Shown: positions 1-64,000 of the stretch, piece by piece | Layout of the letters: the number at the start of each line of letters is the position of its first letter | Position numbering within the stretch: the first letter of the stretch is position 1 | Assembly (NCBI GenBank): GCA_000004695.1 | Contig: CM000153.2 | Coordinates: 320,001-384,000, forward strand | Direction of reading: 5' to 3' | Source: Dictyostelium discoideum | Taxonomy: Eukaryota | Length of the DNA stretch: 64,000 nucleotides | Program-made: the position numbers and the translations under genes | The notes under the pieces: generated by a model | What the model was told of the DNA's origin: nothing | The model's input: the letters and a program-made list of their open reading frames with translations, nothing else | Databases searched by the model: none

Positions 1-2601
1 TTTATTTGGTGAATAAATTGTACCATTATCAAATTGAAGTTGGAAATCTGTATAATCATAGCCATTGTATTTATCCAATAAGAAATCAGAACTAACTAAA
101 ATAGTATTATTACTGAAAGTTGAAAATTGTGCTAAACCTCCATCAATTGTTAAATTTTTAGGTAATGGTGGTTGTATAGCTAATGTTTTTGAATCTTTAG
201 TAAATGTAAAAATTTTGTATTTATTAAAAATTGTATTTGTATTAAATTGTTTTACAATTGTACCAGTTTGAGAGAATTGAGAATCTTGATTACTTTGTGG
301 TTCATTTATATTGATATATCCACCTAAACAATTACTACATGTAAACAATAGTTGGTCTTGGTCACTTGTAATTGTGAGATCTGGTACCCTTGTATATGAA
401 TAATCGTCACTATAAACATATACATATGAGAATTGATTAATAACTAAACTAAGTCTTGAACGATCGAAATAGGTTACTTGGTCACTAGAAACAGCAATTT
501 TACTATCATCTAAATAAAATTTATAATTTGATAATTTTGATACAAAGAGACCCTCCATTATTATAATACCATTTTCAATTGAATATCTATAAATAATTGG
601 ACGAACTAAATAATATAAAATGTTTTTTGTTAGTGTTAAATGTTAAATTAAATGTTTTGTATGATTGAAATTATAATTTTTGAATTTTTACAAATACTTA
701 CAGTTTAATCCATTTGTTAAAGTTTCGATATGATAATCATTATTAAATGAAAGTACATTTGTAGAATATGTATTTAATGTGAATGAAATGATATTTGGTT
801 CAATTAAAGTATAGTCTAAATCATTTCCATTTTTATCATTATATTTAATACTTGTTATTGGAAATAAAGAAAATGGAAATGAAAGATGTAATTGTACCTT
901 TTCTTGATTTTGAGTGATTGATGAAATCCACTTTACTGGTGGTTGATAGGTAAATAAATTTGAATGAACCAATTTATCTTTAATATAAATTGAAAAATTA
1001 CCATTACCATAACCACTTGGAATATTGAATTTACCTTGTGTTAATACACTATTATTCAAAGTATTATAATCCAATATACATATTGTACCATTTAAAAATT
1101 CTAATTTTCCTATAATATATGCTTGATTATCGTATATTTTTGGAATAAAATGGCCACTTATTGATACTATTGAATTACCATAAAATCCAAATATTTCATT
1201 GCCACTGATATTAACTTTTTGAAAATTAGTTGGTAACGGTAATGCACCAGATCGTCTATATGGATAAATCGGGGCTTCTAAATAAATTCCACTTAAAATG
1301 ATTCCTTTAGTGTCCAATTGGATTGGATAGTATGAATATTTTGTATAATTATTTGGCAATCCTATTGTTTTTGCACCAATACAATTTGTACAATCGATGA
1401 ACAGTAGATTAAAATCATTATCACACCATGAGTTTAATTTCATTTGCTGTTGTGGTTTTAAAATTGGAAATCTGTCAGATGAATAATCAAAGAGTGAAAT
1501 AAAAAAGTAGTTTTCAACATAATCTGTAGAGTTTACCACCAATGTTGTTGAATTGAATGATATTATATTTGATTGGCTTAATATGTGTTTACTTTCGAAA
1601 TTTAATATATATGCTGATAAAAAAATTTTAAAAAATACACCATTTACTGTAATAATATCACCATTGTTTTCACAACTATTGATTATTGGTTCTATAAAAA
1701 GTTAAAATGAACATATTAGAATTTTATAGTTGAAGATAAAAGTGGTGGTAGTATGAAATATTAATTTTTTTAAAAACATAAATTATACATACTAATTGGT
1801 AAAACTTCAATTGCTTCACCATTATTTATTGAAATTAATTTTGAAGAATTTTCATCTAGTGTAAAACGTAAAATATTTGGTTGAACTAATGAATATTTAA
1901 TTGATGTTCTTTTTGTATTTTTATATGGACATACATATTTTGTTTTAATATAAACATTTACATAACAATCATAAAAATTTACAGATGGTGCAGTAAAGTT
2001 AAATTCTTGATTTTCATCACATTGAAAATAATAATTTCTAGTGGAATATCCGCAAATATTATTATTATTACTGTTATATCTTAATTTCAATGCATAATCG
2101 TCAAAACCAAATTTACCAAATTCAAATTCTTCTGTGTTCAAATTTCCAGTTGTATAAAAACTCCCCCTATATATTAATCCAGATTGACTTCTATAGGAAG
2201 ATAGATTTGAACAAATAGAAAAACGGTGCTCATACTAATTAATTTATAAAAATAAAATTTAATAAAATGTAATGCCCAGTACATTAATAAAGCTTCATTA
2301 TACTTACTTGGCTATAATGATCTGGAAAACTGTGATCAACATTTTTTAATTTTGATAAATTCAAAGAAAAATAATTTGAATTAAAAATACATGAATTTAA
2401 AACGGATGTACCATTAAAATCATAATTATAATATAAATTATCTAAACTTGTTATATTAAATAAATATAAAGGTTGAGTTAATTCAATTTCAACATTACTT
2501 CGAGTTTGAATAATTGATTTAAAGATTGATTGACAATTTAATGTTGTAATAAAAAATAATAACAAAACATTTATTGATAATATTAAATTTGAATAATTCA
2601 T
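1..2601 (-). CDS. Secreted/GPI-type cell-surface glycoprotein with IPT/TIG-like repeats, family copy A. The C-terminal end runs off the window start. Four exons at approx 2308-2601, 1793-2190, 701-1691 and <1-605.
   Basis: ORFs 2284..2601 (signal peptide MNYSNLILSINVLLLFFITTLNCQS), 1770..2141 and 688..1542 are colinear with copies B and E. So is an unlisted minus-strand frame over 1-600 (MEGLFVSKLSNYKFYLDD...FTCSNCLGG...). GTAAGT/GTATGT donors and AG acceptors bound three AT-rich introns. There are many NxS/T sequons, and IPT-like segment starts (PIINSISKIKDGN..G.GF) resemble those of the Tgr-like gene at 50291. Confidence 0.7.
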
Positions 2602-3289
2602 TCTTTATTATATAATTTTTATTAATAAAATAAAAATTAAATGATTAGAAAAAAAAAAAAAAAAAAAAAATTGTTTTGAAAGGATTATTGAGAATTATTG
2701 GAAAAAAAAAAAATAATAAAAAATAAAATTAATAAAATTAATAAAAAAATCTTAGTAAACTAAGACTGGGGAAGTAAAAATAAAAAAAATAATTAAAATA
2801 AAAAAAAAAAAAAAACTTTTCGGCAATGAAAAAAAATTTCGCAGTTTCCTAGGATTTCAAAAAAAAAATCTTTTTAATGTTTCGTTTTTATAATCCCAAA
2901 AATAGATTTTTTCTTAAAATTACCAGTGCTGAGAACATATTTTTTTTTTTTTAATAATTAAATAAAATAAAATAAAATAAATTAGAATACTCAGTTTTCT
3001 ATATATTCCAATTTGAAATCAAATCAAATCATATCAAATGAAACCAATTTAAATTAATTTAAATCAAATAAAAATAGTGTCATACGTCAAAAAAATAAAA
3101 AAAAAAAAAAAAAATAAAAAAATAAATGCAAGATATCTTTTTTATTTATTTGTTTTTTTTTTTCATAATTAATTTTTGAAAGTTAAATTTTTAAAAATTG
3201 TTTTTTTTTTTATTTTTTTTTTTTTTATTTTTTTTTTTTTATAATTTTCACTTGGGATTTATATTTTTTTTTTTTATTTTCCACACACA

Positions 3290-3682
3290 ACATGCTTACA
3301 GATAACAGTTATATATGCATTTAAATATTCATGGACTATATCAAAAATAATAAACATGTTGTACAAAAAAACAAAAAGAGAGAATCAACTACATAAAGAT
3401 TAAATCATTAATTTAATTCAATTGGTAATTGTTTAATAGTTTTATTTTCTGTTATTAATTATAAATTATTATATATTCTAATGGTGATAAATTAATTAGT
3501 TAGCATGAATTTAGATAGACAATGTGTTAATAAAGTTCAACAACCAAAAAATAAACCATCTTCACTTGTTTATATGGAACATCCAATTCAAGAGAATGAT
3601 ATTTTTGTGGTTAGACTTTAGCATAATATATTTGATCAAGAGAGATAGTCAAAGCAATCAAAGAGGTAAACTCTATTGAATC

Positions 3683-3720
<38 letters not shown>
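3290..3720. repeat. Roughly 400-bp intergenic repeat element ending in ...caaagaggtaaactctattgaatcaata followed by (AAT)n. A second copy lies at 8750-9130.
   Basis: Near-identical blocks at the two positions (ccacacacaacatgcttacagataacagttatata... and ...attctaatggtgataaattaattagttagc...). This is part of a roughly 5.4-kb tandem duplication unit made of gene A or B plus its upstream region. Confidence 0.7.
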
Positions 3721-3761
<41 letters not shown>

Positions 3762-4700
3762 GTGATGGTAATAATAATAAAAGTAATAATAGTGGCTTCA
3801 GTGAATTAGTTCTTAAATTGAAGAAATTAAAGGTATTCTAGAATTAATGAAATCAATTACTTCGACAACAACAGAAACAACAAAAACAATTACCACTCAA
3901 GAAAGTACTGATTCTTTATGAAATCACTCAAGTACTTTTGATCATTGATGGTTTGGATCAATTGGACACAAGAAGAATCGTACTCATACTTTGGATTAGT
4001 TATCAATTACATTACTAATTAAATTGATGGTTCAAGATTAGATGGTCATCATACTCAAAGTTGTAGATGTGTGCACCAACTGAAAATCATTGTCGCACCA
4101 ATGAAAGTTAAAGATGGTCATAGTTTAATATTGGGTAAATTTGAAGAATTCCTTAACAAATTGGATGAATCTGCAATCAATAATCAAATGTCAATAATAA
4201 TAATAATATTAGAAATTTAGTATGAAATGAAAGAGAGAAAAATTCATTCAATGCACCAATTTGTTTAATTAAAAACAAAGATATCTTGGAGCATATTAAA
4301 GATTTCTGTGATATAGTTTCTCCAACTCATATCCTTTCAAATCAACCAACCAAATGTTAAATAAAGCACAAATTAAAGATAGTTGTAAACAAAACACGTG
4401 ATGGCTCAAAAATTGCCTGCTGGTAAAAATTCAATCATTCATATTTTCAAAGCATCTAATGGTTCAGAGTTGTTATAAAATTGGTTTGTCATTCGAATTG
4501 GATCTCTTGTTTCACCTTGGCAAGTCAAGTTGGGATGATACAGTGATAGTTTGGGATTTCATGGTAATACTGTTGTTACCATTGCACATATCAAGTGGGA
4601 TCAGTTCTTGGTGTCGACTACCAAGCGCTTGTCAATATCTCTGTGGTCTTGTTATTCAAGTCTGTAGTTTAAAAAATACATCAATATTAGAAAAATAATA
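3540..4700 (+). pseudogene. Decayed coding relic with a WD40-like segment (...GKSSWDDTVIVWDF...) and many in-frame stops.
   Basis: Higher GC than the surroundings and a C/A-rich strand bias. ORF 4459..4698 contains a WD-repeat-like 'SWDDTVIVWD' and 'HISSGISS' (compare GHTSSVTSV), but the flanking frames are full of stops. The segment is present upstream of copy A and absent from the equivalent place upstream of copy B. Confidence 0.35.
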
Positions 4701-4811
4701 TAAATAAAGATGAAACAAAATAATGTTTTTTTAGAGTCTTTGTTTATTTATTATTTTATTGTTTCTTTTTTATTGAAAGTAAATTTGATAGTTTTATTAA
4801 TTTATTTTTAT

Positions 4812-7800
4812 TTATTGAAGCAATATTGATATTAGAATAAAAATAGTAGCAACTAGTTTGGAGAAAACTGAATGTAAACTAATATCACTGCTTAACATTT
4901 CATCGTCAGAATAAGTTTGGGTATAAACGGGCTCAAATTGGAAATTTGAATTTTGGTGGCTTCTAAGTTGTATTTCAATTGGATCATTATCAAAATATAT
5001 TTCCAATTTTTCATGTATTGAAAATTGGCAATTAATATTTTGATTTATTATTTCAGGATAACAATCGATTGTTTCCGAAAGGGTACGATTCTCTTTATAT
5101 AAACTATTTGCTTTAAAAGTACCACGTACAATTACATTAAAGAAACCATCCCCATTCATTTTAATATTTCCATCCTTAATTTTTGATATTGAATTAATTA
5201 TTGGTTTTTTTGGATAATAGAATGGGATTGGATTTATTATAAACTTTCTTCTATTTTCAAAAGTAACAAATACACTAAAATTACCAGATCCATATGCAAA
5301 TGGTGCATTTATTTGATATCTATAGTTTTGATCTGATTTTGATAAAAATTGTTTTTTTGCAGAATGAATTGTACCATTATCAAATTGAAATTGGAAATCG
5401 ATATTATCAAAACCATTGTATTTATCCATTAAGAAATCAGCACTTACTAAAATAGTATTATTACTGAAAGTTGAAAATTGGGCCAAACTTCCATCAACTA
5501 TTACATTTGAAGGTAATGGTGGTTGAATAACTATTGTTTTTGAATCTTTTGTAAATGTAAAAATATTGTATTTGTTAAATATTGTTTTTGTATTAAATTG
5601 TTTTACAATTGTACCAATTTGAGAGAATTGAGAATCTTGATCAGTTTGTGGTTCATTTATATTGATAGATCCACCTAAACAATTACTACATGTAAATAAT
5701 AATTGGTCTTGGTTACTAGTAATCGTGAGATCTGGTACCTTAGTAAATGAATAATCATCAATATAAACATATACATGTGAAGCCTTATTCATAATTAAAC
5801 TAAGTCTAGAACTATCGAAATAGGTTATTTGATCGCTGGAAATAGAATTTTTACTATCATCTAGATAAAATTTATAATTTGACAAATTTGACATAAAGAC
5901 ACCCTCCATTGTTATAACATCATTTTGAATTGAATAGTTATAAATAATTGGACGGACTAAATAGTATATATTATGTTTTTTTGTTAGTGTTAATATGTTA
6001 AATGTTTTGTATGGTTCAAAAATAATAATTTTTGAATGTTTACAAATACATACAGTTTAATTCATTTGTTAAAGTTTCGATATGATAATCATTATTAAAT
6101 GAAAGTACATTTGTAGAATTTGCATTTAATGTGAATGAAATAATATTTGGTTCAATTAAAGTATAGTCTAAATCTATTCCATTTTTATTATTATATTTAA
6201 TACTTGTTATTTGAAAGAAATAAACTGGGAATGAAAGATGTAATTGTACCTTTTCTAGATTTTGGGTGACAGATGATATCCACTTTGATGTTGTATAACT
6301 AAATGGATTTAAATGAACCAATTTATCTTTAATATAAATTGAAAAATTACCATTACCATAGCCACTTGGAATACTGAAATTACCTTCTGTAAATACTCTA
6401 TTACTCAAAGTTTTATAATCCAATATACATATTGTACCATTTGAAAATTCTAATTTTCCTATAATATATGCTTGATTATTATACATTTTTGGAATAAAAC
6501 TGCCACTTATTGAAACTGTTGAGATAACATTAAATTCGAATATTTCATTGCCACTGAAACTAACATGATTAAAATCAGTTGGTAACTGTAATGCACTTGA
6601 TCTTTTATATGGATAAATAGGGGCTTCTATATAAATTTCACTATCATCATTCAAAGTGATATAAATATCACTAACTTCAATTGGAGATGAATCTACTACT
6701 GTATAATTATATAACAATCCTTTTGTATTTGCACCAATACAATTTTTACAATAGATGAAAATTGAATTAAAAAAACCAGATTCATGATCATATCTTGAAC
6801 TTAATACCATTTGTTGTTGTGGCTTTAAAATTGGATAGCTTTCAGATTTAATTCCGAAAAGAGAAATAAAAAAGTTATTGTCAACGTAACCTGTTGAGTT
6901 TACTACCAATGTTGTTGAGTTGAATGATGTTATCATCGGTGGTTTTATTTGATAACCACCGTAATAAAATGTATAATTTGATAATACATTTTTAAAAAAT
7001 ATACCTTTTACTGTAATAACATCACCATTATTTTCACAATTATTGATTACTGGCTCTAAAAGAAGTTTTTTAAATTGTACTTATTAGTATTTTATAGGTT
7101 TTTTTGATTATAAAAGTAGTAGTGGTAGGAAATATTAATTTTTTTAAAAACATAAATTATACATACTAATTGATAAATCTATAGTTTTATTACCATTTAC
7201 TGAAATTAAATTTGAAGAATTTTCATCCAATGTGTAACGTAAAATATTTGGTTCAATTAATGAATATTCAATTGGTGTTCTTTTATTATTTTTATATGGA
7301 CATACATATTTTGTTTTAATATAAACATCTACATTACAATCATTAATGGATGCATATTTTGAGGAAGTAAAGTTAAACTCTTGTCTTTCATCACATATAA
7401 AATAATAATCTCTAGACATTAGATCGGTACCACCAAAAATATTTGGACAAGAAATGTGTGGATTGGTATATGTTAATTTTAATTTATAATTATCATTATT
7501 TATACCCAATTTAAAACTTTCTGTATTTAAGTATCCAGTTGGAAATGAAAATTTCCCATATTCTTCAGCACCAGATTGACTGTTTGTAAAAGATAGATTT
7601 GAACAAATTGAAAAAAAGTGTTTATACTAATTGGTTTAAAAAATAAAAGTTAATAAATGTAAAATGTAATATTTTATAAAGTTTCATTTTACTTACATCA
7701 GGGTTATAATAGTCTGGAAAACTATAGTCAATATTTTTAAATTTTGATAAATCAAAAGAATAATAAGTTGAATTAAAAATACATGAGTTTAAAACAGATG

Positions 7801-7990
7801 TACCATTAAAATCATAATTATAATATAAATTATCTAAACTTGTAATATTAAATAATTTTAATGGTTCGGCCAACTGAATTTCAACATTACTTCCAGTTTG
7901 ATTAATTGAAGTATAGATAAACTGACTATTTAATTTTGTAATAAAAATTAAAAAAAAAATAGTTGATAATATAAAATTTGAAAATTTCAT
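4812..7990 (-). CDS. Secreted/GPI-type cell-surface glycoprotein with IPT/TIG-like repeats, family copy B (apparently intact). Four exons at approx 7687-7990, 7167-7579, 6054-7055 and 4812-5957.
   Basis: ORFs 7622..7990 (signal peptide MKFSNFILSTIFFLIFITKLNSQ), 7144..7509, 6040..6936 and 4812..5909. GTAAGT/GTATGT donors close each exon, and acceptors (ttttacaaacag|, cttttag|, ctatttag|) open the next. The C-terminus ends in a hydrophobic tail (SVFSKLVATIFILISILLQ) typical of a GPI-attachment signal. Confidence 0.75.
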
Positions 7991-8056
7991 TTTTTATTAT
8001 GTGCTATTTAATAAAATAAAAATATATTGAAAAAAAAAAAAAAAAAACTATTTATA

Positions 8057-8098
<42 letters not shown>

Positions 8099-8697
8099 AA
8101 ATTATCTAATTCTTATTGGAGAAAAAAAAAATTGGGCAGTCTTGAATGAAAATATCTTGAACATTTTTTTTCCTGAATTTTAAAGTTTAACCGAAAAGTT
8201 TTTTTTTCTTTTTATTTTTTTAATATATTTTTTTATTTTTTTTGTTCAATTTTCTTTAAAAGATTAAATTAAAGAAATCAAAGATGATTTTTTTTTTAAA
8301 AAAAACCTAATCACAAGAAAAAGATTGTAATTAGAATTAAAGTAATTAACTTCTTGAAAGCCATTTTTTTTTCTTTTTTTTTTTCTTTTTTTTTTTTTTC
8401 AAATAAGGAGAGCCTCTCAGAAAATAAAGAAAAAAAAAAAAAGGCGACAAACCCACCTTTGTCACACAAAATTAATTTTCAACAATTTTATTCCAAAATT
8501 AAACTCAAAAAAAAAAAAAAAAAATTTTTCAATTTGGTTATATTAAGGGTGGTTGGATGTAAAAATTTCAGAATTAAAGTGGTGAAAAGTAATTTTGTGC
8601 GGCACTGCGGGTTTGTCTCCTTTTTTTTTTTTTACTTTTATTTTTTTATTTTCTATAGGACTTCCCTTTCAATTTTCCGAAGTTTGAATTGAAAAAA

Positions 8698-8748
<51 letters not shown>

Positions 8749-8749
8749 T

Positions 8750-9064
8750 TCTAACACAAAAAATGCACACAGAAACAGTTATATAAAACATGTTTTCAAA
8801 TATTTATAGACTATATCAAAAAATAAGCATTGCATGTTTTACGAAAAAAAAGAGTATCCCATAAAGATTAAATCATTAATTTAATTCAATTGGTAATTAT
8901 TAAATAATTAGTTTATTTTCTATTATTAATTAATTATATATTCTAATGGTGATAAATTAATTAGTTAGCTTAAAATATAGATGGACAAGTTGCTAATAAA
9001 GGTCAATCTTCAGGTGTTTGTATGGAATCAAAGAGGTAAGCTCTATTGAATCAATAGAATTTTA

Positions 9065-9130
<66 letters not shown>
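8750..9130. repeat. Second copy of the roughly 400-bp intergenic repeat plus the (AAT)n microsatellite at 9066-9158.
   Basis: Alignable by eye with 3290-3720. The (AAT)n run is about 30 units. Confidence 0.7.
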
Positions 9131-9163
<33 letters not shown>

Positions 9164-9419
9164 TTAATTAAATAAATAAACAAAAAGAATAAATAAATAA
9201 AAACAATAAATAAAAAAAAAGATAATAAAATAAAACTACAATCTTAATTGAAAAAAAAAAAAAAAAAAAAAAAAAATAAATAAATAAAATAAAACTAGTT
9301 TTAATAAATCTAAAACTTTGTAAATATGTTTTGAAAAAAAAAAAAATATTTTATTTTATTGTTTAACTAAATTTGGTTTAAAATTCAAATAAAGAACTAT
9401 CTACTCTAAAAGAGAAACC

Positions 9420-9770
9420 CTTTTCAAATGAACTCTTTGAATGATTTTATTCAACCATTGTTAACCAGCGGTCAATGAAGCATATTTAGCGCCAAAGGAA
9501 ACGTTATTGGTATTAAACAATAGCCTTGAGAAGGTGAAGCATCACTTGTAGTTCTACCATAATGAGCAGCATGATGAGCAGCAGGTGGACGAGTGACGCA
9601 AAAAGAACGAGTATACCCAGAACGAATAAAAGAATCAATGACAGCACAAACTAAACCACTTACTCTCGATGCAGCTTTAATGGAACGAATTGGACATGCA
9701 TATGTTGTGTTTTAATTTCGATTGTACAGTATCAGTAGAGTTGATCACAACGCTCAATATTCAGTGGGAG
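9420..9770 (-). other. GC-rich island of about 350 bp with a 77-codon stop-free frame on the minus strand (YACPIRSIKAASRVSGLVCAVIDSFIRSGYTRSFCVTRPPAAHHAAHYGRTTSDASPSQGYC...). Its origin is unknown; it may be a mobile-element or foreign fragment.
   Basis: Local GC is about 50% against roughly 20% around it. There is no counterpart in the paralogous A unit, and no ORF of 60 aa or more was reported in the track for it. Confidence 0.3.
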
Positions 9771-9910
9771 AATGCTACACTTTTTTAAACAAGTGATTGA
9801 ACTAAGAATGGTTGAAATTAATTGTTTACAACTTCACCTTCTAAACAATCTAAAATACCTTCAAATTGAAAGATATGGGATATTGAGTATTCTAATTTTA
9901 TTATTTTTTT

Positions 9911-10651
9911 TTAAAATAATATATTTATTAATAAAAATGCTATTAAGAAAATATTTAAAATTAATTTTGACGATTTTGATGAATTTGGTTCATTTGATTC
10001 CTTTGGTTCATTTGAAGAATTTGGTTCATTTGATGAATTTGGTTCATTTGATTCATTTGGTTCTGGATTTGGTATTGAATTGAAGCAGGATAAATATTGA
10101 TCATTTTTAGTTTTTGAATATAAAGCATCTTTACAATCAATGGAACCATAGGATTCAGTACTTCCAATTCCAGTACAATCTTTTGATGGGTAGGTTGTAA
10201 TAGTGTAATTTTGAAAAGGATCATAATTGATTTTAATATTTGTACCACATACTGATGAACATTTACCTATTGTAACTATTTTATCATCGACACAAGGACC
10301 TTTTACAAATTTGAAAGAATAATATTTTGAAATTAATGTTGAACAAGTTATTTCCCCATCTATTACTTGATTATTATATCCATCATAGCAATTAAAATTA
10401 ACAATAAATGGATAATTTGTGTTTTCATAGTAACCTTGATTTTTGCAATCATAATCTGTAAAGAATGAAATTTGAAAATATGAATTGTACATTTTTGATA
10501 TCTTTGCATTTTTATTACAAAATATGCCACATTCATCCAAGTTTAATACACCATTTTCACAATTCTTTGCTTGTATTTTAAATACATCATATTGTGATGA
10601 CACAATTAAAAAAATATTAAATAAAAATAAGATTAAAAAAATAAATTTCAT
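9911..10651 (-). CDS. Small secreted Cys-rich, GPI-type glycoprotein with a Ser-rich (NEPNSS)n linker. It is ponticulin-like. Copy P1.
   Basis: ORF 9911..10651 is 246 aa. It has an N-terminal signal peptide (MKFIFLILFLFNIFLIVSSQ), about 16 Cys in a roughly 150-aa domain, and a C-terminal hydrophobic tail (KLILNIFLIAFLLINILF) of the kind that signals GPI attachment. Its paralogues are at 18450..19091 and 15121..15700. Confidence 0.7.
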   Translation of the reverse strand: MKFIFLILFLFNIFLIVSSQYDVFKIQAKNCENGVLNLDECGIFCNKNAKISKMYNSYFQISFFTDYDCKNQGYYENTNYPFIVNFNCYDGYNNQVIDGEITCSTLISKYYSFKFVKGPCVDDKIVTIGKCSSVCGTNIKINYDPFQNYTITTYPSKDCTGIGSTESYGSIDCKDALYSKTKNDQYLSCFNSIPNPEPNESNEPNSSNEPNSSNEPKESNEPNSSKSSKLILNIFLIAFLLINILF

Positions 10652-10788
10652 GTTTGTTGGAAAAAAAGAAAAATGACAAGAAAAAAAAAAAAAAAAAAAA
10701 AATATTATTTGTTATTTTTTAAAAAAAAAAAAAATTTATTTTTGGGACCTGTAAATTTAAGAAAAATATCCTTTTTTCCAATCTAAAA

Positions 10789-10866
10789 AACCGTTTTTTT
10801 CTTGGGTTTGCAAAAAAAAGTTTCGGCAAACAATAATTTTGAAAACCCAAGAAAAAAACGGTTTTT
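10789..10866. promoter_or_regulatory. Perfect 24-bp inverted repeat (aaaaaccgtttttttcttgggttt ... aaacccaagaaaaaaacggttttt) in the divergent intergenic region between P1 on the minus strand and IPT copy C on the plus strand.
   Basis: Read directly from the sequence. The arms are separated by about 30 bp (gcaaaaaaaagtttcggcaaacaataattttgaa). The adjacent ...ggacctgtaaatttaagaaaaatatcc... motif recurs upstream of other family copies at 2800-2940 (reverse orientation) and 15760-15860. Confidence 0.5.
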
Positions 10867-11059
10867 TTTTTGTTTGCCAAAACTTTTTTTTTTTTTTTAT
10901 ATATTTTTAATCGAATTTTAGTTTTTTAATTAATTTTTTTTATTTTTTTTTTTTTTATAAATTAATTCTCACCAATCCTTTCAAAACAAATTTTTTTTTT
11001 TTTTTTTTTATTTATTAATTTTAATTTTTATTTCATTAATAAAAAGTATATAATAAACA

Positions 11060-14000
11060 ATGAATTATTCAAATTTAATAATATCAATAAATTTTTTGTT
11101 ATTATTTTTTATTACAACATTAAATAGTGAATCAATCTTTAAATCAATTTATCAAACTGGAAGTAATTTTGAAATTAAATTGACTCAACCATTATATTTA
11201 TTTAATATTACAAGTTTAGATAATTTATATTATGATTATGATTTTAATGGTACATCAGTTTTAAATTCATGTATTTTTAATTCAAATTATTTTTCTTTGA
11301 ATTTATCAAAATTAAAAAATGTTGATCATAGTTTTCCAGATCGTGACTCTATGACAAATATTGAGCACCTTTTTTCAATTTGTTCCGAACTGTCTTCCTA
11401 TAGCAGTCAATCTGGTTTTATTAAAAGTGAAAGAAAGGAATTTGTTGCAACTGGAGATTTAAATAAAGAAAGTTTTAAATTTGGTAGACTTGGTGTTGAT
11501 AATTATGCATTGAAATTAACATATTCCAGTAATAATTTGTTTTATTGTGAAAGATATGGTGGTACCACTAGAAATTATTATTTTCAATGTGATGAAAATC
11601 AAGAATTTAACTTTACTGCACCATCTGTAAATTTTTATGATTGTAATGTAGATGTTTATATTAAAACAAAATATGTATGTCCATATAAAAATACCAAAAA
11701 AACACCAATTAAATATTCATTAGTTCAACCAAATATTTTACGTTTTACAATGGATGAAAATTCTTCAATTTTAATTTCAGTAAATAATGGTAATGCAATT
11801 GAATCTTTACCACCAATCAGTATGTATAATTTATTTTTTTAAAAAAATTAATATTATTTCCTACCACTACTTTTATCTTAAACTATAAAATTCTAAATGT
11901 TCATTTTAATTTTTTTATAGAGCCAATAATCTATAGTTGTGAAAACAATGGTGGTGATATTATTACAGTAAATGGTTTATTTTTTGAAAATTTTTTATCA
12001 AATTATACATTAAATTTCGAACCGTTTCTGATAGACATATTTGATCCATCAGTAATAATATCATTCAATTCAACAACATTGGTAGTAAACTCTACAGGTT
12101 ATGTTGATAATTACTTAATTATTTCTTTCTTTTATTATCAATCTGAAAGATTTCCAATTTTAAAACCACAACAGCAAATGGAATTAAGTTCATGGTATGA
12201 TGATGATTTTGATATGCTGTACAGAATGTACAAATTGTATTGGTGCAAAAACAATAGGATTGCCATATACTTATACAATACCTTCATACTACCCATTCTC
12301 ATTTTACACTGAAAAAATCATTTTAAGTGGAATTTATTTAGAAGCCCCAATCTATCCATATAAAAGATCAAATGCATTACCGTTACCAACTAATTTTCAA
12401 AAAGTTAATATCAGTGGTAATGAAATATTCGAATTTAATGGTAATTCAATAGTATCAATAAGTGGCCGTTTTATTCCAAAAATATACGATAATCAAGCAT
12501 ATATTATAGGAAAATTAGAATTTTTAAATGGTACAATATGTATATTGGATTATAATACTTTGAATAATAGTGTATTAACACAAGGTAAATTCAATATTCC
12601 AAGTGGTTATGGTAATGGTAATTTTTCAATTTATATTAAAGATAAATTGGTTCATTCAAATGCATTTACTTATCAACCACCATCAAAGTGGATTTCATCA
12701 ATCACTCAAAATCAAGAAAAGGTACAATTACATCTTTCATTTCCATTTTCTTTATTACAAATAACAAGTATTAAATATAATGATAAAAATGGAAAAGATT
12801 TAGACTATACTTTAATTGAACCTAATATCATTTCATTGACATTAAATACATATTCTACAAATGTACTTTCATTTAATAATGATTATCATATCGAAACTTT
12901 AACAAATGGGTTAAACTGTAAGTAAATACTATCATACAAATTATTTAATTTTACATATAACACTAACAAAAAACATTTTATATTATTTAGTTCGTCCAAT
13001 TATTTATAGCTATTTTAGTAATTCAATTGAAAATGGTACGAATATAATAATGGAGGGTCTCTTTGTATCAAAATTGTCAAATTATAAATTTTATTTAGAT
13101 GATAGTAAAATTGCTGTTTCTGGTGACCAAGTAACCTATTAAACAATTCTCATATGTATATGTTTATAGTGACGATTATTCATATACAAGGGTACCAGAT
13201 CTCACAATTACAAGCGAGCAAGACCAACTATTGTTTACATGTAGTAATTGTTTAGGTGGATATATCAATATAAATGAACCAGAAAGTAATCAAGATTCTC
13301 AATTCTCTCAAATTGGTACAATTGTAAAACAATTTAATACAAATACAATTTTAAATAAATACAATGCTTTTACATTTACCAAAGACTCAAAAACAATATT
13401 TATACAACCACCATTACCTTCAAATGTAAAAATTGATGGAGGTTTAGCTCAATTTTCAACTTTCAGTAATAATAATATTTTAGTTAGTGGTGATTTTTTA
13501 TTGGATATATTCAATCGTTTTGATTATACAAATTTCCAACTTCAATTTGATAATGGTACAATTTATTCACCAAATAAACAGATTTTATCAAAATCAGATC
13601 AAAACTATGTTTATCAATTAAATATACCATTTGCATATGGATCTGGTAATTTTAGTGTATTTTCTACTCTAGAAAATGGTAGAAAGTTTATTATAAATTC
13701 AACTCCATTCAATTATCCAAAAACACCAATAATTAATTCAATATCAAAAATTAAAGATGGAAATCTTAAAATAATTGGAGATGGTTTCTTTGATGTAGTT
13801 GTTTTTGGTTCTTTTAAAACAACATTTAAAAATATAACAACTGGTCTTTTTTCAGATACAATCGAATGTCATTCTCAAATAACTCAACATCAAAACATTA
13901 TTTGCCAATTTACAATGAATCAAAACTTTAGTTTAGTATATTCTCAAGATACTCCGATTACAATACAAATTAAAAGCTCCAAATACTCACAGCACCAATT

Positions 14001-14220
14001 TGAACCAGTTTATACCCAAACTTTTTTCAATAATTCAAATCCAAATTCTAATTCAAATTCTAATTCAAATTCAAATTCAAATTCAAATTCAAATTCAAAT
14101 TCAAATTCAAATTCAAATTCAAATTCAATTTTAATTTCAAATTCAAATTCAAATTCAAATTTAGTTTTCTCCAAATTTGTAGCAACTATTTTTATTTTAA
14201 TATCAATATTGTTTCAATAA
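11060..14220 (+). pseudogene. IPT/TIG-like glycoprotein family copy C. It is disrupted by a frameshift in exon 3 near 12200-12240 and by a deletion with a stop in exon 4 near 13140.
   Basis: ORFs 12079..12312 and 12197..12925 overlap in different frames at the homologous position, where the other copies read ...DNDFNLLFIDCTNCIGAKTIGLP.... Exon 4 has lost ...FDSSRISLIMNQ... and reads VTY*. Intron 1 is absent: ORF 11060..11842 reads straight through exon 1 into exon 2. The C-terminus carries an (AATTCA)n expansion that encodes (NS)18. Confidence 0.7.
14036..14150 (+). repeat. Hexanucleotide (AATTCA)n microsatellite inside copy C exon 4, encoding an NSNSNS... run.
   Basis: Direct reading. It is absent at the same place in copies B and E. 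Confidence 0.85.
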
Positions 14221-14569
14221 ATAAAAATAAATTAATAAAATTATCAAATAAAATATTATTTTGTATCATCTTTTATAATCGTCTTTTTAATGTTCATAAA
14301 AGGAATTCTGGAAACAAACTAAAATTTGAACAGTTTTTTTTTTTTTTTAAAATATTCTATTATTTTGGGGACTCGGTTATTTCTCCTCACTCACCTCGTT
14401 TAGGATTATAAAAAATAAATAAATTTACTCTTTACAAAACCAAATGAAATTCAAAATAAAAAAAATATGTATTTATTTTATTTTAATAAAAAATTTTTAT
14501 TATTATTCTCATATGATTTTATTGTTTAAGTTCTTTCTGAACATGCTATTTTTTTTTGTAAAGTTTTTT

Positions 14570-14752
14570 TTATTATTTTCCATTTCTTTTCTTTTCTTTT
14601 TCTTTTCTTTTTCTTTTTTTTTTTTCTTTTTCTTTTCTTTTCTTTTCCTTTCTATTACTATTACTATTACTATTACTATTACTATTACTATTACTATTAC
14701 TATTACTATTACTATTACTATTACTATTACTATTACTATTACTATTACTTCG
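14570..14752. repeat. Compound microsatellite: (CTTTT/CTTTTT)n followed by about 20 units of (ATTACT)n.
   Basis: Direct reading: attactattactattact... over 14652-14752. Confidence 0.9.
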
Positions 14753-15000
14753 TAAAATGACAAAAATAAAAAAATAAAAAAAATAAAAATAAAAAAACAA
14801 ATAAATAAAAAAGATATATTACATTTATTTTTTTTTTTTTTTTATTTTTTTTTTATTTTTTTGGATTGACACTATTTTTATTTGATTTGATTTCTTTTAA
14901 TTTAATTTATTGTTAAAACCATTCAAGTTTGGGCACTTTTCAAAATATGAAAATTATATAAAAATATTTGAAATTACATTTGCGCAAATTTGGATGGTTT

Positions 15001-15118
15001 TCACAATAATTTAATTTAATTTAATTTAATTTGGTTCGATTTGATTTAATTTGATTTGATTTGGTTTGATTTGGTTTGATTTGATTTGGTTTAATTTGAT
15101 TTGATTTGATTATTATTT
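15001..15118. repeat. Pentanucleotide (ATTTG/ATTTA)n satellite-like tract.
   Basis: Direct reading: ttaatttaatttggttcgatttgatttaatttgatttgatttggtttg... Confidence 0.85.
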
Positions 15119-15120
15119 TT

Positions 15121-15700
15121 TTAAAATAATATATTTTTAGTTTTTGAATATAAAGCATCTTTACAATCAATGGAACCATAGGATTCAGTACTTGCAATTC
15201 CAGTACAATCTTTTGATGGGTAGGTTGTAATAGTGTAATTTTGAAAAGGATCATAATTGATTTTAATATTTGTACCACATACTGATGAACATTTACCTAT
15301 TGTAACTATTTTATCATCGACACAAGGACCTTTTACAAATTTGAAAGAATAATATTTTGAAATTAATGTTGAACAAGTTATTTCCCCATCTATTACTTGA
15401 TTATTATATCCATCATAGCAATTAAAATTAACAATAAATGGATAATTTGTGTTTTCATAGTAACCTTGATTTTGGCAACTATAATCTGTAAAGAATGAAA
15501 TTTTAAAAAGTTCATCGTACACCTTTAAAATCTTTGCATTTTAATACAAAATATGCCACATTCATTCAAGTTTAATACACCATTTTCACAATTCTTTGCT
15601 TGTAATTCAAATACATCATATTGTGATGATACAACTAAAAAAATATTAAATAAAAATAAGATTAAAAAAATAAATTTCATATTTGTTGGTAAAAACATTA
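15121..15700 (-). pseudogene. Truncated, frameshifted duplicate (P2) of the ponticulin-like gene P1.
   Basis: Bases 15125-15480 are almost base-identical to 10085-10440. The N-terminal part (MKFIFLILFLFNIFLVVSSQYDVFELQAKNCENGVLNLNECGIFC...) runs into a stop. The Ser-rich linker and GPI tail are missing. Confidence 0.7.
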
Positions 15701-16079
15701 ACGTATTAAAAAATAAAAAAAAAAAAAATATTATATATTATTTTTAAAAAAATATATTCTCGGCACTGGTAAATTTAAGAAAAAATCTCTTTTTGGAATT
15801 ATAAAAACGAAACACGTTAAAAAGTTTTTTTTTTTTGAAATACCAAGAAAAATAAAAAGTTTTTTTTTTTTTTTTATTTTAATTATTTTTTTATTATTTG
15901 TTTTTCCAATTTTTCTAGAACCTTGGTTTACAAAGATTTTTTATTATTTTTTTTAATTTTTTTAATTTTTTTTTTTTTTTTTTTTTTGCAGATTCCCGAT
16001 CATCTATGATAATCCTTTCCAAAAAATTGTTTTTTTATTTTTTTTTTTTTTTTTAAATTTTAATAAATTTTATTTTAAA

Positions 16080-18328
16080 AATCAATTTGTTCCAAACTGC
16101 CTTCCTATAGCAGTCAATCTGTTATTATATATAAAAAGTCATTTTTTACAACTGGAGATTTAAATAAAGAAAAATTTGAATTTGGTAGATTTGGTGTTGA
16201 TAATTATGCAAGTCCTGGTTGTTCAACTAGAAATTATTATTTTCAATGTGATGAAAATCAAGAATTAACTTTACTGCACCATCCAACGTAAATTATTTTG
16301 ATTGTAATGTAGATGTTTATATTAAAACAAAACATGTATGTCCATATAAAAATACCAAAAAAACACCAATTAAATATTCATTAATTCAACCAAATGTTTT
16401 AGTTTTACATTGGATGAAAATTCTTCAAATTTAATTTCAGTAAATAATGGTAATGTAATTGAATCTTTACTTCAATATACCAAGTGGACATGGTAAAGGT
16501 ACTTTTTCAATTTATATTAAAGATAAATTGGTTCATTCGAATTCATTAAATTATCAACCCCATCAAAGTGGATATTATCAATCACTCAAAATCAAGAAAA
16601 GGTACAATTACATCTTTCATTTCCATTTTCTTTATTACAAATAACAAGTATTAAATATAATGATAAAAATGGAAAAGATTTAGACTATACTTTAATTGAA
16701 CCAAATATCATTTCATTCACATTAAATACATATTCTACAAATGTACTTTCATTTAATAATGATTATCATATTGAAGCTTTAACAAATGGATTAAACTGTA
16801 AGTATTTGTAAACATTCAAAAAATATAATTTTATTCATACAAAATATTTAATTTTATATTTAACACTAACAAAACATTTTATATTATTTAGTTCGCCCAA
16901 TTATTTATAGATATTCAATTGAAAATGGTGCTAAAATAACAATGGAGGGTCTCTTTGTATCAAATTTGTCAAATTATAAATGGAAAAGATTTAGACTATA
17001 CTTTAATTGAAACAAATATTATTTCATTCACATTAAATACATATTCTACAAATGTTCTTTCATTTAATGATGATTATCATATTGAAACATTAACAAATTC
17101 ATTAAACTGTATGTATATTTTAAAGATTAAAAACTAATCAAAATTTTTTAAATTCATAACTCACCAAAAAACATTTTATATTATTTAGATCGTCCAATTA
17201 TTTATAGTTATTCAATTCAAAATGGTATTATAACAATGGAGGGTCTCTTTGTATCAAAATTATCAAATTATAAATTTTATCTAGATTTTAGTAAAATTGC
17301 TGTTCCCAGCGATCAAGTAACCTATTTCGATAGTTCAAGAATCAGTTTAATTATGAATCAGGTTTCACATGTATATGTTTATAGTGATGAGAATTTATTT
17401 ACCATGGTACCAGATATCACGATTACAAGCCAGCAAGACCAATTATTGTTTACATGTAGTAATTGTTTAGGTGGATATATCAATATAAATGATCCAGAAA
17501 GTAATCAAGAATCTCAATTCTCTCAAATCGGTACAATTGTAAAACAATTTAATACAAATACAATTTTTAATAAATACAATGCTTTTACATTTACAAAAGA
17601 TTCAAAAACTATAGTTATACAACCGCCACTACCTTCAAATGTAAAAGTTGATGGAAGTTTAACTTAATTTTCAACATTCAGCAATAATACTATTTTATTT
17701 AGTGGTGATTTCTTATTGCATAAATACAATGGTTTAAATTATACTGATTTCCAATTTCAATATGATAATGGTACAATTTATTCGGCAAAAAAACAAATTT
17801 TATCAAAATCTGATCAAAACTATAAATATCAAATAAATGCACCATTTGCATATGGATCTGGTAATTTTAGTGTATTTGTTACTTTTGAAAATGGTAGAAA
17901 GGTTATAACAAATTCAATTCCATTCAATTATCCCAAAAAACCAATAATTAATTCAATATCAAAAATTATGGATCAATCGACATTATACAATAAGTGGCGA
18001 TGGTTTCTTTGATGTTATAGTAATTCCTTCTTTTAAATCAAACATTTATTCAGAAACAATCGAATGTCATCCTGAAATAATAAATCAAAATATTATTTAC
18101 CAGTTTGAAATGAAACAAGAATCCTCGGTAGATTCTCAATATCCAATTGAAATAAAAATTGAAAGCCTTGAATACTCACCTTTCCAATTTGAACCATTAT
18201 ATACCCAAACCTTTTTTTATGACCCAAATTCTGATTCAGAAATTTTAAAGAGTGATATTAGTTTACATTCAGTTTTCTCCAAATTATTTGCATCTCTTTT
18301 TGTTCTAATATCAAAATTGTTTCAATAA
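16080..18328 (+). pseudogene. IPT/TIG-like glycoprotein family copy D. It is heavily fragmented by deletions, an internal duplication and frameshifts.
   Basis: Short ORFs 16459..16644, 16955..17137, 17236..17667, 17716..18012 and 18110..18328 each match pieces of exons 2-4 of the intact copies. The block 16955-17137 repeats the exon-3 tail already present at 16640-16800. Confidence 0.7.
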
Positions 18329-18449
18329 ATAAAAATAAATTAATAAAATTATCAGATTAACTTTCAATAAAAAAAACAATAAAACAATAAATAAACAAAG
18401 ATACTAAAAAACATGTTGCTTCTTTTATTTTTTTTGTTTTTTTTTTTTT

Positions 18450-19091
18450 TTAAAACAATAAATTTATTAATAAAAATGTTAATAATATAAATTTGTGGAT
18501 TGTAATTAATTTAGAAGATATTGATCCATTTGATTCTATATTTGGAGTTGATTTTAAACAGGATAAATATTGATCGTTATTAGTTTTTGATAATAATTGA
18601 TTTTTACAATCAATTGATCCATAGAATTCAGTACTTCCAATTCCAGTACAATCATTCGAAAGGTAGGTTGTAATAATGTAATTTTGAAAAGGATCGTAAT
18701 TGATTATAATATTTTTGCCACATACTGATGAACATATACCCAAAAAAATTAATTTATCATCGACACAAGGACCCTCAACAAATTTGAAAGAATAATATTT
18801 TGAAATTAATGTTGAACAAATTATTTCCCCATATCTACCAATAGTATTAATTTCATTACTGCAATTAAATGGAATATATGGACGAGGGTCTTGATAGCAA
18901 ATAGCATCAGTATAGACTTTGATTGATTTTACGTTCTCGATAAATAAATATTCATTACAAAATTTACCACATTCTTGAAGAGTTAATGTGGTATTTTCAC
19001 AGCCCTTTGATTGTAATTTAAATACATCAAATTCTGATGATACAATTAAAAAAATATTAAATAAAAATAGGAATAATAAAATATATTTCAT
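18450..19091 (-). CDS. Small secreted Cys-rich, GPI-type glycoprotein, ponticulin-like. Copy P3.
   Basis: ORF is 213 aa with signal peptide MKYILLFLFLFNIFLIVSSE. The Cys framework is conserved with P1 (…CSTLISKYYSFKFVEGPCVDDK…CSSVCG…DCTGIGSTEFYGSIDCK…). The C-terminal hydrophobic tail is FILLTFLLINLLF. Confidence 0.7.
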   Translation of the reverse strand: MKYILLFLFLFNIFLIVSSEFDVFKLQSKGCENTTLTLQECGKFCNEYLFIENVKSIKVYTDAICYQDPRPYIPFNCSNEINTIGRYGEIICSTLISKYYSFKFVEGPCVDDKLIFLGICSSVCGKNIIINYDPFQNYIITTYLSNDCTGIGSTEFYGSIDCKNQLLSKTNNDQYLSCLKSTPNIESNGSISSKLITIHKFILLTFLLINLLF

Positions 19092-19769
19092 GTTATAAAA
19101 TAAAAGAAAAAAAAAATAAAAGAAAAAAAAAAATAAAAGAAAAAAAAAAATAAAAAAAAATAAAAATTAAATAAAAGAAAAAAAAAAAAATATATTTTCA
19201 AATAAAATCGATTACAAATTCTATTAACCCATCTTTTTTTTTTTCGAAATGAAAAAGATTTTTTTTCTTTAAAATCAAAGAATTATAGCGAATTTTTTTT
19301 TTTCGTATTTTTGCAATGTTAAAAAAAAAAAAAGAAAATGTCAAAAATCAATCACAAATTAATTTTTTTTTAATTATTTTTTTTTTATATGTTAAAAAAT
19401 AAACTGATACCATTTGACACTTTCAAAAGCCAAAAAAACGGAGGATTTTTTACCAAAGATTTTTTTTTTTTTTCCAATTATTATTTTTTTTTTAATTTTC
19501 TTAATTAAAATTTTTAGAAAACTAAGATTTTTTTTGTAAAAAGCCGATTTTTATCCCAAAAAAATTTTAGAAAACAAAGATTTTTTTATTTTTTTTCTAA
19601 TAATATAAACCAGAATAATTCATTTAAAAGTCAGAAAAGAAAAAAAAAGTTATTTAATATATTATTATTTTTTTTTTTTTGTCCATAAATATTTTTTTTT
19701 ATTTTTTTATTTTTTTTTCCTTAACAATTATTTAATTATTTTATAAATAAAAAGATTATTTAATAAAAA

Positions 19770-22700
19770 ATGAATTTTCCAAAATTTATATTATTAAATA
19801 TTTTATTATTAATTTTTGCCTCGACATTAAATAGTCAATCAATCTTTAGTTCAATTAATCAAAATGGAAGTAATGTTGAAATTAAATTAGTTCAACCATT
19901 ATATTTATTTAATATAACAAATTTAGATAATTTATATAATGATTATGATTTAAATGGTACATCTGTTTTAAATTCATGTATTTTTAATACAACATATTTT
20001 TCTTTGGATTTATCAATATTAAAAAATATTGACTATATTTTTAAAGATTCCAATAGCAAAGTAAGTAATTGAAACATAATAAAAATTTTAAACATTACAT
20101 TTTATTAACTTTTATTTTTGAAAACTAAATAGTATCAACACCTTTTTTCAATTTGTTCCCGAACTAAACTATATTCTGCTCAGTCTGTTATGCTTAATGA
20201 AAATGGGCAATCTTTTACAACTGGAAATTTGAATACAGAGAAATTTGAAATCGGTAGGTTCGGTTTAAATAATTATTCATTAAAGTTAACCTATACCAAT
20301 CCTGCATTCTCCTTATGTTCTAATAGTGGTTCAACTAGAAATTATTATTTTCAATGTGATGAAAATCTAGAATTTAACATCACATCCCCAAACTCGAAAA
20401 ATGTAAATTATTATGATTGTAATGTAGATGTTACTATCGCAACAAAATATGTATGTCCATATAAAAATATCAAAAAATCATCAATTAAATATTCATTAAT
20501 TCAACCAAATATTTTACGTTTTACATTGGATGAAAATTCTTCAAATTTAATTTCAATAAATAATGGAAAAGTATATGAAGTTTTACCAATTAGTATGTAT
20601 AATTTATATTTTTTAAAAAAAAAAATTAAAATTTCCTACCACCAATTTTATCTTCCACTACTACTACTAATAATACTACTTTTATCAACAATAAAAAATT
20701 CTAATACACTCATTTCATTAAACTTTTACATTTTATAGAGCCAATAATCCATAGTTGTGAAAATAATGGTGATATTATTACAGTAAATGGTTTATTTTTT
20801 AAAAATATATTATCAAATTATACATTTGGTTTCGATGGTCAATTAACAATGAACCGTTCGAATATAATATCATTCAATTCAACAACATTGGTATTAAACT
20901 CTACAGGTTATGTTGACAATAACTTTTTTATTTCACTCTTTGAAAATAAATCTGATAGCTATCCAATTTTAAAACCACAACAGCAAATGGTATTAAGTTC
21001 ATGGTATGATTATAGTTTTCGTAAGGAACGTCTTAACATTGATTGTACAAATTGCCTTGGTGCAAAAACAATAGGAATACAAAATATCTATACAAAATAT
21101 GCACATTCAATAAAAATACCCCCTGAAGATATCAATTTTAGTGGAATCTATTTAGAAGCCCCTATTTATCCTTTTAAAAGATCAAATTTATTGCCATTAC
21201 CAACTAATATTATAGGAGTTAATGATAATAAAATATTTCAATTTAATGGAATTTCAATAGTTTCAATAGCTGGTTATTTTATTCCAAAAATGTATGATAA
21301 TCAAGCATATATTACAGGAAAATTAGAATTTTCAAATGGTACATTATGTATATTGGATTATTATACTTTGGATAGTAATGTATTAACACAAGGTAAATTC
21401 AATATTCCAAGTGGTTATGGTAATGGTAATTTTTCAATTTATACTAAAGATAAGTTGGTTCATTCAAATTCATTTACTTATCAACCACCATCAAAGTGGA
21501 TATCATCAATCACACAAAATTTAGAAAAGGTACAATTACATCTTTCATTTCCATTTTCTTTTTTTCCAATTACAAGTATTAAATATAATGATAAAAATGG
21601 AAAAGATTTAGACTATACTTTAATTGAACCAAATATCATTTCATTCACATTAAATACATATTCTACAAATGTACTTTCATTTAATGATGATTATCATAAC
21701 GAAACTTTAACAAATGGATTAAACTGTATGTATAGATTAAAAATTATAATTTAAATTTAAAATTTTTAATTTTATAACTCACCAAAAAACATTTTATATT
21801 ATTTAGATCGTCCAATTATTTATAGTTATTCAATTCAAAATGGTATTATAACAATGGAGGGTTTCTTTATATCAAATTTATCAACTTATAAATTTTATCT
21901 TGATAATAGTAAAAATGCTGTTTCCAGCGATCAAATAACCTATTTCGATAGTTCAAGAATCAGTTTAATTATGAATCAGGCTTTATATGTATATGTTTAT
22001 TGTGATGACTATTCGTTTACAATGGTACCAGATCTCACAATTACAAGCCAGCAAGACCAATTATTGTTTACATGTAGTAATTGTTTAGGTGGATCTATCA
22101 ATATAAATGAACCCCAGAGTAATCAAGATTCTCAATTCTCACAAATCGGTACAATTGTAAAACAATTTAATACAAATACAATTGTTAATAAATACAATAT
22201 TTATACATTTACTAAAGATTCAAAAACAATAATTATTCAACCACCTTTACCTACAAATTTAATATTTGGTGCAAGTTTACCTAAATTTTCAACATTCAGT
22301 AATAATACTATAATAATTAGTTCTGATTTCTTATTGGATAAATATAATGGTTTTGATTACACAGATTTCCAACTTCAATTTGATAATGGTACAATATATC
22401 CAGTAAAAAAACAACTTTTATCAAAATCAGCTCAAAACTATAAATATCAAATAAATGCACCATTTGCATTTGGATCTGGTAATTTTTGTACATTTATTAC
22501 TTTTGAAAATAATAGAAAGTTAATAAATTCAATTCCATTCTATTATCCAGCAAGACCAATAATTAATTCAATATCAAAAATTAAGATTGGTGGTTTTAAA
22601 ATAAGTGGTGATGGTTTCTTTAATGTATCTTTAATTGCTTCTTTTAAAAAAAATTTGGTAAATACAACCACTGGTGTTATAAAAAATGTTATCCGATGTG

Positions 22701-22966
22701 ATCCTCAAACAACCCAAAGTCAAAATTTAGATTGTGAATTTATAAATACAATACATACAGATAAATTAAATGAATTTCCAATTACAATACTAATTAAAAG
22801 CCAAAGTAATTCACTGTTCAGATTTGAACCATTTTATATCCAATCTTATTTTTATTATCCAAATTCTTATTCATATTATGAAATGAACAATGATATTAGT
22901 TTACATTCGGTTTTCTCCAAATTAGTTGCAACTATTTTTATTATAATATCAATATTGCTTCAATAA
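19770..22966 (+). CDS. IPT/TIG-like glycoprotein family copy E, intact, about 966 aa. Four exons at approx 19770-20060, 20133-20592, 20739-21725 and 21807-22966.
   Basis: ORFs 19770..20072, 20190..20738, 20849..21754 and 21854..22966. Donors are gtaagt at 20061, gtatgt at 20593 and gtatgt at 21726. Acceptors are aactaaatag|, ttttatag| and ttatttag|. The exon phases (0, 1, 1) are consistent with the ORF-track frames. Confidence 0.75.
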
Positions 22967-23210
22967 ATAAAATAATTTATAGAATTATCAAGTAAACTTT
23001 CAATAAAAATAAAATTAAAAATAAAATAAAAACACTAAACATTTAATATTGTAAACAACCATAGTTTTTAATAAAATAAAAAAAATAATAAAAAATAAAA
23101 TTAGTTGGGTGGTGTGAATATGTTAAGATAATAAATAATAAATTAATATTCCCCCTTACAATTAATTTTTTTTTTTTTTTTAATTATTTTTTACCTATTC
23201 CTTAAACAAT

Positions 23211-23819
23211 TTAGGATATTTTTGGTTTATTTAATTTCTTATTAAAAAATACAATTAAAAGTATTGAAATTATTAAAGATAATAAAACTAAACAACAATT
23301 AAAAAAGGTATTTAAAACATAAGAATCTGAATATTGTAATGATAATTTAATATAGTATTTAATTGGTTCAATTGAATCTGTTGAAACTAGAAAATAAAAA
23401 CCACTACCACTAGATAGATTTCCATTTGTTTTCCCATCATTTAATGGTTTACTAAAAAAATCTAAAAATGATAATGGTTCAATTGAACCTTGTGAAAGGT
23501 GTATAGAAACTAAACCATTTTGATTTGAATTTGAATCTAATACTAATGATAAATAACCAACACCAGTTCTATATAACACTGAATGACCTTTCTTAATTAT
23601 ACCACTAATTTCTTCTAATGAATCGTTACTTAAATATTCTCCTAATTTAATAATTAAAAAACAATTATTAAAAGATTATAAAAATAAATATATATATTAA
23701 TTTTTTTTTTTTTTTTTATTATTTTATTTACCCTCTTTTCCAGATTTAACATACTTTTTCATTAAATAGCAATGTAATAATATTACAATTATTAATAGTA
23801 TTGTTATTGACCTTTTCAT
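23211..23819 (-). CDS. Small type-I membrane protein of about 170 aa with unknown function. Two exons at approx 23732-23819 and 23211-23641.
   Basis: ATG at about 23819 gives MKRSITILLIIVILLHCYLMKKYVKSGKEG. A gtaaat donor and ttaaattag| acceptor bound the intron. ORF 23211..23579 ends with a hydrophobic transmembrane-like segment (LVLLSLIISILLIVFF) followed by a basic tail NKKLNKPKIS. Confidence 0.5.
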
Positions 23820-24000
23820 TTTTTTTTTTTTTTTTTAAATATCACACTGACACACCCAATTTATAAAAAAAAAAAAATAAAAAAAAATAAAAAATAAAAA
23901 TAAAAAAAAAATAAAAAAAATAAATACAAGTTTATTGTAAATAAAAAAAAAAAAAAAAAATTAAAAAGAAATGAATAAAAAAATAAGGTTGTGAATGATT

Positions 24001-24036
<36 letters not shown>

Positions 24037-24810
24037 AAATATTAATAAAATTATCTCATTTATTTAGTACAATCAAATTTTTCCTTTTTTTTTTCTTTTT
24101 TTTTTTTTTTTTTATAAATCTGCGCTTATTAAAATTATGGCTATATTTTTATTTTTTCTGGAAAAACAAATTGAAAAGGTTTTTTTTGATATCCAAAAAT
24201 AAAAGAGGAGAAAAGGGAAATAAGAAAAGATAAAAAAAAAGAGAAGAAAAAGGAGAGAAGAAAAAAGAGAGAAAAAAAAAGAGAGAAAAAAAAAAGAAGG
24301 AAAAAAAGAAGGAAAAAAAGAATTTGGGAGAATGATAGAAAGAAAAGAATTTGTTAGTCAATGTTTATTTTTTAAAGAGGAAAAAAAAAAAAAAAGAATT
24401 GGAAAAATTAACAAAAATAAATAAAACAAAATGCATATGTTGATATCAAATTATGGTTATATTATTATTACTATTATTATTATTATTATTAAGTTATTTC
24501 TATTTGTTTTTTTTTTTTTGGTTTGTTTTTTTTTAAACCTGAGATATTTTAATAGAGTGAGAGAAGAACCATAAAGAGATTTTATAAGAGAGACTAATAA
24601 AACAAACTACTACTACTAAACAACTGCCACTGGATCCTTGGATATAGCGCGATATTTTTTAAAAAAGAGAGAGAGAGAAGAAAACGATCGAGTTACTTCT
24701 TTTGTCGAGACAATCTTTTAAAAATGGAAGCCAACCACAGAATATTCGAGTAGAGTAAATGAGAATTTTTTGATTGAATGGTTGATTGGATTGATTGAGA
24801 TTGATTTTTG

Positions 24811-24846
<36 letters not shown>

Positions 24847-24913
24847 TGGATATATATATAAAATAACAAAAATATAATAAATAAATAAATATAAATAAAT
24901 AAATTAAATTAAT

Positions 24914-26023
24914 TTATACCTTTAAATCTTTGATTGATTCACCAACGGTAAGAACTCTTAAACTGTTGGTTTTACCTGGTACACCTTCCATAACACCAGA
25001 AACAATGACAACTCTTGAACCTTTTTTACATAAGTTATGTTTCATAGCATATTCGAGACAAGATTCAACGAGTTTATCAGTGCCGACCAATGATTCTACC
25101 AAGAATGGAATGGCACCTCTAGTGGCGAGTAAATGTTTAACAGTGTATGACCATGAAGTGACGGCAATGATTGGAATGGATGGACGATATTTACTGACGA
25201 GACGAGCAGTGAGACCGGTTTCAGTGAGTGTGATGATGAGATCAGCCTTCAAATCGATAGCGGTTGCGACGGCGTAAGAAGCAACGGTTTCAGCAATGCT
25301 GACTGGTTTGGCTGATGATAATTTAAGGGCAGCGAATAAAGTTTGATAATCAGTTGAAGATTCTACCAACTCTGCTTCTCTACAGATCTTTGCCATAATG
25401 TCTACGGCTTCGTATGGGTAATCACCGCTTGCGGTTTCACCTGAAAGCATAACACAATCGGAACCATCTAAAACGGCATTGGCAACATCGGTAGCTTCAG
25501 CACGGGTTGGTCTTGGATTCTTGATCATTGATTCCAACATTTGAGTGGCGGTAATTACTGGTTTACCGGCGGCATTACATTTACTAACGATCATCTTTTG
25601 AGCGACGAAAATCTTCTCCATTTGAACTTCAACACCTAAATCACCACGAGCAACCATAATACCATCGGAAACCTCTAAAATTTCATTAAAGTTATCAACA
25701 CCCTCTACGTTTTCAATCTTTGAAATGATTTGAATATCTTTACCTTTTTCACCTAAAATTTCTCTAATCTCATTAACATCATCTGCTTTTCTAATGAATG
25801 AAGCTGCAATGAAATCAACATTTTGTTCAACACCAAATTTAATATCAAGAATATCCTTTTCTGAAACTGCTGGTAAATTAACAATAGCACCTGGTAAATG
25901 TACATTTTTATTTTCACCAAGACGTGAATTATTATTAACTCTACAAACAACATGACTAATAATTAAAAAAATTAAAAAAATAAAGTATTAATATTAGTAT
26001 ATATTTATATTTATAAAATAATA

Positions 26024-26090
<67 letters not shown>

Positions 26091-26711
26091 TACCCTTTTT
26101 CTTTTTCAACTGCAGTAATAGATAATGAAATTACACCATCAGCAATTAAAATGTAACCACCAACTTTAACTGAATCTAATAAACCTTTATAATCGATTGA
26201 AATTCTAAATGAAGTACCTGGTTGATTCATATTGGTATCAACGAGGATTTCTTGGCCAACGAATAAATCAACATAACCACAACGATCTTCAATTTTACCA
26301 GTTCTAATTTCTGGACCTTTAGTATCTAACATAATAGCAATAATTTTACCTGTTTTCTCCATTGCTGATCTAACATTTTTAATAACTTGACCATGATACT
26401 AGTATAATTATTTAAAAAAAATAATAAAATTAATTAGTATTATTTTTATTTTTTTTATTTTTTATTTTTTATTTATTTTTTTTAAAAAATTAAAACGATA
26501 AAAAAAAAAAAAAAAAAAAAGTGTAAAAACTTACATCATGAGTACCATGTGAAAAGTTGAGTCTACAAACGTTCATACCAGTTTCGATTAATTTAATTAA
26601 AGCTTCTTCACTCATTGTTTTTGGACCAATTGTACAAACAATTTTGGTTCTAACAAAAGTTGAGGTTGGTGTATCTAATGATAAACGTAAATTACGTGAT
26701 AATGTGGCCAT
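24914..26711 (-). CDS. pyk: Pyruvate kinase, about 508 aa. Three exons at approx 26535-26711, 26094-26398 and 24914-25955.
   Basis: [59 protein letters not shown] | [34 protein letters not shown]... | [22 protein letters not shown]...[44 protein letters not shown].... These are canonical pyruvate-kinase motifs. A GTAAGT donor, a gtaaat donor and tatactag| and aattattag| acceptors bound the introns. The phases agree with the ORF frames. Confidence 0.9.
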
Positions 26712-27661
26712 TATTTAATGTATATGTATATGTATTTGTTAAAAAAATATTAAAAAATAAAAAAAGAAAAAAAAAAAAAAAAATTAAAAAATTAAAAAAA
26801 TTTTGAACACCAAAAAAAATAAAAAAAAAATAAAAAAAAAATAAAAATTTAAAAAAAAAAAAAAAAATAAAAAAAAAAAATTTATTGACTATCCCGAGGA
26901 TTTAATATTAAAAAAAAAAAAAAACAATTCATGACCAGCCCTAATCATAAAAAAACCACTAAAACATGCAAAGATTGAAAAAAAAAAAAAATAAAAATAA
27001 AAAAAAAAAACAAAATTAAAAAAAAAAGTTTTGAAAATATATTTTTTTTTTCTTTGCTGACCTGGACCCAATATTTTCGTAAAAAGACAACCACAACCCC
27101 TGTTCCTAATCGGAGTCGGTCAAAACACCTTCATTATAATTTTATTTTATTTTTTTTTATTTTATTTTTTAATTTTAATTTTAGATATTGATAAAAATGC
27201 AAAAGAAAAAAAAAAAAAAAAAATATTTTCGTTTTTATTTTTTTTTATTTTTTTTTTAGTTTTATTTAAAAAAAAAAAAAAAAAATAATAATTTAATTGT
27301 TTTATTTTTTTATTTTTTTTTTTATTTTTATTTTTGTTTTTTTTTTCATTTTTTATTTATTTTTTTTTATTCACTATCTATTATGAATAGCAGAAATTAT
27401 TCGATTGAAACCTCTTCAAATAAAATTATATACTTTTTTTTATTTTTTTTTTATTTATTTTTTTTTTTTTAATACCAAAAAATAAAATATCCTCTCGTTG
27501 TTCTTCAAAATAAAAAATAAAATATAAAAAAACAAATTTAGTTTTTGATTGAAAAAAAAAAAAAAAAAAAAAAATTAAATAAAATTAAATAAAGTTTTTA
27601 TTTTTTTATTTATTTTTTCAAGACTGACTTAAATTGAGATTATTTTTATGGAAATAATTAT

Positions 27662-28447
27662 TCAGTTGGATAAATTTCATAATATTCAATGGCATACTTA
27701 TGATGAATGATTTATTTTTAAATTAGTACAACTTTTTTTTAATCAATGTAAAAATATTGAATAATATAATATAATTATTATAACTTACTTCTCTAAGTTC
27801 TTCACGTGTAATACATTTGTCATCATCAGAATCCACATCTTCAAACATTGAGTTGGCAAAGACTTTAGCTTGAGCTTCATTTGAACCACTAGTAACAAAA
27901 AATTGTCTGGCCTCATCCCAAGTAATTTTATTATCTTTATTTGAATCAGCCTATAAAATTTTATTTATTTTTTTATTTTTAAAAATATTAAATTTCAATT
28001 ACTATGTTTTTATGGGAAAGATTAATATTTATATATTTAATATAAATATATATATATTACCTTAAAAATAGAATCAACGAATTTTTTTAAACAAGTTTCA
28101 GCTTCAATAATATAATCTACAAGTAATGCAGTTTTAACTTCATTAACCGAAAGTTTTCCATCTTTGTCAAGATCAAATAGTTCTAATAATGAATTGGTTA
28201 CCAAGGTTGGGTTTGGGTATTTGCATTTCTTGAACAATTCATAAAGTTCTTTCTTTGATAATTGGTTATCACCATTTTTATCACCTGCTTTAATCATTTC
28301 ATTCTTTAATTTAAAAATATAAAATAAATTTTTTTTTTTTTTTTTTTTTAACGTTAAAAAAAGTTTAACATATTAGTTAATAAATATTTAAACAATACTT
28401 ACTGTTGCATTTGTTAAATCTTCAAGAAATTCCTTTTTAGTAACCAT
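27662..28447 (-). CDS. Calcium-binding protein with four EF hands, about 163 aa. Four exons at approx 28403-28447, 28061-28304, 27795-27960 and 27662-27700.
   Basis: The EF-hand loops are [39 protein letters not shown] and [15 protein letters not shown]. Small introns with gtaagt or gtaata donors bound the exons. ORF 28037..28297 covers exon 2. Confidence 0.65.
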
Positions 28448-29226
28448 TTTTAATTCTTTTTTTTATGTTTAAGTTAATTTGTTAATAAAAAAAAAAAAAA
28501 AAAAATTAATCTTAAATACTTTTTTTTATTTTTTTTTTAATTAATTATTAATAATTTTTAATTTTTTTAATACCAATATTTTGAGCAGTTTGGCAGTTCA
28601 ATTGTTTACCAAGTTACAAATTTAGATTAAAAAGTGTGAAGTAAAAGGGTTGAATTTTTTTTTTTTTGTAAAATTTTGATGTGGGAAATAAAAACAGTTT
28701 TGGTTTTTTTTTTTTTTTTTTTAATAATATGGTATTATTTGATTATCAAGATTAAAAAATAGAACCACAGCCTCCCCCAATAAAAAAATTTAAATAAAAT
28801 AAAAAAATAAAAATATAAGAACCCACACCAAAAATAAAAATTATTATAATTCCCATTTTTTATTTTTTTATTTAAATTATTATATTCATTTTCTAATTTT
28901 TTACCCATTTAAAACAGTTTAAACAGTTTTCAAAATCACAAATCATCAATTGAAAACCTAATGGATCTCAATGGGGGTGGGTAAGAGTGTTTAAACATTT
29001 TTTTTTTTTTATTTTTTATTTTTTATTTTTTTTATTTCCTTATGTTGATTTTGTTTTTTTAAATTTAATTATTATTTTTTTTACAAATTGATTTTTTTTA
29101 TTATTTTATTTAAAATTATGTTGAATTTATGATTTTATATAATTTTATAATAACAATCTTAACTTCACCACTTTAAATCTAAGCACAAAACCCAAAATTA
29201 GAACTCCAGCCACCTAACAGTTATAT

Positions 29227-29227
29227 A

Positions 29228-29290
<63 letters not shown>
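29227..29290. repeat. Poly(A) tract of about 64 bp.
   Basis: Direct reading. Confidence 0.9.
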
Positions 29291-29293
<3 letters not shown>

Positions 29294-29611
29294 ATTAGAA
29301 TTTAATTATTAATATAAATATTATATACATATATTATATTTTTTTAAAAAATGTATATTTTTAATATTATTATTATTATTATTTTTTTTTTTGATCAATT
29401 CTTTTTTAATTTTTTTTTTTTTTTTTGTTGTAATTAAAATAATTATTTATTTCATTTTGATGTAAAATGAAAAAAAAATACATTCTGAATAATATATAAA
29501 ATAATGGTTTAAGTGATATTGATAATTATTATTATTATTATTTTTTTTTTTTAATTTATTTTTATTTTTATTTTTTTTATTTTTTTTTATTTTTTTTTTA
29601 TTTTTATTTTA

Positions 29612-30347
29612 TTAATCAGATTCATCAGAATCATCATCATCATCATCAGAATCATCAGAGTCATCAGATTCTTCTTCGGCAGATTTTAACCAATCGATAA
29701 AACCTTTACATTTCTTTAAATAAAAACCATCATCTTCTTCATCTCCTTCAATTTCTTCAGCCCATTCAAAGATTGCCTCTTCAGAGATAACATCATTTTC
29801 ATAGAGTTGATGTAAGATTGGTTGAAAGACCACTTTGAATTTCTCATTTTCATCACAAAAATCTTGAATTTTAAAGATAAGATCTACCATACTATCTTCA
29901 CTTGAGAATTTAACCAACAATGGTGAGAAAGCTGAGATTCTACCAGCGATAAATTGTTGCAACTCTTTTGGAGTGACACTATCGGTAGTTGAGGAGGATG
30001 ATGATGATGATTCCAATAAAACTGGTAAAATACTTGTTAAACAATCTAAACCATCTCTATCATAAGCGAATTTCAAACCATTGATTTCTAATTGAATATT
30101 CTCTAAAGGTAATTTCTCTATAATACCACGTCTAATTGTATCACCAACTTCACGATGAAATTTAACTGAATCAGGTTCAATTGGATTATCATCATTATTT
30201 TTATTATTTTTAATTTTACCACCTGATTTATCACCTTCATCACCAGATTCATCAGATTCAATATCATCATGAATTGAATCATTAATTCTTGGTACTAATT
30301 CATTATATAATTCATTTTCCATTAACCATCTATTTGTTTTATTATTT

Positions 30348-30378
<31 letters not shown>

Positions 30379-31949
30379 CATCATTTAAATTAATTTCTTT
30401 AAAATATTCTTCTAATAATTCTTCATCATCTTCATCTTCATTATATTGAGCCATTGTAATTTTTGAGAAAGGTTCTAATGTTTTCGATTGACCAATGTAA
30501 ACATTGAAACCAATGATTGAACCACGACCAATGATAGAGGATGATTTAATGATGGAACCATTGCAAATGATTGAATGATCAATGATTGCATTATCTTGAA
30601 TGGTGACATCATCCCAAATGTAGGAACCATTGATTTTGACATTCTTACCAATGATACAATTTCTACCGATAGTTGAATGACTAACGATTGAACCAGCGCC
30701 AATCTCAGTTTGAGTTCCAATAACAGTCTCATCAGAGATCAAACAATCACCCAACAATTTCACATTCTTCTCTTTGTAAATCATTTGACGGGATAATGAA
30801 TAACTTGAATTGCACATGAAATTGTTATCTGGCACCATTGGGAATGTCCAACGGTGAATGATATCCTTACTAACGGAATGGTAGGTACGTAAATCTTTAA
30901 CTCTTGCGGCGTATTCACCTTGTAAAACGTAGGCTGACAATTTGTAATCCAATAGATCACTGGTGAGAATATCGTGAATGAAATCCTTACGAATGTCTGC
31001 AAAATCAAAATTATCATTAAACAATGCCAATACCTCTGGTGAACAAATATCGATATGACAATCGATTAAATCATATCTCATTTGAATAGATGGATGTTTT
31101 TGAAACAATTCAACACTAATCGATGATTTCTTCTTACTTGGTGAATTATCATAACATACAACTTGCATAGTATCTCTATTACACCAAATAACTGTATCAT
31201 CTTGTTTACTTCTAGTTCTATGTGTTGATGATGCTTGTTTATATACCATAGTCATAATATTATTTTTATCTAATTCTCTTCTATCCCTAATTTATAAAAA
31301 TAAAATAAAATAAATAAAATATTATTAATAAATATTAATTTTATATATATATATATTGGTATATATGCTTATATTTATATTTACTTATGAATTTGTAATG
31401 CTTTTTGTAAATTCATATTTGAAACAACATCACCAGAGATTAGAATGAAATCTGATTGAATGACTTGAGCATCATAAACACCACGAAGAGCATCACCTGT
31501 AGTTCTACAATTTGAACCTGTCATACAAATTACTTGAACACCTGGAAGATCATGCCATCTTGATGATTGAATATATTCTTTAATTTGTGATGCATGTGCA
31601 CAACAAAATACAAATATTTGTTGTACTCCTGATGCTGCTAAAAATTCTAATGTATAATCTAATAATGGTATATTAACTAATGGTAATAATGTCTATTTAA
31701 AGAAAAAAAAAATAATATATTAGCATTTTAATCTTGAATTTCACCCCACCACCCCCTCTAATTGGGTTGAGTGTTTTTGAATTTTAATTTGAATTGTTTT
31801 GAATTTACTCTTGGTTTTTCTAAAGTGATTGGTGCGAATTTTCTATCAAAACTATCACCTAAAACAACTGCTTGAAGAATATCTTCACTTTTTAATTGAT
31901 CCATATTGGATGATCCACTTTGTTTATTTTTTTTATCATTTTTTGACAT
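29612..31949 (-). CDS. Translation initiation factor eIF2B epsilon subunit, about 700 aa. Three exons at approx 31806-31949, 31388-31694 and 29612-31286.
   Basis: Exon 1 gives MSKNDKKNK...ILQAVVLGDSFDRKFAPITLEKP. Exon 2 gives TLLPLVNIPLLDYTLEFLAASGVQQIFVFCCAHA..., the nucleotidyltransferase-like domain. Exon 3 carries hexapeptide-repeat (left-handed beta-helix) segments (IGRNCIIGKNVKINGSYIWDDVTIQD...) and a C-terminal W2 domain with acidic boxes (EEEIEGDEEDD, SDDSDDSDDDDDDSDESD). Confidence 0.85.
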
Positions 31950-32334
31950 TTTGTAAATATATATATAAATAAAACAAAAAATAAAAAATAAAAATAAATA
32001 TAAAATAAAAAGAAAAAAACTCTTTTTATTTGAAGGTCTTTCTCAAAAATTTAACAACGATTGAAAAAAAAAAAAAAAATAAAAAAAAAAAAAAAAAAAA
32101 AAAAAAATAAAATTTTTAATTTTTTTTTATTTTTTTTTTTATTTTTTTTTCATTTTTTCTAATCTGAAATTTCGATTTGAAAAGATAATGAAAGTGCAGA
32201 CTTATGAAAAAATAAAATATTTTTAAATTTCAATTTTATTATATTTATTTTATTTTAAGTAAAAATAAAAAATTGAAAAAAAAAAATAAAAAAGAACTTG
32301 TTTTATTTATTATATAAAATTATGAAAGTAATCA

Positions 32335-32388
<54 letters not shown>

Positions 32389-32481
32389 GTGGATAAACAA
32401 AAAAGGATATAGGTAAAACATTATTATTTTATTTTATTTAACTTTATATTATTATTTTTTTTTTTTTTTTTTTTTTTTTTA

Positions 32482-33822
32482 TTATTTTTGTTTTAAAGTG
32501 AATTTATTTGGAAAATGAATGATGGTTTGATAGACAATCCGAGAAACAAGTTCATTGGCCCTATTTTCCATACTTGGGATATCTTCTCCATTGTAGCGGC
32601 CACTCAACAAATAATTTAGATAGTTTTGATTTTCATTAAATTCCCTTTTAATATTTAGTTCGTAAGGACCAATAGATGCTGTAATTTCTTTACTGTTTAT
32701 ATAAGAATTGAAATAAGTTCTTTTATCACTTTCAACATGTGAAATTTCCATCTTTGTTTGATTTAAAAAATAAAAAGAATCATTGTATATTAAATTACTG
32801 GTAATGCTTCCATTGATTATTTTATTATCTGTACCATTTTGTTTAAAAATTGAAAGTAAATCTTGATTTTTAAACCAAGGTAATTCCAATAATTGTTTAG
32901 CACAGTACCTAGAATTTGGATCGACCCTAAGAGCATATCCCAATACTTCTTTACATTCATTTGATAAATAGCTATGAATTATTGGAAAATTATTAGAATC
33001 TTTTTTCAAATCACCAAACATTTCAAGAATGGCTAATCCGAAACACCAAATATCAGCTTTTCTTCCTTTTTTACCATTAGTGAAATTTTCCGGTGGAAGG
33101 TAATCATAGGTTCCTGCAAGAGAACTGAATATGGAGTTATCTGGTTCCCTTATTACTGACAACCCAAAATCAATTAATATTGGGTCATTATTTTCATCCA
33201 ATAAAATATTATTAATTTTGATATCTCTATGAATTATCGGATTTTCAAGAGAGTGTAAATAGTTGATAGCTTCTAAAAGCTTTTTAAATAATTTCCTACC
33301 TTCAGAATTTGTAAATGTTGGTGATTTTGCTATAGTTCTAAGTGTACCTTTTTCATAATATTTCATGATTATATAGTAAAACCTATCATCTCTACCCCAC
33401 CCAATTAATTTTATAATGTTTGGGTGGTCTAATGATTCAAGGATTCCGATTTCACTTTTAATCTAATTTTTAAAAATAAAAAATAATAAAAAAGAAAAAA
33501 CACTATTAGTAATAATTTTTATATATGATTAAAAATTAGGTTAATCAACTTATTTTACCTTTGATTCATTATTTTTAATTTCTATTTTTTTTATTGCAAT
33601 TGATTCATAGTTATTATTGTTATTGTTGTTATTGTTTATTAAATTTTCATTTTTTTTTTTTTTAAATAGTTTAACTTTCCCAAATGCTCCATTTTTAATA
33701 GAGTTACTAAATTGGTATTGATCTATGTCAAATTCAGATGAAAACTTCCTTTGAATAAAGTTAAATTCAGATGAAAACTTGCTTTTCTTATCCCCACCTT
33801 GATGTATTGTTAAACCAGTCAT
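32482..33822 (-). CDS. Ser/Thr protein kinase catalytic domain. Two exons at approx 33559-33822 and 32482-33462. It probably belongs to the same gene as the upstream SAM-domain ORF.
   Basis: Gly-loop NGAFGKVKL, then ...IKSEIGILESLDHPNIIKL..., HRDIKINNILLD, DFGLS and SLAGTYDYLPPE. The intron has a gtaaaataag donor and aaaaattag| acceptor. Confidence 0.8.
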
Positions 33823-33825
33823 ATT

Positions 33826-33840
33826 TTAGATAATACTAGA

Positions 33841-33905
<65 letters not shown>

Positions 33906-34212
33906 AAAGATTTTTATTTTTTTTTGTGTAAAAAATATTAAATGCTCTTTGAAATTTTATATTCTGTAAAATAGGTATTCCCCAGTCTTTTAGTACTTCA
34001 TATTTCATAATTTCTAAATAAGATCCATCGAATTTATGTTTATCAAATAAATCCATTACATCTTGACCAATATTAAAATCATTTATCCATTTTAATATTG
34101 TAGGATTATCCCATGCATCATAATTACCAACAGATAACCAGTCTACTTCATTACTTCTTGCTGCATCAAAGCTGGGACCAAGTTGATTATTTTTTGGAAT
34201 TTTTGGTTCCAT
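33826..34212 (-). CDS. SAM (sterile alpha motif) domain ORF followed by a poly-Asn run. It ends at a TAA that is in frame with, and 3 nt upstream of, the kinase ORF's ATG.
   Basis: SAM-like WLSVGNYDAWDNPTILKWINDFNIGQDVMDLFDKHKFDGSYLEIMKYEVLKDWGIPILQNIKFQRAF. By ORF-track coordinates the stop is at 33826-33828, one codon sits at 33823-33825, and the ATG is at 33820-33822. Confidence 0.7.
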
Positions 34213-35267
34213 TTTTAGTTACAAATTATAGGTTTGAAAAAAAAAAAAAAAAAATTAATTAATCAATAATAATAATTTTAATCAAATTTATATTTTTTTT
34301 TTTTTTAATATTTTTAATTTTTTTTTTTTTTAATATTTTTAAAAATATTTTTTTTTTTTCAATTTTTTTTTCTCCACCAAAAATACTTATATTTTTGAGT
34401 GAACTTAAAAAAAGTGTTTGATCTCATTATTCCTCAAACCATTGATCTGATTACAGAAACCCAAAACAACAAAAAATATCTAAATTTTTTTGGGTTTTTT
34501 GTAATTATAAAATTATAAAAATTAATAATAAAATTTTTTTATCAAAAAGATTCAAATAATTTTTATCGAAATGGTTTTTCTAATAAAAGTTGTATCTCAA
34601 AATTTTAAATAACACCCTAAAATTTTTTTTTTTTTTATTCTCTAAAAAAAAAAAGAGATCAACATAATTAAAAATAAAAAAATAAAATAATTTAAGAAAT
34701 CAGTATTTTCATTTTTTTTAATTTTAATTTTATAAAAATTTTTTATTGGTTGTTCCAATTTTACAAAACATCAAGTAACCAATTATTTTTTTTATTAATT
34801 TTTTTATTTTTCTATTTTTTCATTTAATTAATAGTTTATTATCTTTATAATTGAAAAAATTGAAAAATTGAAAAATTGAAAAATTAAAAAAAAAAAAAAT
34901 TATTGTATTTTTGGGTGCTCTATTTATTATACTTAATTCATCAGAAAGCAAATCAAGATAAAAAAAAAAAAAATAAAAAACTTTATATTATAAAAACAAA
35001 TAACATCCAAAAAATGATTTAATACAATTTTTTTTTTTTTATTTTTTTTGATTTTGATCAAATGAAATCAAATCAAAAAATGAAAAAATAAAGAAATAAT
35101 AATAATAATAATAATAATTTACATGTGAAAAATATCTCTGCCAAACGAAAAATTTGAAATGGGTTGAATTGGAACAAATTTTTTAATGTTCATAAAAGAA
35201 ATTCTAAAAATAAACTAAAATTTTAAAATAAATTTTTAAAAATATGAACAGTCATTTAGTTCGAATT

Positions 35268-35308
<41 letters not shown>

Positions 35309-35599
35309 CATTGTTAATTAATTGTAAATAAAAATGTTTGTTTTATAACACACTTAGAAAAAAAAAAAAAAATAAAAAAAAATTAAAAAAAAAAATAAAA
35401 AAAATAAAAATAAAAAAAAAACAATTTTTACTAAGATTTATTAAAAAATTGAAATATTTAAATTTAGATCTAAGAAAAAAAAAAGGAAAAATAAAAAAAA
35501 TAAAAAAATATAAAGAAAACAATTTGGAAACAATTTGTCAAAATCGAGTTTGCAGAGATGGGGTGAATTAATAATAAAAATAAAAGAAATTTTAATTGT

Positions 35600-35739
35600 T
35601 TAAAATCGGAATATATTATATTCACTCTTTTGGCATCAGTAGCAAAGAAAATATTTGATGGTAATTTTTTACCTTGATGAATCAAATCAAGTTTTAAAAT
35701 TGCATTTGCAAATTTATTTGGATCACCATTTGAAGTCAA
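35600..35739 (-). other. Orphan coding-like fragment (…SNGDPNKFANAILKLDLIHQGKKLPSNIFFATDAKRVNIIYSDFKQ) with no clear start or partners.
   Basis: ORF 35470..35739 has a real-looking composition only in its first 48 codons or so. The rest is low-complexity. No upstream exon could be placed. Confidence 0.2.
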
Positions 35740-36369
35740 AAGTTACTATGTCAAACTTCTTCAAAAAATGCCAATGTACTTCAATGGGTTAGTATCAAAC
35801 TAGATATGAATGCCAAAGTTGTCAGCTATACATCTATCCTACTTGACTCTATTATTATCACCAAAATATTAATATTAAAAAAAATAATAATAAAAAAAAA
35901 AAATTAAAAAATAATTTATAACCCACAAAATAAAATTAAAATACATGTAAAAAAATAATAACCCCCTTTACATAAAATAGATAATTTCTTAATTTAGAAT
36001 TTTAAAACAAAAGAAAAATAAAAACAATGAACCCTCAAATAAAAAAAAAAATAATAATAATTATAGTAATAATAACTAAAAACAAAAATAAAAAATAAAA
36101 TATCCACTTAAACAAAAATTAAATTTATATGATTATATAAAATAATTTTTTTTTTTTAATCCTGTTTTTAATGAAATATTAGAAATTTTTCCAATATCCA
36201 TTACAAAATTTTTAAAAAGTGTTTTTATTATTTTATTTTTTTTTTTTGACACTAATTTTAAAAAAAAAAATTTAAATTAAAATTAAAATTAAAATTAAAA
36301 TTATTATAAATAAAAAAAAAAAATGATAAAATAAAAAAAAAAAAATAACATTTAAAGATAAAAAAAAAA

Positions 36370-37076
36370 ATGATTGGGAGAATTAGTTCTAAAACCACTG
36401 CATTATTTATTTGTGATATCCAGACAAGCTTTTTAAAAACTGTTACCCAAATTGAGGAATTAATAATAAATAATAAAAGCCTGGTATTTATTTATGAAAA
36501 AAAAAAAAAAAATAAAAAAAAAATAAAAAAAAAATAAAAAAATTTAAATTTCCATATATTAATAATTTTTTTATTCTTTTTCAAAAGATGGATTCATGTT
36601 TAGAATTTAAAATTCCAATTATAATGACACAGCATGATAAAAATTTATTTGGTGAAATTGTTGAACCATTGAGATATTCTTCTTCTTCTTCTTCTTCATT
36701 ATCAAATGTTATGGTATTTGACAAAATAGCATATTCGATGTATACTAAGGAATTGGCTCAATATGTGAAAGAAAATTTACCAAATTTAAAATCAGTTATA
36801 TTAACAGGTTTAGAATCACATGTTTGTGTACTTCAAACAGCATTGGATTTATTAGAAAACGGATACGAAGTTCATGTTATAGATGATGCAACAACATCGG
36901 TACAACCGAAAGAATATAAATCTTCACTTAAACGTATGAAACAATCTGGTGTTTTTTTAACTTCAACTGAAACTGTAATTTATCAAATTCTTCAAAGTGA
37001 TAATCATCCAAAATTTAAAAAAATCGATGAATTAATTGTTAAAAGATTATTTCAAATAAATAATATAAATAAATAA
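36370..37076 (+). CDS. Isochorismatase-family hydrolase (ISOC2-like), about 200 aa. Two exons at approx 36370-36483 and 36588-37076.
   Basis: MIGRISSKTTALFICDIQTSFLKTVTQIEELIINNKSL | MDSCLEFKIPIIMTQHDKNLFGEIVEPL...VILTGLESHVCVLQTALDLLENGYEVHVIDDATTSVQPKEYKSSLKRMKQSGVFLTSTETVIYQIL. It aligns with ISOC2 (ALFICDMQ..., ...GIEAHVCVLQTTLDLL..., ...RMRQSGAFLSTSE). The intron has a gtatttat donor and caaaag| acceptor. Confidence 0.75.
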
Positions 37077-37249
37077 TAATAAACTTTTAAAAATAAAAAT
37101 ATCCAAAGATAATTATTTCATTTTTTTATTTTTTTTATTTTAACACTTTGCAGTGCGAAAATATTTATTTGGAATTTTCTTTGCTTTTTAAAAAAACCAC
37201 ATTTTTTCAATTTCTTATGAGAAATTTTTTTTTTTTTTTTTTTATAAAA

Positions 37250-37356
37250 AAAAAAAAAATAAAGAGTAAAGAGAAACAAGGATTATTAGATACTATAAAT
37301 GAATTAAAAACAGAGATAATACAATTAAAATCAAAAATTTCAATTCTAGAATGTAC

Positions 37357-37449
<93 letters not shown>

Positions 37450-37573
37450 TAATAATAATGATAATAGTAATAAAGATGTTGATACTGAGAAAGATATAGA
37501 TACAAAAATGGAGGAATTAAAGAATAAATATATAAAGATATTAAAAAAATTGCAAAATCGAAATATGGTATAA
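37250..37573 (+). CDS. Possible small coiled-coil protein with a poly-Asn tract (…LLDTINELKTEIIQLKSKISILECTV-(N)n-…EELKNKYIKILKKLQNRNMV). The start is uncertain.
   Basis: ORF 37148..37573. The upstream part is low-complexity. Confidence 0.3.
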
Positions 37574-37689
37574 AAGCAACACCAAAATAGTCAATTTTAT
37601 TAGAAAGTATTATTATTAATAATAATTATTTTGGAAAGTTTATAAAAATAAATATTTAAATAGACAAATTTTTAATCATGTATATACAG

Positions 37690-38490
37690 GTGAACATACA
37701 TTAAAGTATGATGAAATTTTCAATTTTAATTATTTAGTTGAACAAGGTGAAATTGGATTAATTAAAGATAAAGTAAATAGAAATCAATATTTAACAAATT
37801 TCAATAAACAATCTTTTTCAAAAACTTTATTCAAAAATTAAAGAATTTTATTCAAATTTTTTTAAATTTTATCCAAAGATTTCATTAAAAGGAATTAAAT
37901 CCCTCATCAGTCATTCACAACTTTCACTGGATTTTACCCACGTTAATGGAATTATTATATGGAAAGGATTATTTAATTATTTATTTCATTTCAAAATATT
38001 AAACATTTAATTTTGCAAATAATGTTTTACAATTTTAAAAGGTGGTTTCAAAATATCAATATCAATTATAGATTGGTTATGTAAATACTTTAAAAATTCA
38101 AATATCAACTGATATTACAACTCAACTTTTAAATAATAATAATTATTATGAAAAATGTAATAAAGATACTCAAATTGAATAAGATGTTATCAGATGGTAG
38201 AGAGAATATTATTATTACAAAAATAATTTGTCTCACATGATGATAAATCTGTAAAAGTTTTATTAAATTTACTACATTGTACTCAATGTTTAATTGATCC
38301 CGATTTCTCATTATTAGTAAATCCAAATTTTGATTCAAGTTGTAAAGATGATGATGATTCTCGTAAATGGGTAATTCCCGTTGCTGTCGTTGTTTCAGTT
38401 ATTGGTGTTGCAATTCTTGTAATTGTTTGTTTTATAATTTATAAAAGAAGTATCTTAATAAAAGTACAAGTACATAAACTTAAAAATTAA
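37690..38490 (+). CDS. Putative multi-exon gene fragments ending in a single-pass membrane anchor (…CKDDDDSRKWVIPVAVVVSVIGVAILVIVCFIIYKRSILIKVQVHKLKN*). The structure is unresolved.
   Basis: Short stop-free coding-like blocks (EHTLKYDEIFNFNYLVEQGEIGLIKDKVNRNQYLTNFNKQSFSKTLFKN; DKSVKVLLNLLHCTQCLIDPDFSLLVNPNFDSSC...) with plausible acag| and gta splice signals. No ORF of 60 aa or more was found. Confidence 0.25.
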
Positions 38491-38762
38491 AAAATTGAAA
38501 ATTAAAAAAAAAAAAAAAATTTGTGTATGTGTGTAGTGTTGGAAATTATTTTTTAATATGAAAAATCAGTGTGTGAGATAATTTGAGATTTGCACTAAAT
38601 GATTATTTTTTTTATTTTTTTATTTTTATTTTTTTTTATTTTTTTGTTTTCATATTTTCATTTTTTTTTTTATTTTTTATTTTTTATTTTTTAAAAATAT
38701 CAAATTGTCGTTGTGTTTATTATACATATATATATATATAAACATTTAAACCAAAAATTACA

Positions 38763-39168
38763 ATGGATAATAATTCAAATAAAAGTAATAATATTAAAAA
38801 TACTTTACAAAGAAGAAATAAGTTATTTGCATTTGGAATATTAGGTGTAATTGGTTTAGGTTTATTATTCCCACTTTATTATATAACATCAAAACAAGAT
38901 AAACAAAAAATTGAAAAATATTCAAAAGGATCAGGTGTTAGAGGTAGTTTTTTAAATTCTGGTTCAAGTGTATGTAAAATAAATTATCAATAATAATAAT
39001 AATGGTAAAAATAAATATTTATTAAAAAAAAAAAAAAAAAAACAGGATATAGGTAAAGATACCACAACATATAAAAATAATTATGAAGAACACAAAAGAA
39101 AAATGACCGAAAAACATATTATTGAAGATATTAATAAAAATAATAATAATAATGATAACAAAAATTAA
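38763..39168 (+). CDS. Small single-transmembrane protein of about 109 aa. Two exons at approx 38763-38969 and 39046-39168.
   Basis: MDNNSNKSNNIKNTLQRRNKLFAFGILGVIGLGLLFPLYYITSKQDKQKIEKYSKGSGVRGSFLNSGSS | DIGKDTTTYKNNYEEHKRKMTEKHIIEDINKNNNNNDNKN*. The intron has a gtatgt donor and aaaaaacag| acceptor. Confidence 0.5.
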
Positions 39169-39273
39169 TTAATTTTTTGAAAATAAAAAATAGACTTGTA
39201 CAAAAAAAAAATAAAAAAAAAAAAAAATAAAATAAAATAAAAAAAAAAATAAAAATTGATATATTTATTTAAT

Positions 39274-40656
39274 TTATTTATTTAAATATTTTTTAATTAA
39301 TTGATCAGCTAAAACTAAATCAATTTTTTCAATATTATAATCATCATTACCTTTAACTAATTCATTTAAGATTTGTTGATTTGCTAAACCAATTTTTTGA
39401 GCATAAGCGTATGGTTGAGTTGAGAAAGAAATTAATTCATAACGACTAATATAACGTGAAGGGAATTTAACTTCTAATAAATGTTCAACCTTTTTCTTGA
39501 AAAGGAATAAAGCATCACCAACATGATCACGCATTTCAAAAAAGTTTTCAACTGCCATTTCAGCAATAGCATCAGAATTTGCTTTTCTATTCTCTTGATA
39601 TTTTTTATAAATATTATTGAAATGATCATTATCAAATGGTTTATCAGTGGAGGATGGGTAGAGTGATTTATCCTCAAAACAATTAAATAATTCTAAAACA
39701 TCTTCAAATGCTGCATTCATACCTTGACCATAGAATGGAACGATAGCATGTGCAGCATCACCAACTAATACTACTTTACCTTGATAATGGTATGGTTCAG
39801 TTTTAACGGTGACTAATGATGAGGTTGGATTCTCAAAATAGTCATCCAAAAGATCTGGCATTAATTTATAGGCATCAGGGAAATAATCTTTAAAGAATTG
39901 GTCAACCTTTTCTCTTGTGTCTAGGGATGAGAAACTTAATGGACCGTCGAATGGGAAGAAAAGGGTGCATGTGAAACTTCCATCGATATTTGGCAAAGCG
40001 ATCATCATGAATGAACCACGTGGCCAAATGTGAAGTGAGTTTTTGTCGATTTGAAATGTTTGATTTGGGCCGCTTGGTATGCAAAGTTCCTTATAACCAT
40101 GCTTTAAATAAGATTGGGAGTAGTCTTGTCTGTCCAATTTCACCATAGATCCTCTGACGGCAGAGAAGGCACCATCGCAACCGATGATTGTGGATGCTTC
40201 GATTGTTTGATTGGAATCTTGAGTTTGAATTGTACATTGCTTCAAATCAATAGATTTACAAGCATCAGAGAATATGAATTTAACATTTTCCAATTTCTCT
40301 GTATGTTCACGTAATCTATCATTTAATAATTGACGTGATACACTATATAAATGTTTATTTGAATCTGAACTGTATGCTTGAAATGTTTGAACACTATCTA
40401 ATGAATGAATCATTCTACCTTTCATTGGTATTGCAATCTTTAATATATCATCAACATATCCTGTCTTTGTCAATGTTTTTACACCACGATCTGATAATGC
40501 TAAATTAATTGATCTTGCTCTAATATTTTCACTTTGTTTTGGTCTTTTTTCTATAACTTGAATTGGAAATCCTTTTTGTCCTAATAATAATGCTAATGCA
40601 CTACCTGCTAATCCACCACCAACAATTGTAATTGGTTTATTTAAAAGAATATCCAT
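39274..40656 (-). CDS. kmo: Kynurenine 3-monooxygenase (FAD-dependent), 460 aa, single exon.
   Basis: N-terminal Rossmann motif TIVGGGLAGSALALLL, then RSINLALSDRG, MIHS, IIGCDGAFSAVRG, HIWPRGSFMMIALPN, DGSFTCTLFFPF, VLVGDAAHAIVPFYGQGMNAAFED and ENFFEMRDHV. It aligns along its whole length with animal and fungal KMO. Confidence 0.9.
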   Translation of the reverse strand: MDILLNKPITIVGGGLAGSALALLLGQKGFPIQVIEKRPKQSENIRARSINLALSDRGVKTLTKTGYVDDILKIAIPMKGRMIHSLDSVQTFQAYSSDSNKHLYSVSRQLLNDRLREHTEKLENVKFIFSDACKSIDLKQCTIQTQDSNQTIEASTIIGCDGAFSAVRGSMVKLDRQDYSQSYLKHGYKELCIPSGPNQTFQIDKNSLHIWPRGSFMMIALPNIDGSFTCTLFFPFDGPLSFSSLDTREKVDQFFKDYFPDAYKLMPDLLDDYFENPTSSLVTVKTEPYHYQGKVVLVGDAAHAIVPFYGQGMNAAFEDVLELFNCFEDKSLYPSSTDKPFDNDHFNNIYKKYQENRKANSDAIAEMAVENFFEMRDHVGDALFLFKKKVEHLLEVKFPSRYISRYELISFSTQPYAYAQKIGLANQQILNELVKGNDDYNIEKIDLVLADQLIKKYLNK

Positions 40657-40796
40657 TATTAAATTATTTATGAAAAAAAAAAAATAAAAAATAAAAAATA
40701 AAAAAGTGTGATAAAAAATAAAAAAAGAAATTTGATTTTAAAAAATTAATTAAAAAAAAAAAATAAAATAAAATAAAAATAAAAAAAAAAATAAAA

Positions 40797-40841
<45 letters not shown>

Positions 40842-40951
40842 AAAATCATTTTTTTCATTTTTAAAAAATTAAACGAAAACCCAAATCATTTCATTAATTC
40901 ATATATTCCATTAAAAAAAAGAATATATATATACATTTTTAAATTATAAAA

Positions 40952-41144
40952 ATGTTTAGATCATTAAATAAATTATTAATTTCAAATAATTTAATTATAA
41001 AAAAAAATAATATAATAATACCCTATAATTATAAATTTTCAATTAAAAATAATAATAATAATAATAATAATTTTATATATAGGAATTTTTGTAATAATAA
41101 TAATAATAAAAACAATAATAATAATAATAATAATATTGATGAAT
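40952..41144 (+). CDS. Possible upstream exon for the release-factor gene, read as a presequence-like MFRSLNKLLISNNLIIKK.... It has a gtaaga donor at about 41145 and an aatag| acceptor at about 41248.
   Basis: ORF 40952..41245. Splicing from 41144 to 41249 keeps the reading frame into the ORF at 41299. This is speculative. Confidence 0.25.
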
Positions 41145-41298
41145 GTAAGAAAAAATTAAAATTATTATTTCTGAAAAAAAAAAAAAAAAAATTAATTATT
41201 TATTTATTTAATTTTTTTTATTTTTTTTTTTTTATTTTTATTTAATAGTATTTAATAAAACAAGTATACCACCAAATATTGTTTTTAGATTAAATTTA

Positions 41299-42348
41299 AT
41301 GGGTAAAAAAAGTAAAGAGTTAAGGAATATGATTGATAGTAATATGGGATTAGGACAAAGTGAAATTAAGAAAATTTCAAAAGAGTTACAAGAAACTGCA
41401 GAACCATTGGGATATTTTGGAGATTTGATAGAGAAATTAAAAGAATTAAAAGAGTTACAAACAATGTTGGTTGAAGAAACTGATGAGGATGGTAAACAAA
41501 TGATAAAATCTGATATAAATAAATTGAAGCAAGAAGAGATTGAACCATTGGAGAAACAATTACTATTTAGTTTATTACCAGGTAGCAAAGATGATGCAGG
41601 TGATGCAATATTGGAGATTAGGGCAGGCACGGGCGGCAGTGAGGCTCAGTTGTTTACACAGGACGTGTATGAGATGTATCGTAGTTATTGCCTGCAAAAA
41701 GGGTGGACTTTCGAGCCATTGGAGTTGTCAGTCACCGAGGTGGGCGGCTATCGTGACGTGACCGTGTCGGTGTCGGGCAAAGGCGTGTTTGGGTTCTTAA
41801 AGTACGAATCGGGCGTCCACCGTGTCCAGCGTGTGCCATTGACCGAGACCCAGGGTCGTATCCATACGAGTACCATCACAGTGGCTATATTGCCTGAGCC
41901 TAAGGATGTGGATATTCAAATCCACGATAGAGATTTGAAAGTCGATATCTACCGTTCGTCAGGTAATGGTGGCCAATCTGTAAATACCACTGATTCCGCC
42001 GTGAGAATCACTCATTTGCCAACGGGTATAACTGTGGCAATGCAAGATGAACGTTCTCAACATCAGAATCGTTCAAAAGCAATGAAAATCTTAAAAGCTC
42101 GTATCTATGAAAGAGAACGTATACGTTTACAAAATGAACGTGTATCTGAAAGAAATGCTCAAATTGGTTCAGCTTTACGTTCTGAACGTATTCGTACTTA
42201 TAATTATCCTCAAGATCGTATCACTGATCATCGTGTTTCAATAAATGGAAATTTAAATAGTTGTATGAATTCTGATGGTTTGGATTCTTTTATTGATGAA
42301 ATTTTAGTTGAATTCCATACCAAAGAATTGGAAGAATTATTAAGTTAA
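41299..42348 (+). CDS. Class-I peptide chain release factor (RF1 type, probably organellar), 349 aa as annotated.
   Basis: GGQ motif [24 protein letters not shown], then [26 protein letters not shown] and [23 protein letters not shown]. The central 400 bp or so is strikingly GC-rich (see findings). Confidence 0.85.
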
Positions 42349-42368
42349 ATTAAATCAAAAAAAATAGG

Positions 42369-42399
<31 letters not shown>

Positions 42400-42728
42400 A
42401 TTTTTTATTATTATTTTTTTTTTTTTTTTAAACACACAAACAATCAGAAAATAAATATATCTTTTTTTTTTTATTTTCCCAAACAACCCCCAACCTGGTG
42501 ATTTTTCCAAAAAAAATAAAAAAATAAAAAAATAAAAAATAAAAAATAAAAAAAAAATATTTAATTTATTTTTTTTTTTTTTTTTTCATAATTAAAATAG
42601 TGCACACACACCAATAATAAATTTATTTATTTATTTGTTTATTTATTTTATTATCATCACCATTGTGTTCACACGACTAAACTATAAATTATATTATATT
42701 ATATTAAATTATTAAATTATATTTATAA

Positions 42729-44548
42729 ATGAGAAGATCACAATTTACAACATTAACACAATCAAATCAAGATGTTTCAAATACTACCAATATATCACCA
42801 CCACAACCACCACATCAAATAATCAATAAAACAAATTATTGTTTATTAATTAAAGATAATAGTAATAATGAACAAAATGATAAATCATTTACATTAAAGA
42901 CTGTTCAATCAAATTGTTCAGAGTCTTTAGAATTTAATATAAAATCATTCATTTATCAAAAAATAACAAAAAATATGATTTATAAATCTGGTTCTTTTGG
43001 TATTTTAGAAAATAATAATAACAATAATAATAATACTCAAAATCAACCAATTAATAATAGTAATAATGATAATAATAATAATAATAATGATAATAGTGAA
43101 AAGAAATTTACGTTATCATGTTTTTATACAATGATTGAAGTACCAATAATACATAATAATACAAATGATGTTAGTAATAATAATAGTAATAGTAAATCAA
43201 CTCCATCTAGTCCAATGAAATTATCAGTATCAGATTTATTAGAAGATGAAGAATTAATATCAAAAAATAATAATTTTCAAGATGATTTAGAAAATTTAAA
43301 TAGTTTAGTAGATTTCTCTATAAATGATGATTTAGATGATATTGTAAATGATATAGATGGTGATGTTTCTTCACCTTCAAATAAAAATACAACATCAACT
43401 AATCTTACAAAAACAGAGAATGATGTAAATTTAAAAAAGAAACAGCTTGAAAACTCATTAAAGGAATATTATTTATGTTTAGTATGTGAAACAGAGAATG
43501 ATGTAAATTTAGGTTTATTCCATTTAGAAATATCTGAATTTTGTTCATCATTAACAATATTAATTAGTGAAATTATTAATAGTAACAATTGTAATAATAA
43601 TGGTAATAATATCACTGATAGTAATAATAATAATATTAGTATATATAGTGATTTATCAATTCAAAATAAATTATCAAATTGGTATTCAAAATGTATAGAT
43701 TATATAAGTAGAGCAGTTAAATTGTTAGATATAAATATTCAATATATAATTTATTCAACACTTACTGGAAACACTTTTAAAATTATAACTTCACCATTGT
43801 CATCATCACCACAAACATTGGCAACAATGAAAACAATATCAGATGATATAATTAGCTTTTTAAAAACTATTAGTATTGTAAATTTATCAACAAAAGAACT
43901 ATCACCAAATCAATTCATAATTAAACCAGATGAAAGTAATAACTCTGTAATATTTGATAATAGTAGTAGTAGTAATAATAATAATAATACAATTGCAAAC
44001 ACAACAAATTATGATTCAATAGATGATACTACCACTGATAATAATAATAATAACAATAATAATAATAATAATGATAATCTATTTATAATCGAAATAAAAG
44101 AATCTGAAGAAAGTAATGATAAATTTAATATTGTTTTAAATAAACATGGTAAGTTTTATTATTTATTATTTATTATTTATTAAGCTGTTTATTAATTTTT
44201 ATTTTTATTATTATTTATTAATTTAAATTATTAGATGATAATTTATTTTGTAAGAAATGGTCAAATAAATATATTGAAAATATAAATAATTCAATTTCAC
44301 TTAGAAATTTATCAGAGGATTTAAAATTGAAGGTTATTCAAGAATTCAATATGTTTAGAAGAATGATTGATATTTCAACTTTAAATAATTATTTATTATA
44401 TAAATCTTTTCTATTTCTAAGTTGTAATGATAATAGTGATATTCTTTTATACCTTTTAAAAAAAGATAACATTCAAGATATCAAAGAGGTTTTAATAGTT
44501 TTAGAGAATCAATTAAAACAACACCAACTTAAAATAAATAATAATTAA
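42729..44548 (+). CDS. Asn-rich protein of unknown function, about 578 aa. Two exons at approx 42729-44148 and 44235-44548.
   Basis: ORF 42729..44183 and ORF 44327..44548. A cat g|gtaagt donor and ttattag| acceptor bound the intron, and the phase is verified against the track frames. Exon 1 has long poly-N and poly-D tracts. I do not recognise any domain with confidence. Confidence 0.6.
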
Positions 44549-44830
44549 ATAAATAAAAAAAAAAAAAAATTAGAAATAAAAAAAAAAAAGTTTAAATTTT
44601 ATAAAAAAAAAAAAGTAATAAAGGTTTTAAAATTATAGAACATAGTTTATTAAAAAATATTTATAATTTTTTCATTTATCAGTTTGGTTTAATTGGACGA
44701 GGGTTTTTTTATTTTTTTTATTTTTTTATTTTTTTTTTTTGTCAAAGATTGAAACTTCATTTTTTAAAATGATATCGTATATTGAATTATTTTTAGAAAT
44801 AGGAAAACATTAAATATTTGTATTTGAATT

Positions 44831-45001
44831 TTAAAATCACATGACCAACAAATTGCCAATACCCCCTTGATTACCGAGTGGATTATATATTTGAATTTTT
44901 GATTTATTATCAAAATTAATTTGAAGAGATTTGGAATTTTTATTATAATTATTTAATGATGATGATTTATTTAAAATATTAGTTAAAGAATTGAAAATCA
45001 T
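44831..45001 (-). CDS. Small ORF of about 56 aa: MIFNSLTNILNKSSSLNNYNKNSKSLQINFDNKSKIQIYNPLGNQGGIGNLLVM. It belongs to a local family with the motif NPLGNQGG.
   Basis: A paralogue is at 46668..46883 (MIFTSLTKFLNNSSSSSALNK...NPLGNQGGIDKY), and a fragment at 45960-46020 reads NPLGNQGGMTANFNSTQPYG. Confidence 0.35.
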
Positions 45002-45359
45002 TTTTTTATTTATATTATAATCAATATTTAAAATTTAAAATTTTTTTATATTTTATTTTATTTTATTTTATTTTATTTTATTTTATTTTATTTTATTTTA
45101 TTTTGAATAATGAAATAAAAATAAAATTTTTGATTAAATACTTTTATTTTTTTAAAACAAAAACAATGATAAAACAATTAAAATTTAATTTTCTTATCAG
45201 GGTTGCAAATTAAAAAAATAGTTAAAAATGAAAAGAGGTTTGAAATGATCTAATTATAGTTTTGTTATTTTTAAATCCAGAAAAATGAAGATAGAGTGAA
45301 TAAAATCAAATCGAATCCAATCCAATCCAATTGTTTTTTTTTTTAGAAACAATCATTGT

Positions 45360-45720
45360 ACAAAAACAATCAATTTTTTACACATTATTCAATTTGATTT
45401 AACCCCATATTATTTTTTAAATTGATTTTATTTATCTATGAGTTTTATCGAACAACCCCCACAAAAAAAAATTAAAAAAAAATAAAATAAAAAAAAAAAA
45501 ATTAAATAATTAAATAAATTAATAAATGATGAAACGGTTATTTTTATGTGGTGGACTACCATTAAAAAGATGAATGATTATAGTTTTTATAATTTAAAAC
45601 TTTTTTTACACATAATAATATTACTTTTCATATTGTTGTTATTTTCAGTTTATAGTTTTTTTAAACTCCATCTTATCGATTAAATAAGATTAATAAAGAT
45701 TAGATAATCTAATTATAAAA
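45360..45720. repeat. Dispersed repeat element associated with the small-ORF family (...ttttttacacattattcaatttga...ccccatattattttttaaattgattttatttatctatgagttttatcgaacaaccccc...).
   Basis: A second copy lies at 46060-46330. A third, partial copy lies at 47880-48010 (tttttacacacaataaaattggtactatcattatatt...). Confidence 0.6.
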
Positions 45721-46609
45721 AACTTAATTCCATAATGGCCATTAGTTCCTTAATAATATGCAAACGCCTGGGAATAATAAATCTATTTTTAAGATTAAAA
45801 TTGAAAATTAATTAAATAATAAATTAACAGCTCTCATCAAAGAAATAAATAAACTCTATATTACGGTACTATCTCAAAAAAAAAATTAAATTCTTAATTT
45901 TTAAATTTTTAAAATTTAAGAATATAAAGTTTATTTTTAAACCCATATGGTTGTGTGGAATTAAAATTTGCTGTCATACCACCTTGGTTACCAAGTGGAT
46001 TTTTATTTTAAAAAAGGGTAAAGTAAAAGGGGGTGTTAGATTTTTTTTTTTTAATAAAATCAAAATCAATTTTTTACACATTGTTCATTTAATTAAAATA
46101 ATTTAATAAAATTATTAAATTTTAAAATTATAACCCCATATTATATTTTAATTGATTTTATTTATCTATGAGTTTTATTGAACAACCCCAACCACAAAAA
46201 AAAAAAAAAAAATTAAATTATTAAATAAATATTAAATAATGATGAGATCATCTCACTGTAAAAAATTGGTTTCCTTAATAAAATACATTATCGGCAATTT
46301 TAAATACATTTTAAGATTATTATCTTTTATCGAATAAAATTAACAAATTATTAAAAATAAACAAAAGTTCGTGTTTTCAATAATTTAGTAAAATAATTAA
46401 AAACTATAAAATAATATAATAAAATAAAATAAAATAAGTTAAATTAAAATTAAAAGAATATTCTTTAATAGTTTAAAATAAAAATATATTCTTTTAAAGG
46501 TTTATTTTTTTTGTTTTTCGATATTTGTTGATAATTTTTTATAAACCAACTATGTATTATTTATTCGATTCGGAAAGTTTTATTTTTTGCAATTTATTGG
46601 AACTTTTTT

Positions 46610-46640
<31 letters not shown>

Positions 46641-46667
46641 TCTTATTTGGTTTAAAACAATGATTAA

Positions 46668-46883
46668 TTAATATTTGTCGATACCACCTTGGTTACCAAG
46701 TGGATTATTTTTAATACTTGTACCACTTTGGTTACCAAGTAGACTTTTTAAAATACTAACACCTTGAATATTTAATTTTTCAAAATTAATAACAATTGAT
46801 TTTGAATTGATATCAAAGTTTTTATTTAGGGCTGATGATGACGAGGAGTTATTTAAAAATTTAGTTAATGAAGTGAAAATCAT
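46668..46883 (-). CDS. Small ORF of 71 aa with two NPLGNQ(S/G)G motifs, a paralogue of 44831..45001.
   Basis: ORF-track entry. It lies in the same orientation and has the same flanking (ATTTT)n microsatellite as the first copy. Confidence 0.35.
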   Translation of the reverse strand: MIFTSLTKFLNNSSSSSALNKNFDINSKSIVINFEKLNIQGVSILKSLLGNQSGTSIKNNPLGNQGGIDKY

Positions 46884-47545
46884 TTTAAAATTTTATTTTA
46901 ATTTATTTATTTTATTATCTTATAAAATTAAATTATATTTTTATATCAAATTATTATTATTTTAAATTTTATTTTATTTTATTTTATTTTATTTTATTTG
47001 TATTGAATAATGAATATTTATGAAAAATCATTTTTTTTTATTAAATACTTTTTTAAAAAAAAAAAAAATAAAAAAAAAAAGTATAATAAAATAATAAATA
47101 AATAATAAATGTTATAAATAGAAATCTATTTTATTTGTGACTTAACAAGTCGATGCTTGTGAATGTATTAATAAAAAAACGAGAAATAAGTTAATCCTAA
47201 CATTATGTTGATGATATAAATAGATCGAAATGATGGAGAGAATAATATCAAAAATAATTTTTAAACTGAAAATTAACAATATAATGATAGTTTTAATTCA
47301 GTACAATTATTCACTTTTACACAAATATTTCAATTTTAATTTTGACGAATCCACAAATTACATGCAAACAAATATTTCACCCCTTTTTTATTTTAAATTA
47401 TTTGTTTTTATTTTAAATTATTTTTTTATTTTTTTTTTATTTTTTTTTTTTTAGTGGTTGAACAAATAAATTTAAGGTTTCAAATTAAAACAATTATTTA
47501 AAAAAATAAATAAAAAAAACCTAATTCAATGATTAATAATTATTG

Positions 47546-47580
<35 letters not shown>

Positions 47581-48149
47581 ATAATTCTATATTAAAAATA
47601 AAATTTCAAGTAAATTATATTTTTTTCTTTAAAATAATCTTAAATTCCTACTTTCTTTGTATCAAAATTAAATTTTTTTTTTTTTTTTTTTTTAAGGTTA
47701 TTTTAAATTTAAATTCCTACTTCTTTGAAAGTAATATTAATTTTTAAATTGAAATTAAAACACTTTGGTAAAACTAATTATAAAATGAACAATTATATTT
47801 ATATATCATTTTTAAATATTTAATTTTTATAGGAATTAATTTGTTCAACAAACATTAATTTTTGTATTGTGGAATAATTTAAATAATTTGGGTGTAAAAA
47901 TGATTGTTATTTTTTTACACACAATAAAATTGGTACTATCATTATATTATGATTGTTATTTTTCCGTTGGGAATTCCTCATCGATCTGATTTAATCATAA
48001 ATTAGATAATCCAAATTAATAAAAACAAAAATAAAAACAAATAAAAAAAATAAATTTAAAAATTAATTCAATTAAAAAATGATTTTCAATACTTAAACTT
48101 AAATTTTATTTTTTATTTTTTTATTTATTTTTTATTTAATTTACAAATT

Positions 48150-49137
48150 TATAATAACTTTTCCAAATAAATCATTTTTTTCAATAAATTTATAAGCATC
48201 AATAATTGAATCAAAACCTTTGATAACGTTTACCAATTAATAATTTAAATTTATTTTGTTCTAAATTTTTAGTAATAAAATCAACAGCTTCTTTCAATTG
48301 GATTGGATCAGTTGAATAATTAAAAACTAAATAAGCTTCCATTTTAATATTTCTATAAAACAATTGACGAGTTGGGAAAGGAGTATCACCACCAGTAACA
48401 CCATAGATAATGACACGTGCATTTTGAGCACAAACATTTATGATATTTGTAATGAATGGTCCACCAATGGGATCATAAACAATATCCACTCCTTTACCAT
48501 TTGTAATTTCTAAAATCTAATTTTCAAAATCCTTTGAATCTGATGTATTTACGAAATAATCAGCACCAAAATCTAAAAGTTGTTGCTTTTTTGAATTACT
48601 ACGACTTGTTGCAATAACTATTCCACCCAATATCTTTGCAATTTGAATGGCACCTAAACCAGTGCTACCAGTGGCTGCAGTGATTAAAATGAATTGACCT
48701 TCTTTAATTGATTTTAGTGGGTAGTAAGCTGTTAAATATGAAAACCAAATTGATGCAGCTTGTTCATGTGTTACGTTGGATGGATTCTTTACTATTGAAC
48801 CCTCTGGTTGAATACAATATTCTGAATTTGTATTATACTTATCCTGGGTTGTATTTTGTAAAACTGATACTGAATCACCAATTTTAAAATTTTTAACATC
48901 TTTACCAATTCCATCAATCACACCTGACGATTCGTATCCTAATGATGTTGGAAATTTAACATCAATACCTTGAATGTATCCACTATAATATATAGTTTCA
49001 ACTCTACCAATACCAATTGAAACATTTTTAATTCTAACTTCATTATCTTTTGGTTCTACTTTCTCTTTAATATCTTTAATATATAAATTATTAACTGATC
49101 CAAATTTATCAAATAGTAATGTTTTATTTGTTTCCAT
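48150..49137 (-). pseudogene. Quinone oxidoreductase or zeta-crystallin-like zinc-type alcohol dehydrogenase (MDR superfamily). It is interrupted by an in-frame TAG at 48517-48519 and a frame change near 48240.
   Basis: ORF 48517..49137 ends ...DSKDFEN*. The same frame then continues ILEITNGKG-VDIVYDPIGGPF... as ORF 48211..48489. The conserved C-terminal segment NVIKGFDSIIDAYKFIEKNDLFGKVIINL lies in a different frame downstream of ...FKLLIG. The NAD(P)-binding motif AATGSTGLGAIQIAK is present. Confidence 0.6.
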
Positions 49138-49139
49138 TT

Positions 49140-49312
<173 letters not shown>

Positions 49313-50290
49313 TTATTTGTTTTGATATGATATTATTATTATAAAAAAAAAAAATTATTAAAAAAGGTTTTATTTTAGAACCAATTCACATTTTTGTCAT
49401 TAAAAAAAAAATTTTCAAAAAAAAAAAAATATTAATTAAAAAAAAAGATATCAAGAATATCGGGTGTGGAATAAAGAATTATTTTTTTTTTTTCGAATTT
49501 ATTTATTTTATTTTTTTTATTTTATTTTTTTTTTTTTTATTTTTTTATTTTTTATTTTTTTTTTTTTTATTTTTTTTTTTTATTTTTTTTTTTTTTTTTA
49601 ACACAAATCAGATCAGTGGTTTAGTTTGGAAAATGATCATTTAAGAGCTATAGGACTTAATAAACAGTAATTTATAATCATACTTGATATTCTCATGGTC
49701 ATAATGCTGGTTACACCCCTTACATCAAGAAAACTGAAAAAGAATTATCAACTATTCAAGGTTTTACAATTTCAAGAAATCTCGGCTGATTAGTATTTTA
49801 ATTTATTCACACCTCAACATCAACAACATATTGAACTCACCAAAAACAATTTACATACACACAACCAACAACACCTACTGCACCTTCACTATGAATTAAT
49901 CGACATCAACAACAACACCAACAGTAACAACTACAACACAGCAACGGATTGTTTCACTCCACAAAATTAAAGATAGCTTATGGATTAAATATAAATTCAA
50001 ACTTCAGATGATTTAACACCAATTGGAAAGAATAGTAATGTTAGTAGCAGTAGTATTAATAGTTGTTGTACAAATAGTATTAGTAGTAGTAGTACAAACA
50101 TTAGTTCAATATCAAGTTCAAATTCATTAATAATTATAATATTAATAAAAGAAATAGGTCATCAGTAAATGTTTCAAATAACGAAATTAAGATACAATAA
50201 TAATAAAATAAATTAAAATATAAATATAAATAAAAATTAGAATTTATTAATGTAAAGTTATTTATTTATTTATGGTTTTTTTTTTTTGTT

Positions 50291-52917
50291 TTAAATATTT
50301 GAAATGAATAATGAAATTATTATAATGATTAAAATTGATAATAATAGATTTTGAAAGATATTTCTAGCATCAGAGTATTGATGAACATCATCAGATTGAG
50401 TTAAATATTTGAATACTTTTGATATACCACTTTTACCATTGGTTGAAACATTGATAAATATCATTTCACCATTTTTAATATTATTAAATGTATAATTAGT
50501 TGCTTGAATAAAACATGTTATCATTGTATCATTAATATACTTTGCTTCATTACAATTTAAACTACTATTACCACTACCATTACCATTACCAATTATTGTA
50601 ACTTTATCAATTGGATAATAGAAATCATTTCCAATAATTGTTAAAATACCTCCTTGTTTTAAATTAATTATACTAGTTTGATTAATTGATGGTGATTTAT
50701 ATATAAAACTAAATGTTGATACTATATTATTATCATTATTAAATAATAATTTACAAGTTTTACCATTTGGACCATTTAATTTAATGTAGCATTCTAATGA
50801 TGTACTGCTATTATTTAATTTACATTCTTTTTCTATAATTTGTTCACCATTACATTCAATTGTAAAATTTGTATTATTATTTAAATATTTACCAATAATA
50901 ATGATATTACCACCATTTGTATCAAACAAGTTAGGAATCGATACATTTTTAAAAATTGGAAATGTATTAATATTTACTTTATTTGATAATAAACCACATA
51001 CATTTAAATACAATTCACCAAGAATATTATACTCATCATTCATTTGAAATGATATTGATTCATAAATACTATTATTAATTTCTTTACTAAGGGCTATTGA
51101 TTGACCTGAAATAAAAATACTTGTTTCATTATATTTATTTACAAAACCTTTACCAATACAAGTAACAATTTCATTTGAATTTAAATTACATTTATTAATC
51201 AATGGTGATTCATATGAAAATGATGATTGATATATTTGATTACCAATTTCAATTTCATAATTTATAATACCACAATTATTTTCAATTAAAAATGAACATG
51301 ATACAACACTTTCATTTACATTGGTTGAAATTGATTTACTTGTTTGATTTGATTTTTCATTAATTATTTTAATTGTTGGTATTAAATTAATATTACTTGA
51401 ATTTACATAAAATAATGTAAAATTAATTAATTTATTACTAACCAATGGAATTTCATTTATTCTTGCATACATTTCTACATCTACATTGATTCCATTTGAT
51501 TTGATTGAATTTGATTCAATTGAAATGTTGAAATTATAAATTTGATTTTGTATTTTTAATATTAAATCTGTTTCATCATTATTAATTGATTTTATTTGGC
51601 CAAAAACTTGTTTATCATTGATATGAATTTGAGTTGAATTAATATTACCAAAACAACCACCAATTATATGAATTTCATCATTAACTTGAGAGAATGTTGT
51701 AATATACGGAGTATCATAAATTAATAATAATGTATTTGTATTTACGACATCATTAATCGATACAGCAATTGGTGATGAATTATTAAATGTTGAATTTGAT
51801 AATGGTTGTAAATTACATTTAATTTCATTTGAAGATGACGAAACAATTGAACAAATAGAATCACCAACTGTTACTGATATATTATTATTATTTGATGATG
51901 ATGGTGATGAAGTTAATCTATTACCATTAATTATTAATAAACCACCTTTTAATTTTGGAATACTATTTACAATTGATGGAATTGGTGGATATGTAATTTG
52001 AAATTGAGATGACCAATAATCACAACAACCGACTTGAACATTAAATTTTGATGAGAATGGATCTGAATAATTAAATTTTAATTTAATAATTTCAAAATCA
52101 ACTGAAATAATATCATTTGGGTCAATAATGTTATTATCAATTTTAACAGAAACAAAAATTGATTGATTATAGAAATTTGTACCAGTTATATCAAGAAATG
52201 ATTGATTAATATCAATTTTTTCAATGTTTGGCTCTTGATATGTAAAATTCAATGTTTCATGATTCTCCCAAATAATTGTTCTGTATCCACAACCTGGATA
52301 GACTTTTAAAATTAAATTTATTCTATCAGGTGTTTTTGATTGAAACACACCAGGAATTAAATATACATAGCCAGAATAAAAAAACTGATCTTTTCTATAG
52401 GAATTTTCAAATTGAACATATATTCTTTCTTTTAACTCTAAATAATAACCGCTTAATGTTGTATTTCCACCTCTTGTTTTTGGTTTAAACTCTGAAATTA
52501 ATAATGGACTTGGGAAATAAAATAAAGGAAGATCATAACCACACATTTTAAAAGTACCATTATTTTCTGTACATGCAGATATTTCCTCTGAATACATTTG
52601 AGCATGATCAGATTCTTTCACTGGTAAAGTACAAGTTCTAATTGTATTATTTAAAACACAATTAAAACTCATATCATAACGACTTTTACCTTTCCATAAA
52701 AATGAAATATTTGTATAATAATTTTCTATTTCACGATATCTAATCACAAGAGAATCATTGTGACTTTCATAACCTAAAAAAATAATTAATAAATTATTAA
52801 TATATTAAAAAAAGGGACAAGAAAAAAAAAAAAACAATTTACCCAAAGGAATTACTTCGTCATAAGAAATGGAAAATGAAAATAAATAAAAAAGTATAAA
52901 AAATAATAATATTTTCA
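50291..52917 (-). CDS. Large transmembrane protein with IPT/TIG repeats of the Tgr type, about 850 aa. Two exons at approx 52842-52917 and 50291-52773.
   Basis: Exon 1 gives MKILLFFILFYLFSFSISYDEVIPLG with a gtaaat donor. Exon 2 is ORF 50291..52747 extended to an ag| acceptor at about 52774. Repeated IPT-like starts include PSIVNSIPKLKGGLLIINGNRLTS and SPSINQTSIINLKQGGILTIIGNDF. It is rich in N-glycosylation sequons and ends with a C-terminal transmembrane segment LLLSILIIIIISLFISNI. Confidence 0.7.
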
Positions 52918-53599
52918 TTTAAAAATATTGATTTCTAATTTAATGAATTATAATATTGTGGAGAATAATAATAGTAATAATAATAATAATAAAAATAATA
53001 ATATTAATAATTATTTAAAAATTAAATAACAATAATAATAAAAAAAAAAAAAAAAAAAAAAAAAAATAATATTAAATGTTATATTTTTTTCAATCAAAAT
53101 TAAAAAAAGAAAAGGGTGTGGGGTGGGGTAAATCAATTTCAAACCCCTCAATGAGTCCAAAATAGGTACCCCTTTCTAAAAATAAAAAAATTCAAAAACT
53201 GTAAAATATAAAAATGGGTTTAAAAAAAATAATAATAACATTATTAAAAAAAAAAAAACAACCCAAATAAAATGATGTTAAAAATAAAAAAAAAATTTGT
53301 GGTTAAATCACAATGGAAAAGAATTTTTTTTTTTAATTTTTTTTTAATATAAATTTATCATAAAACCATTAATTTTTATAATACAAAAAAAAAAAAAATA
53401 TAATTAATTAAATAAATTAATATTAAAAGTAAAATATAAATTTAATTTTAATTGTTTTCACAGATATAATAGATAAAGAATATTTTACACTTTTTTATAA
53501 AGTAAAATGAACCTTACATTTCCAAATATATATTCAAAGATATAGATGTAAATGTTTTTGAATACAATTATAATTGTAACGTGGATGGTGATTAAAGGG

Positions 53600-55260
53600 G
53601 GTGTAATTTAACTACTGATTACTATTTTAAATATAATGCTTTTGTAAGCAGCAGATGGTCTACCGTTCCCATGGACTTTTTCAAAAATCTTACCAATTTT
53701 GAACCAGAATTAAAACCAGAAACTAAAAGAGGTAATTTTCAATTCAATATTACATATTTTTTATTATCAAAAAATAAGAACCCTATTTTCCAAAATGATT
53801 ATGATAAAATTGATATTTTGATAACTCCAAATGGAAAAAACGGTTCTGAATATTTAATGATTTTTCCAAGTGGTTGTGGATTTTTAAAATATTTGGTCTT
53901 TCGTTTGTTTATAATTCATCATACCAAAATCCATATATAGAAAAAGTAGAAAAAAATAAAAAAACTGTGACACTAATTGGCTCTAATTTCTGTACTGAAA
54001 TGTATCCAAAAGAAATTTTAATCAACAATCAAAAAATTAAAAATGAACAAATTATTAAAAATGATCATGAATATATTGAATTTATTTTTGAATATTCAGA
54101 ATTCTTTTGTACTTCATTTACAATTCAATTTATTGCAAGTAAAGTACCTTCAAATAAAATGGATTTAGTATATCCTCCAGTATTAAATTCAATTAATAGT
54201 ATTCCAAGAAACAAAAATGTTACAATTATTATCAATGGAGAAAGATTAACATCAAATTCTTCAATTATTATAGCAGAGGTTAAAATAGGAGATTACCCAT
54301 GTTCAATTATTACACTTTCACCAAATAATATTACTTGTTATTTGGCTCATAGAATTTTAGATAACAACTTACCAGTTACCGTAAACATAGATGGTATTAC
54401 CAACCAAAACAAAATATATTTCAACTATGACTAAACGCTTATTTCATCTTATGGTATTTCCAATGGTGTCTTGACAATATATGGCCAACGTCTTGGTGAA
54501 GTAGGATCAGAAACTATATTTAATGATAAAATCCCAATTTGTTTACAAAACCTTAAAATTAATGATAATGAAACTGTTATGTCATTCACCATTCCCGAAG
54601 CAATGTCCTCTATTAATATTTCGGTGAAATCTTATGAAAAACAATCAAACAGTAATTTTATTGGCTTATCATTCATAACTAAGTTTGATACTCAACCAAT
54701 GGTAAATGGATCAAATTGCATTGTTAAATTATTTAATTCCAGTTATGATGAAAATAAAGAAAATCCATTACTTTCAATCTATTCATATTTTGGTGATGAA
54801 TTTAAATCAAGGGAACACTCATTGGTAAAAATTCAAATGATTTAGATTATTCGTTTTTCGTTGTACCAGGTTGTGGTAGAAAAGGTTAGAATATAAATTT
54901 TGATAATAAATAATACCAGTCAACATTTAAATATAAAAAACCAATTATAGAATCATTTTACACAAAGGATGAATTCATAATCTGTACTGGTGAATTTAAC
55001 AATTATGGCTTTTATAATAATACACTTATTACATTTTCAAACCAATCAGTTTCTCCAATAAAAATAAGTTCCAATGAAATTACAACCAAAGAGGAACAAT
55101 ATTTTACAAGTGACCTAATTACAATCGGTTGTTGTGGTATTATTTCTGATCCATATGAATTAACCATTAAACCTACCATTAAGGGTGCAATTTCAATAAC
55201 ATTTGATAATAAGGGTATAGTGTTTATAGATGGAGAAAATTTTCATTCAAAACAAAATTG
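53600..55260 (+). pseudogene. Fragmented paralogue of the Tgr-like gene, divergently oriented to it.
   Basis: ORFs 53671..53940, 53874..54434 and 54471..54845, plus the frame through 54900-55260, align to consecutive parts of the 50291..52917 protein (FKPKTRGGN..., YQEPNIEK..., PPIPSIVNSIPKLKGG... against PPVLNSINSIPRNKNVTIIINGERLTS). They are in shifting frames with stops. Confidence 0.6.
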
Positions 55261-55470
55261 AAATAATAAAAAAAATAATAATTAAAAAATTATAATTAAA
55301 AAAAGAAAATTAATATTATATATATTTAAAAAGTATAAACAAAAAAAAAAAAATGTACAAGTAAAAAAAAAAAAGAGAGAAGAGAAAACAGGTCATTTAT
55401 ATTTTGAGCACACTACAATTACTATTGAAAATTACCCCTACTATCTTAGATCTCCTCTATGCAAACACCA

Positions 55471-55502
<32 letters not shown>

Positions 55503-55505
<3 letters not shown>

Positions 55506-55760
55506 CCCTTTTATATTCAAAAAAAAAAAATATTTAAATTTATAGTGTGATTTTCACCACCATCAATTAAAAAGGATATTAGTGGTTTATGTATTTATTT
55601 AAATAAAAATTAAAAAAAATAATTAAAAAAATTATAAAAAAAAAAAAGACCCTTTTATATTCAAAAAAATTTTATATATTTGTATGGTATAGTGATTTTC
55701 ACCACCATCATCAAAAAGGATAAATTATTGGTTGTGTTAAAAAGTATGTAAAAAATAAAA
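55503..55760. repeat. Tandem duplication of about 150 bp (gacccttttatattcaaaaaaa...gtgattttcaccaccatca...aaaaggata...).
   Basis: Direct reading. The two units are about 80% identical. Confidence 0.7.
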
Positions 55761-56150
55761 TATGAATAAAAATTATAAAAATAAATAAATTATAAATTAT
55801 TCAAAAATTAAAAATATGGATTTCCTTTTTTAAATTTAAAAATAAAAAAAATAAAAAAAATATTAACTTCGTGTTTAACATTGTAGTTAAAATAATAATT
55901 TTATGGTGGCTTTTAACATGATATCGCAATTTCAAGGCATTTGGATTTGTTGTCTAAAATCCAACCTAATGATTGCTAATCAATAACATCCAAACTGTTT
56001 AATTTAAAATTTATACTAATGGGGTTTCGTGTGAAAATAAATAAAAAAAATAAAAAAATGAATAAATAAAAAGCACACTATTTTTTTTTTTAATATTTTT
56101 AAAATAAATTCACAGCTGCTATAAAACCCCATTTGTATAAAATTTATTAA

Positions 56151-56187
<37 letters not shown>

Positions 56188-56418
56188 TCGATAAATAACC
56201 TCTCGAGAAATTTTAAAAAACTTACAAAAATAAAAAAAATAAAAAAATAATAATATTAAATTTTACCGTTGTAATTGAAAAAAACAATAATTAATAATTA
56301 TTATGTTTATTTTTAATTTTGTGCTTATTTTTATTCATTTTTTTTTTTTATTATTTTTTTTATTATTTATTTGATTTATTTTTTTACCAATAAAAAAACA
56401 ATCACTAAAATAATAAAA

Positions 56419-57762
56419 ATGACAAAAAAACTAAATATTCTTATTTTTAATGAAATTTTAAATTATTTAATATTCAATAATAAATCATTTCAAAAAATTA
56501 TTGAATACAGTTTATTATCAAAATCTATTTTTAAAAAAATTCAAAATTTATTAGTTTCATATGAATATAATAAATTTGAATTTATTTTAACAACTGACGA
56601 ATTAGTTGAATATTTAAAATTTAATAATAATAATAATAATAATAATAATTATAATAAAAAAATAATTCAATATAAAGATATTGAATTTATTAGATTTTCA
56701 AATCTTGGTTATCAAGGTATAAGTATTTATTATACATTGAATCAATTTTGTAAGAATTTAAAAAAGATTTTTATTCTTGATGAAATTAAAGCACAATTTG
56801 ATATTTCATATGACTATACACAAAATAATAAAATTAAATTTAAAAAATTATCAATGTCATGGAGAATTGGTGCACCACCAGTTTCAATTAAAGAAATTTA
56901 TAGAGAAACATTCATTGAATCAAATTATACTTTATCAAAATGTCATTTCACTTTTGATTTCATTAGAAAATATAATCCAACAAAAATTAAAATTTCAACA
57001 ACTTATATGTATTTTATAAATTTAAAATATTTAAATAATTTATTTATTTCAAATAATAATAAGAGTAATAATAAAATTAAATCAATTAAATTTAAAAATC
57101 ACAAAACTCCAATTAATTTTTTAAATTTTTTATTTAATAAAGAAGGAAATGAAATAAAATCATTAACAGTCGAATTTGATCCAAATAAAATCAATTTTGA
57201 AGAAAAGTTTTATGATTTTTTAATAGGAAATAATAATTTTAAAAATAATAAAATTGCTTTAAAAAAATTAATTATAAATGAATATAATTCATGTTGTTCA
57301 ACAAATGAAATCAATTGGAGTAATAATCCAACTTATTTTATTGAAAATATTTTAAAATTAAATAAATCAATTAATTCAATTGGTTTTAATATTTTTCAAA
57401 TTAAAGATTATGAAACTTTATCACCATTAAAGCAAATTTCAAATATTAAAAAAATATATTCAAATGAAAATTCATTTCAAGTAATTTATGAACATTGTTT
57501 AGAAAATTCAAATATTAAAGAATTAATAGTTGAATTAACTTCAATTAATCCAATTAATTTTAAGAATAAAATTTTATTACCATTAAAAACTATAACTTTA
57601 TTCAAAACAAAATTAAAACAATTATCACTCTATTCGGTAACTTTTAAATTTCAAAATTATAATGATTATTTAAAAGATTCATTCAATCAAGAATTAGAAT
57701 TATTATTTAAAGAAATTTTAATTTTAAAATCAATTTATTTTAAAATAAAAATTAAAAAATAA
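56419..57762 (+). CDS. Hypothetical AT-rich protein of about 447 aa, possibly with an F-box-like N-terminus (LNILIFNEILNYLIFNN).
   Basis: ORF 56371..57762. I prefer the start at MTKK, at about 56419. It has no internal stops over 1.3 kb despite being roughly 80% AT. I do not recognise any confident domain. Confidence 0.45.
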   Translation: MTKKLNILIFNEILNYLIFNNKSFQKIIEYSLLSKSIFKKIQNLLVSYEYNKFEFILTTDELVEYLKFNNNNNNNNNYNKKIIQYKDIEFIRFSNLGYQGISIYYTLNQFCKNLKKIFILDEIKAQFDISYDYTQNNKIKFKKLSMSWRIGAPPVSIKEIYRETFIESNYTLSKCHFTFDFIRKYNPTKIKISTTYMYFINLKYLNNLFISNNNKSNNKIKSIKFKNHKTPINFLNFLFNKEGNEIKSLTVEFDPNKINFEEKFYDFLIGNNNFKNNKIALKKLIINEYNSCCSTNEINWSNNPTYFIENILKLNKSINSIGFNIFQIKDYETLSPLKQISNIKKIYSNENSFQVIYEHCLENSNIKELIVELTSINPINFKNKILLPLKTITLFKTKLKQLSLYSVTFKFQNYNDYLKDSFNQELELLFKEILILKSIYFKIKIKK

Positions 57763-57936
57763 TTATTATTATTTTTATTATTATTATTACTAAATTTAGT
57801 TTTAGTTTTATTACTACTTATTTTATTTATTTTTATTTATAAGAATATTTTTTTTTTAATTTTTTTTTTTTTTTATTTTATTTTATTTTTTTATTTATTT
57901 ATTGGTGTTTTAAAAAATTGAATGGTGAATGTATTG

Positions 57937-58476
57937 TTACAAATTTGATAATTTTGGTAAATCAACCCATTGATTTAAAATTAAATCACTCAAAGTTTTA
58001 CCATGACGATCTATTCTTCTACTAACACAAACACCACCATCTAAAGCATTATTTAAAACTATATTTAATGAAGAGATACCAGGAAGACTATAAATTGAAA
58101 TATCGGGCTCGCCTCTTAAAAGATTTCCATAAATCTTTGAAACCCATTCTTTTGTAACTACCTTTTTAATTCGATCGAAATCTTTTATATCATATGGAAT
58201 CAAACTAACATTGGTAGTATCTCCTTTATCTCCACTTCTTGAATGACAAATATTATATAATAAAACTTTACCATTATTATTACTATTATTATTATTATTA
58301 TTATTACTATTACTACTATTATTATTATTGTTTTTATTACACCTATTAAATCTAAAACCTTTACTATACGTTATTATATTTTGATTTTTAATTGTTTTAA
58401 ATTCATTTATAAATATATCTAAATCATTATTATTATTATTGTTTATTATTTTATACCCATTATTTATACTATTTAA

Positions 58477-58533
<57 letters not shown>

Positions 58534-59256
58534 TTGAAATATAAATGTATTCCAATTTATTTTTTCTCTTGGTATTAATTGTTTAACTAATCTAACATCT
58601 TTTTTAATACCAAATGCGAAACCACCACCACCAGCAGGACCACATAAACCTAAACCTTGTAATTCCATACCTAATGCTTCGGCATCCTCTTTATTTTGAA
58701 ATAATCCATCTAATCTTAATCTTACTTCTGGTGGATATTGATTATTAAATTGTTGAAAATTTTTAATATTTATATCGTTATTATTACTATTATTATTATT
58801 ATTATTATTATCATTATTATTATTATTATTATCATTATTACTATTATTATTATTTAATAATTTTTCAATTGAAATTGGTGGATAAGAAAAGTTTGAACCA
58901 TGTGGAAAATATAAACTATTATAACCAAGTAAATAACTAAAAACATCATTCATTATACCTTTTTTCCTAGATTCCATCCAATGATATATTAATTTATTTG
59001 CCCAATAAGCTCTCTCTACACAACCTAATCCACCATAACTAACTTCTGCCCATGCTTTAAATCCTGCATTCCTTGCAACTAATCTTAATAATGTTTTTGG
59101 TCTTTGGGTACCAATTGCTCCTCTTGCAATCACTGAATTCTCTGAAATTGGTATAAATTCAACTTTACTAAAATCTACAATTGCATCTGGCTAAATATAT
59201 ATATATATAATTGGAAATTTTAAAATTAGTATATTATTTATCTGTATATTTATTAA

Positions 59257-59308
<52 letters not shown>

Positions 59309-60372
59309 CAAACAGTTATATATTCTTTTGGATTACCAATTTCATAAGTTAATTGTTGTTTACAAGTTCTTTCAGATAATTCACCACCACTACCTTCAAC
59401 TTTACCCAATATGATACGACCATTACAATCGATATCACAAAATGGTAAAGAAAGGTTTAATAAATCTTCAAATTTCATATCTCTTCCCAATGGATGAGCA
59501 AAATAACCACCTGTTAAATGACATGCACATTCCAATAAATGACCTGCCAATGTTGCTTGTGCTATTAAATTCATATCATTCTTTAAATCCCATCCAAATG
59601 TAAATGCAATTGGTGCTACAAATAATGATGGATCTGCAACTCTACCTGCAATCTAAAATTAAAAATATATAACAAAAAAAAAATAAAAAAAAAAATAAAA
59701 AAATGAATTTATTTTAGTGATCATTATAATTCTTTTTTTTTTTTTTTAATATATATATATATATAATACACTTACAACTAAATCAGGATTTAATTTTAAA
59801 GCATCAATTATAGCATCGGCACCTAAATATGTACAACCAACTTCCCAATTCTCTTCAATTGAATGTTGATCTGAATCTAATCCACCATCAACTGCAAACC
59901 CATTTGTACTTGATAATTTTATATTATATTTTTTATTATTATTATTATTATTATTACTATTATTTTGATTATTATCATTATTATGTATATTTTCACTAAT
60001 TACAACTATTTTAATATGATTTAAACCTAAAGATTTTGCAATTTCAAATGCTTCTTCACCTGCACCTTTTGGATCGGCTGCACCCATATTAGTGATGATT
60101 GTAACATTTCTTTTCTTTGCAGGTGGTAATAATGATGTTAACCACTCTTTTAAACGTGGATCGTAACCTTTACCATTGTTTTTCATTCTTCTTATGCTAT
60201 CTGTCAAGGTTCTCTCTGCTAAACACTCTAATACTAAATAATCTAATTTACCCTTTTCAACTAATTGAACCGCTGGTGGTACCCTATCTCCTTGATATCC
60301 TGCACCACTTCCAATTCTTAAAATATCTTTATTCATTTTAATTGTTGTTGTTGTTGTTTGTTTCATCTTCAT
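57937..60372 (-). CDS. AtuA-like protein with DUF1446 N-terminal and DUF4387-type C-terminal domains, about 729 aa. Three exons at approx 59776-60372, 59314-59652 and 57937-59190.
   Basis: ILRIGSGAGYQGDRVPPAVQLVEKGKLDYLVLECLAERTL...ITNMGAADPKGAGEE matches the AtuA N-terminal domain. The introns carry a GTAAGT donor, a (TA)n-rich gtttgt donor, and ttttag| and atttag| acceptors. The phases are verified against the track frames. The C-terminal exon contains long poly-Asn inserts. Confidence 0.7.
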
Positions 60373-61029
60373 TTTCTTTTTTTTTATAAAAATAAAAATA
60401 AAAATAAAAATATATTTATATATTTATTTCTTTTTTATTTCTTTTATTTATATGTATATATATATATAAGTCTATTATTTGAATAGATTGTGTTAATTTA
60501 TTTATTTTTTTTTTAATATTTTTTTATTTTTTTTTTAGTGGTTTTGTGTTGTGTGTGTTTGACAAAAGTGGGTGAAATTGTATTGTTTTTAAGTTTAAAT
60601 AGTGTCGCTAAAGGTAGAGGTTTTCAAAAAAAAAGAAAAAAATAAAAAATAAAAAATTAAAAAAAAAAAATTAAAAAAAAAATAAAAAAAAAAAATAAAA
60701 AAAAAAAATTTTAAAATATGTTATATTGTTGGATATTTATTTATTACGATTCACGAACCAATTTGATAAGTATTTTTGAACTTGAAATGAAAAATAATTA
60801 AAGTATTGAATAATAAAAAAAGAAAAAAAATGAAATATAATAAAATAAAATATGATTTTTTAATTTTTTATAATTTATAACAAATAAAAAAATAAAATTT
60901 TAATTAAAAAAAAAAAAATATGATTTTTTAATTTATTATAATTTATAAAATTTTATACCCTCTTTTTAAAATTTTATTATCATATTTAAATAAAAAAAAA
61001 AAAAAAAAAAAAAAACTAATGAATTAATT

Positions 61030-61060
<31 letters not shown>

Positions 61061-61278
61061 AAAAAATATCTATCTAAACGTCATTTTAATTTGGATAAAA
61101 TAATAAAAAAAATAGGGGGAAAGATCGGTAAATGGAAATTTTTTATTTTTTTTTTTTTTTGGTAAATTATTGTTTTTATACATATTAAAAATAAAAATAA
61201 AATAAAAAATAAAAAAATAGAAAAATAAAAACAGTTGGACCAATTTTAATTTTTTATTTGTTTTATTTGATGTTTTCA

Positions 61279-61321
<43 letters not shown>

Positions 61322-61510
61322 ATTACATATAGACAAAGAGGCACTCGAACTTTTTCGTTTGTTAAAAAAAGATTTAAAAATAGATTAAATAAAAGATTAT
61401 CCTTATTTTATTTTTTTTTTTATTTTATTTTTTTTTAAACATTAAAAAAAAAAAAAAAAAATTTTAAAAAAAAAAATAAAAAAAAAATAAAATAAAAATA
61501 AAAAAAAAGA

Positions 61511-61541
<31 letters not shown>

Positions 61542-61818
61542 AAACTCCTCCAATTGTGATCACTCAATTACAAATACACAATAAAAAAAAATATTTATAA
61601 ATAAACTCATCACCCAACAACACTACCTACCCAATTAACCAACTAAATAACTAACCAACCAAACAGCACCAAACAACAACACCCAACCAAACAAACAAAT
61701 AAATAAATAAATAACAACACTCGTAATACCATACACAACACATACCCACACTATATATATATATAAATATTATTTTATATATAAAAAAAAAAACAACAAC
61801 AACAACTATATATAAAGA

Positions 61819-62020
61819 ATGAATACATCAACATTTAATTTGGATCATTGTATTGAAAAACTACAAAAATGTGAGATTTTACCAGAATCAACAATTAAAG
61901 AGATCACCGATAAAATGAAGGAGTTATTAATAAGTGAATCAAATGTTCAAGAAATCAGATCCCCTGTTACCGTTGTAGGTGATGTTCATGGGTAAATTTA
62001 TTATAATTATTATTAAACAC

Positions 62021-62051
<31 letters not shown>

Positions 62052-62260
62052 CACTAACTTTATTAACTGTATTATTATTATTTAATTTTATTATAGTCAA
62101 TTTTATGATGTTTTAGAAATATTCAAAATTGGTGGTCAATGTCCAGATACAAACTACTTATTTTTAGGTGACTATGTTGATAGAGGTTATCACAGTGTAG
62201 AAACTATATCACTCTTAACTTGTTTGAAATTAAGGTAAGGGTTAAAATAATAAAAAAAAA

Positions 62261-62292
<32 letters not shown>

Positions 62293-62642
62293 TTTTTTTT
62301 TTTTTTTTTTTTATTAAAATAATAAAATAAAATAAAAAAGATATCCATCACGTATTACACTTTTAAGAGGTAATCATGAATCTAGACAAATTACACAAGT
62401 TTATGGTTTTTATGGAGAATGTATGAGAAAATATGGTAACCCAACAGTTTGGAAATACTTTACAGAGATGTTTGATTATTTATCAGTTGCAGCAATCATT
62501 GATGAAGCAATCTATTGTGTACATGGTGGTTTATCACCATCTGCTTTATCAATTGATCAAATTAAAGTTTTGGATAGATTCCAAGAAGTACCAAATGAAG
62601 GTGCTTTAAGTGATATCCTTTGGAGTGGTAAGATTTTTTTTT

Positions 62643-62687
<45 letters not shown>

Positions 62688-63085
62688 TATATTAATACTA
62701 ACACTTAAATATATAAATTTATATATTTATTTATATAAATTTAGACCCAGATCCAGATAGAGAAGGATTTGTTGAAAGTCAAAGAGGAGCAGGTTATAGT
62801 TATGGTAAAGATGTTACACTAAGATTCTTACAAAATAATAAAATGCAACATATCATTAGAGCACATCAATTGTGTATGGATGGTTATCAAACATTATTTG
62901 ATAATAAACTTTCAACAGTTTGGTCCGCTCCAAACTATTGTAATAGATGTGGTAATATGGCTTCAATTGTAGAGGTCAATGAAAAATTGGAAAGATATTT
63001 TAACACCTATGCTGCTGCTCCACAAAGTTTATCAAATAAACCAACTTTAGATACAAATAAAGAATTACCTGATTATTTCTTGTAA
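61819..63085 (+). CDS. ppp6c: Ser/Thr protein phosphatase of the PPP family, most like the PP6/Sit4 catalytic subunit, about 313 aa. Four exons at approx 61819-61991, 62097-62234, 62341-62627 and 62745-63085.
   Basis: [64 protein letters not shown] and [11 protein letters not shown], ending ...PDYFL*. The N-terminus [20 protein letters not shown] and the [10 protein letters not shown] segment match PP6 better than PP2A or PP4. The introns have gtaaat, gtaagg and gtaag donors. Confidence 0.85.
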
Positions 63086-63090
63086 TTCTA

Positions 63091-63094
<4 letters not shown>

Positions 63095-63150
<56 letters not shown>

Positions 63151-63157
63151 AATAATG

Positions 63158-63207
<50 letters not shown>

Positions 63208-63395
63208 CAAACAACACAAACAAACAAACAACACAAACAAACAAACAAACAAACAAACAAACAAACAAACAAACAAACAAACAAACAAACAAACAAACAA
63301 ACAAACAAACAAACAAACAAACAAACAAACAAACAAACAAACAAACAAACAAACAAACAAACAAACAAACAAACAAACAACAAACCATTTCATCT
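63095..63395. repeat. Compound microsatellite: (AAT)n of about 30 units, then (CAAA)n of about 40 units.
   Basis: Direct reading, immediately 3' of the phosphatase stop codon. Confidence 0.95.
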
Positions 63396-63812
63396 TTACG
63401 CAACCTTCATCATCTATTCCGAATCACCGAATAATAACAAATAATTAATAATCAAAAAAAAAAAAAGAAAAAAAAAAAAAAAAGAAAAAAAAAAAAAAAA
63501 GAAAAAAAAAAAAAATACTCTATCGACTATAAACTCTTTAAATAGTAATAATAAATAAAAATGGATTTCGTTATCCAATTTGTAATTCTATTGTAAAAAA
63601 AAAAAAAAAGATTCTATTTTTCAAAGTTTCTTTTATTTTTACTCATTGCAACATTTTCCAAGGATATTGTTTGAAAAGAAAAAATAAAATAATAAAAGTG
63701 CAAAATATAATATTAAGTGTTTAAAGATTTGGTTTATTTTATTTATATATTTACAAGTAGACAACAATTTCTATTTTAAAGAATTATTATTATTAATTAT
63801 TATTGATTATTG

Positions 63813-63844
<32 letters not shown>

Positions 63845-63851
63845 TATATAT

Positions 63852-64000
63852 TTAATAACTATTATCAGCATTGAAAGCTCTTGGAATTTTAGATGATGTA
63901 AAATTATGGACATGATTTAATTCATTTAATTTGTCTCTACAGAAATCTGCAACTTTTTGGTTTTCATTAGCATCTTCACCTTTTATTTAAAAAAAAAAAA
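63852..64000 (-). CDS. 3' end of an unidentified minus-strand gene (…KGEDANENQKVADFCRDKLNELNHVHNFTSSKIPRAFNADNSY*). It continues beyond the window.
   Basis: Stop-free frame from the window edge to a TAA at about 63852. Its composition is typical of exons. Confidence 0.3.

Follow-up and report, generated by a model that had tools for sequence, protein, structure and literature searches.

What kind of gene family has accumulated at the left end of the window (the whole 64,000-nt stretch of Dictyostelium discoideum DNA under study), how does it change and where might its products act? Using the protein of the rightmost copy, E, as a tblastn query, we identified five copies of a large gene and nothing similar elsewhere within the window, in agreement with the initial annotation, which had proposed a tandem cluster of five copies of a four-exon gene of about 3.2 kb. 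The cluster is a genuine, fast-changing tandem array; the gene family is restricted to Dictyostelium, and its products are predicted cell-surface proteins. The five large-gene copies are located as follows.

1..2601, minus strand: copy A (DDB_G0283227), intact, from spliced translation and tblastn; exons 2601-2308, 2234-1793, 1691-702 and 605-1, exon 4 being cut by the window start
4812..7990, minus strand: copy B (DDB_G0283229), intact, from a splice-site search yielding an open 974-aa product with a signal peptide; exons 7990-7697, 7626-7167, 7079-6054 and 5956-4812
11060..14220, plus strand: copy C, a pseudogene, from tblastn frame changes, three-frame segments, intron alignment and TRF
16082..18328, plus strand: copy D, a heavily degraded pseudogene, from tblastn and three-frame segments
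19770..22966, plus strand: copy E (DDB_G0283243), intact, 965 aa, from a four-exon model 100% identical to DDB_G0283243; exons 19770-20060, 20133-20592, 20739-21725 and 21807-22966

The status that had been proposed for every copy (A, B and E intact versus C and D disrupted) was upheld by the splice models and a three-frame check. The four-exon model of A has GT/AG at all junctions and corresponds exactly to residues 1-777 of the 970-aa DDB_G0283227. Our 974-aa model of B is of the same length as the gene model in assembly GCA_054883475.1, and the public AX4 model (dictyBase/NCBI) of 957 aa differs from it at the N-terminus. The A, B and E genes are already annotated, as hypothetical proteins. 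One of the four mutations of a suppressor strain is D413Y in DDB_G0283243, the effect of which was not tested in that study (PMC12954983); we found no other paper naming a member of the family.

The two disrupted copies differ in their lesions. In C, a 69-bp deletion took out intron 1 (junction at ~11342-11365; donor GTAAGT changed to ACAAAT in the intron alignment), so that the presence of this intron indeed varies among the copies. Its exon 3 is frameshifted at ~12210-12224, exon 4 carries a 29-nt deletion and a frameshift at ~13140, and about 22 copies of AATTCA at 14032-14161 (TRF) encode a long (NS)n tail; A has a short (NS)n tail and B, D and E have none, as expected from the claim that microsatellite-encoded C-terminal tails differ among the copies. 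Copy D is missing exon 1, and its frameshifted exon 2 (16082-16470) leads directly into the final third of exon 3 (from 16471 on), the sequence equivalent to E 20587-21397 being deleted. Moreover, a segment of ~300 bp is duplicated in D (16471-16981 overlapping 16975 onward), position 17665 holds an in-frame stop, and the frame shifts again near 17970. The independent assembly GCA_054883475.1 differs from the window between 9768 and 33038 by homopolymer runs and one substitution, none of them at the lesions; because it carries the same lesions in C and D, these are not sequencing errors. The frameshifts, deletions and duplication that had been described were thus recovered in three frames and in a second assembly. 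In a tract at ~21210-21630 (E coordinates), the A and C sequences are 96-100% identical, which may be the trace of local gene conversion.

The start codons of A and B are 5389 bp apart, consistent with the 5.4-kb unit in the initial annotation, and the intergenic repeat said to be shared by the two copies is present (3218-3759 versus 8702-9159; 71% identity over 554 bp, blastn). Part of this repeat is an (AAT)n microsatellite (TRF), and that part is 91% identical (blastn).

3218..3791, no strand: intergenic repeat upstream of A, including (AAT)n at 3683-3791 (blastn, TRF)
8702..9164, no strand: second copy of the intergenic repeat, upstream of B, with (AAT)n at 9065-9164 (blastn, TRF)

The unit size of 3.3-4.6 kb given for C, D and E has to be corrected: measured from exon 2 to exon 2, the spacing is 4.7 and 4.1 kb. 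The large gene is part of the repeated unit as had been stated, but a second gene in that unit had been overlooked. It is a small cysteine-rich gene, termed S, of which the window carries three copies.

9911..10651, minus strand: S1, head-to-head with C, an ORF of 246 aa
15121..15680, minus strand: S2, head-to-head with D, damaged; two tblastn segments in different frames, with 93% and 84% identity to S1
18450..19091, minus strand: S3, head-to-head with E, an intact ORF of 213 aa, 60% identical to S1

The S1 product has a signal peptide and a hydrophobic C-terminus, and it contains two 6-cysteine modules as well as an (SNEPNS)-type repeat; its seven homologues all occur in Dictyostelium. S2 is frameshifted near residue 50, and (ATTTG)n at 15009-15111 takes the place of the C-terminal repeat and the hydrophobic tail. 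The 170-aa AX4 protein DDB_G0283235 is the best match to S1 (85% identical over 74% of S1) and is, on this resemblance, probably the public model of S2. S3 would be DDB_G0283241, a 213-aa AX4 homologue of S1, an assignment made by equal length.

The S2-D and S1-C pairs are similar without interruption across the S gene and the entire spacer (15133-16075 versus 10103-11033, 82%), and therefore, a two-gene cassette was copied. The S3-E pair has the same layout, but its spacer is no longer alignable. The pairing of an S gene with a large gene also occurs left of the window, and beside a DDB_G0283139-type copy in another assembly. Since A and B are without an S partner, they fall outside the cassette model.

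The cluster extends leftward beyond the window start, where further copies of the large gene are found, one of them disrupted. Near the locus in AX4, the large gene has seven copies, three of which (C, D and the disrupted one on the left) are dead; among the S genes, S2 is damaged. The initial annotation had overlooked the copies outside the window and the co-duplicated small genes, as well as the internal duplication of exons 3 and 4 and the MRH domain described below.

The copy content also differs between related assemblies. GCA_054859385.1 has an intact C orthologue (989 aa) and lacks S2-D; in GCA_054859355.1, S3-E is absent beside the pyruvate kinase flank. A neighbour-joining tree built from 546 ungapped columns joins each of the A, B, E and DDB_G0283139 types to an orthologue from another assembly, with 81-91% identity versus 68-77% between paralogues. 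The lineages group by orthology, not by genome, and the birth-and-death pattern that had been suggested for this cluster is, thus, supported. From D. firmibasis and D. dimigraforme, one family copy each was recovered. The family yields 13 matches among 1.84 billion representative proteins and is confined to a few Dictyostelium species.

For copy E and its orthologue, dN/dS is 0.47; it ranges from 0.47 to 0.59 between orthologues and from 0.6 to 0.9 between paralogues. The flanking genes for pyruvate kinase and eIF2B-epsilon give 0.00 and 0.06 at similar dS. The proteins include two strongly constrained blocks, residues 501-580 (dN/dS 0.14) and 661-739 (0.11), and two highly variable ones, residues 341-380 and 861-940, and in the membrane-proximal domain, dN/dS is near 1 between paralogues. 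Positive selection was not detected as a significant excess of dN over dS (bootstrap P 0.09-0.65).

These figures could be those of a young, largely dispensable family that drifts toward loss, the intact copies being those for which too little time has elapsed, without any important function. Such a state would account for the dead copies (three of seven) and the damaged S2 in AX4, the high dN/dS, the whole units missing in related lineages and the narrow occurrence of the family. We nevertheless consider it improbable, given the overall purifying selection acting on E and its orthologue, which is strong in the two constrained blocks, and the four paralogue lineages that keep open frames of ~960-980 aa across lineages at dS ~0.1; open frames of this length are also found in D. 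citrinum, D. firmibasis and D. dimigraforme.

The layout of the encoded protein is given here for copy E, by residue.

1-22: signal peptide
~24-97: N-terminal beta domain
~98-206: MRH-like domain
251-580: module 1 (exon 3)
581-828: module 2 (exon 4)
829-935: C-terminal beta-sandwich
949-964: hydrophobic tail

The full-length model being of low quality (pLDDT 53), most domain boundaries are tentative. Exons 3 and 4 are paralogous and colinear, that is, an internal repeat. About 750 of the 965 residues constitute a predicted all-beta-strand array that is matched best by chains of Ig-like and fibronectin-type domains; such chains are typical of extracellular proteins.

Searches with hmmscan (E<=1) did not find any Pfam family in E, A and the D. 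firmibasis member, the CIMR and PRKCSH models staying below threshold, and gave one unrelated weak match only in DDB_G0283139 (HCBP_related, E=0.19). The domain encoded by exon 2 is similar to the repeats of the mannose-6-phosphate receptor of the cation-independent type (profile E=1.6e-4, with the cysteines aligned), and the whole-family profile reaches a metagenome protein with Pfam CIMR and PRKCSH_1 (E=2.9e-4 among 1.84 billion proteins). With the full-length model, Foldseek returned the cation-dependent receptor (2rl8_A, 2rl9_A and 3k42_B) at a probability of 1.00 and a target-normalised TM of 0.57-0.59 over 133-137 columns, as well as domains 1-5 of IGF2R; as the local pLDDT is 56-83 (mostly above 65), this fold evidence is moderate. 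Profile and predicted fold together support the presence, in the N-terminal part, of a domain related to mannose-6-phosphate receptors (MRH). In MRH domains, mannose is bound by four conserved residues, namely Gln, Arg, Glu and Tyr. When aligned by HMMER, the family's near-invariant Arg166 is two positions away from the receptor Arg, and no Glu or Tyr is aligned, the family reading ..Y-D-C-x-V.. there. Lectin activity is doubtful because the sugar-binding residues are not clearly kept.

MRH domains usually act inside the secretory pathway, which is a poor fit to a surface role. The family could consist of intracellular lectins or cargo receptors of secretory or lysosomal compartments, in which the MRH domain binds mannose-type glycans, as it does in mannose-6-phosphate receptors, OS-9 or glucosidase II beta, and the C-terminus is an internal membrane anchor, not a GPI signal. 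An MRH-type domain backed by profile and fold is in line with this, as is the UniProt name of the family, "MRH domain-containing protein"; the authors of PMC12954983 likewise discussed DDB_G0283243 along these lines. The unclear conservation of the sugar-binding residues, the lack of a cytoplasmic tail for sorting signals and the long all-beta array, resembling extracellular Ig-like and fibronectin-type chains, make it unlikely. Furthermore, core trafficking receptors are as a rule encoded by one strongly conserved gene, whereas this family has a dN/dS of 0.5-0.9, several pseudogenes and a copy content that varies between lineages.

At the N-terminus of copy E, the signal peptide has a mean hydropathy of 2.17, and the protein carries 21 N-x-S/T sequons. 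At its C-terminus, N-D-I-S-L-H-S-V-F-S-K, of which NDISLHS is highly conserved, precedes 13 hydrophobic residues and a terminal Q. By inspection of these features, the large proteins are probably secreted glycoproteins of ~965 aa, predicted to be GPI-held at the cell surface.

The protein had been called IPT/TIG-like. Pfam TIG was not matched in any of four members (hmmscan, E<=1), and the Tgr-type ORFs of the window, used as a positive control, do match TIG (E=1.9e-8 and 1.4e-11), so the search is valid on such composition. The term is nonetheless appropriate for the predicted fold of one segment: residues 250-336 of copy E, as modelled (pLDDT 86.7), find their best structural matches in IPT/TIG domains, ahead of other Ig-like classes. 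Residues 580-664 are likely homologous to this segment, since the two are 23-35% identical and both lie in the colinear exon-3/exon-4 repeat. Residues 829-935, with seven strands in the full-length model at pLDDT ~50, reach an hhalign probability of 15% against the two other segment starts.

The resemblance to the Tgr gene at 50291, also put forward in the initial annotation, amounts to a start motif of ~24 residues (BLASTP best E=0.17). The hhalign probability was 7% against an alignment of six TIG-like segments, a poor alignment of segments chosen by eye in the window's two Tgr-type ORFs. The Tgr ORF carries Ig_TgrO1 (PF24612; E=7.9e-29), which hmmscan did not find in the family members. Tgr proteins have a transmembrane segment followed by a cytoplasmic tail. 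The Tgr ORF of the window ends in ...LLLSILIIIIISLFISNI; copy E ends in ...SKLVATIFIIISILLQ, with nothing beyond the hydrophobic stretch and no cytoplasmic tail.

In social amoebae, adhesion and kin recognition depend on surface proteins that evolve fast, and the Tgr family is most of the story so far. For the link of this cluster to adhesion or self-recognition that had been drawn, we found no specific support: dS between lineages (0.11-0.13) is about equal to that of the neighbouring housekeeping genes (0.08-0.10), and because the two are so close, ancient balanced alleles are not indicated. Self/non-self recognition in the manner of tgrB1/tgrC1, with S and the large protein as a matched ligand-receptor pair diversifying between strains, is suggested by their head-to-head arrangement at S1-C, S2-D, S3-E and two further sites with a short shared spacer, by the signal peptide and terminal hydrophobic tail in both, by the occurrence of at least one IPT-type domain, and by the variable blocks and the membrane-proximal dN/dS between paralogues. 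We judge it very unlikely, however, not only in view of the dS values but also because significant Tgr similarity and Ig_TgrO1 are lacking, the excess of dN over dS is non-significant with orthologues under purifying selection, A and B have no S partner and there is no cytoplasmic signalling tail.

We favour, with a probability of roughly 60%, the account of a Dictyostelium-only surface family with an MRH domain and an Ig-like array, grown by tandem and cassette duplication and subject to birth-and-death turnover. Its proteins would start with a signal peptide, to be followed by a small beta domain and a single MRH domain; next would come two paralogous ~330-aa modules, one per exon and each opening with an IPT/TIG-type Ig-like domain, and then a variable membrane-proximal beta-sandwich and a conserved hydrophobic C-terminal signal. 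The cluster would have grown through tandem duplication, the S1-C/S2-D unit consisting of a small cysteine-rich, similarly anchored S gene and the large gene, with a 0.4-0.7 kb spacer shared between them. This expansion would be later than the split from D. firmibasis, and birth and death would since have led related lineages to retain or drop different copies. The products may function as extracellular binding proteins, the MRH module serving glycan or protein binding and the Ig-like array forming a stalk or an interaction surface; the weak sequence constraint would be compatible with a partly redundant role among the copies. It is a long shot that S and the large protein form a binding pair, co-regulated from the shared spacer, duplicating as a unit and diversifying, a second surface recognition module of D. 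discoideum that is independent of Tgr and may serve recognition between cells, or between cells and matrix, during aggregation.

The family represents a second, unstudied predicted surface family with fast turnover, combining a lectin-type MRH domain with Ig-like repeats and without detectable sequence similarity to Tgr. If its surface role is true, the locus offers a compact natural experiment on the birth and loss of a family, with intact, recently dead and long-dead copies and a lineage-variable content. On present evidence, the cluster is nothing out of the ordinary: a lineage-specific tandem family that exemplifies gene-family turnover, not a new kind of system.

Birth and death is the general model of Nei and colleagues, and like other surface families evolving in this way, the cluster has paralogues in tandem, pseudogenes scattered among them and gains and losses specific to lineages, with paralogue lineages that predate the lineage split and no whole-gene homogenisation; unlike the usual case, the duplicated unit is a two-gene head-to-head cassette, at least for S1-C and S2-D. 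With the MRH proteins (the cation-dependent and cation-independent mannose-6-phosphate receptors, OS-9 and glucosidase II beta), the family shares the exon-2 domain, by profile and fold. It differs from the characterised ones in that a single N-terminal MRH unit precedes a long Ig-like array, a combination we know of in none of them, and in being multicopy and fast-evolving, without a clear Q/R/E/Y set. Like Tgr (ORF 50291-52747, minus strand), it would be extracellular, with Ig-like beta-sandwich repeats and tandem or head-to-head genes, and the two have in common P-x-I-x-S-I...G-x-x-x-I-x-G at domain starts. Unlike Tgr, with which it has no significant sequence similarity, this family is devoid of Pfam TIG and Ig_TgrO1 and has an MRH domain and a bare hydrophobic C-terminal tail.

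The genes of this cluster, which already carry annotations as hypothetical proteins, form a well-behaved tandem family specific to its lineage. The window contains five copies (A to E) of a four-exon gene of about 3.2 kb and has a GC content of about 20% throughout; a tblastn search with protein E as the query found no similar sequence elsewhere in the window. The observation in the initial annotation is confirmed: A, B and E are intact, and C and D carry lesions. The intact copies are the following.

1-2601, minus strand: copy A (DDB_G0283227), exons 2601-2308, 2234-1793, 1691-702 and 605-1, all junctions GT/AG
4812-7990, minus strand: copy B (DDB_G0283229), open frame of 974 aa including a signal peptide
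19770-22966, plus strand: copy E (DDB_G0283243), four-exon model, 965 aa

The in-window coding sequence of A exactly matches residues 1-777 of the 970-aa DDB_G0283227, and the E model encodes a protein with 100% identity to DDB_G0283243 from Dictyostelium discoideum AX4. The 974-aa product of B equals in length the gene model of a newer assembly. In the AX4 model of DDB_G0283229 that is public (P0009, 957 aa), MAFKN stands in place of the signal peptide, which is encoded by the conserved first exon (7990-7697, minus strand); the 974-aa model, which starts with MKFSNFILS, agrees with the paralogues and with the newer annotation.

The start codons of A and B are 5389 bp apart, and their upstream regions have about 550 bp in common at 71% identity, an (AAT)n run forming part of it. 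A and C are 82-95% identical for most of the gene and 96-100% identical over about 400 bp (A, about 1400-980; C, about 12400-12830; E coordinates 21210-21630), a tract that may reflect gene conversion or may be the most constrained segment of the family, as all pairs peak there. Just downstream of E, a small ORF with a hydrophobic C-terminal region (23211-23579, minus strand) corresponds to a called 172-aa gene in two other assemblies; it is unrelated to the large genes or to the small genes described below. A tRNA scan found no tRNA genes in the window.

Copy C is a pseudogene with exon 1 fused to exon 2. When it is aligned to A and to its orthologue from another assembly, 69 bp prove to be deleted within intron 1, and the donor reads ACAAAT instead of GTAAGT. 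From tblastn, the C orthologue in GCA_054859385.1 also seemed to be without intron 1, a reading ruled out by direct alignment, in which the intron is present. The loss is therefore specific to the AX4 lineage and, given the internal deletion, the altered donor and the intron kept in the orthologue, results from a recent imprecise genomic deletion and not from cDNA-mediated loss. Further downstream, C has a frame change in exon 3 (at about 12210-12224), a loss of 29 nt with a second frame change in exon 4 (at about 13140) and a tail with some 22 copies of AATTCA, coding for (NS)n. The (TTTCT)n and (CTATTA)n tracts at 14444-14763, downstream of C, give rise to spurious ORFs on both strands, e.g., one for a poly-IT peptide, which are not genes.

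Copy D is far more degraded than C. Its exon 1 is missing and its exon 2, which carries frameshifts, runs straight into the last third of exon 3 (the deletion is equivalent to E 20587-21397); about 300 bp across the exon-3/exon-4 boundary are duplicated, an in-frame stop occurs at 17665, and there is another frameshift near 17970. Over window positions 9768-33038, assembly GCA_054883475.1 differs only by ten indels in homopolymer runs and one substitution inside a T-run, with no difference at any of the lesions in C and D. Since all differences fall outside the lesion sites, the lesions are real.

Copies C, D and E are each arranged head-to-head with a small cysteine-rich gene (S1 to S3, respectively), of a second family that the initial annotation does not mention; A and B have no such partner.

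9911-10651, minus strand: S1, 246 aa, head-to-head with C
15121-15680, minus strand: S2, frameshifted and truncated, head-to-head with D
18450-19091, minus strand: S3, 213 aa, head-to-head with E

Each intact S protein begins with a signal peptide and ends in a hydrophobic tail, and its twelve cysteines form two 6-cysteine modules of matching spacing. Seven homologues were found, all in Dictyostelium; for S1, a Pfam scan and a search of PDB sequences yielded chance-level hits at most. S2-D follows S1-C colinearly across the S gene and all of the spacer (15133-16075 versus 10103-11033, 82%), so that at least this duplication copied a two-gene cassette. The colinearity picks up again at exon 2, which implies the loss from D of essentially exon 1 only. 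The layout of S3-E is the same, but there the central part of the spacer no longer aligns to the other spacers.

The set of copies differs between lineages. In GCA_054859385.1, the C orthologue is intact (989 aa) and S2-D is absent, its position being taken by the remains of another copy; in GCA_054859355.1, S3-E is absent beside the pyruvate kinase flank. In the phylogenetic tree, types A, B, E and DDB_G0283139 (the last an intact paralogue) are each joined to orthologues from other assemblies; the single sequences recovered from D. firmibasis and D. dimigraforme fall outside these types. Birth-and-death turnover thus followed an expansion that took place in the D. discoideum/D. citrinum group: the pseudogenes, the lineage-specific copy content and the grouping of orthologues in the tree all uphold this element of the initial annotation, the wider interpretation of which is supported in part.

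The family extends beyond the window. To its left, about 3.5-6.3 kb from the window start, GCA_054883475.1 carries a further pair of an S gene and a large gene (locus L003, 16734-19467), of which the large gene is fragmentary (residues ~299-957 only, in several frames); some 2 kb past this pair is a gene that encodes a hAT transposase dimerisation domain (L003 21691-23183). DDB_G0283139 is absent from the window and from the 10 kb to its left, and, by synteny with GCA_054859385.1, is probably located farther left on chromosome 4 beside another S gene. A distant D. discoideum paralogue of 367 aa, DDB_G0274261 (P0032), occurs on an 8.48-Mb contig that we take to be chromosome 2. It matches only positions 46-325 of the family profile, i.e., the N-terminal third including the first IPT-like domain, and falls into a 90%-identity cluster with members from four other assemblies; it may resemble an ancestral short form.

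Two other assemblies labelled D. discoideum (GCA_054859385.1 and GCA_054859355.1) are about 12% different from AX4 in flanking DNA. The 86% identity of E to its "D. discoideum" counterpart ACTFIR_009918 could be taken for excess polymorphism, a reading dismissed because dS between GCA_054859385.1 and AX4 is similar in the flanking housekeeping genes for pyruvate kinase and eIF2B-epsilon (0.08-0.10), which identifies a divergent lineage. A dS of about 0.1 in these two genes seems more than expected within one species, and the two assemblies may represent cryptic species or very divergent lineages. The dS values of E, S1 and S3 (0.11-0.13) exceed this baseline only slightly, and their dN/dS values are 0.47, 0.32 and 0.78, respectively, versus 0.00-0.06 for the flanking genes. 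Between paralogues, dS ranges from 0.10 (A-C) to 0.26 and dN/dS from 0.55 to 0.89. Variation is mosaic, being highest at residues 181-200, 341-380 and 861-940 (numbering of E) and lowest at 441-460, 541-560 and the tail. For the membrane-proximal domain (829-935), a DNA-based alignment had given dN/dS values of 1.3-1.7 between paralogues, suggestive of positive selection; these are superseded by a protein-guided codon alignment, in which dN/dS is 0.9-1.4 and not significant (bootstrap, P 0.09-0.65). The ratio is about 1, and positive selection is not claimed.

A profile of ten family members matched 13 among 1.84 billion representative proteins. Family members, fragments and more distant relatives, DDB_G0274261 among them, account for twelve of these, and the named sources of the twelve are D. 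discoideum, D. cf. discoideum, D. citrinum, D. firmibasis and D. dimigraforme, plus one EukProt gene model. The thirteenth, a metagenome protein with Pfam CIMR and PRKCSH_1 domains, aligned to profile positions 68-207. The full-length AlphaFold model of E (pLDDT 53), almost all beta-strand and usable for its N-terminal third only, matches the cation-dependent receptor in Foldseek with a TM of about 0.58. The UniProt label "MRH domain-containing protein" is thus justified. The sugar-binding residues of MRH domains are not clearly kept. Foldseek matches of the model to gp130, contactin, titin, etc. indicate a chain of Ig-like domains and nothing more specific. Exons 3 and 4 are colinear internal paralogues of about 25% identity with the motifs C-x-x-C-x-G, PLP, F-x-N-G-T and G-x-G-N-F in common, and the introns bounding the repeat are both phase 1, as would result from an exon duplicated in the distant past.

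The signal peptide, 21 glycosylation sequons and conserved C-terminal signal at the protein end fit a putative GPI-anchored glycoprotein. We favour the reading that the product would be a surface-tethered extracellular binding protein, partly redundant among copies. Its main rival, an intracellular MRH lectin, appears unlikely for a protein that has no cytoplasmic tail and a long Ig-like array and that belongs to a multicopy, fast-evolving family. For ten gene identifiers, a literature search turned up a single paper, which contains no functional test of the gene: in a huntingtin-null suppressor strain, a G-to-T mutation at chromosome 4 position 341,224 replaces Asp413 of DDB_G0283243 with Tyr and is not shown there to be causal (PMC12954983). 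The G in question is at window position 21224, from which the window is inferred to cover about 320,001-384,000 of chromosome 4; Asp413 itself falls in block 401-420, which is moderately variable (mean pairwise identity 0.55).

The description of these proteins as IPT/TIG-like holds for the fold of residues 250-336 and is likely for the paralogous segment at 581; for 829-935 it is unproven, as hhalign between the domain classes of the protein gave no significant match. Searches of PDB sequences with profiles of residues 250-336 plus 580-664, of 828-930 and of the middle region returned no hits or chance-level ones. Likewise, hhalign against a hand-made TIG alignment from the Tgr ORFs of the window was not significant, a weak negative given the poor TIG alignment. 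Pfam detected neither TIG nor any other meaningful match at E ≤ 1 in four large-gene members, DDB_G0283139 having only a weak chance-level hit, and nothing in the more distant relatives P0016, P0017 and P0022.

Two Tgr-type ORFs, their 5′ ends facing about 1.1 kb apart, provided the positive control for the TIG search: 50291-52747 (minus strand, 818 aa; Ig_TgrO1, E = 7.9e-29, and TIG) and 53874-54434 (plus strand, 186 aa; TIG, E = 1.4e-11). As the former is matched, the Pfam search works on sequence of this kind. The resemblance to that gene seen initially comes down to a short start motif. A Tgr-like recognition role, with the S protein as partner, would be the most interesting reading of the large genes; its support is circumstantial, and we consider it improbable, somewhat more so than the lectin. 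By Pfam, the Tgr gene at 50291 differs from the large-gene family in matching both TIG and Ig_TgrO1, of which neither is matched in the family.

Follow-up and report, generated by a model that had tools for sequence, protein, structure and literature searches.

The head-to-head genes tgrB1 and tgrC1 on Dictyostelium discoideum chromosome 3 are among the closest described counterparts of the locus reported here. The first-pass annotation of the locus had drawn this comparison, and the divergent layout that it cited is as published: the two genes lie 524 bp apart and are coordinately regulated (PMC12142906). tgrB1 shows 80-90% identity, with dN/dS below 1 (PMC12745789). Known proteins with an MRH (P-type lectin) domain, such as CI-MPR, CD-MPR, OS-9/Yos9, glucosidase II beta and GNPTG, serve either as lectins in ER or Golgi quality control or, in lysosomal sorting, as receptors that carry transmembrane and cytosolic sorting signals. 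Ponticulin, which binds F-actin and nucleates it at the membrane, is small and cysteine-rich and has a GPI-type C-terminal signal. Its signal peptide is cleaved (PMC2290967).

Layout of the array

The window, a 64-kb stretch of D. discoideum chromosome 4, contains three small genes on the minus strand, each divergent from a large gene on the plus strand (P1-C, P2-D and P3-E), with open reading frames and coordinates as first annotated. P1 (9911-10651, minus strand, 246 aa) is an intact ORF. It is separated by a 408-bp intergenic region (10652-11059), presumed to be a shared promoter region, from C (11060-14220, plus strand), which is a pseudogene in AX4. P2 (DDB_G0283235, 15121-15680, minus strand) is a pseudogene remnant, and its neighbor D (16081-18328, plus strand), whose former start lies at about 16081, is a heavily decayed pseudogene. 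P3 (DDB_G0283241, 18450-19091, minus strand, 213 aa) is intact, and its ORF matches XP_639187.1 / Q54RF8 exactly. Across a 678-bp intergenic region (19092-19769, from the coordinates of the flanking genes) lies E (DDB_G0283243, 19770-22966, plus strand, 965 aa; introns 20061-20132, 20593-20738 and 21726-21806), also intact, for which the single possible gene model is exactly XP_639188.1 / Q54RF7.

Two further large copies, A and B, are intact, lie on the minus strand and have no small partner. A (DDB_G0283227, 1-2601, 970 aa) has its 3' end cut by the window start, and its exons 1-2 are 100% identical to record P0010. B (DDB_G0283229, 4812-7990, 957 aa; introns 7627-7696, 7056-7193 and 5957-6053) allows one stop-free 957-aa model only, with three GT-AG introns, and this rebuilt model differs from the deposited one at two splice/start choices only. 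Searches with P1 and P3 (tblastn) found no small-gene homology upstream of A (2600-4700) or upstream of B. The region upstream of A can still be aligned to the P2-D intergenic region. Large-family genes outnumber small-family genes in AX4.

Duplication and decay of the pairs

The pairs were copied as units, as was first proposed, because order, orientation and spacing are collinear from the small gene through the intergenic region to the 5' end of the large gene. The near-identical segments that had been cited for this, 10085-10440 and 15125-15480, are 94% identical, and the wider homology between 10092-10776 and 15124-15794 is at 92% identity. The small genes group as (P1,P2),P3 (92% against 87%), and exon 2 of the large genes groups as (C,D),E (93% against 87% and 79%). 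The three pairs in a row are a single ancestral layout that was copied, not three separate coincidences.

Decay is more extensive than first described: C is broken as well. DNA alignments place two frame-shifting deletions in it, one of 2 nt near 12222 and one of 29 nt near 13139, and a second assembly has the same two deletions. The ortholog of C in isolate GCA_054859385.1 is annotated, as deposited, as an uninterrupted gene of 989 aa with full-length homology to E. P2 has a frameshift near codon 48-50 and has lost its C-terminus; tblastn recovers it as two pieces in different frames, with homology that stops at P1 residue 183, and the deposited 170-aa model has neither the tail nor the conserved Cys residues. 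D lacks residues 1-102 and 249-470, is duplicated internally, changes frame at least six times and has internal stops in two HSPs, and its start codon has changed from ATG to ATC. P2 and D are both wrecks, which bears out the joint decay that had been claimed for one unit. Since C, D and P2 are broken, P3-E is the sole intact pair in the window, and P1 is an intact small gene beside the dead C.

C allows no stop-free model with the homologous introns. The 953-aa model deposited for C in the second assembly was rejected; it needs introns that are found in no paralog to bypass the two frameshifts. The deposited models of C, and probably of P2, conceal pseudogenes. At locus L010 a small gene is represented by its 3' half, which lies directly against the 3' part of a large gene; a single deletion spanning both 5' halves and the intergenic region would leave this structure. 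Co-decay of pair members gives a one-sided Fisher p of ~0.06, from a hand tally of non-independent copies, and is not used as evidence.

The small proteins

Hydropathy and sequons describe P1 as a protein with a signal peptide and a hydrophobic C-terminal tail, and its sequence includes two 6-Cys modules and an N/S/P-rich stalk. The small family conserves 12 Cys residues in a 2 x 6 pattern. Its members carry N-glycosylation sequons, and their hydrophobic segments are confined to residues 1-21 and the last 17-19 residues. These genes had been labeled ponticulin-like, and that label finds no support: a Pfam scan of the small proteins matched no family, and an exhaustive hmmsearch of the P profile against 1.84 billion representatives (E-value <=0.001) returned seven matches, none of which is called ponticulin in this profile-based comparison. 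All seven are unnamed Dictyostelium proteins, described as 'hypothetical', 'expressed' or 'transmembrane protein'; the UniProt name for P3 is 'Transmembrane protein'. A word-indexed search with P gave seven matches, each a hypothetical protein from D. discoideum or D. citrinum. The structure prediction for P1, made from a four-sequence alignment, has a mean pLDDT of 36 and is unusable. Judged by their sequences, the small proteins form a family restricted to this lineage, each member having GPI-type ends and a pair of 6-Cys modules.

The large proteins

E (Q54RF7), named 'MRH domain-containing protein' in UniProt, has a signal peptide, an MRH domain, IPT/TIG-like Ig modules, a C-terminal hydrophobic tail and 21 N-glycosylation sequons. 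The large proteins have exactly two hydrophobic segments, the N-terminal signal and the extreme C-terminus, and in E the latter extends to the final residue and leaves no cytoplasmic tail. Both families look like secreted, GPI-type glycoproteins, in line with the original description, with hydrophobic segments at the two termini only. They also share an 'SKL(I/V)' motif where the C-terminal tail begins.

E has an MRH / P-type lectin fold with a conserved Cys framework, and the large-family motif 'R..yF.CDE...C.V.f..KTK.VCP' aligns with a CI-MPR domain. MRH lectins bind mannose or Man-6-P through conserved Gln, Arg, Glu and Tyr residues. Across the aligned large family Q114 is invariant and R166 nearly so. 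The structure model of E has a mean pLDDT of 55, with 65-82 across residues 80-500; the model is only moderate, and the folds are assigned from its more confident half.

The name IPT, given to this family earlier, stands for the fold and not for the Pfam domain. A fold search of the model assigns the Ig modules of E a predicted IPT/TIG (E-set) Ig-like fold. E has no Pfam family at an E-value <=10 over its full length or <=0.1 for its exon ORFs, and the TIG PF01833 and PF24612 (Ig_TgrO1) profiles have no match in the large proteins. The true tgr genes of the window match TIG in the same Pfam scan, at 1.9e-08 and 1.4e-11. Aligned by hhalign to a Tgr TIG domain of the window, the last module of E gives an E-value of 0.014 but a probability of 3%, and the three 'P-I-I-x-S...G..F' module starts, combined into a profile, found nothing in Tgr proteins and PDB. 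An additional homology search with the large-family alignment returned no further members. Two uncharacterized, clade-restricted families are thereby defined and their domain content corrected.

Pairing in other genomes

Absence of the pairing from related species had been set beforehand as a refutation of the partner idea, and this test does not refute it: D. firmibasis and other isolates do retain the pairing. In D. firmibasis a small gene (L004, 8920-9585, minus strand) that is 48% identical to P1 lies 415 bp head-to-head from the sole detected large gene, which is 46% identical to E. The split of AX4 and D. firmibasis is dated to 50-100 My ago (PMC12745789), and the pairing is older than the local duplications, at ~50-100 million years. 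Flanking synteny has changed between D. discoideum and D. firmibasis. Among other isolates of the D. discoideum clade, GCA_054859385.1 has two head-to-head pairs in L005 and two in L006, GCA_054859355.1 has two (L009), and isolates differ in array content.

In a second AX4 cluster (DDB_G0283101), likewise head-to-head, a retroelement integrase gene has been inserted into the space that separates the pair. DDB_G0283101 is the sole one of these genes present in the differential-expression lists of Rosengarten 2015. The pyk-proximal large gene of L010 is intact and has no small neighbor, and in D. citrinum the small and large genes are tail-to-tail, 2.5 kb apart. The small-family member P0027 of D. 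purpureum is unpaired, with PTR2 transporter and helicase genes as its neighbors, and P0024 of D. firmibasis, also unpaired, adjoins an Arf-type GTPase gene.

Intergenic regions and evolutionary rates

The start-to-start gaps are 408 bp for P1-C, 400 bp for P2-D and 678 bp for P3-E, and 415 bp in D. firmibasis, all below the 1 kb that serves as criterion for a bidirectional promoter. The P1-C region contains a 31-nt inverted repeat (10785-10815 / 10837-10867, 97% complementary). The P3-E region aligns poorly with the other intergenic regions, and among GC-containing 9-mers none is common to all nine intergenic regions compared.

Rates were taken between AX4 and one divergent isolate of the D. 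discoideum clade. Both families evolve fast, at dN/dS 0.33-0.71 against 0-0.06 in neighboring genes, without a raised dS. The dN/dS values are 0.35 for P1, 0.71 for P3 and 0.33-0.58 for the exons of E, compared with 0 for pyk and 0.055 for eIF2B-epsilon, and amino-acid identity between isolates (AX4 against the one) is 83-91% in both families. The dS of the pair genes is 0.11-0.18 versus 0.08-0.10 for the neighbors, which is not counted as raised; this comparison of AX4 with one isolate thus shows no trace of old balanced alleles.

Explanations of the pairing

We think it rather likely that one ancestral two-gene cassette gave rise to the locus, a tandem/inverted array under birth-and-death evolution, in which the two genes probably share a bidirectional promoter. 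The cassette would consist of two genes diverging from a 0.4-0.7 kb AT-rich intergenic region. Both of its products would be secreted and carry a GPI-type C-terminus: the small one contains two 6-Cys modules, and the large one, a glycoprotein, combines an MRH (P-type lectin) domain with IPT/TIG-like Ig modules. The ancestor shared by D. discoideum and D. firmibasis would already have had the cassette. Within the D. discoideum clade, segmental duplication would then have amplified either both genes (P1-C, P2-D, P3-E) or the large gene alone (A, B), and the copies would later have recombined and decayed. With an ancestral cassette followed by duplication, the repeated head-to-head pairing would be inherited by descent. 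The short intergenic region is probably a bidirectional promoter, and co-expression of the two genes is therefore probable, as is a role for both in one process at the surface or in the secretory pathway. The small and large proteins are presumably not obligate one-to-one cognate partners. Pairing is not universal (the intact large genes A, B and the L010 pyk-proximal gene are unpaired), which counts against the cassette explanation, as do the tail-to-tail order in D. citrinum, the absence of a motif common to all intergenic regions and the moderate quality of the E model.

The first-pass annotation had suggested cognate ligand-receptor pairs, in which adjacent products would bind and co-diversify for cell-cell recognition like TgrC1/TgrB1. 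The idea seems unlikely to us. The layout and intergenic length resemble those of tgrB1/tgrC1 (524 bp), and the pairing has been retained since the D. firmibasis split, but only one of the three window pairs is intact, with P1 intact next to the dead C; large genes outnumber small ones in AX4, and the idea is further weakened by intact genes of either family that persist without the other adjacent. Both products are surface-type glycoproteins, with a lectin domain on the large protein and N-glycosylation sequons on the small one, but the large proteins have no cytoplasmic tail for signaling. Gain, fragmentation and loss of genes are like those of the tgrBC locus, and the identity of 83-91% with dN/dS 0.3-0.7 is comparable to tgrB1 (80-90%, dN/dS <1; PMC12745789), but the dS of 0.11-0.18 is not raised over the 0.08-0.10 of the neighbors. 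Even less probable is that the cassette is a second, Tgr-independent surface recognition module, in which the MRH domain would read the N-glycans of the small partner, in cis or on a neighboring cell, and array turnover would produce lineage-specific repertoires, as at tgrBC.

The two genes may also be functionally unrelated neighbors that lay side by side by accident when the segment began duplicating, which we regard as possible but doubtful. On a simple orientation expectation, chance alone makes about one in four neighboring gene pairs divergent, and every pair derives from one ancestral adjacency, which would persist through the small size of the segment and the rarity of rearrangement. 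Against this, adjacency and orientation have survived 50-100 My despite protein identities of 46-48% and altered flanking synteny. An accidental arrangement is consistent with a small family that is older and unpaired in places (D. purpureum P0027, D. firmibasis P0024), a large gene duplicated alone (A, B), loss of the head-to-head layout in D. citrinum and no common intergenic motif, but less so with the same unusual topology and 'SKL(I/V)' tail motif in both products.

The present value of the analysis is mostly corrective, and the locus offers a clean case of birth-and-death evolution of a two-gene cassette. If the two genes cooperate, a model organism of self/non-self recognition would have a second locus of surface gene pairs with fast turnover, and the MRH lectin domain, whose other known roles are in ER quality control and lysosomal sorting, would gain one at the cell surface.

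Comparison with known systems

Like ponticulin, the P proteins are small, Cys-rich and secreted, with a C-terminal hydrophobic GPI-type signal, although this build is generic and not diagnostic. Unlike ponticulin, to which a profile search detects no sequence relationship, they have a tandem of two 6-Cys modules. They are also about 1.5 times longer than ponticulin.

As in tgrB1/tgrC1, the genes are head-to-head about an intergenic region of ~0.5 kb and encode surface glycoproteins (here predicted), the large one having IPT/TIG-type Ig folds. Further points of likeness are that genes have been gained, fragmented and lost locally, and that dN/dS between clade isolates is raised but below unity. 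In contrast to tgrB1 and tgrC1, which are two Tgr paralogs, the cassette partners come from two unrelated families, and neither Pfam TIG nor Ig_TgrO1 matches the large proteins. Both Tgr partners are extremely polymorphic among wild isolates. Tgr proteins combine a TgrO1-like Ig domain and TIG repeats with a transmembrane helix and a cytoplasmic tail, whereas in both cassette proteins the hydrophobic tail is the end of the chain and no cytoplasmic domain follows, and the large protein contains an MRH lectin domain that sets it apart from Tgr. The likeness to MRH proteins lies in the motif that aligns with a CI-MPR domain. Unlike known MRH proteins, the large proteins appear to place a single MRH domain ahead of an Ig-like string, in a GPI-type protein of a young, multi-copy family.

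Organization of the array

The array lies in AT-rich DNA (about 21% GC in the window), immediately to the left of the pyruvate kinase gene pyk. Self-comparison of the window shows a gene of about 3.2 kb in five copies: A (1-2601, minus strand, truncated by the window edge), B (4812-7990, minus), C (11060-14220, plus), D (about 16081-18328, plus) and E (19770-22966, plus). A tblastn search with P1 and P3, two of the small Cys-rich genes, finds exactly three small-gene copies in the window, all on the minus strand: P1 (9911-10651), P2 (15121-15680) and P3 (18450-19091), lying 408, 400 and 678 bp upstream of C, D and E, respectively. These are the three head-to-head pairs described in the first-pass annotation. 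P3 and E correspond exactly to DDB_G0283241 and DDB_G0283243, respectively; the latter is located at chromosome 4 position 341,224 (PMC12954983). The segments previously called near-identical are 94% identical, and homology extends collinearly from the small gene over part of the intergenic region into the large gene, confirming that the pairs were copied as units. A and C are near-duplicates in inverted orientation (88-93% identical), exon 2 of D is nearest to C, and the 3' end of D is about equally near to C and E. The similarity pattern among A, C, D and E points to recombination between copies. A microsatellite with a 6-bp period lies downstream of C (14649-14749) and translates as ITITIT or SNSNSN. 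It is also found at three sites of the GCA_054859355.1 locus, two of them directly downstream of large-gene copies, and may belong to the duplicated unit or act as a substrate for recombination.

Intact and dead copies

P3-E is the sole intact pair in the window. A and B are intact and neither has a small partner; the region upstream of A aligns to the P2-D intergenic region, nearly reaching the expected small-gene start. Joint decay of one pair, as originally proposed, holds for P2-D: P2 has one frameshift and no C-terminus, and D lacks residues 1-102 and 249-470, carries an internal duplication, and has at least six frame changes, with internal stops in two HSPs. The number of dead copies had been set too low, since C is dead also. 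No stop-free model of C is obtained using the introns of its paralogs, and two deletions, one of 2 nt near 12222 and one of 29 nt near 13139, each shift its reading frame. Over 20.6 kb, the independently sequenced GCA_054883475.1, probably lab strain AX2-214 of PMC12745789, differs from the window only by one substitution and in homopolymer lengths, all non-coding, so the lesions in C are not sequencing errors. At 11060-11842, C reads through the intron 1 site of A, B and E (about 70 nt) with seven additional codons, so this intron is lost or reduced to an in-frame 21 nt.

The GCA_054883475.1 annotation presents C (14870-18030 of that locus) as a 953-aa protein, a model rejected here as it requires non-homologous introns, P1 as a 290-aa spliced protein, and P2 as a 203-aa protein. 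Invented introns appear to carry these models across frameshifts or stops, and database entries for the cluster therefore call for caution.

The two protein families

In the small proteins a signal peptide is followed by two modules, each with cysteines spaced as C-x9/10-C-x3-C-x23-C-x13/18-C-x14/15-C, and by a polar stalk that carries N-glycosylation sequons; the chain ends in a hydrophobic segment that includes the last residue. This build suggests GPI-type proteins. The structure prediction for P1 is unusable (pLDDT 36). A word-indexed search gave seven relatives, and so did a profile search run exhaustively over 1.84 billion representatives. Among the relatives from the profile search are two proteins of D. 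firmibasis, two with a single module and, more distant, one of D. purpureum (E = 4e-5). Since the small proteins match no Pfam family and none of the profile-search relatives carries the ponticulin name, the term "ponticulin-like" used at first is unsupported at HMMER sensitivity.

The gene model of E is unique and equals Q54RF7, named "MRH domain-containing protein" in UniProt. Its AlphaFold model is all-beta and of moderate quality (pLDDT 55 overall, 65-82 across residues 80-500). Foldseek matches the model to strings of Ig-like domains and its N-terminal domain to the cation-dependent mannose-6-phosphate receptor (probability 1.0, TM 0.53-0.59). The MRH signal in the sequence itself is one marginal CI-MPR match with the motif F.CDE...C.V...KTK.VCP and nothing else. 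The large proteins, which have 21-30 sequons, are thus modelled as MRH and IPT/TIG-like modules followed by a GPI-type tail. The earlier "IPT" label stands for the fold and not for the sequence, as E has no Pfam match even at E <= 10. The same scan has no difficulty in detecting TIG in the window's true tgr genes, which served as positive control, so the large-family proteins are not Tgr. Members of the large family were found nowhere outside the clades of D. discoideum and D. citrinum except in D. firmibasis, which has one copy.

The tgr genes are themselves head-to-head, about 1.1 kb apart. The ORF at 50291-52747 (minus) matches Ig_TgrO1 (7.9e-29) and TIG (1.9e-08), and that at 53874-54845 (plus) matches TIG (1.4e-11) but is divided among two or more ORFs, indicating an intron or a pseudogene. 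The region 62990-63410 was rejected as a gene; it is simple-sequence DNA with a long hexanucleotide repeat, so that each of the three minus-strand frames has an ORF of CLFV repeats.

SKL(I/V) marks the start of the hydrophobic tail in both unrelated families, the small proteins reading SSKLI... and the large ones LHSV(F/I)SKL(V/I)... at this point. It is present at the C-termini of P1 (9911-10000), P3 and E (22880-22966), is kept in the D. firmibasis pair, and may be a GPI-attachment or sorting signal common to both families.

Conservation of the pairing

The pairing is older than the local duplication. Its absence from related species had been named as evidence against a partnership; the pairing is kept in D. 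firmibasis and in other isolates. The D. firmibasis locus has a 221-aa small gene (48% identity to P1) head-to-head with a large gene (46% to E) at 415 bp, and the split from AX4, the D. discoideum reference, is estimated at 50-100 My (PMC12745789). The syntenic locus of GCA_054859385.1 has P1-C and P3-E orthologs, each pair head-to-head, with both small genes intact ORFs and the large genes annotated as uninterrupted (989 and 954 aa); a second cluster in that assembly holds two further head-to-head pairs. GCA_054859355.1 also has two, the large member being reduced to a remnant in one. The second AX4 cluster (DDB_G0283101), about 100 kb away, is head-to-head; there the insertion of a retroelement gene (6772-9269 of that locus, with Integrase_H2C2 and rve matches) widens the gap between DDB_G0283101 and its large neighbour to 3.9 kb.

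Head-to-head pairing is not obligatory. D. citrinum has an intact 225-aa small gene tail-to-tail with a large gene, 2.5 kb apart, and the small-family members P0024 (a D. firmibasis paralog) and P0027 (D. purpureum) have unrelated neighbours. In "cf. discoideum" (GCA_054859235.1), the large gene nearest pyk is intact, without a small neighbour. At 7486-9261 of the same locus a small-gene 3' half (residues 113-246) adjoins a large-gene 3' part (residues 504-891); the intergenic region and the 5' half of each gene were apparently lost in a single deletion, which directly illustrates the death of a whole pair in one event.

No motif is common to all intergenic regions compared. The P1-C region contains, midway, a 31-nt inverted repeat (10785-10815 and 10837-10867, 97% complementary, 21-nt spacer), its main GC-containing element. 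The orthologous region of GCA_054859385.1 shares part of this repeat (AAGTTTCGGCAAA), but P3-E lacks it. The repeat could be either a relic or a palindrome with a regulatory role.

Function and evolution

The most economical account, and one we consider rather probable, is that a single inherited two-gene cassette gave rise to the array through birth and death of copies, its 0.4-0.7 kb intergenic region probably serving both genes. That the small and large genes are mere neighbours is possible but somewhat unlikely: adjacency kept for 50-100 My, with proteins less than 50% identical and changed flanks, mildly favours a functional link. A specific ligand-receptor system formed by the two proteins, suggested initially by analogy with tgrB1/tgrC1, is improbable, as either gene often survives without the other alongside, which argues against one-to-one cognate pairs. 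In kind, the inherited cassette is an ordinary lineage-specific tandem family. It appears to be undescribed so far; a point mutation in DDB_G0283243 is one of four changes in a suppressor strain, without functional follow-up (PMC12954983), and no other paper in the searched literature names a gene of the array.

Both families evolve fast. Between AX4 and GCA_054859385.1 orthologs, dN/dS is 0.35 for P1 (dS 0.12), 0.71 for P3 (dS 0.12) and 0.33-0.58 for the four exons of E (dS 0.11-0.18), raised relative to pyk (dN/dS 0, dS 0.104) and eIF2B-epsilon (0.055, dS 0.084). Synonymous divergence of P1, P3 and E in this comparison has no excess of the long-lived-allele kind. Their amino-acid identity (83-91%) and dN/dS fall within the range of tgrB1 (80-90% identity, dN/dS below 1; PMC12745789). 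The tgrB1-tgrC1 pair also resembles the cassette in its layout, with a 524-bp intergenic region that serves both genes, as the intergenic region probably does here.

Follow-up and report, generated by a model that had tools for sequence, protein, structure and literature searches.

The long inverted repeat in the DNA between P1 and copy C, two divergently transcribed genes of Dictyostelium discoideum, is real and far beyond chance. We think that it is probably a young, lineage-specific, templated inverted duplication within a duplicated promoter and not a conserved palindromic element, because its left arms are absent from the related promoters and because paired arms differ at only 2 of 53 positions, against a background divergence of about 10%. 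A preliminary description of this DNA had seen in the repeat a conserved candidate transcription-factor site or bidirectional promoter core; the repeat itself is there, its conservation is not, and what persists across the gene family is a short core.

Results

The P1/C Locus and Its Gene Family

The window (the whole 64,000-nucleotide stretch that was analyzed, from chromosome 4 of D. discoideum AX4) has a G+C content of 15–25%. Its first 24 kb are a tandem cluster of five copies, A to E, of an uncharacterized secreted-protein family (Table 1), whose members are roughly 950–990 aa long and carry a signal peptide and a hydrophobic C-terminus. Three small Cys-rich, P1-like genes stand head-to-head with copies C, D, and E, and a Pfam search with exons of P1 and of the family returned no domains. 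Paralogs of P1 are DDB_G0283235, DDB_G0283241, and DDB_G0283101; the product of the minus-strand open reading frame at 18450–19091 is identical to D. discoideum AX4 DDB_G0283241. An independent, near-identical chromosome-level assembly (L003) matches window positions 8432–29107 at 99.83%, contains the inverted repeat as well, and annotates a 953-aa gene at the position of copy C.

Table 1. Coordinates of genes, promoter blocks, and repeat arms within the window
Feature	Position	Strand	Remarks
Family copy A	ATG 2601	−	
Block 4 of copy A (TCTTAGTAAACTAAGA)	2750–2765		Outside the homologous range 2801–2935
Homologous upstream region of copy A	2801–2935	−	Y box 2816–2828, X box 2840–2859, block 1 2882–2923 (all reverse)
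Family copy B	ATG 7990	−	
P1	9911–10651 (ATG 10651)	−	246 aa, Cys-rich, signal peptide, hydrophobic C-terminus, no Pfam family
P1/C intergenic region	10652–11059		408 bp between divergent P1 (−) and copy C (+)
Block 1 (GGACCTGTAAATTTAAGAAAAATATCC...AATCTAAAAAA; shared form GTAAATTTAAGAAAAAATCTaTTTTTGGaATTATAAAAACG)	10746–10790	+	Nearest the P1 gene
Arm a, left arm of repeat 1	10785–10815		Reverse complement of X box; copy C only; within inserted segment
Arm b, left arm of repeat 2	10812–10833		Reverse complement of Y box; inside loop of repeat 1; ancestral CGG kept
Arm a′, ancestral X box (TTTTGAAAACCCAAGAAAAAAACGG)	10837–10867	+	Includes family core CCAAGA
Arm b′, ancestral Y box (TTGTTTGCCAAAAC + T-run)	10870–10891	+	
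Family copy C	11060–14220 (ATG 11060)	+	Roughly 950-aa secreted or GPI-type protein without known domain
P1′ (DDB_G0283235)	15121–15680	−	Truncated
Homologous region between P1′ and copy D	15762–15860	+	Block 1 15769–15809, X box 15836–15853, Y box deleted
Family copy D		+	Without ATG and first exon
Two motif copies (AACTAAGATTTT and AACAAAGATTTT)	19520–19584	+	Upstream of diverged copy E
Family copy E, diverged	ATG 19770	+	

The structure of the cluster varies between the window and other assemblies labeled D. discoideum (L001, L002, L006, and L007), and the "orthologous" copies in those assemblies share only 85–93% identity with those of the window. Most of the equivalent of copy E beside pyruvate kinase is missing from L001, and in L002 one more family copy separates the P1-C pair from B. 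On the immediate upstream side of the window, at 9127–11878 of L007, a further P1-like gene faces a 5′-truncated family copy. In L004, another cluster on this chromosome at a distance of about 100 kb, a gene at 6772–9269 with only faint integrase-domain matches lies between the P1-like gene DDB_G0283101 and its family partner, and parts the partner from the motif-bearing portion of the old shared promoter; this gene is probably a transposon. Downstream of copy C, at 14649–14749, a hexanucleotide microsatellite reads (IT)n in one frame, and near-identical (IT)n arrays occur at several positions in L001 and L002. Within copy C itself, at 11340–11400, the first-intron donor that is GGTAAGTAT in A and in L002 reads GACAAATAT, and the frame is open through the former intron (a 260-aa open reading frame at 11060–11842), which suggests either a possible loss of the intron by read-through or an inactivated copy.

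Two Interleaved Inverted Repeats

The 24-mer described earlier, aaaaaccgtttttttcttgggttt at 10786–10809, does have its exact reverse complement at 10843–10866, and its upstream neighbor ggacctgtaaatttaagaaaaatatcc is also present as described. With a repeat finder, the pair extends to arms of 31 nt (a and a′; repeat 1) that lie 21 nt apart and are 97% complementary, with one mismatch and 25 nt of perfect pairing. A second inverted repeat, overlooked in the preliminary description, joins arms b and b′ over 22 nt, again with one mismatch. The four arms follow one another as a-b-a′-b′, an interleaved rather than a nested arrangement that would be pseudoknot-like if single-stranded; folded as single-stranded DNA, the region reaches −33.3 kcal/mol (z = −6.4).

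Such structures far exceed what chance would give. The 19-mer AAACCCAAGAAAAAAACGG is found in the 64 kb at the two arm sites only; 0.10 occurrences in the 64 kb would be expected with up to three mismatches allowed. When the window was searched for G/C-containing inverted repeats (arms at least 16 nt long, at most one mismatch, loops no longer than 100 nt), three were returned, two of them here; 25 block shuffles of the window gave a mean of 0.04 such repeats, the longest with an arm of 17 nt.

The sole other repeat of this class in the window joins 56010–56027 to 56124–56141 (18 nt, loop 96; TTTATACTAATGGGGTTT). Related loci hold further examples. A long hairpin at 20247–20328 of L002, with arms of about 22–36 nt, contains CCCAAAAAGATTTT and precedes a match to the second exon of the family by about 230 bp; it may represent an independent inverted-repeat formation. 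A set of long inverted repeats with arms of 25–43 nt clusters at 4694–5454 of L001, within a 1.7-kb, relatively G+C-rich intergenic region of the P1 family, and may be an inserted element. Interleaved repeats with arms of 15–35 nt occur at 13613–13722 of L007. Since similar long and partly interleaved repeats recur in L001, L002, and L007, the process that forms them seems to be a recurrent one.

A long and stable hairpin might be transcribed and act as RNA, for example as a young miRNA-like precursor for the Dictyostelium Dicer-like enzyme. Inverted duplications are a frequent source of new miRNA genes, and at the level of E-values the hairpin does resemble generic miRNA-precursor models (mir-576, 35 bits, E = 5e-6). 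We nevertheless regard an RNA role as very unlikely: all of the Rfam matches fall far under their gathering scores (35 versus 99 bits) and are spread over many unrelated hairpin families, as they would be for any long hairpin; the stem is mostly A/T homopolymer; the hairpin is situated upstream of each of the two start codons, at 134–275 bp, and is probably in neither transcript; and a literature search by the arm sequences gave no match. Across the whole window, Rfam returned no family at gathering thresholds and a tRNA scan found none, while a scan for bacterial-type promoters and terminators was uninformative, as expected for a eukaryote.

Promoter Blocks Shared among Homologous Copies

Five homologous promoters could be aligned: those of copies C, A (in reverse), and D in the window, and those at 3226–3652 of L002 and 18005–18449 of L001, both isolate assemblies labeled D. 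discoideum. The whole intergenic region of roughly 400 bp is homologous across the five, and its ancestral order is block 1, X box, Y box, block 4, block 5. The X box has the consensus GAAAwCCCAAGAAA..CG (shared form TTTTGAAAtCCCAAGAAAAA..CG), with counterparts at 18164–18225 of L001 and 3503–3435 of L002 in addition to those of A and D. The ancestral Y box, TTGCCGAAA (aTTGCCGAAA), is common to A, L001, and L002. Block 4 (AGTCTTAGTTTACaAAGAT) is a perfect palindrome in copy A, TCTTAG-N4-CTAAGA; block 5 (CCAATCCTTTCAAAACAA; shared form ATAATCCTTTCAAAACAA) lies at about −88 in the P1/C region. From copy C the 26-nt palindromic block 4 has gone, by a deletion near 10919. A block 4 with TCTTAG-N4-C(T/A)AAGA is kept in A, L001, and L002 and, in degenerate form, in D, and is lost in C alone.

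These alignments bear directly on what had been proposed. The related sequence upstream of copy A was found, in reverse, as described. That near copy D is likewise present, but the gene downstream of it is truncated, the ATG and first exon of copy D having been lost. The P1′-D pair as a whole (15121–16100) looks decayed: copy D is short of about 345 bp, ATG and exon 1 included, and P1′ comes to an early end (…KTKNILF) and can be read across a frame change only with an intron-like skip, with the upstream blocks still in place. What the copies share is the right arm of the repeat together with what follows it downstream; the left arm exists in C alone, so that the inverted repeat as such is not conserved. 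The "fixed distance" from the ATG merely mirrors the homology of the entire region, and a bidirectional promoter core finds no support, each gene having its own proximal T-run region.

The Left Arms Are a Derived Insertion

Relative to the other promoters, the left halves a and b form one contiguous insertion of about 45 nt in copy C (about 10790–10836). The segment is missing from A, D, L001, and L002, and only the right halves are ancestral. The most informative comparison is with the closest relative of the P1-C promoter, that of L002, where the P1 coding sequence is 96% identical and the gene order is the same; this isolate is about 10% diverged and its cluster structurally variable, and its orthology to C is taken from similarity and gene order. 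A pairwise alignment of the two promoters gives 90.4% identity at aligned bases and shows the whole of a+b as a single gap, with X, Y, and block 4 retained in L002. Loss of a+b from L002 and, independently, from each paralog is formally possible and unparsimonious.

The divergence between paired arms, 3.8%, is under half of the 9.6% that separates C from L002, and amounts to one substitution per arm pair since the event. Arm b keeps the CGG found at Y in all of the paralogs, and b′ has since changed to CCA; arm a′ keeps the ancestral TTTTGAAA, and arm a has changed. The polarity of these two differences fits copying from a′b′. All of the insertion junctions lie in A- or T-runs. In L002, an imperfect palindrome is centered on the X box, with a score of 25.5 as compared with 13.6 ± 2.7 (maximum 21) in shuffles; no significant imperfect palindrome was found at the same place in A, D, L001, or B.

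We infer that replication template switching most likely gave rise to a+b once this lineage had parted from that of L002. The P1-C pair of the AX4 lineage would have gained the reverse complement of X and then that of Y: a nascent strand ending in an A-run would have re-primed on the T-run beside X and copied X backwards, and the same backward copying would then have taken place at Y, either within one complex event or in two successive ones. Microhomology between A/T homopolymers at each junction would favor such switching, as would a pre-existing imperfect palindrome of the kind visible in L002. Three features expected of a template switch are found here: the new sequence is the reverse complement of DNA within about 100 bp; the state is derived, being absent from L002 and from the outgroup copies A, D, and L001; and L002 shows an imperfect palindrome at this place, with A/T runs at all of the junctions in copy C. 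One feature departs from the simplest scheme. A single four-point switch that copied a′b′ would yield b-a, and the order observed is a-b; the arrangement a-b-a′-b′ therefore calls for two switches, or for a prior b-like sequence that was later "corrected." At the position of b, copy B has the weakly similar CTTTTCGGTTAAAC, and given this resemblance part of arm b may be ancestral.

Three other origins were considered: that X+Y was duplicated once in inverted orientation, that a tandem duplication was later inverted, and that a paralog acted as donor in gene conversion. We rejected them because each either does not give the order a-b-a′-b′ or has no source copy.

Being a discrete insertion, about 45 nt long and able to form a hairpin, the segment also invites comparison with a MITE-like small mobile element, or with a patch converted from another paralog, and the cluster does contain probable transposon insertions, such as the element with faint integrase matches in L004. 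Like MITEs, the segment is short and able to fold back. We consider either source extremely unlikely, however: the segment is the reverse complement of immediately adjacent DNA and not foreign, it is single-copy in the window and absent from five related loci outside this stretch, no target-site duplication is seen at its junctions, and no paralog has Y then X in the arrangement that a converted patch would need. Without multiple copies or a target-site duplication, we rejected classification of the segment as a MITE.

Conservation of the Long Motif Does Not Exceed That of Its Flanks

Over the five promoters that could be aligned, the X box averages 73% pairwise identity and block 1 (GTAAATTTAAG...) averages 70%, as against 74–81% for the A/T flanks, so that neither the X box nor block 1 is more conserved than flanking non-coding sequence, as a phylogenetic footprint would be. 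In the closest pairs, both are far less conserved than the adjacent coding sequence (91–96%). Columns containing G/C show 56% pairwise identity in the intergenic region as compared with 80% in the P1 coding sequence. The 24–31-nt inverted repeat does not occur in any of the other family members or related isolates examined. The preliminary description had allowed that its inference of function would fall if the motif proved to be just a part of the duplicated unit, with identity no higher than that of its flanks; for the long motif, this is largely what we find. Its claim of a regulatory site divides: the long motif belongs to the duplicated unit and is conserved no better than its surroundings, and a short core within it does persist in diverged copies.

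These figures weigh against the idea that the repeat is a functional palindromic operator, or bidirectional core, bound by a dimeric transcription factor and held by selection across the family. Such an operator would suit the placement of the repeat near the middle of the 408-bp divergent region (its center is at about 10826, the midpoint of the region at 10855), the presence within it of the family-enriched core CCAAGA in both orientations, and the existence in ancestral promoters of a true small palindrome, block 4, built from the same half-site. It does not suit the absence of the left arm from all paralogs and from L002, the distance of 52–58 bp between arm centers, which is far for a dimer site, the conservation of the long motif at a level no better than its flanks, or the persistence of the same blocks beside the truncated copy D. 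On balance we judge an operator of this sort to be improbable, and prefer to see in the repeat the young, templated duplication described above.

A Short Core Recurs in Family Promoters

The promoters of E, B, L004, L005 (D. citrinum), and L006 (D. cf. discoideum) align with that of C in short patches only. These diverged promoters nonetheless carry ...AAAC(C/T)AAGATTTTTT..., or its complement, repeatedly. The core CYAAGA (extended form AAACYAAGATTTT) is about 10-fold enriched in family promoters, the diverged ones included. In an unbiased count of 6-mers over 15 family promoters, CTAAGA and CCAAGA came out on top, each observed 10 times where 0.64 would be expected. The X-box core C[CT]A[AG]GA (CYARGA) occurs in 12 of the 15, at −150 to −320, and its background, measured over 29 kb of further non-coding DNA with matching G+C content, is 0.12 per 450 bp, or 8% of windows of that size. 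With at most one mismatch, AACYAAGATTTT has 18 matches in about 190 kb, 13 of them in family intergenic regions that total about 7 kb.

These counts are to be read with some care, as the enrichment was found and tested on overlapping data, the 15 promoters have a common ancestry, and among them L004 alone, itself on this chromosome, is a truly separate locus. When discovery was strictly confined to the window and testing to the other loci, only CAAGAA was clearly replicated (6 observed versus 1.64 expected, p = 0.007); CCAAGA and CTAAGA, each present in two of the five window promoters, were not singled out by this procedure. Family-wide sampling was limited, because a protein homology search yielded few members: it returned short fragments only (DDB_G0283237 and ACTFI* hypotheticals) and not the 950–990-aa proteins annotated in the loci that we fetched. 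Beyond the cluster in the window, sampling reached the L004 cluster and no farther unlinked members.

It could be argued that neutral residue of duplication accounts for all that is seen here, and for the short core as well, with the enrichment of CYAAGA arising from shared ancestry and internal tandem duplication. Descent of all 15 promoters from one ancestor, the location of the motif inside local direct repeats in several of them (E, L004, and L006), the merely moderate replication in the strict split, and the quick decay of G/C positions would all be in keeping with this. Two observations speak against it: the core is kept at similar positions where the flanks no longer align (E, L004, L005, and L006), and 13 of the 18 matches to AACYAAGATTTT are concentrated in the family's intergenic DNA. 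We regard a wholly neutral account as rather unlikely. We consider the chances roughly balanced that the short core CYAAGA is a real cis-element and candidate transcription-factor site. A literature search by gene identifier, arm sequence, and CCAAGA brought up nothing relevant and no binding or expression data.

Discussion

Template switching is known to create perfect hairpins in one step (PMC8794818, PMC7954356), and switching by DNA polymerase expands inverted repeats in yeast promoters, with GRE2 as the case study (PMC13100816). The P1/C repeat resembles the GRE2 case in that an imperfect inverted repeat near a promoter appears to have been homogenized or expanded in one lineage, in that it overlaps candidate transcription-factor sites, and in that it was detected by comparing close relatives. 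It differs in that its two repeats are interleaved (a-b-a′-b′) and not nested, so that more than one switch is needed, and in its setting, the divergent and very A/T-rich promoter of genes in a tandem family. With the quasipalindrome mutations described in PMC8794818 and PMC7954356 it shares the reverse-complement copy of an adjacent sequence, a near-perfect stem where the ancestor has none, and microhomology at the junctions; unlike them, it has an order of segments that departs from the simplest four-point event.

In copy C, the X-box core is now present in both orientations, about 50 bp apart. In Ripley's quasipalindrome model, template-switch mutations reportedly produce perfect hairpins; an event of this kind at P1/C would have doubled a candidate cis-element in the opposite orientation. 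Copy C is also the only promoter of its clade that lacks block 4 and the only one with an inverted copy of the X box. It is tempting to speculate that the switch re-created, in one step, a pair of inverted half-sites that compensates for the loss of block 4 and re-wires the P1/C promoter; reading the coincidence in this way is a long shot, in our opinion, and there is no indication of selection on the hairpin itself.

Two known types of Dictyostelium element invite comparison with the X box. The DUSE consensus is [A/T]CCCA[C/T]AA, which ACCCAAGA does not match. Like a DUSE, the X box is a short CCC-containing box in A/T-rich upstream DNA; three consecutive Cs are preserved in the Group 4 DUSE, whose distance upstream of the transcription start, or of a TGTG box (AAATGTG), is about 60 nt (PMC7919456). 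Among X-box paralogs, by contrast, the CCC is not kept (TCCT, TACC, TCTC), and AAATGTG is not present some 60 nt downstream of the X box. A DUSE-dependent or Class I non-coding RNA gene was considered for this region and rejected, as the features by which PMC7919456 defines such genes are lacking and no Rfam family reaches its gathering score. The second comparison is with GATA-type sites. GtaC binds GATA-like sites by ChIP-seq and GATC in vitro (PMC4506546), and the family motif AAACYAAGATTTT has a GAT core; the X box of copy C, however, reads CCAAGAAAA, without GAT, and the motif has GATT where GtaC prefers GATA or GATC. The GAT in AAGATTTT is a weak pointer to GATA-type factors as predicted binders.

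In kind, the feature is ordinary: it is real and well explained, and what is gained is a corrected reading together with a short candidate motif. At the P1/C locus, it would be a mistake to take the striking "perfect palindrome" of the promoter for a regulatory device that has been conserved. Instead, the locus would provide a eukaryotic example, beyond those in yeast and primates, of template switching that builds long, interleaved promoter hairpins, and the extreme A/T homopolymer content of the Dictyostelium genome probably eases such switches. The family of secreted or GPI-type proteins encoded here is uncharacterized and fast-evolving, and a by-product of our analysis is the hypothesis that the motif AAACYAAGATTTT, with its core CYAAGA, may control these genes and their P1 partners.
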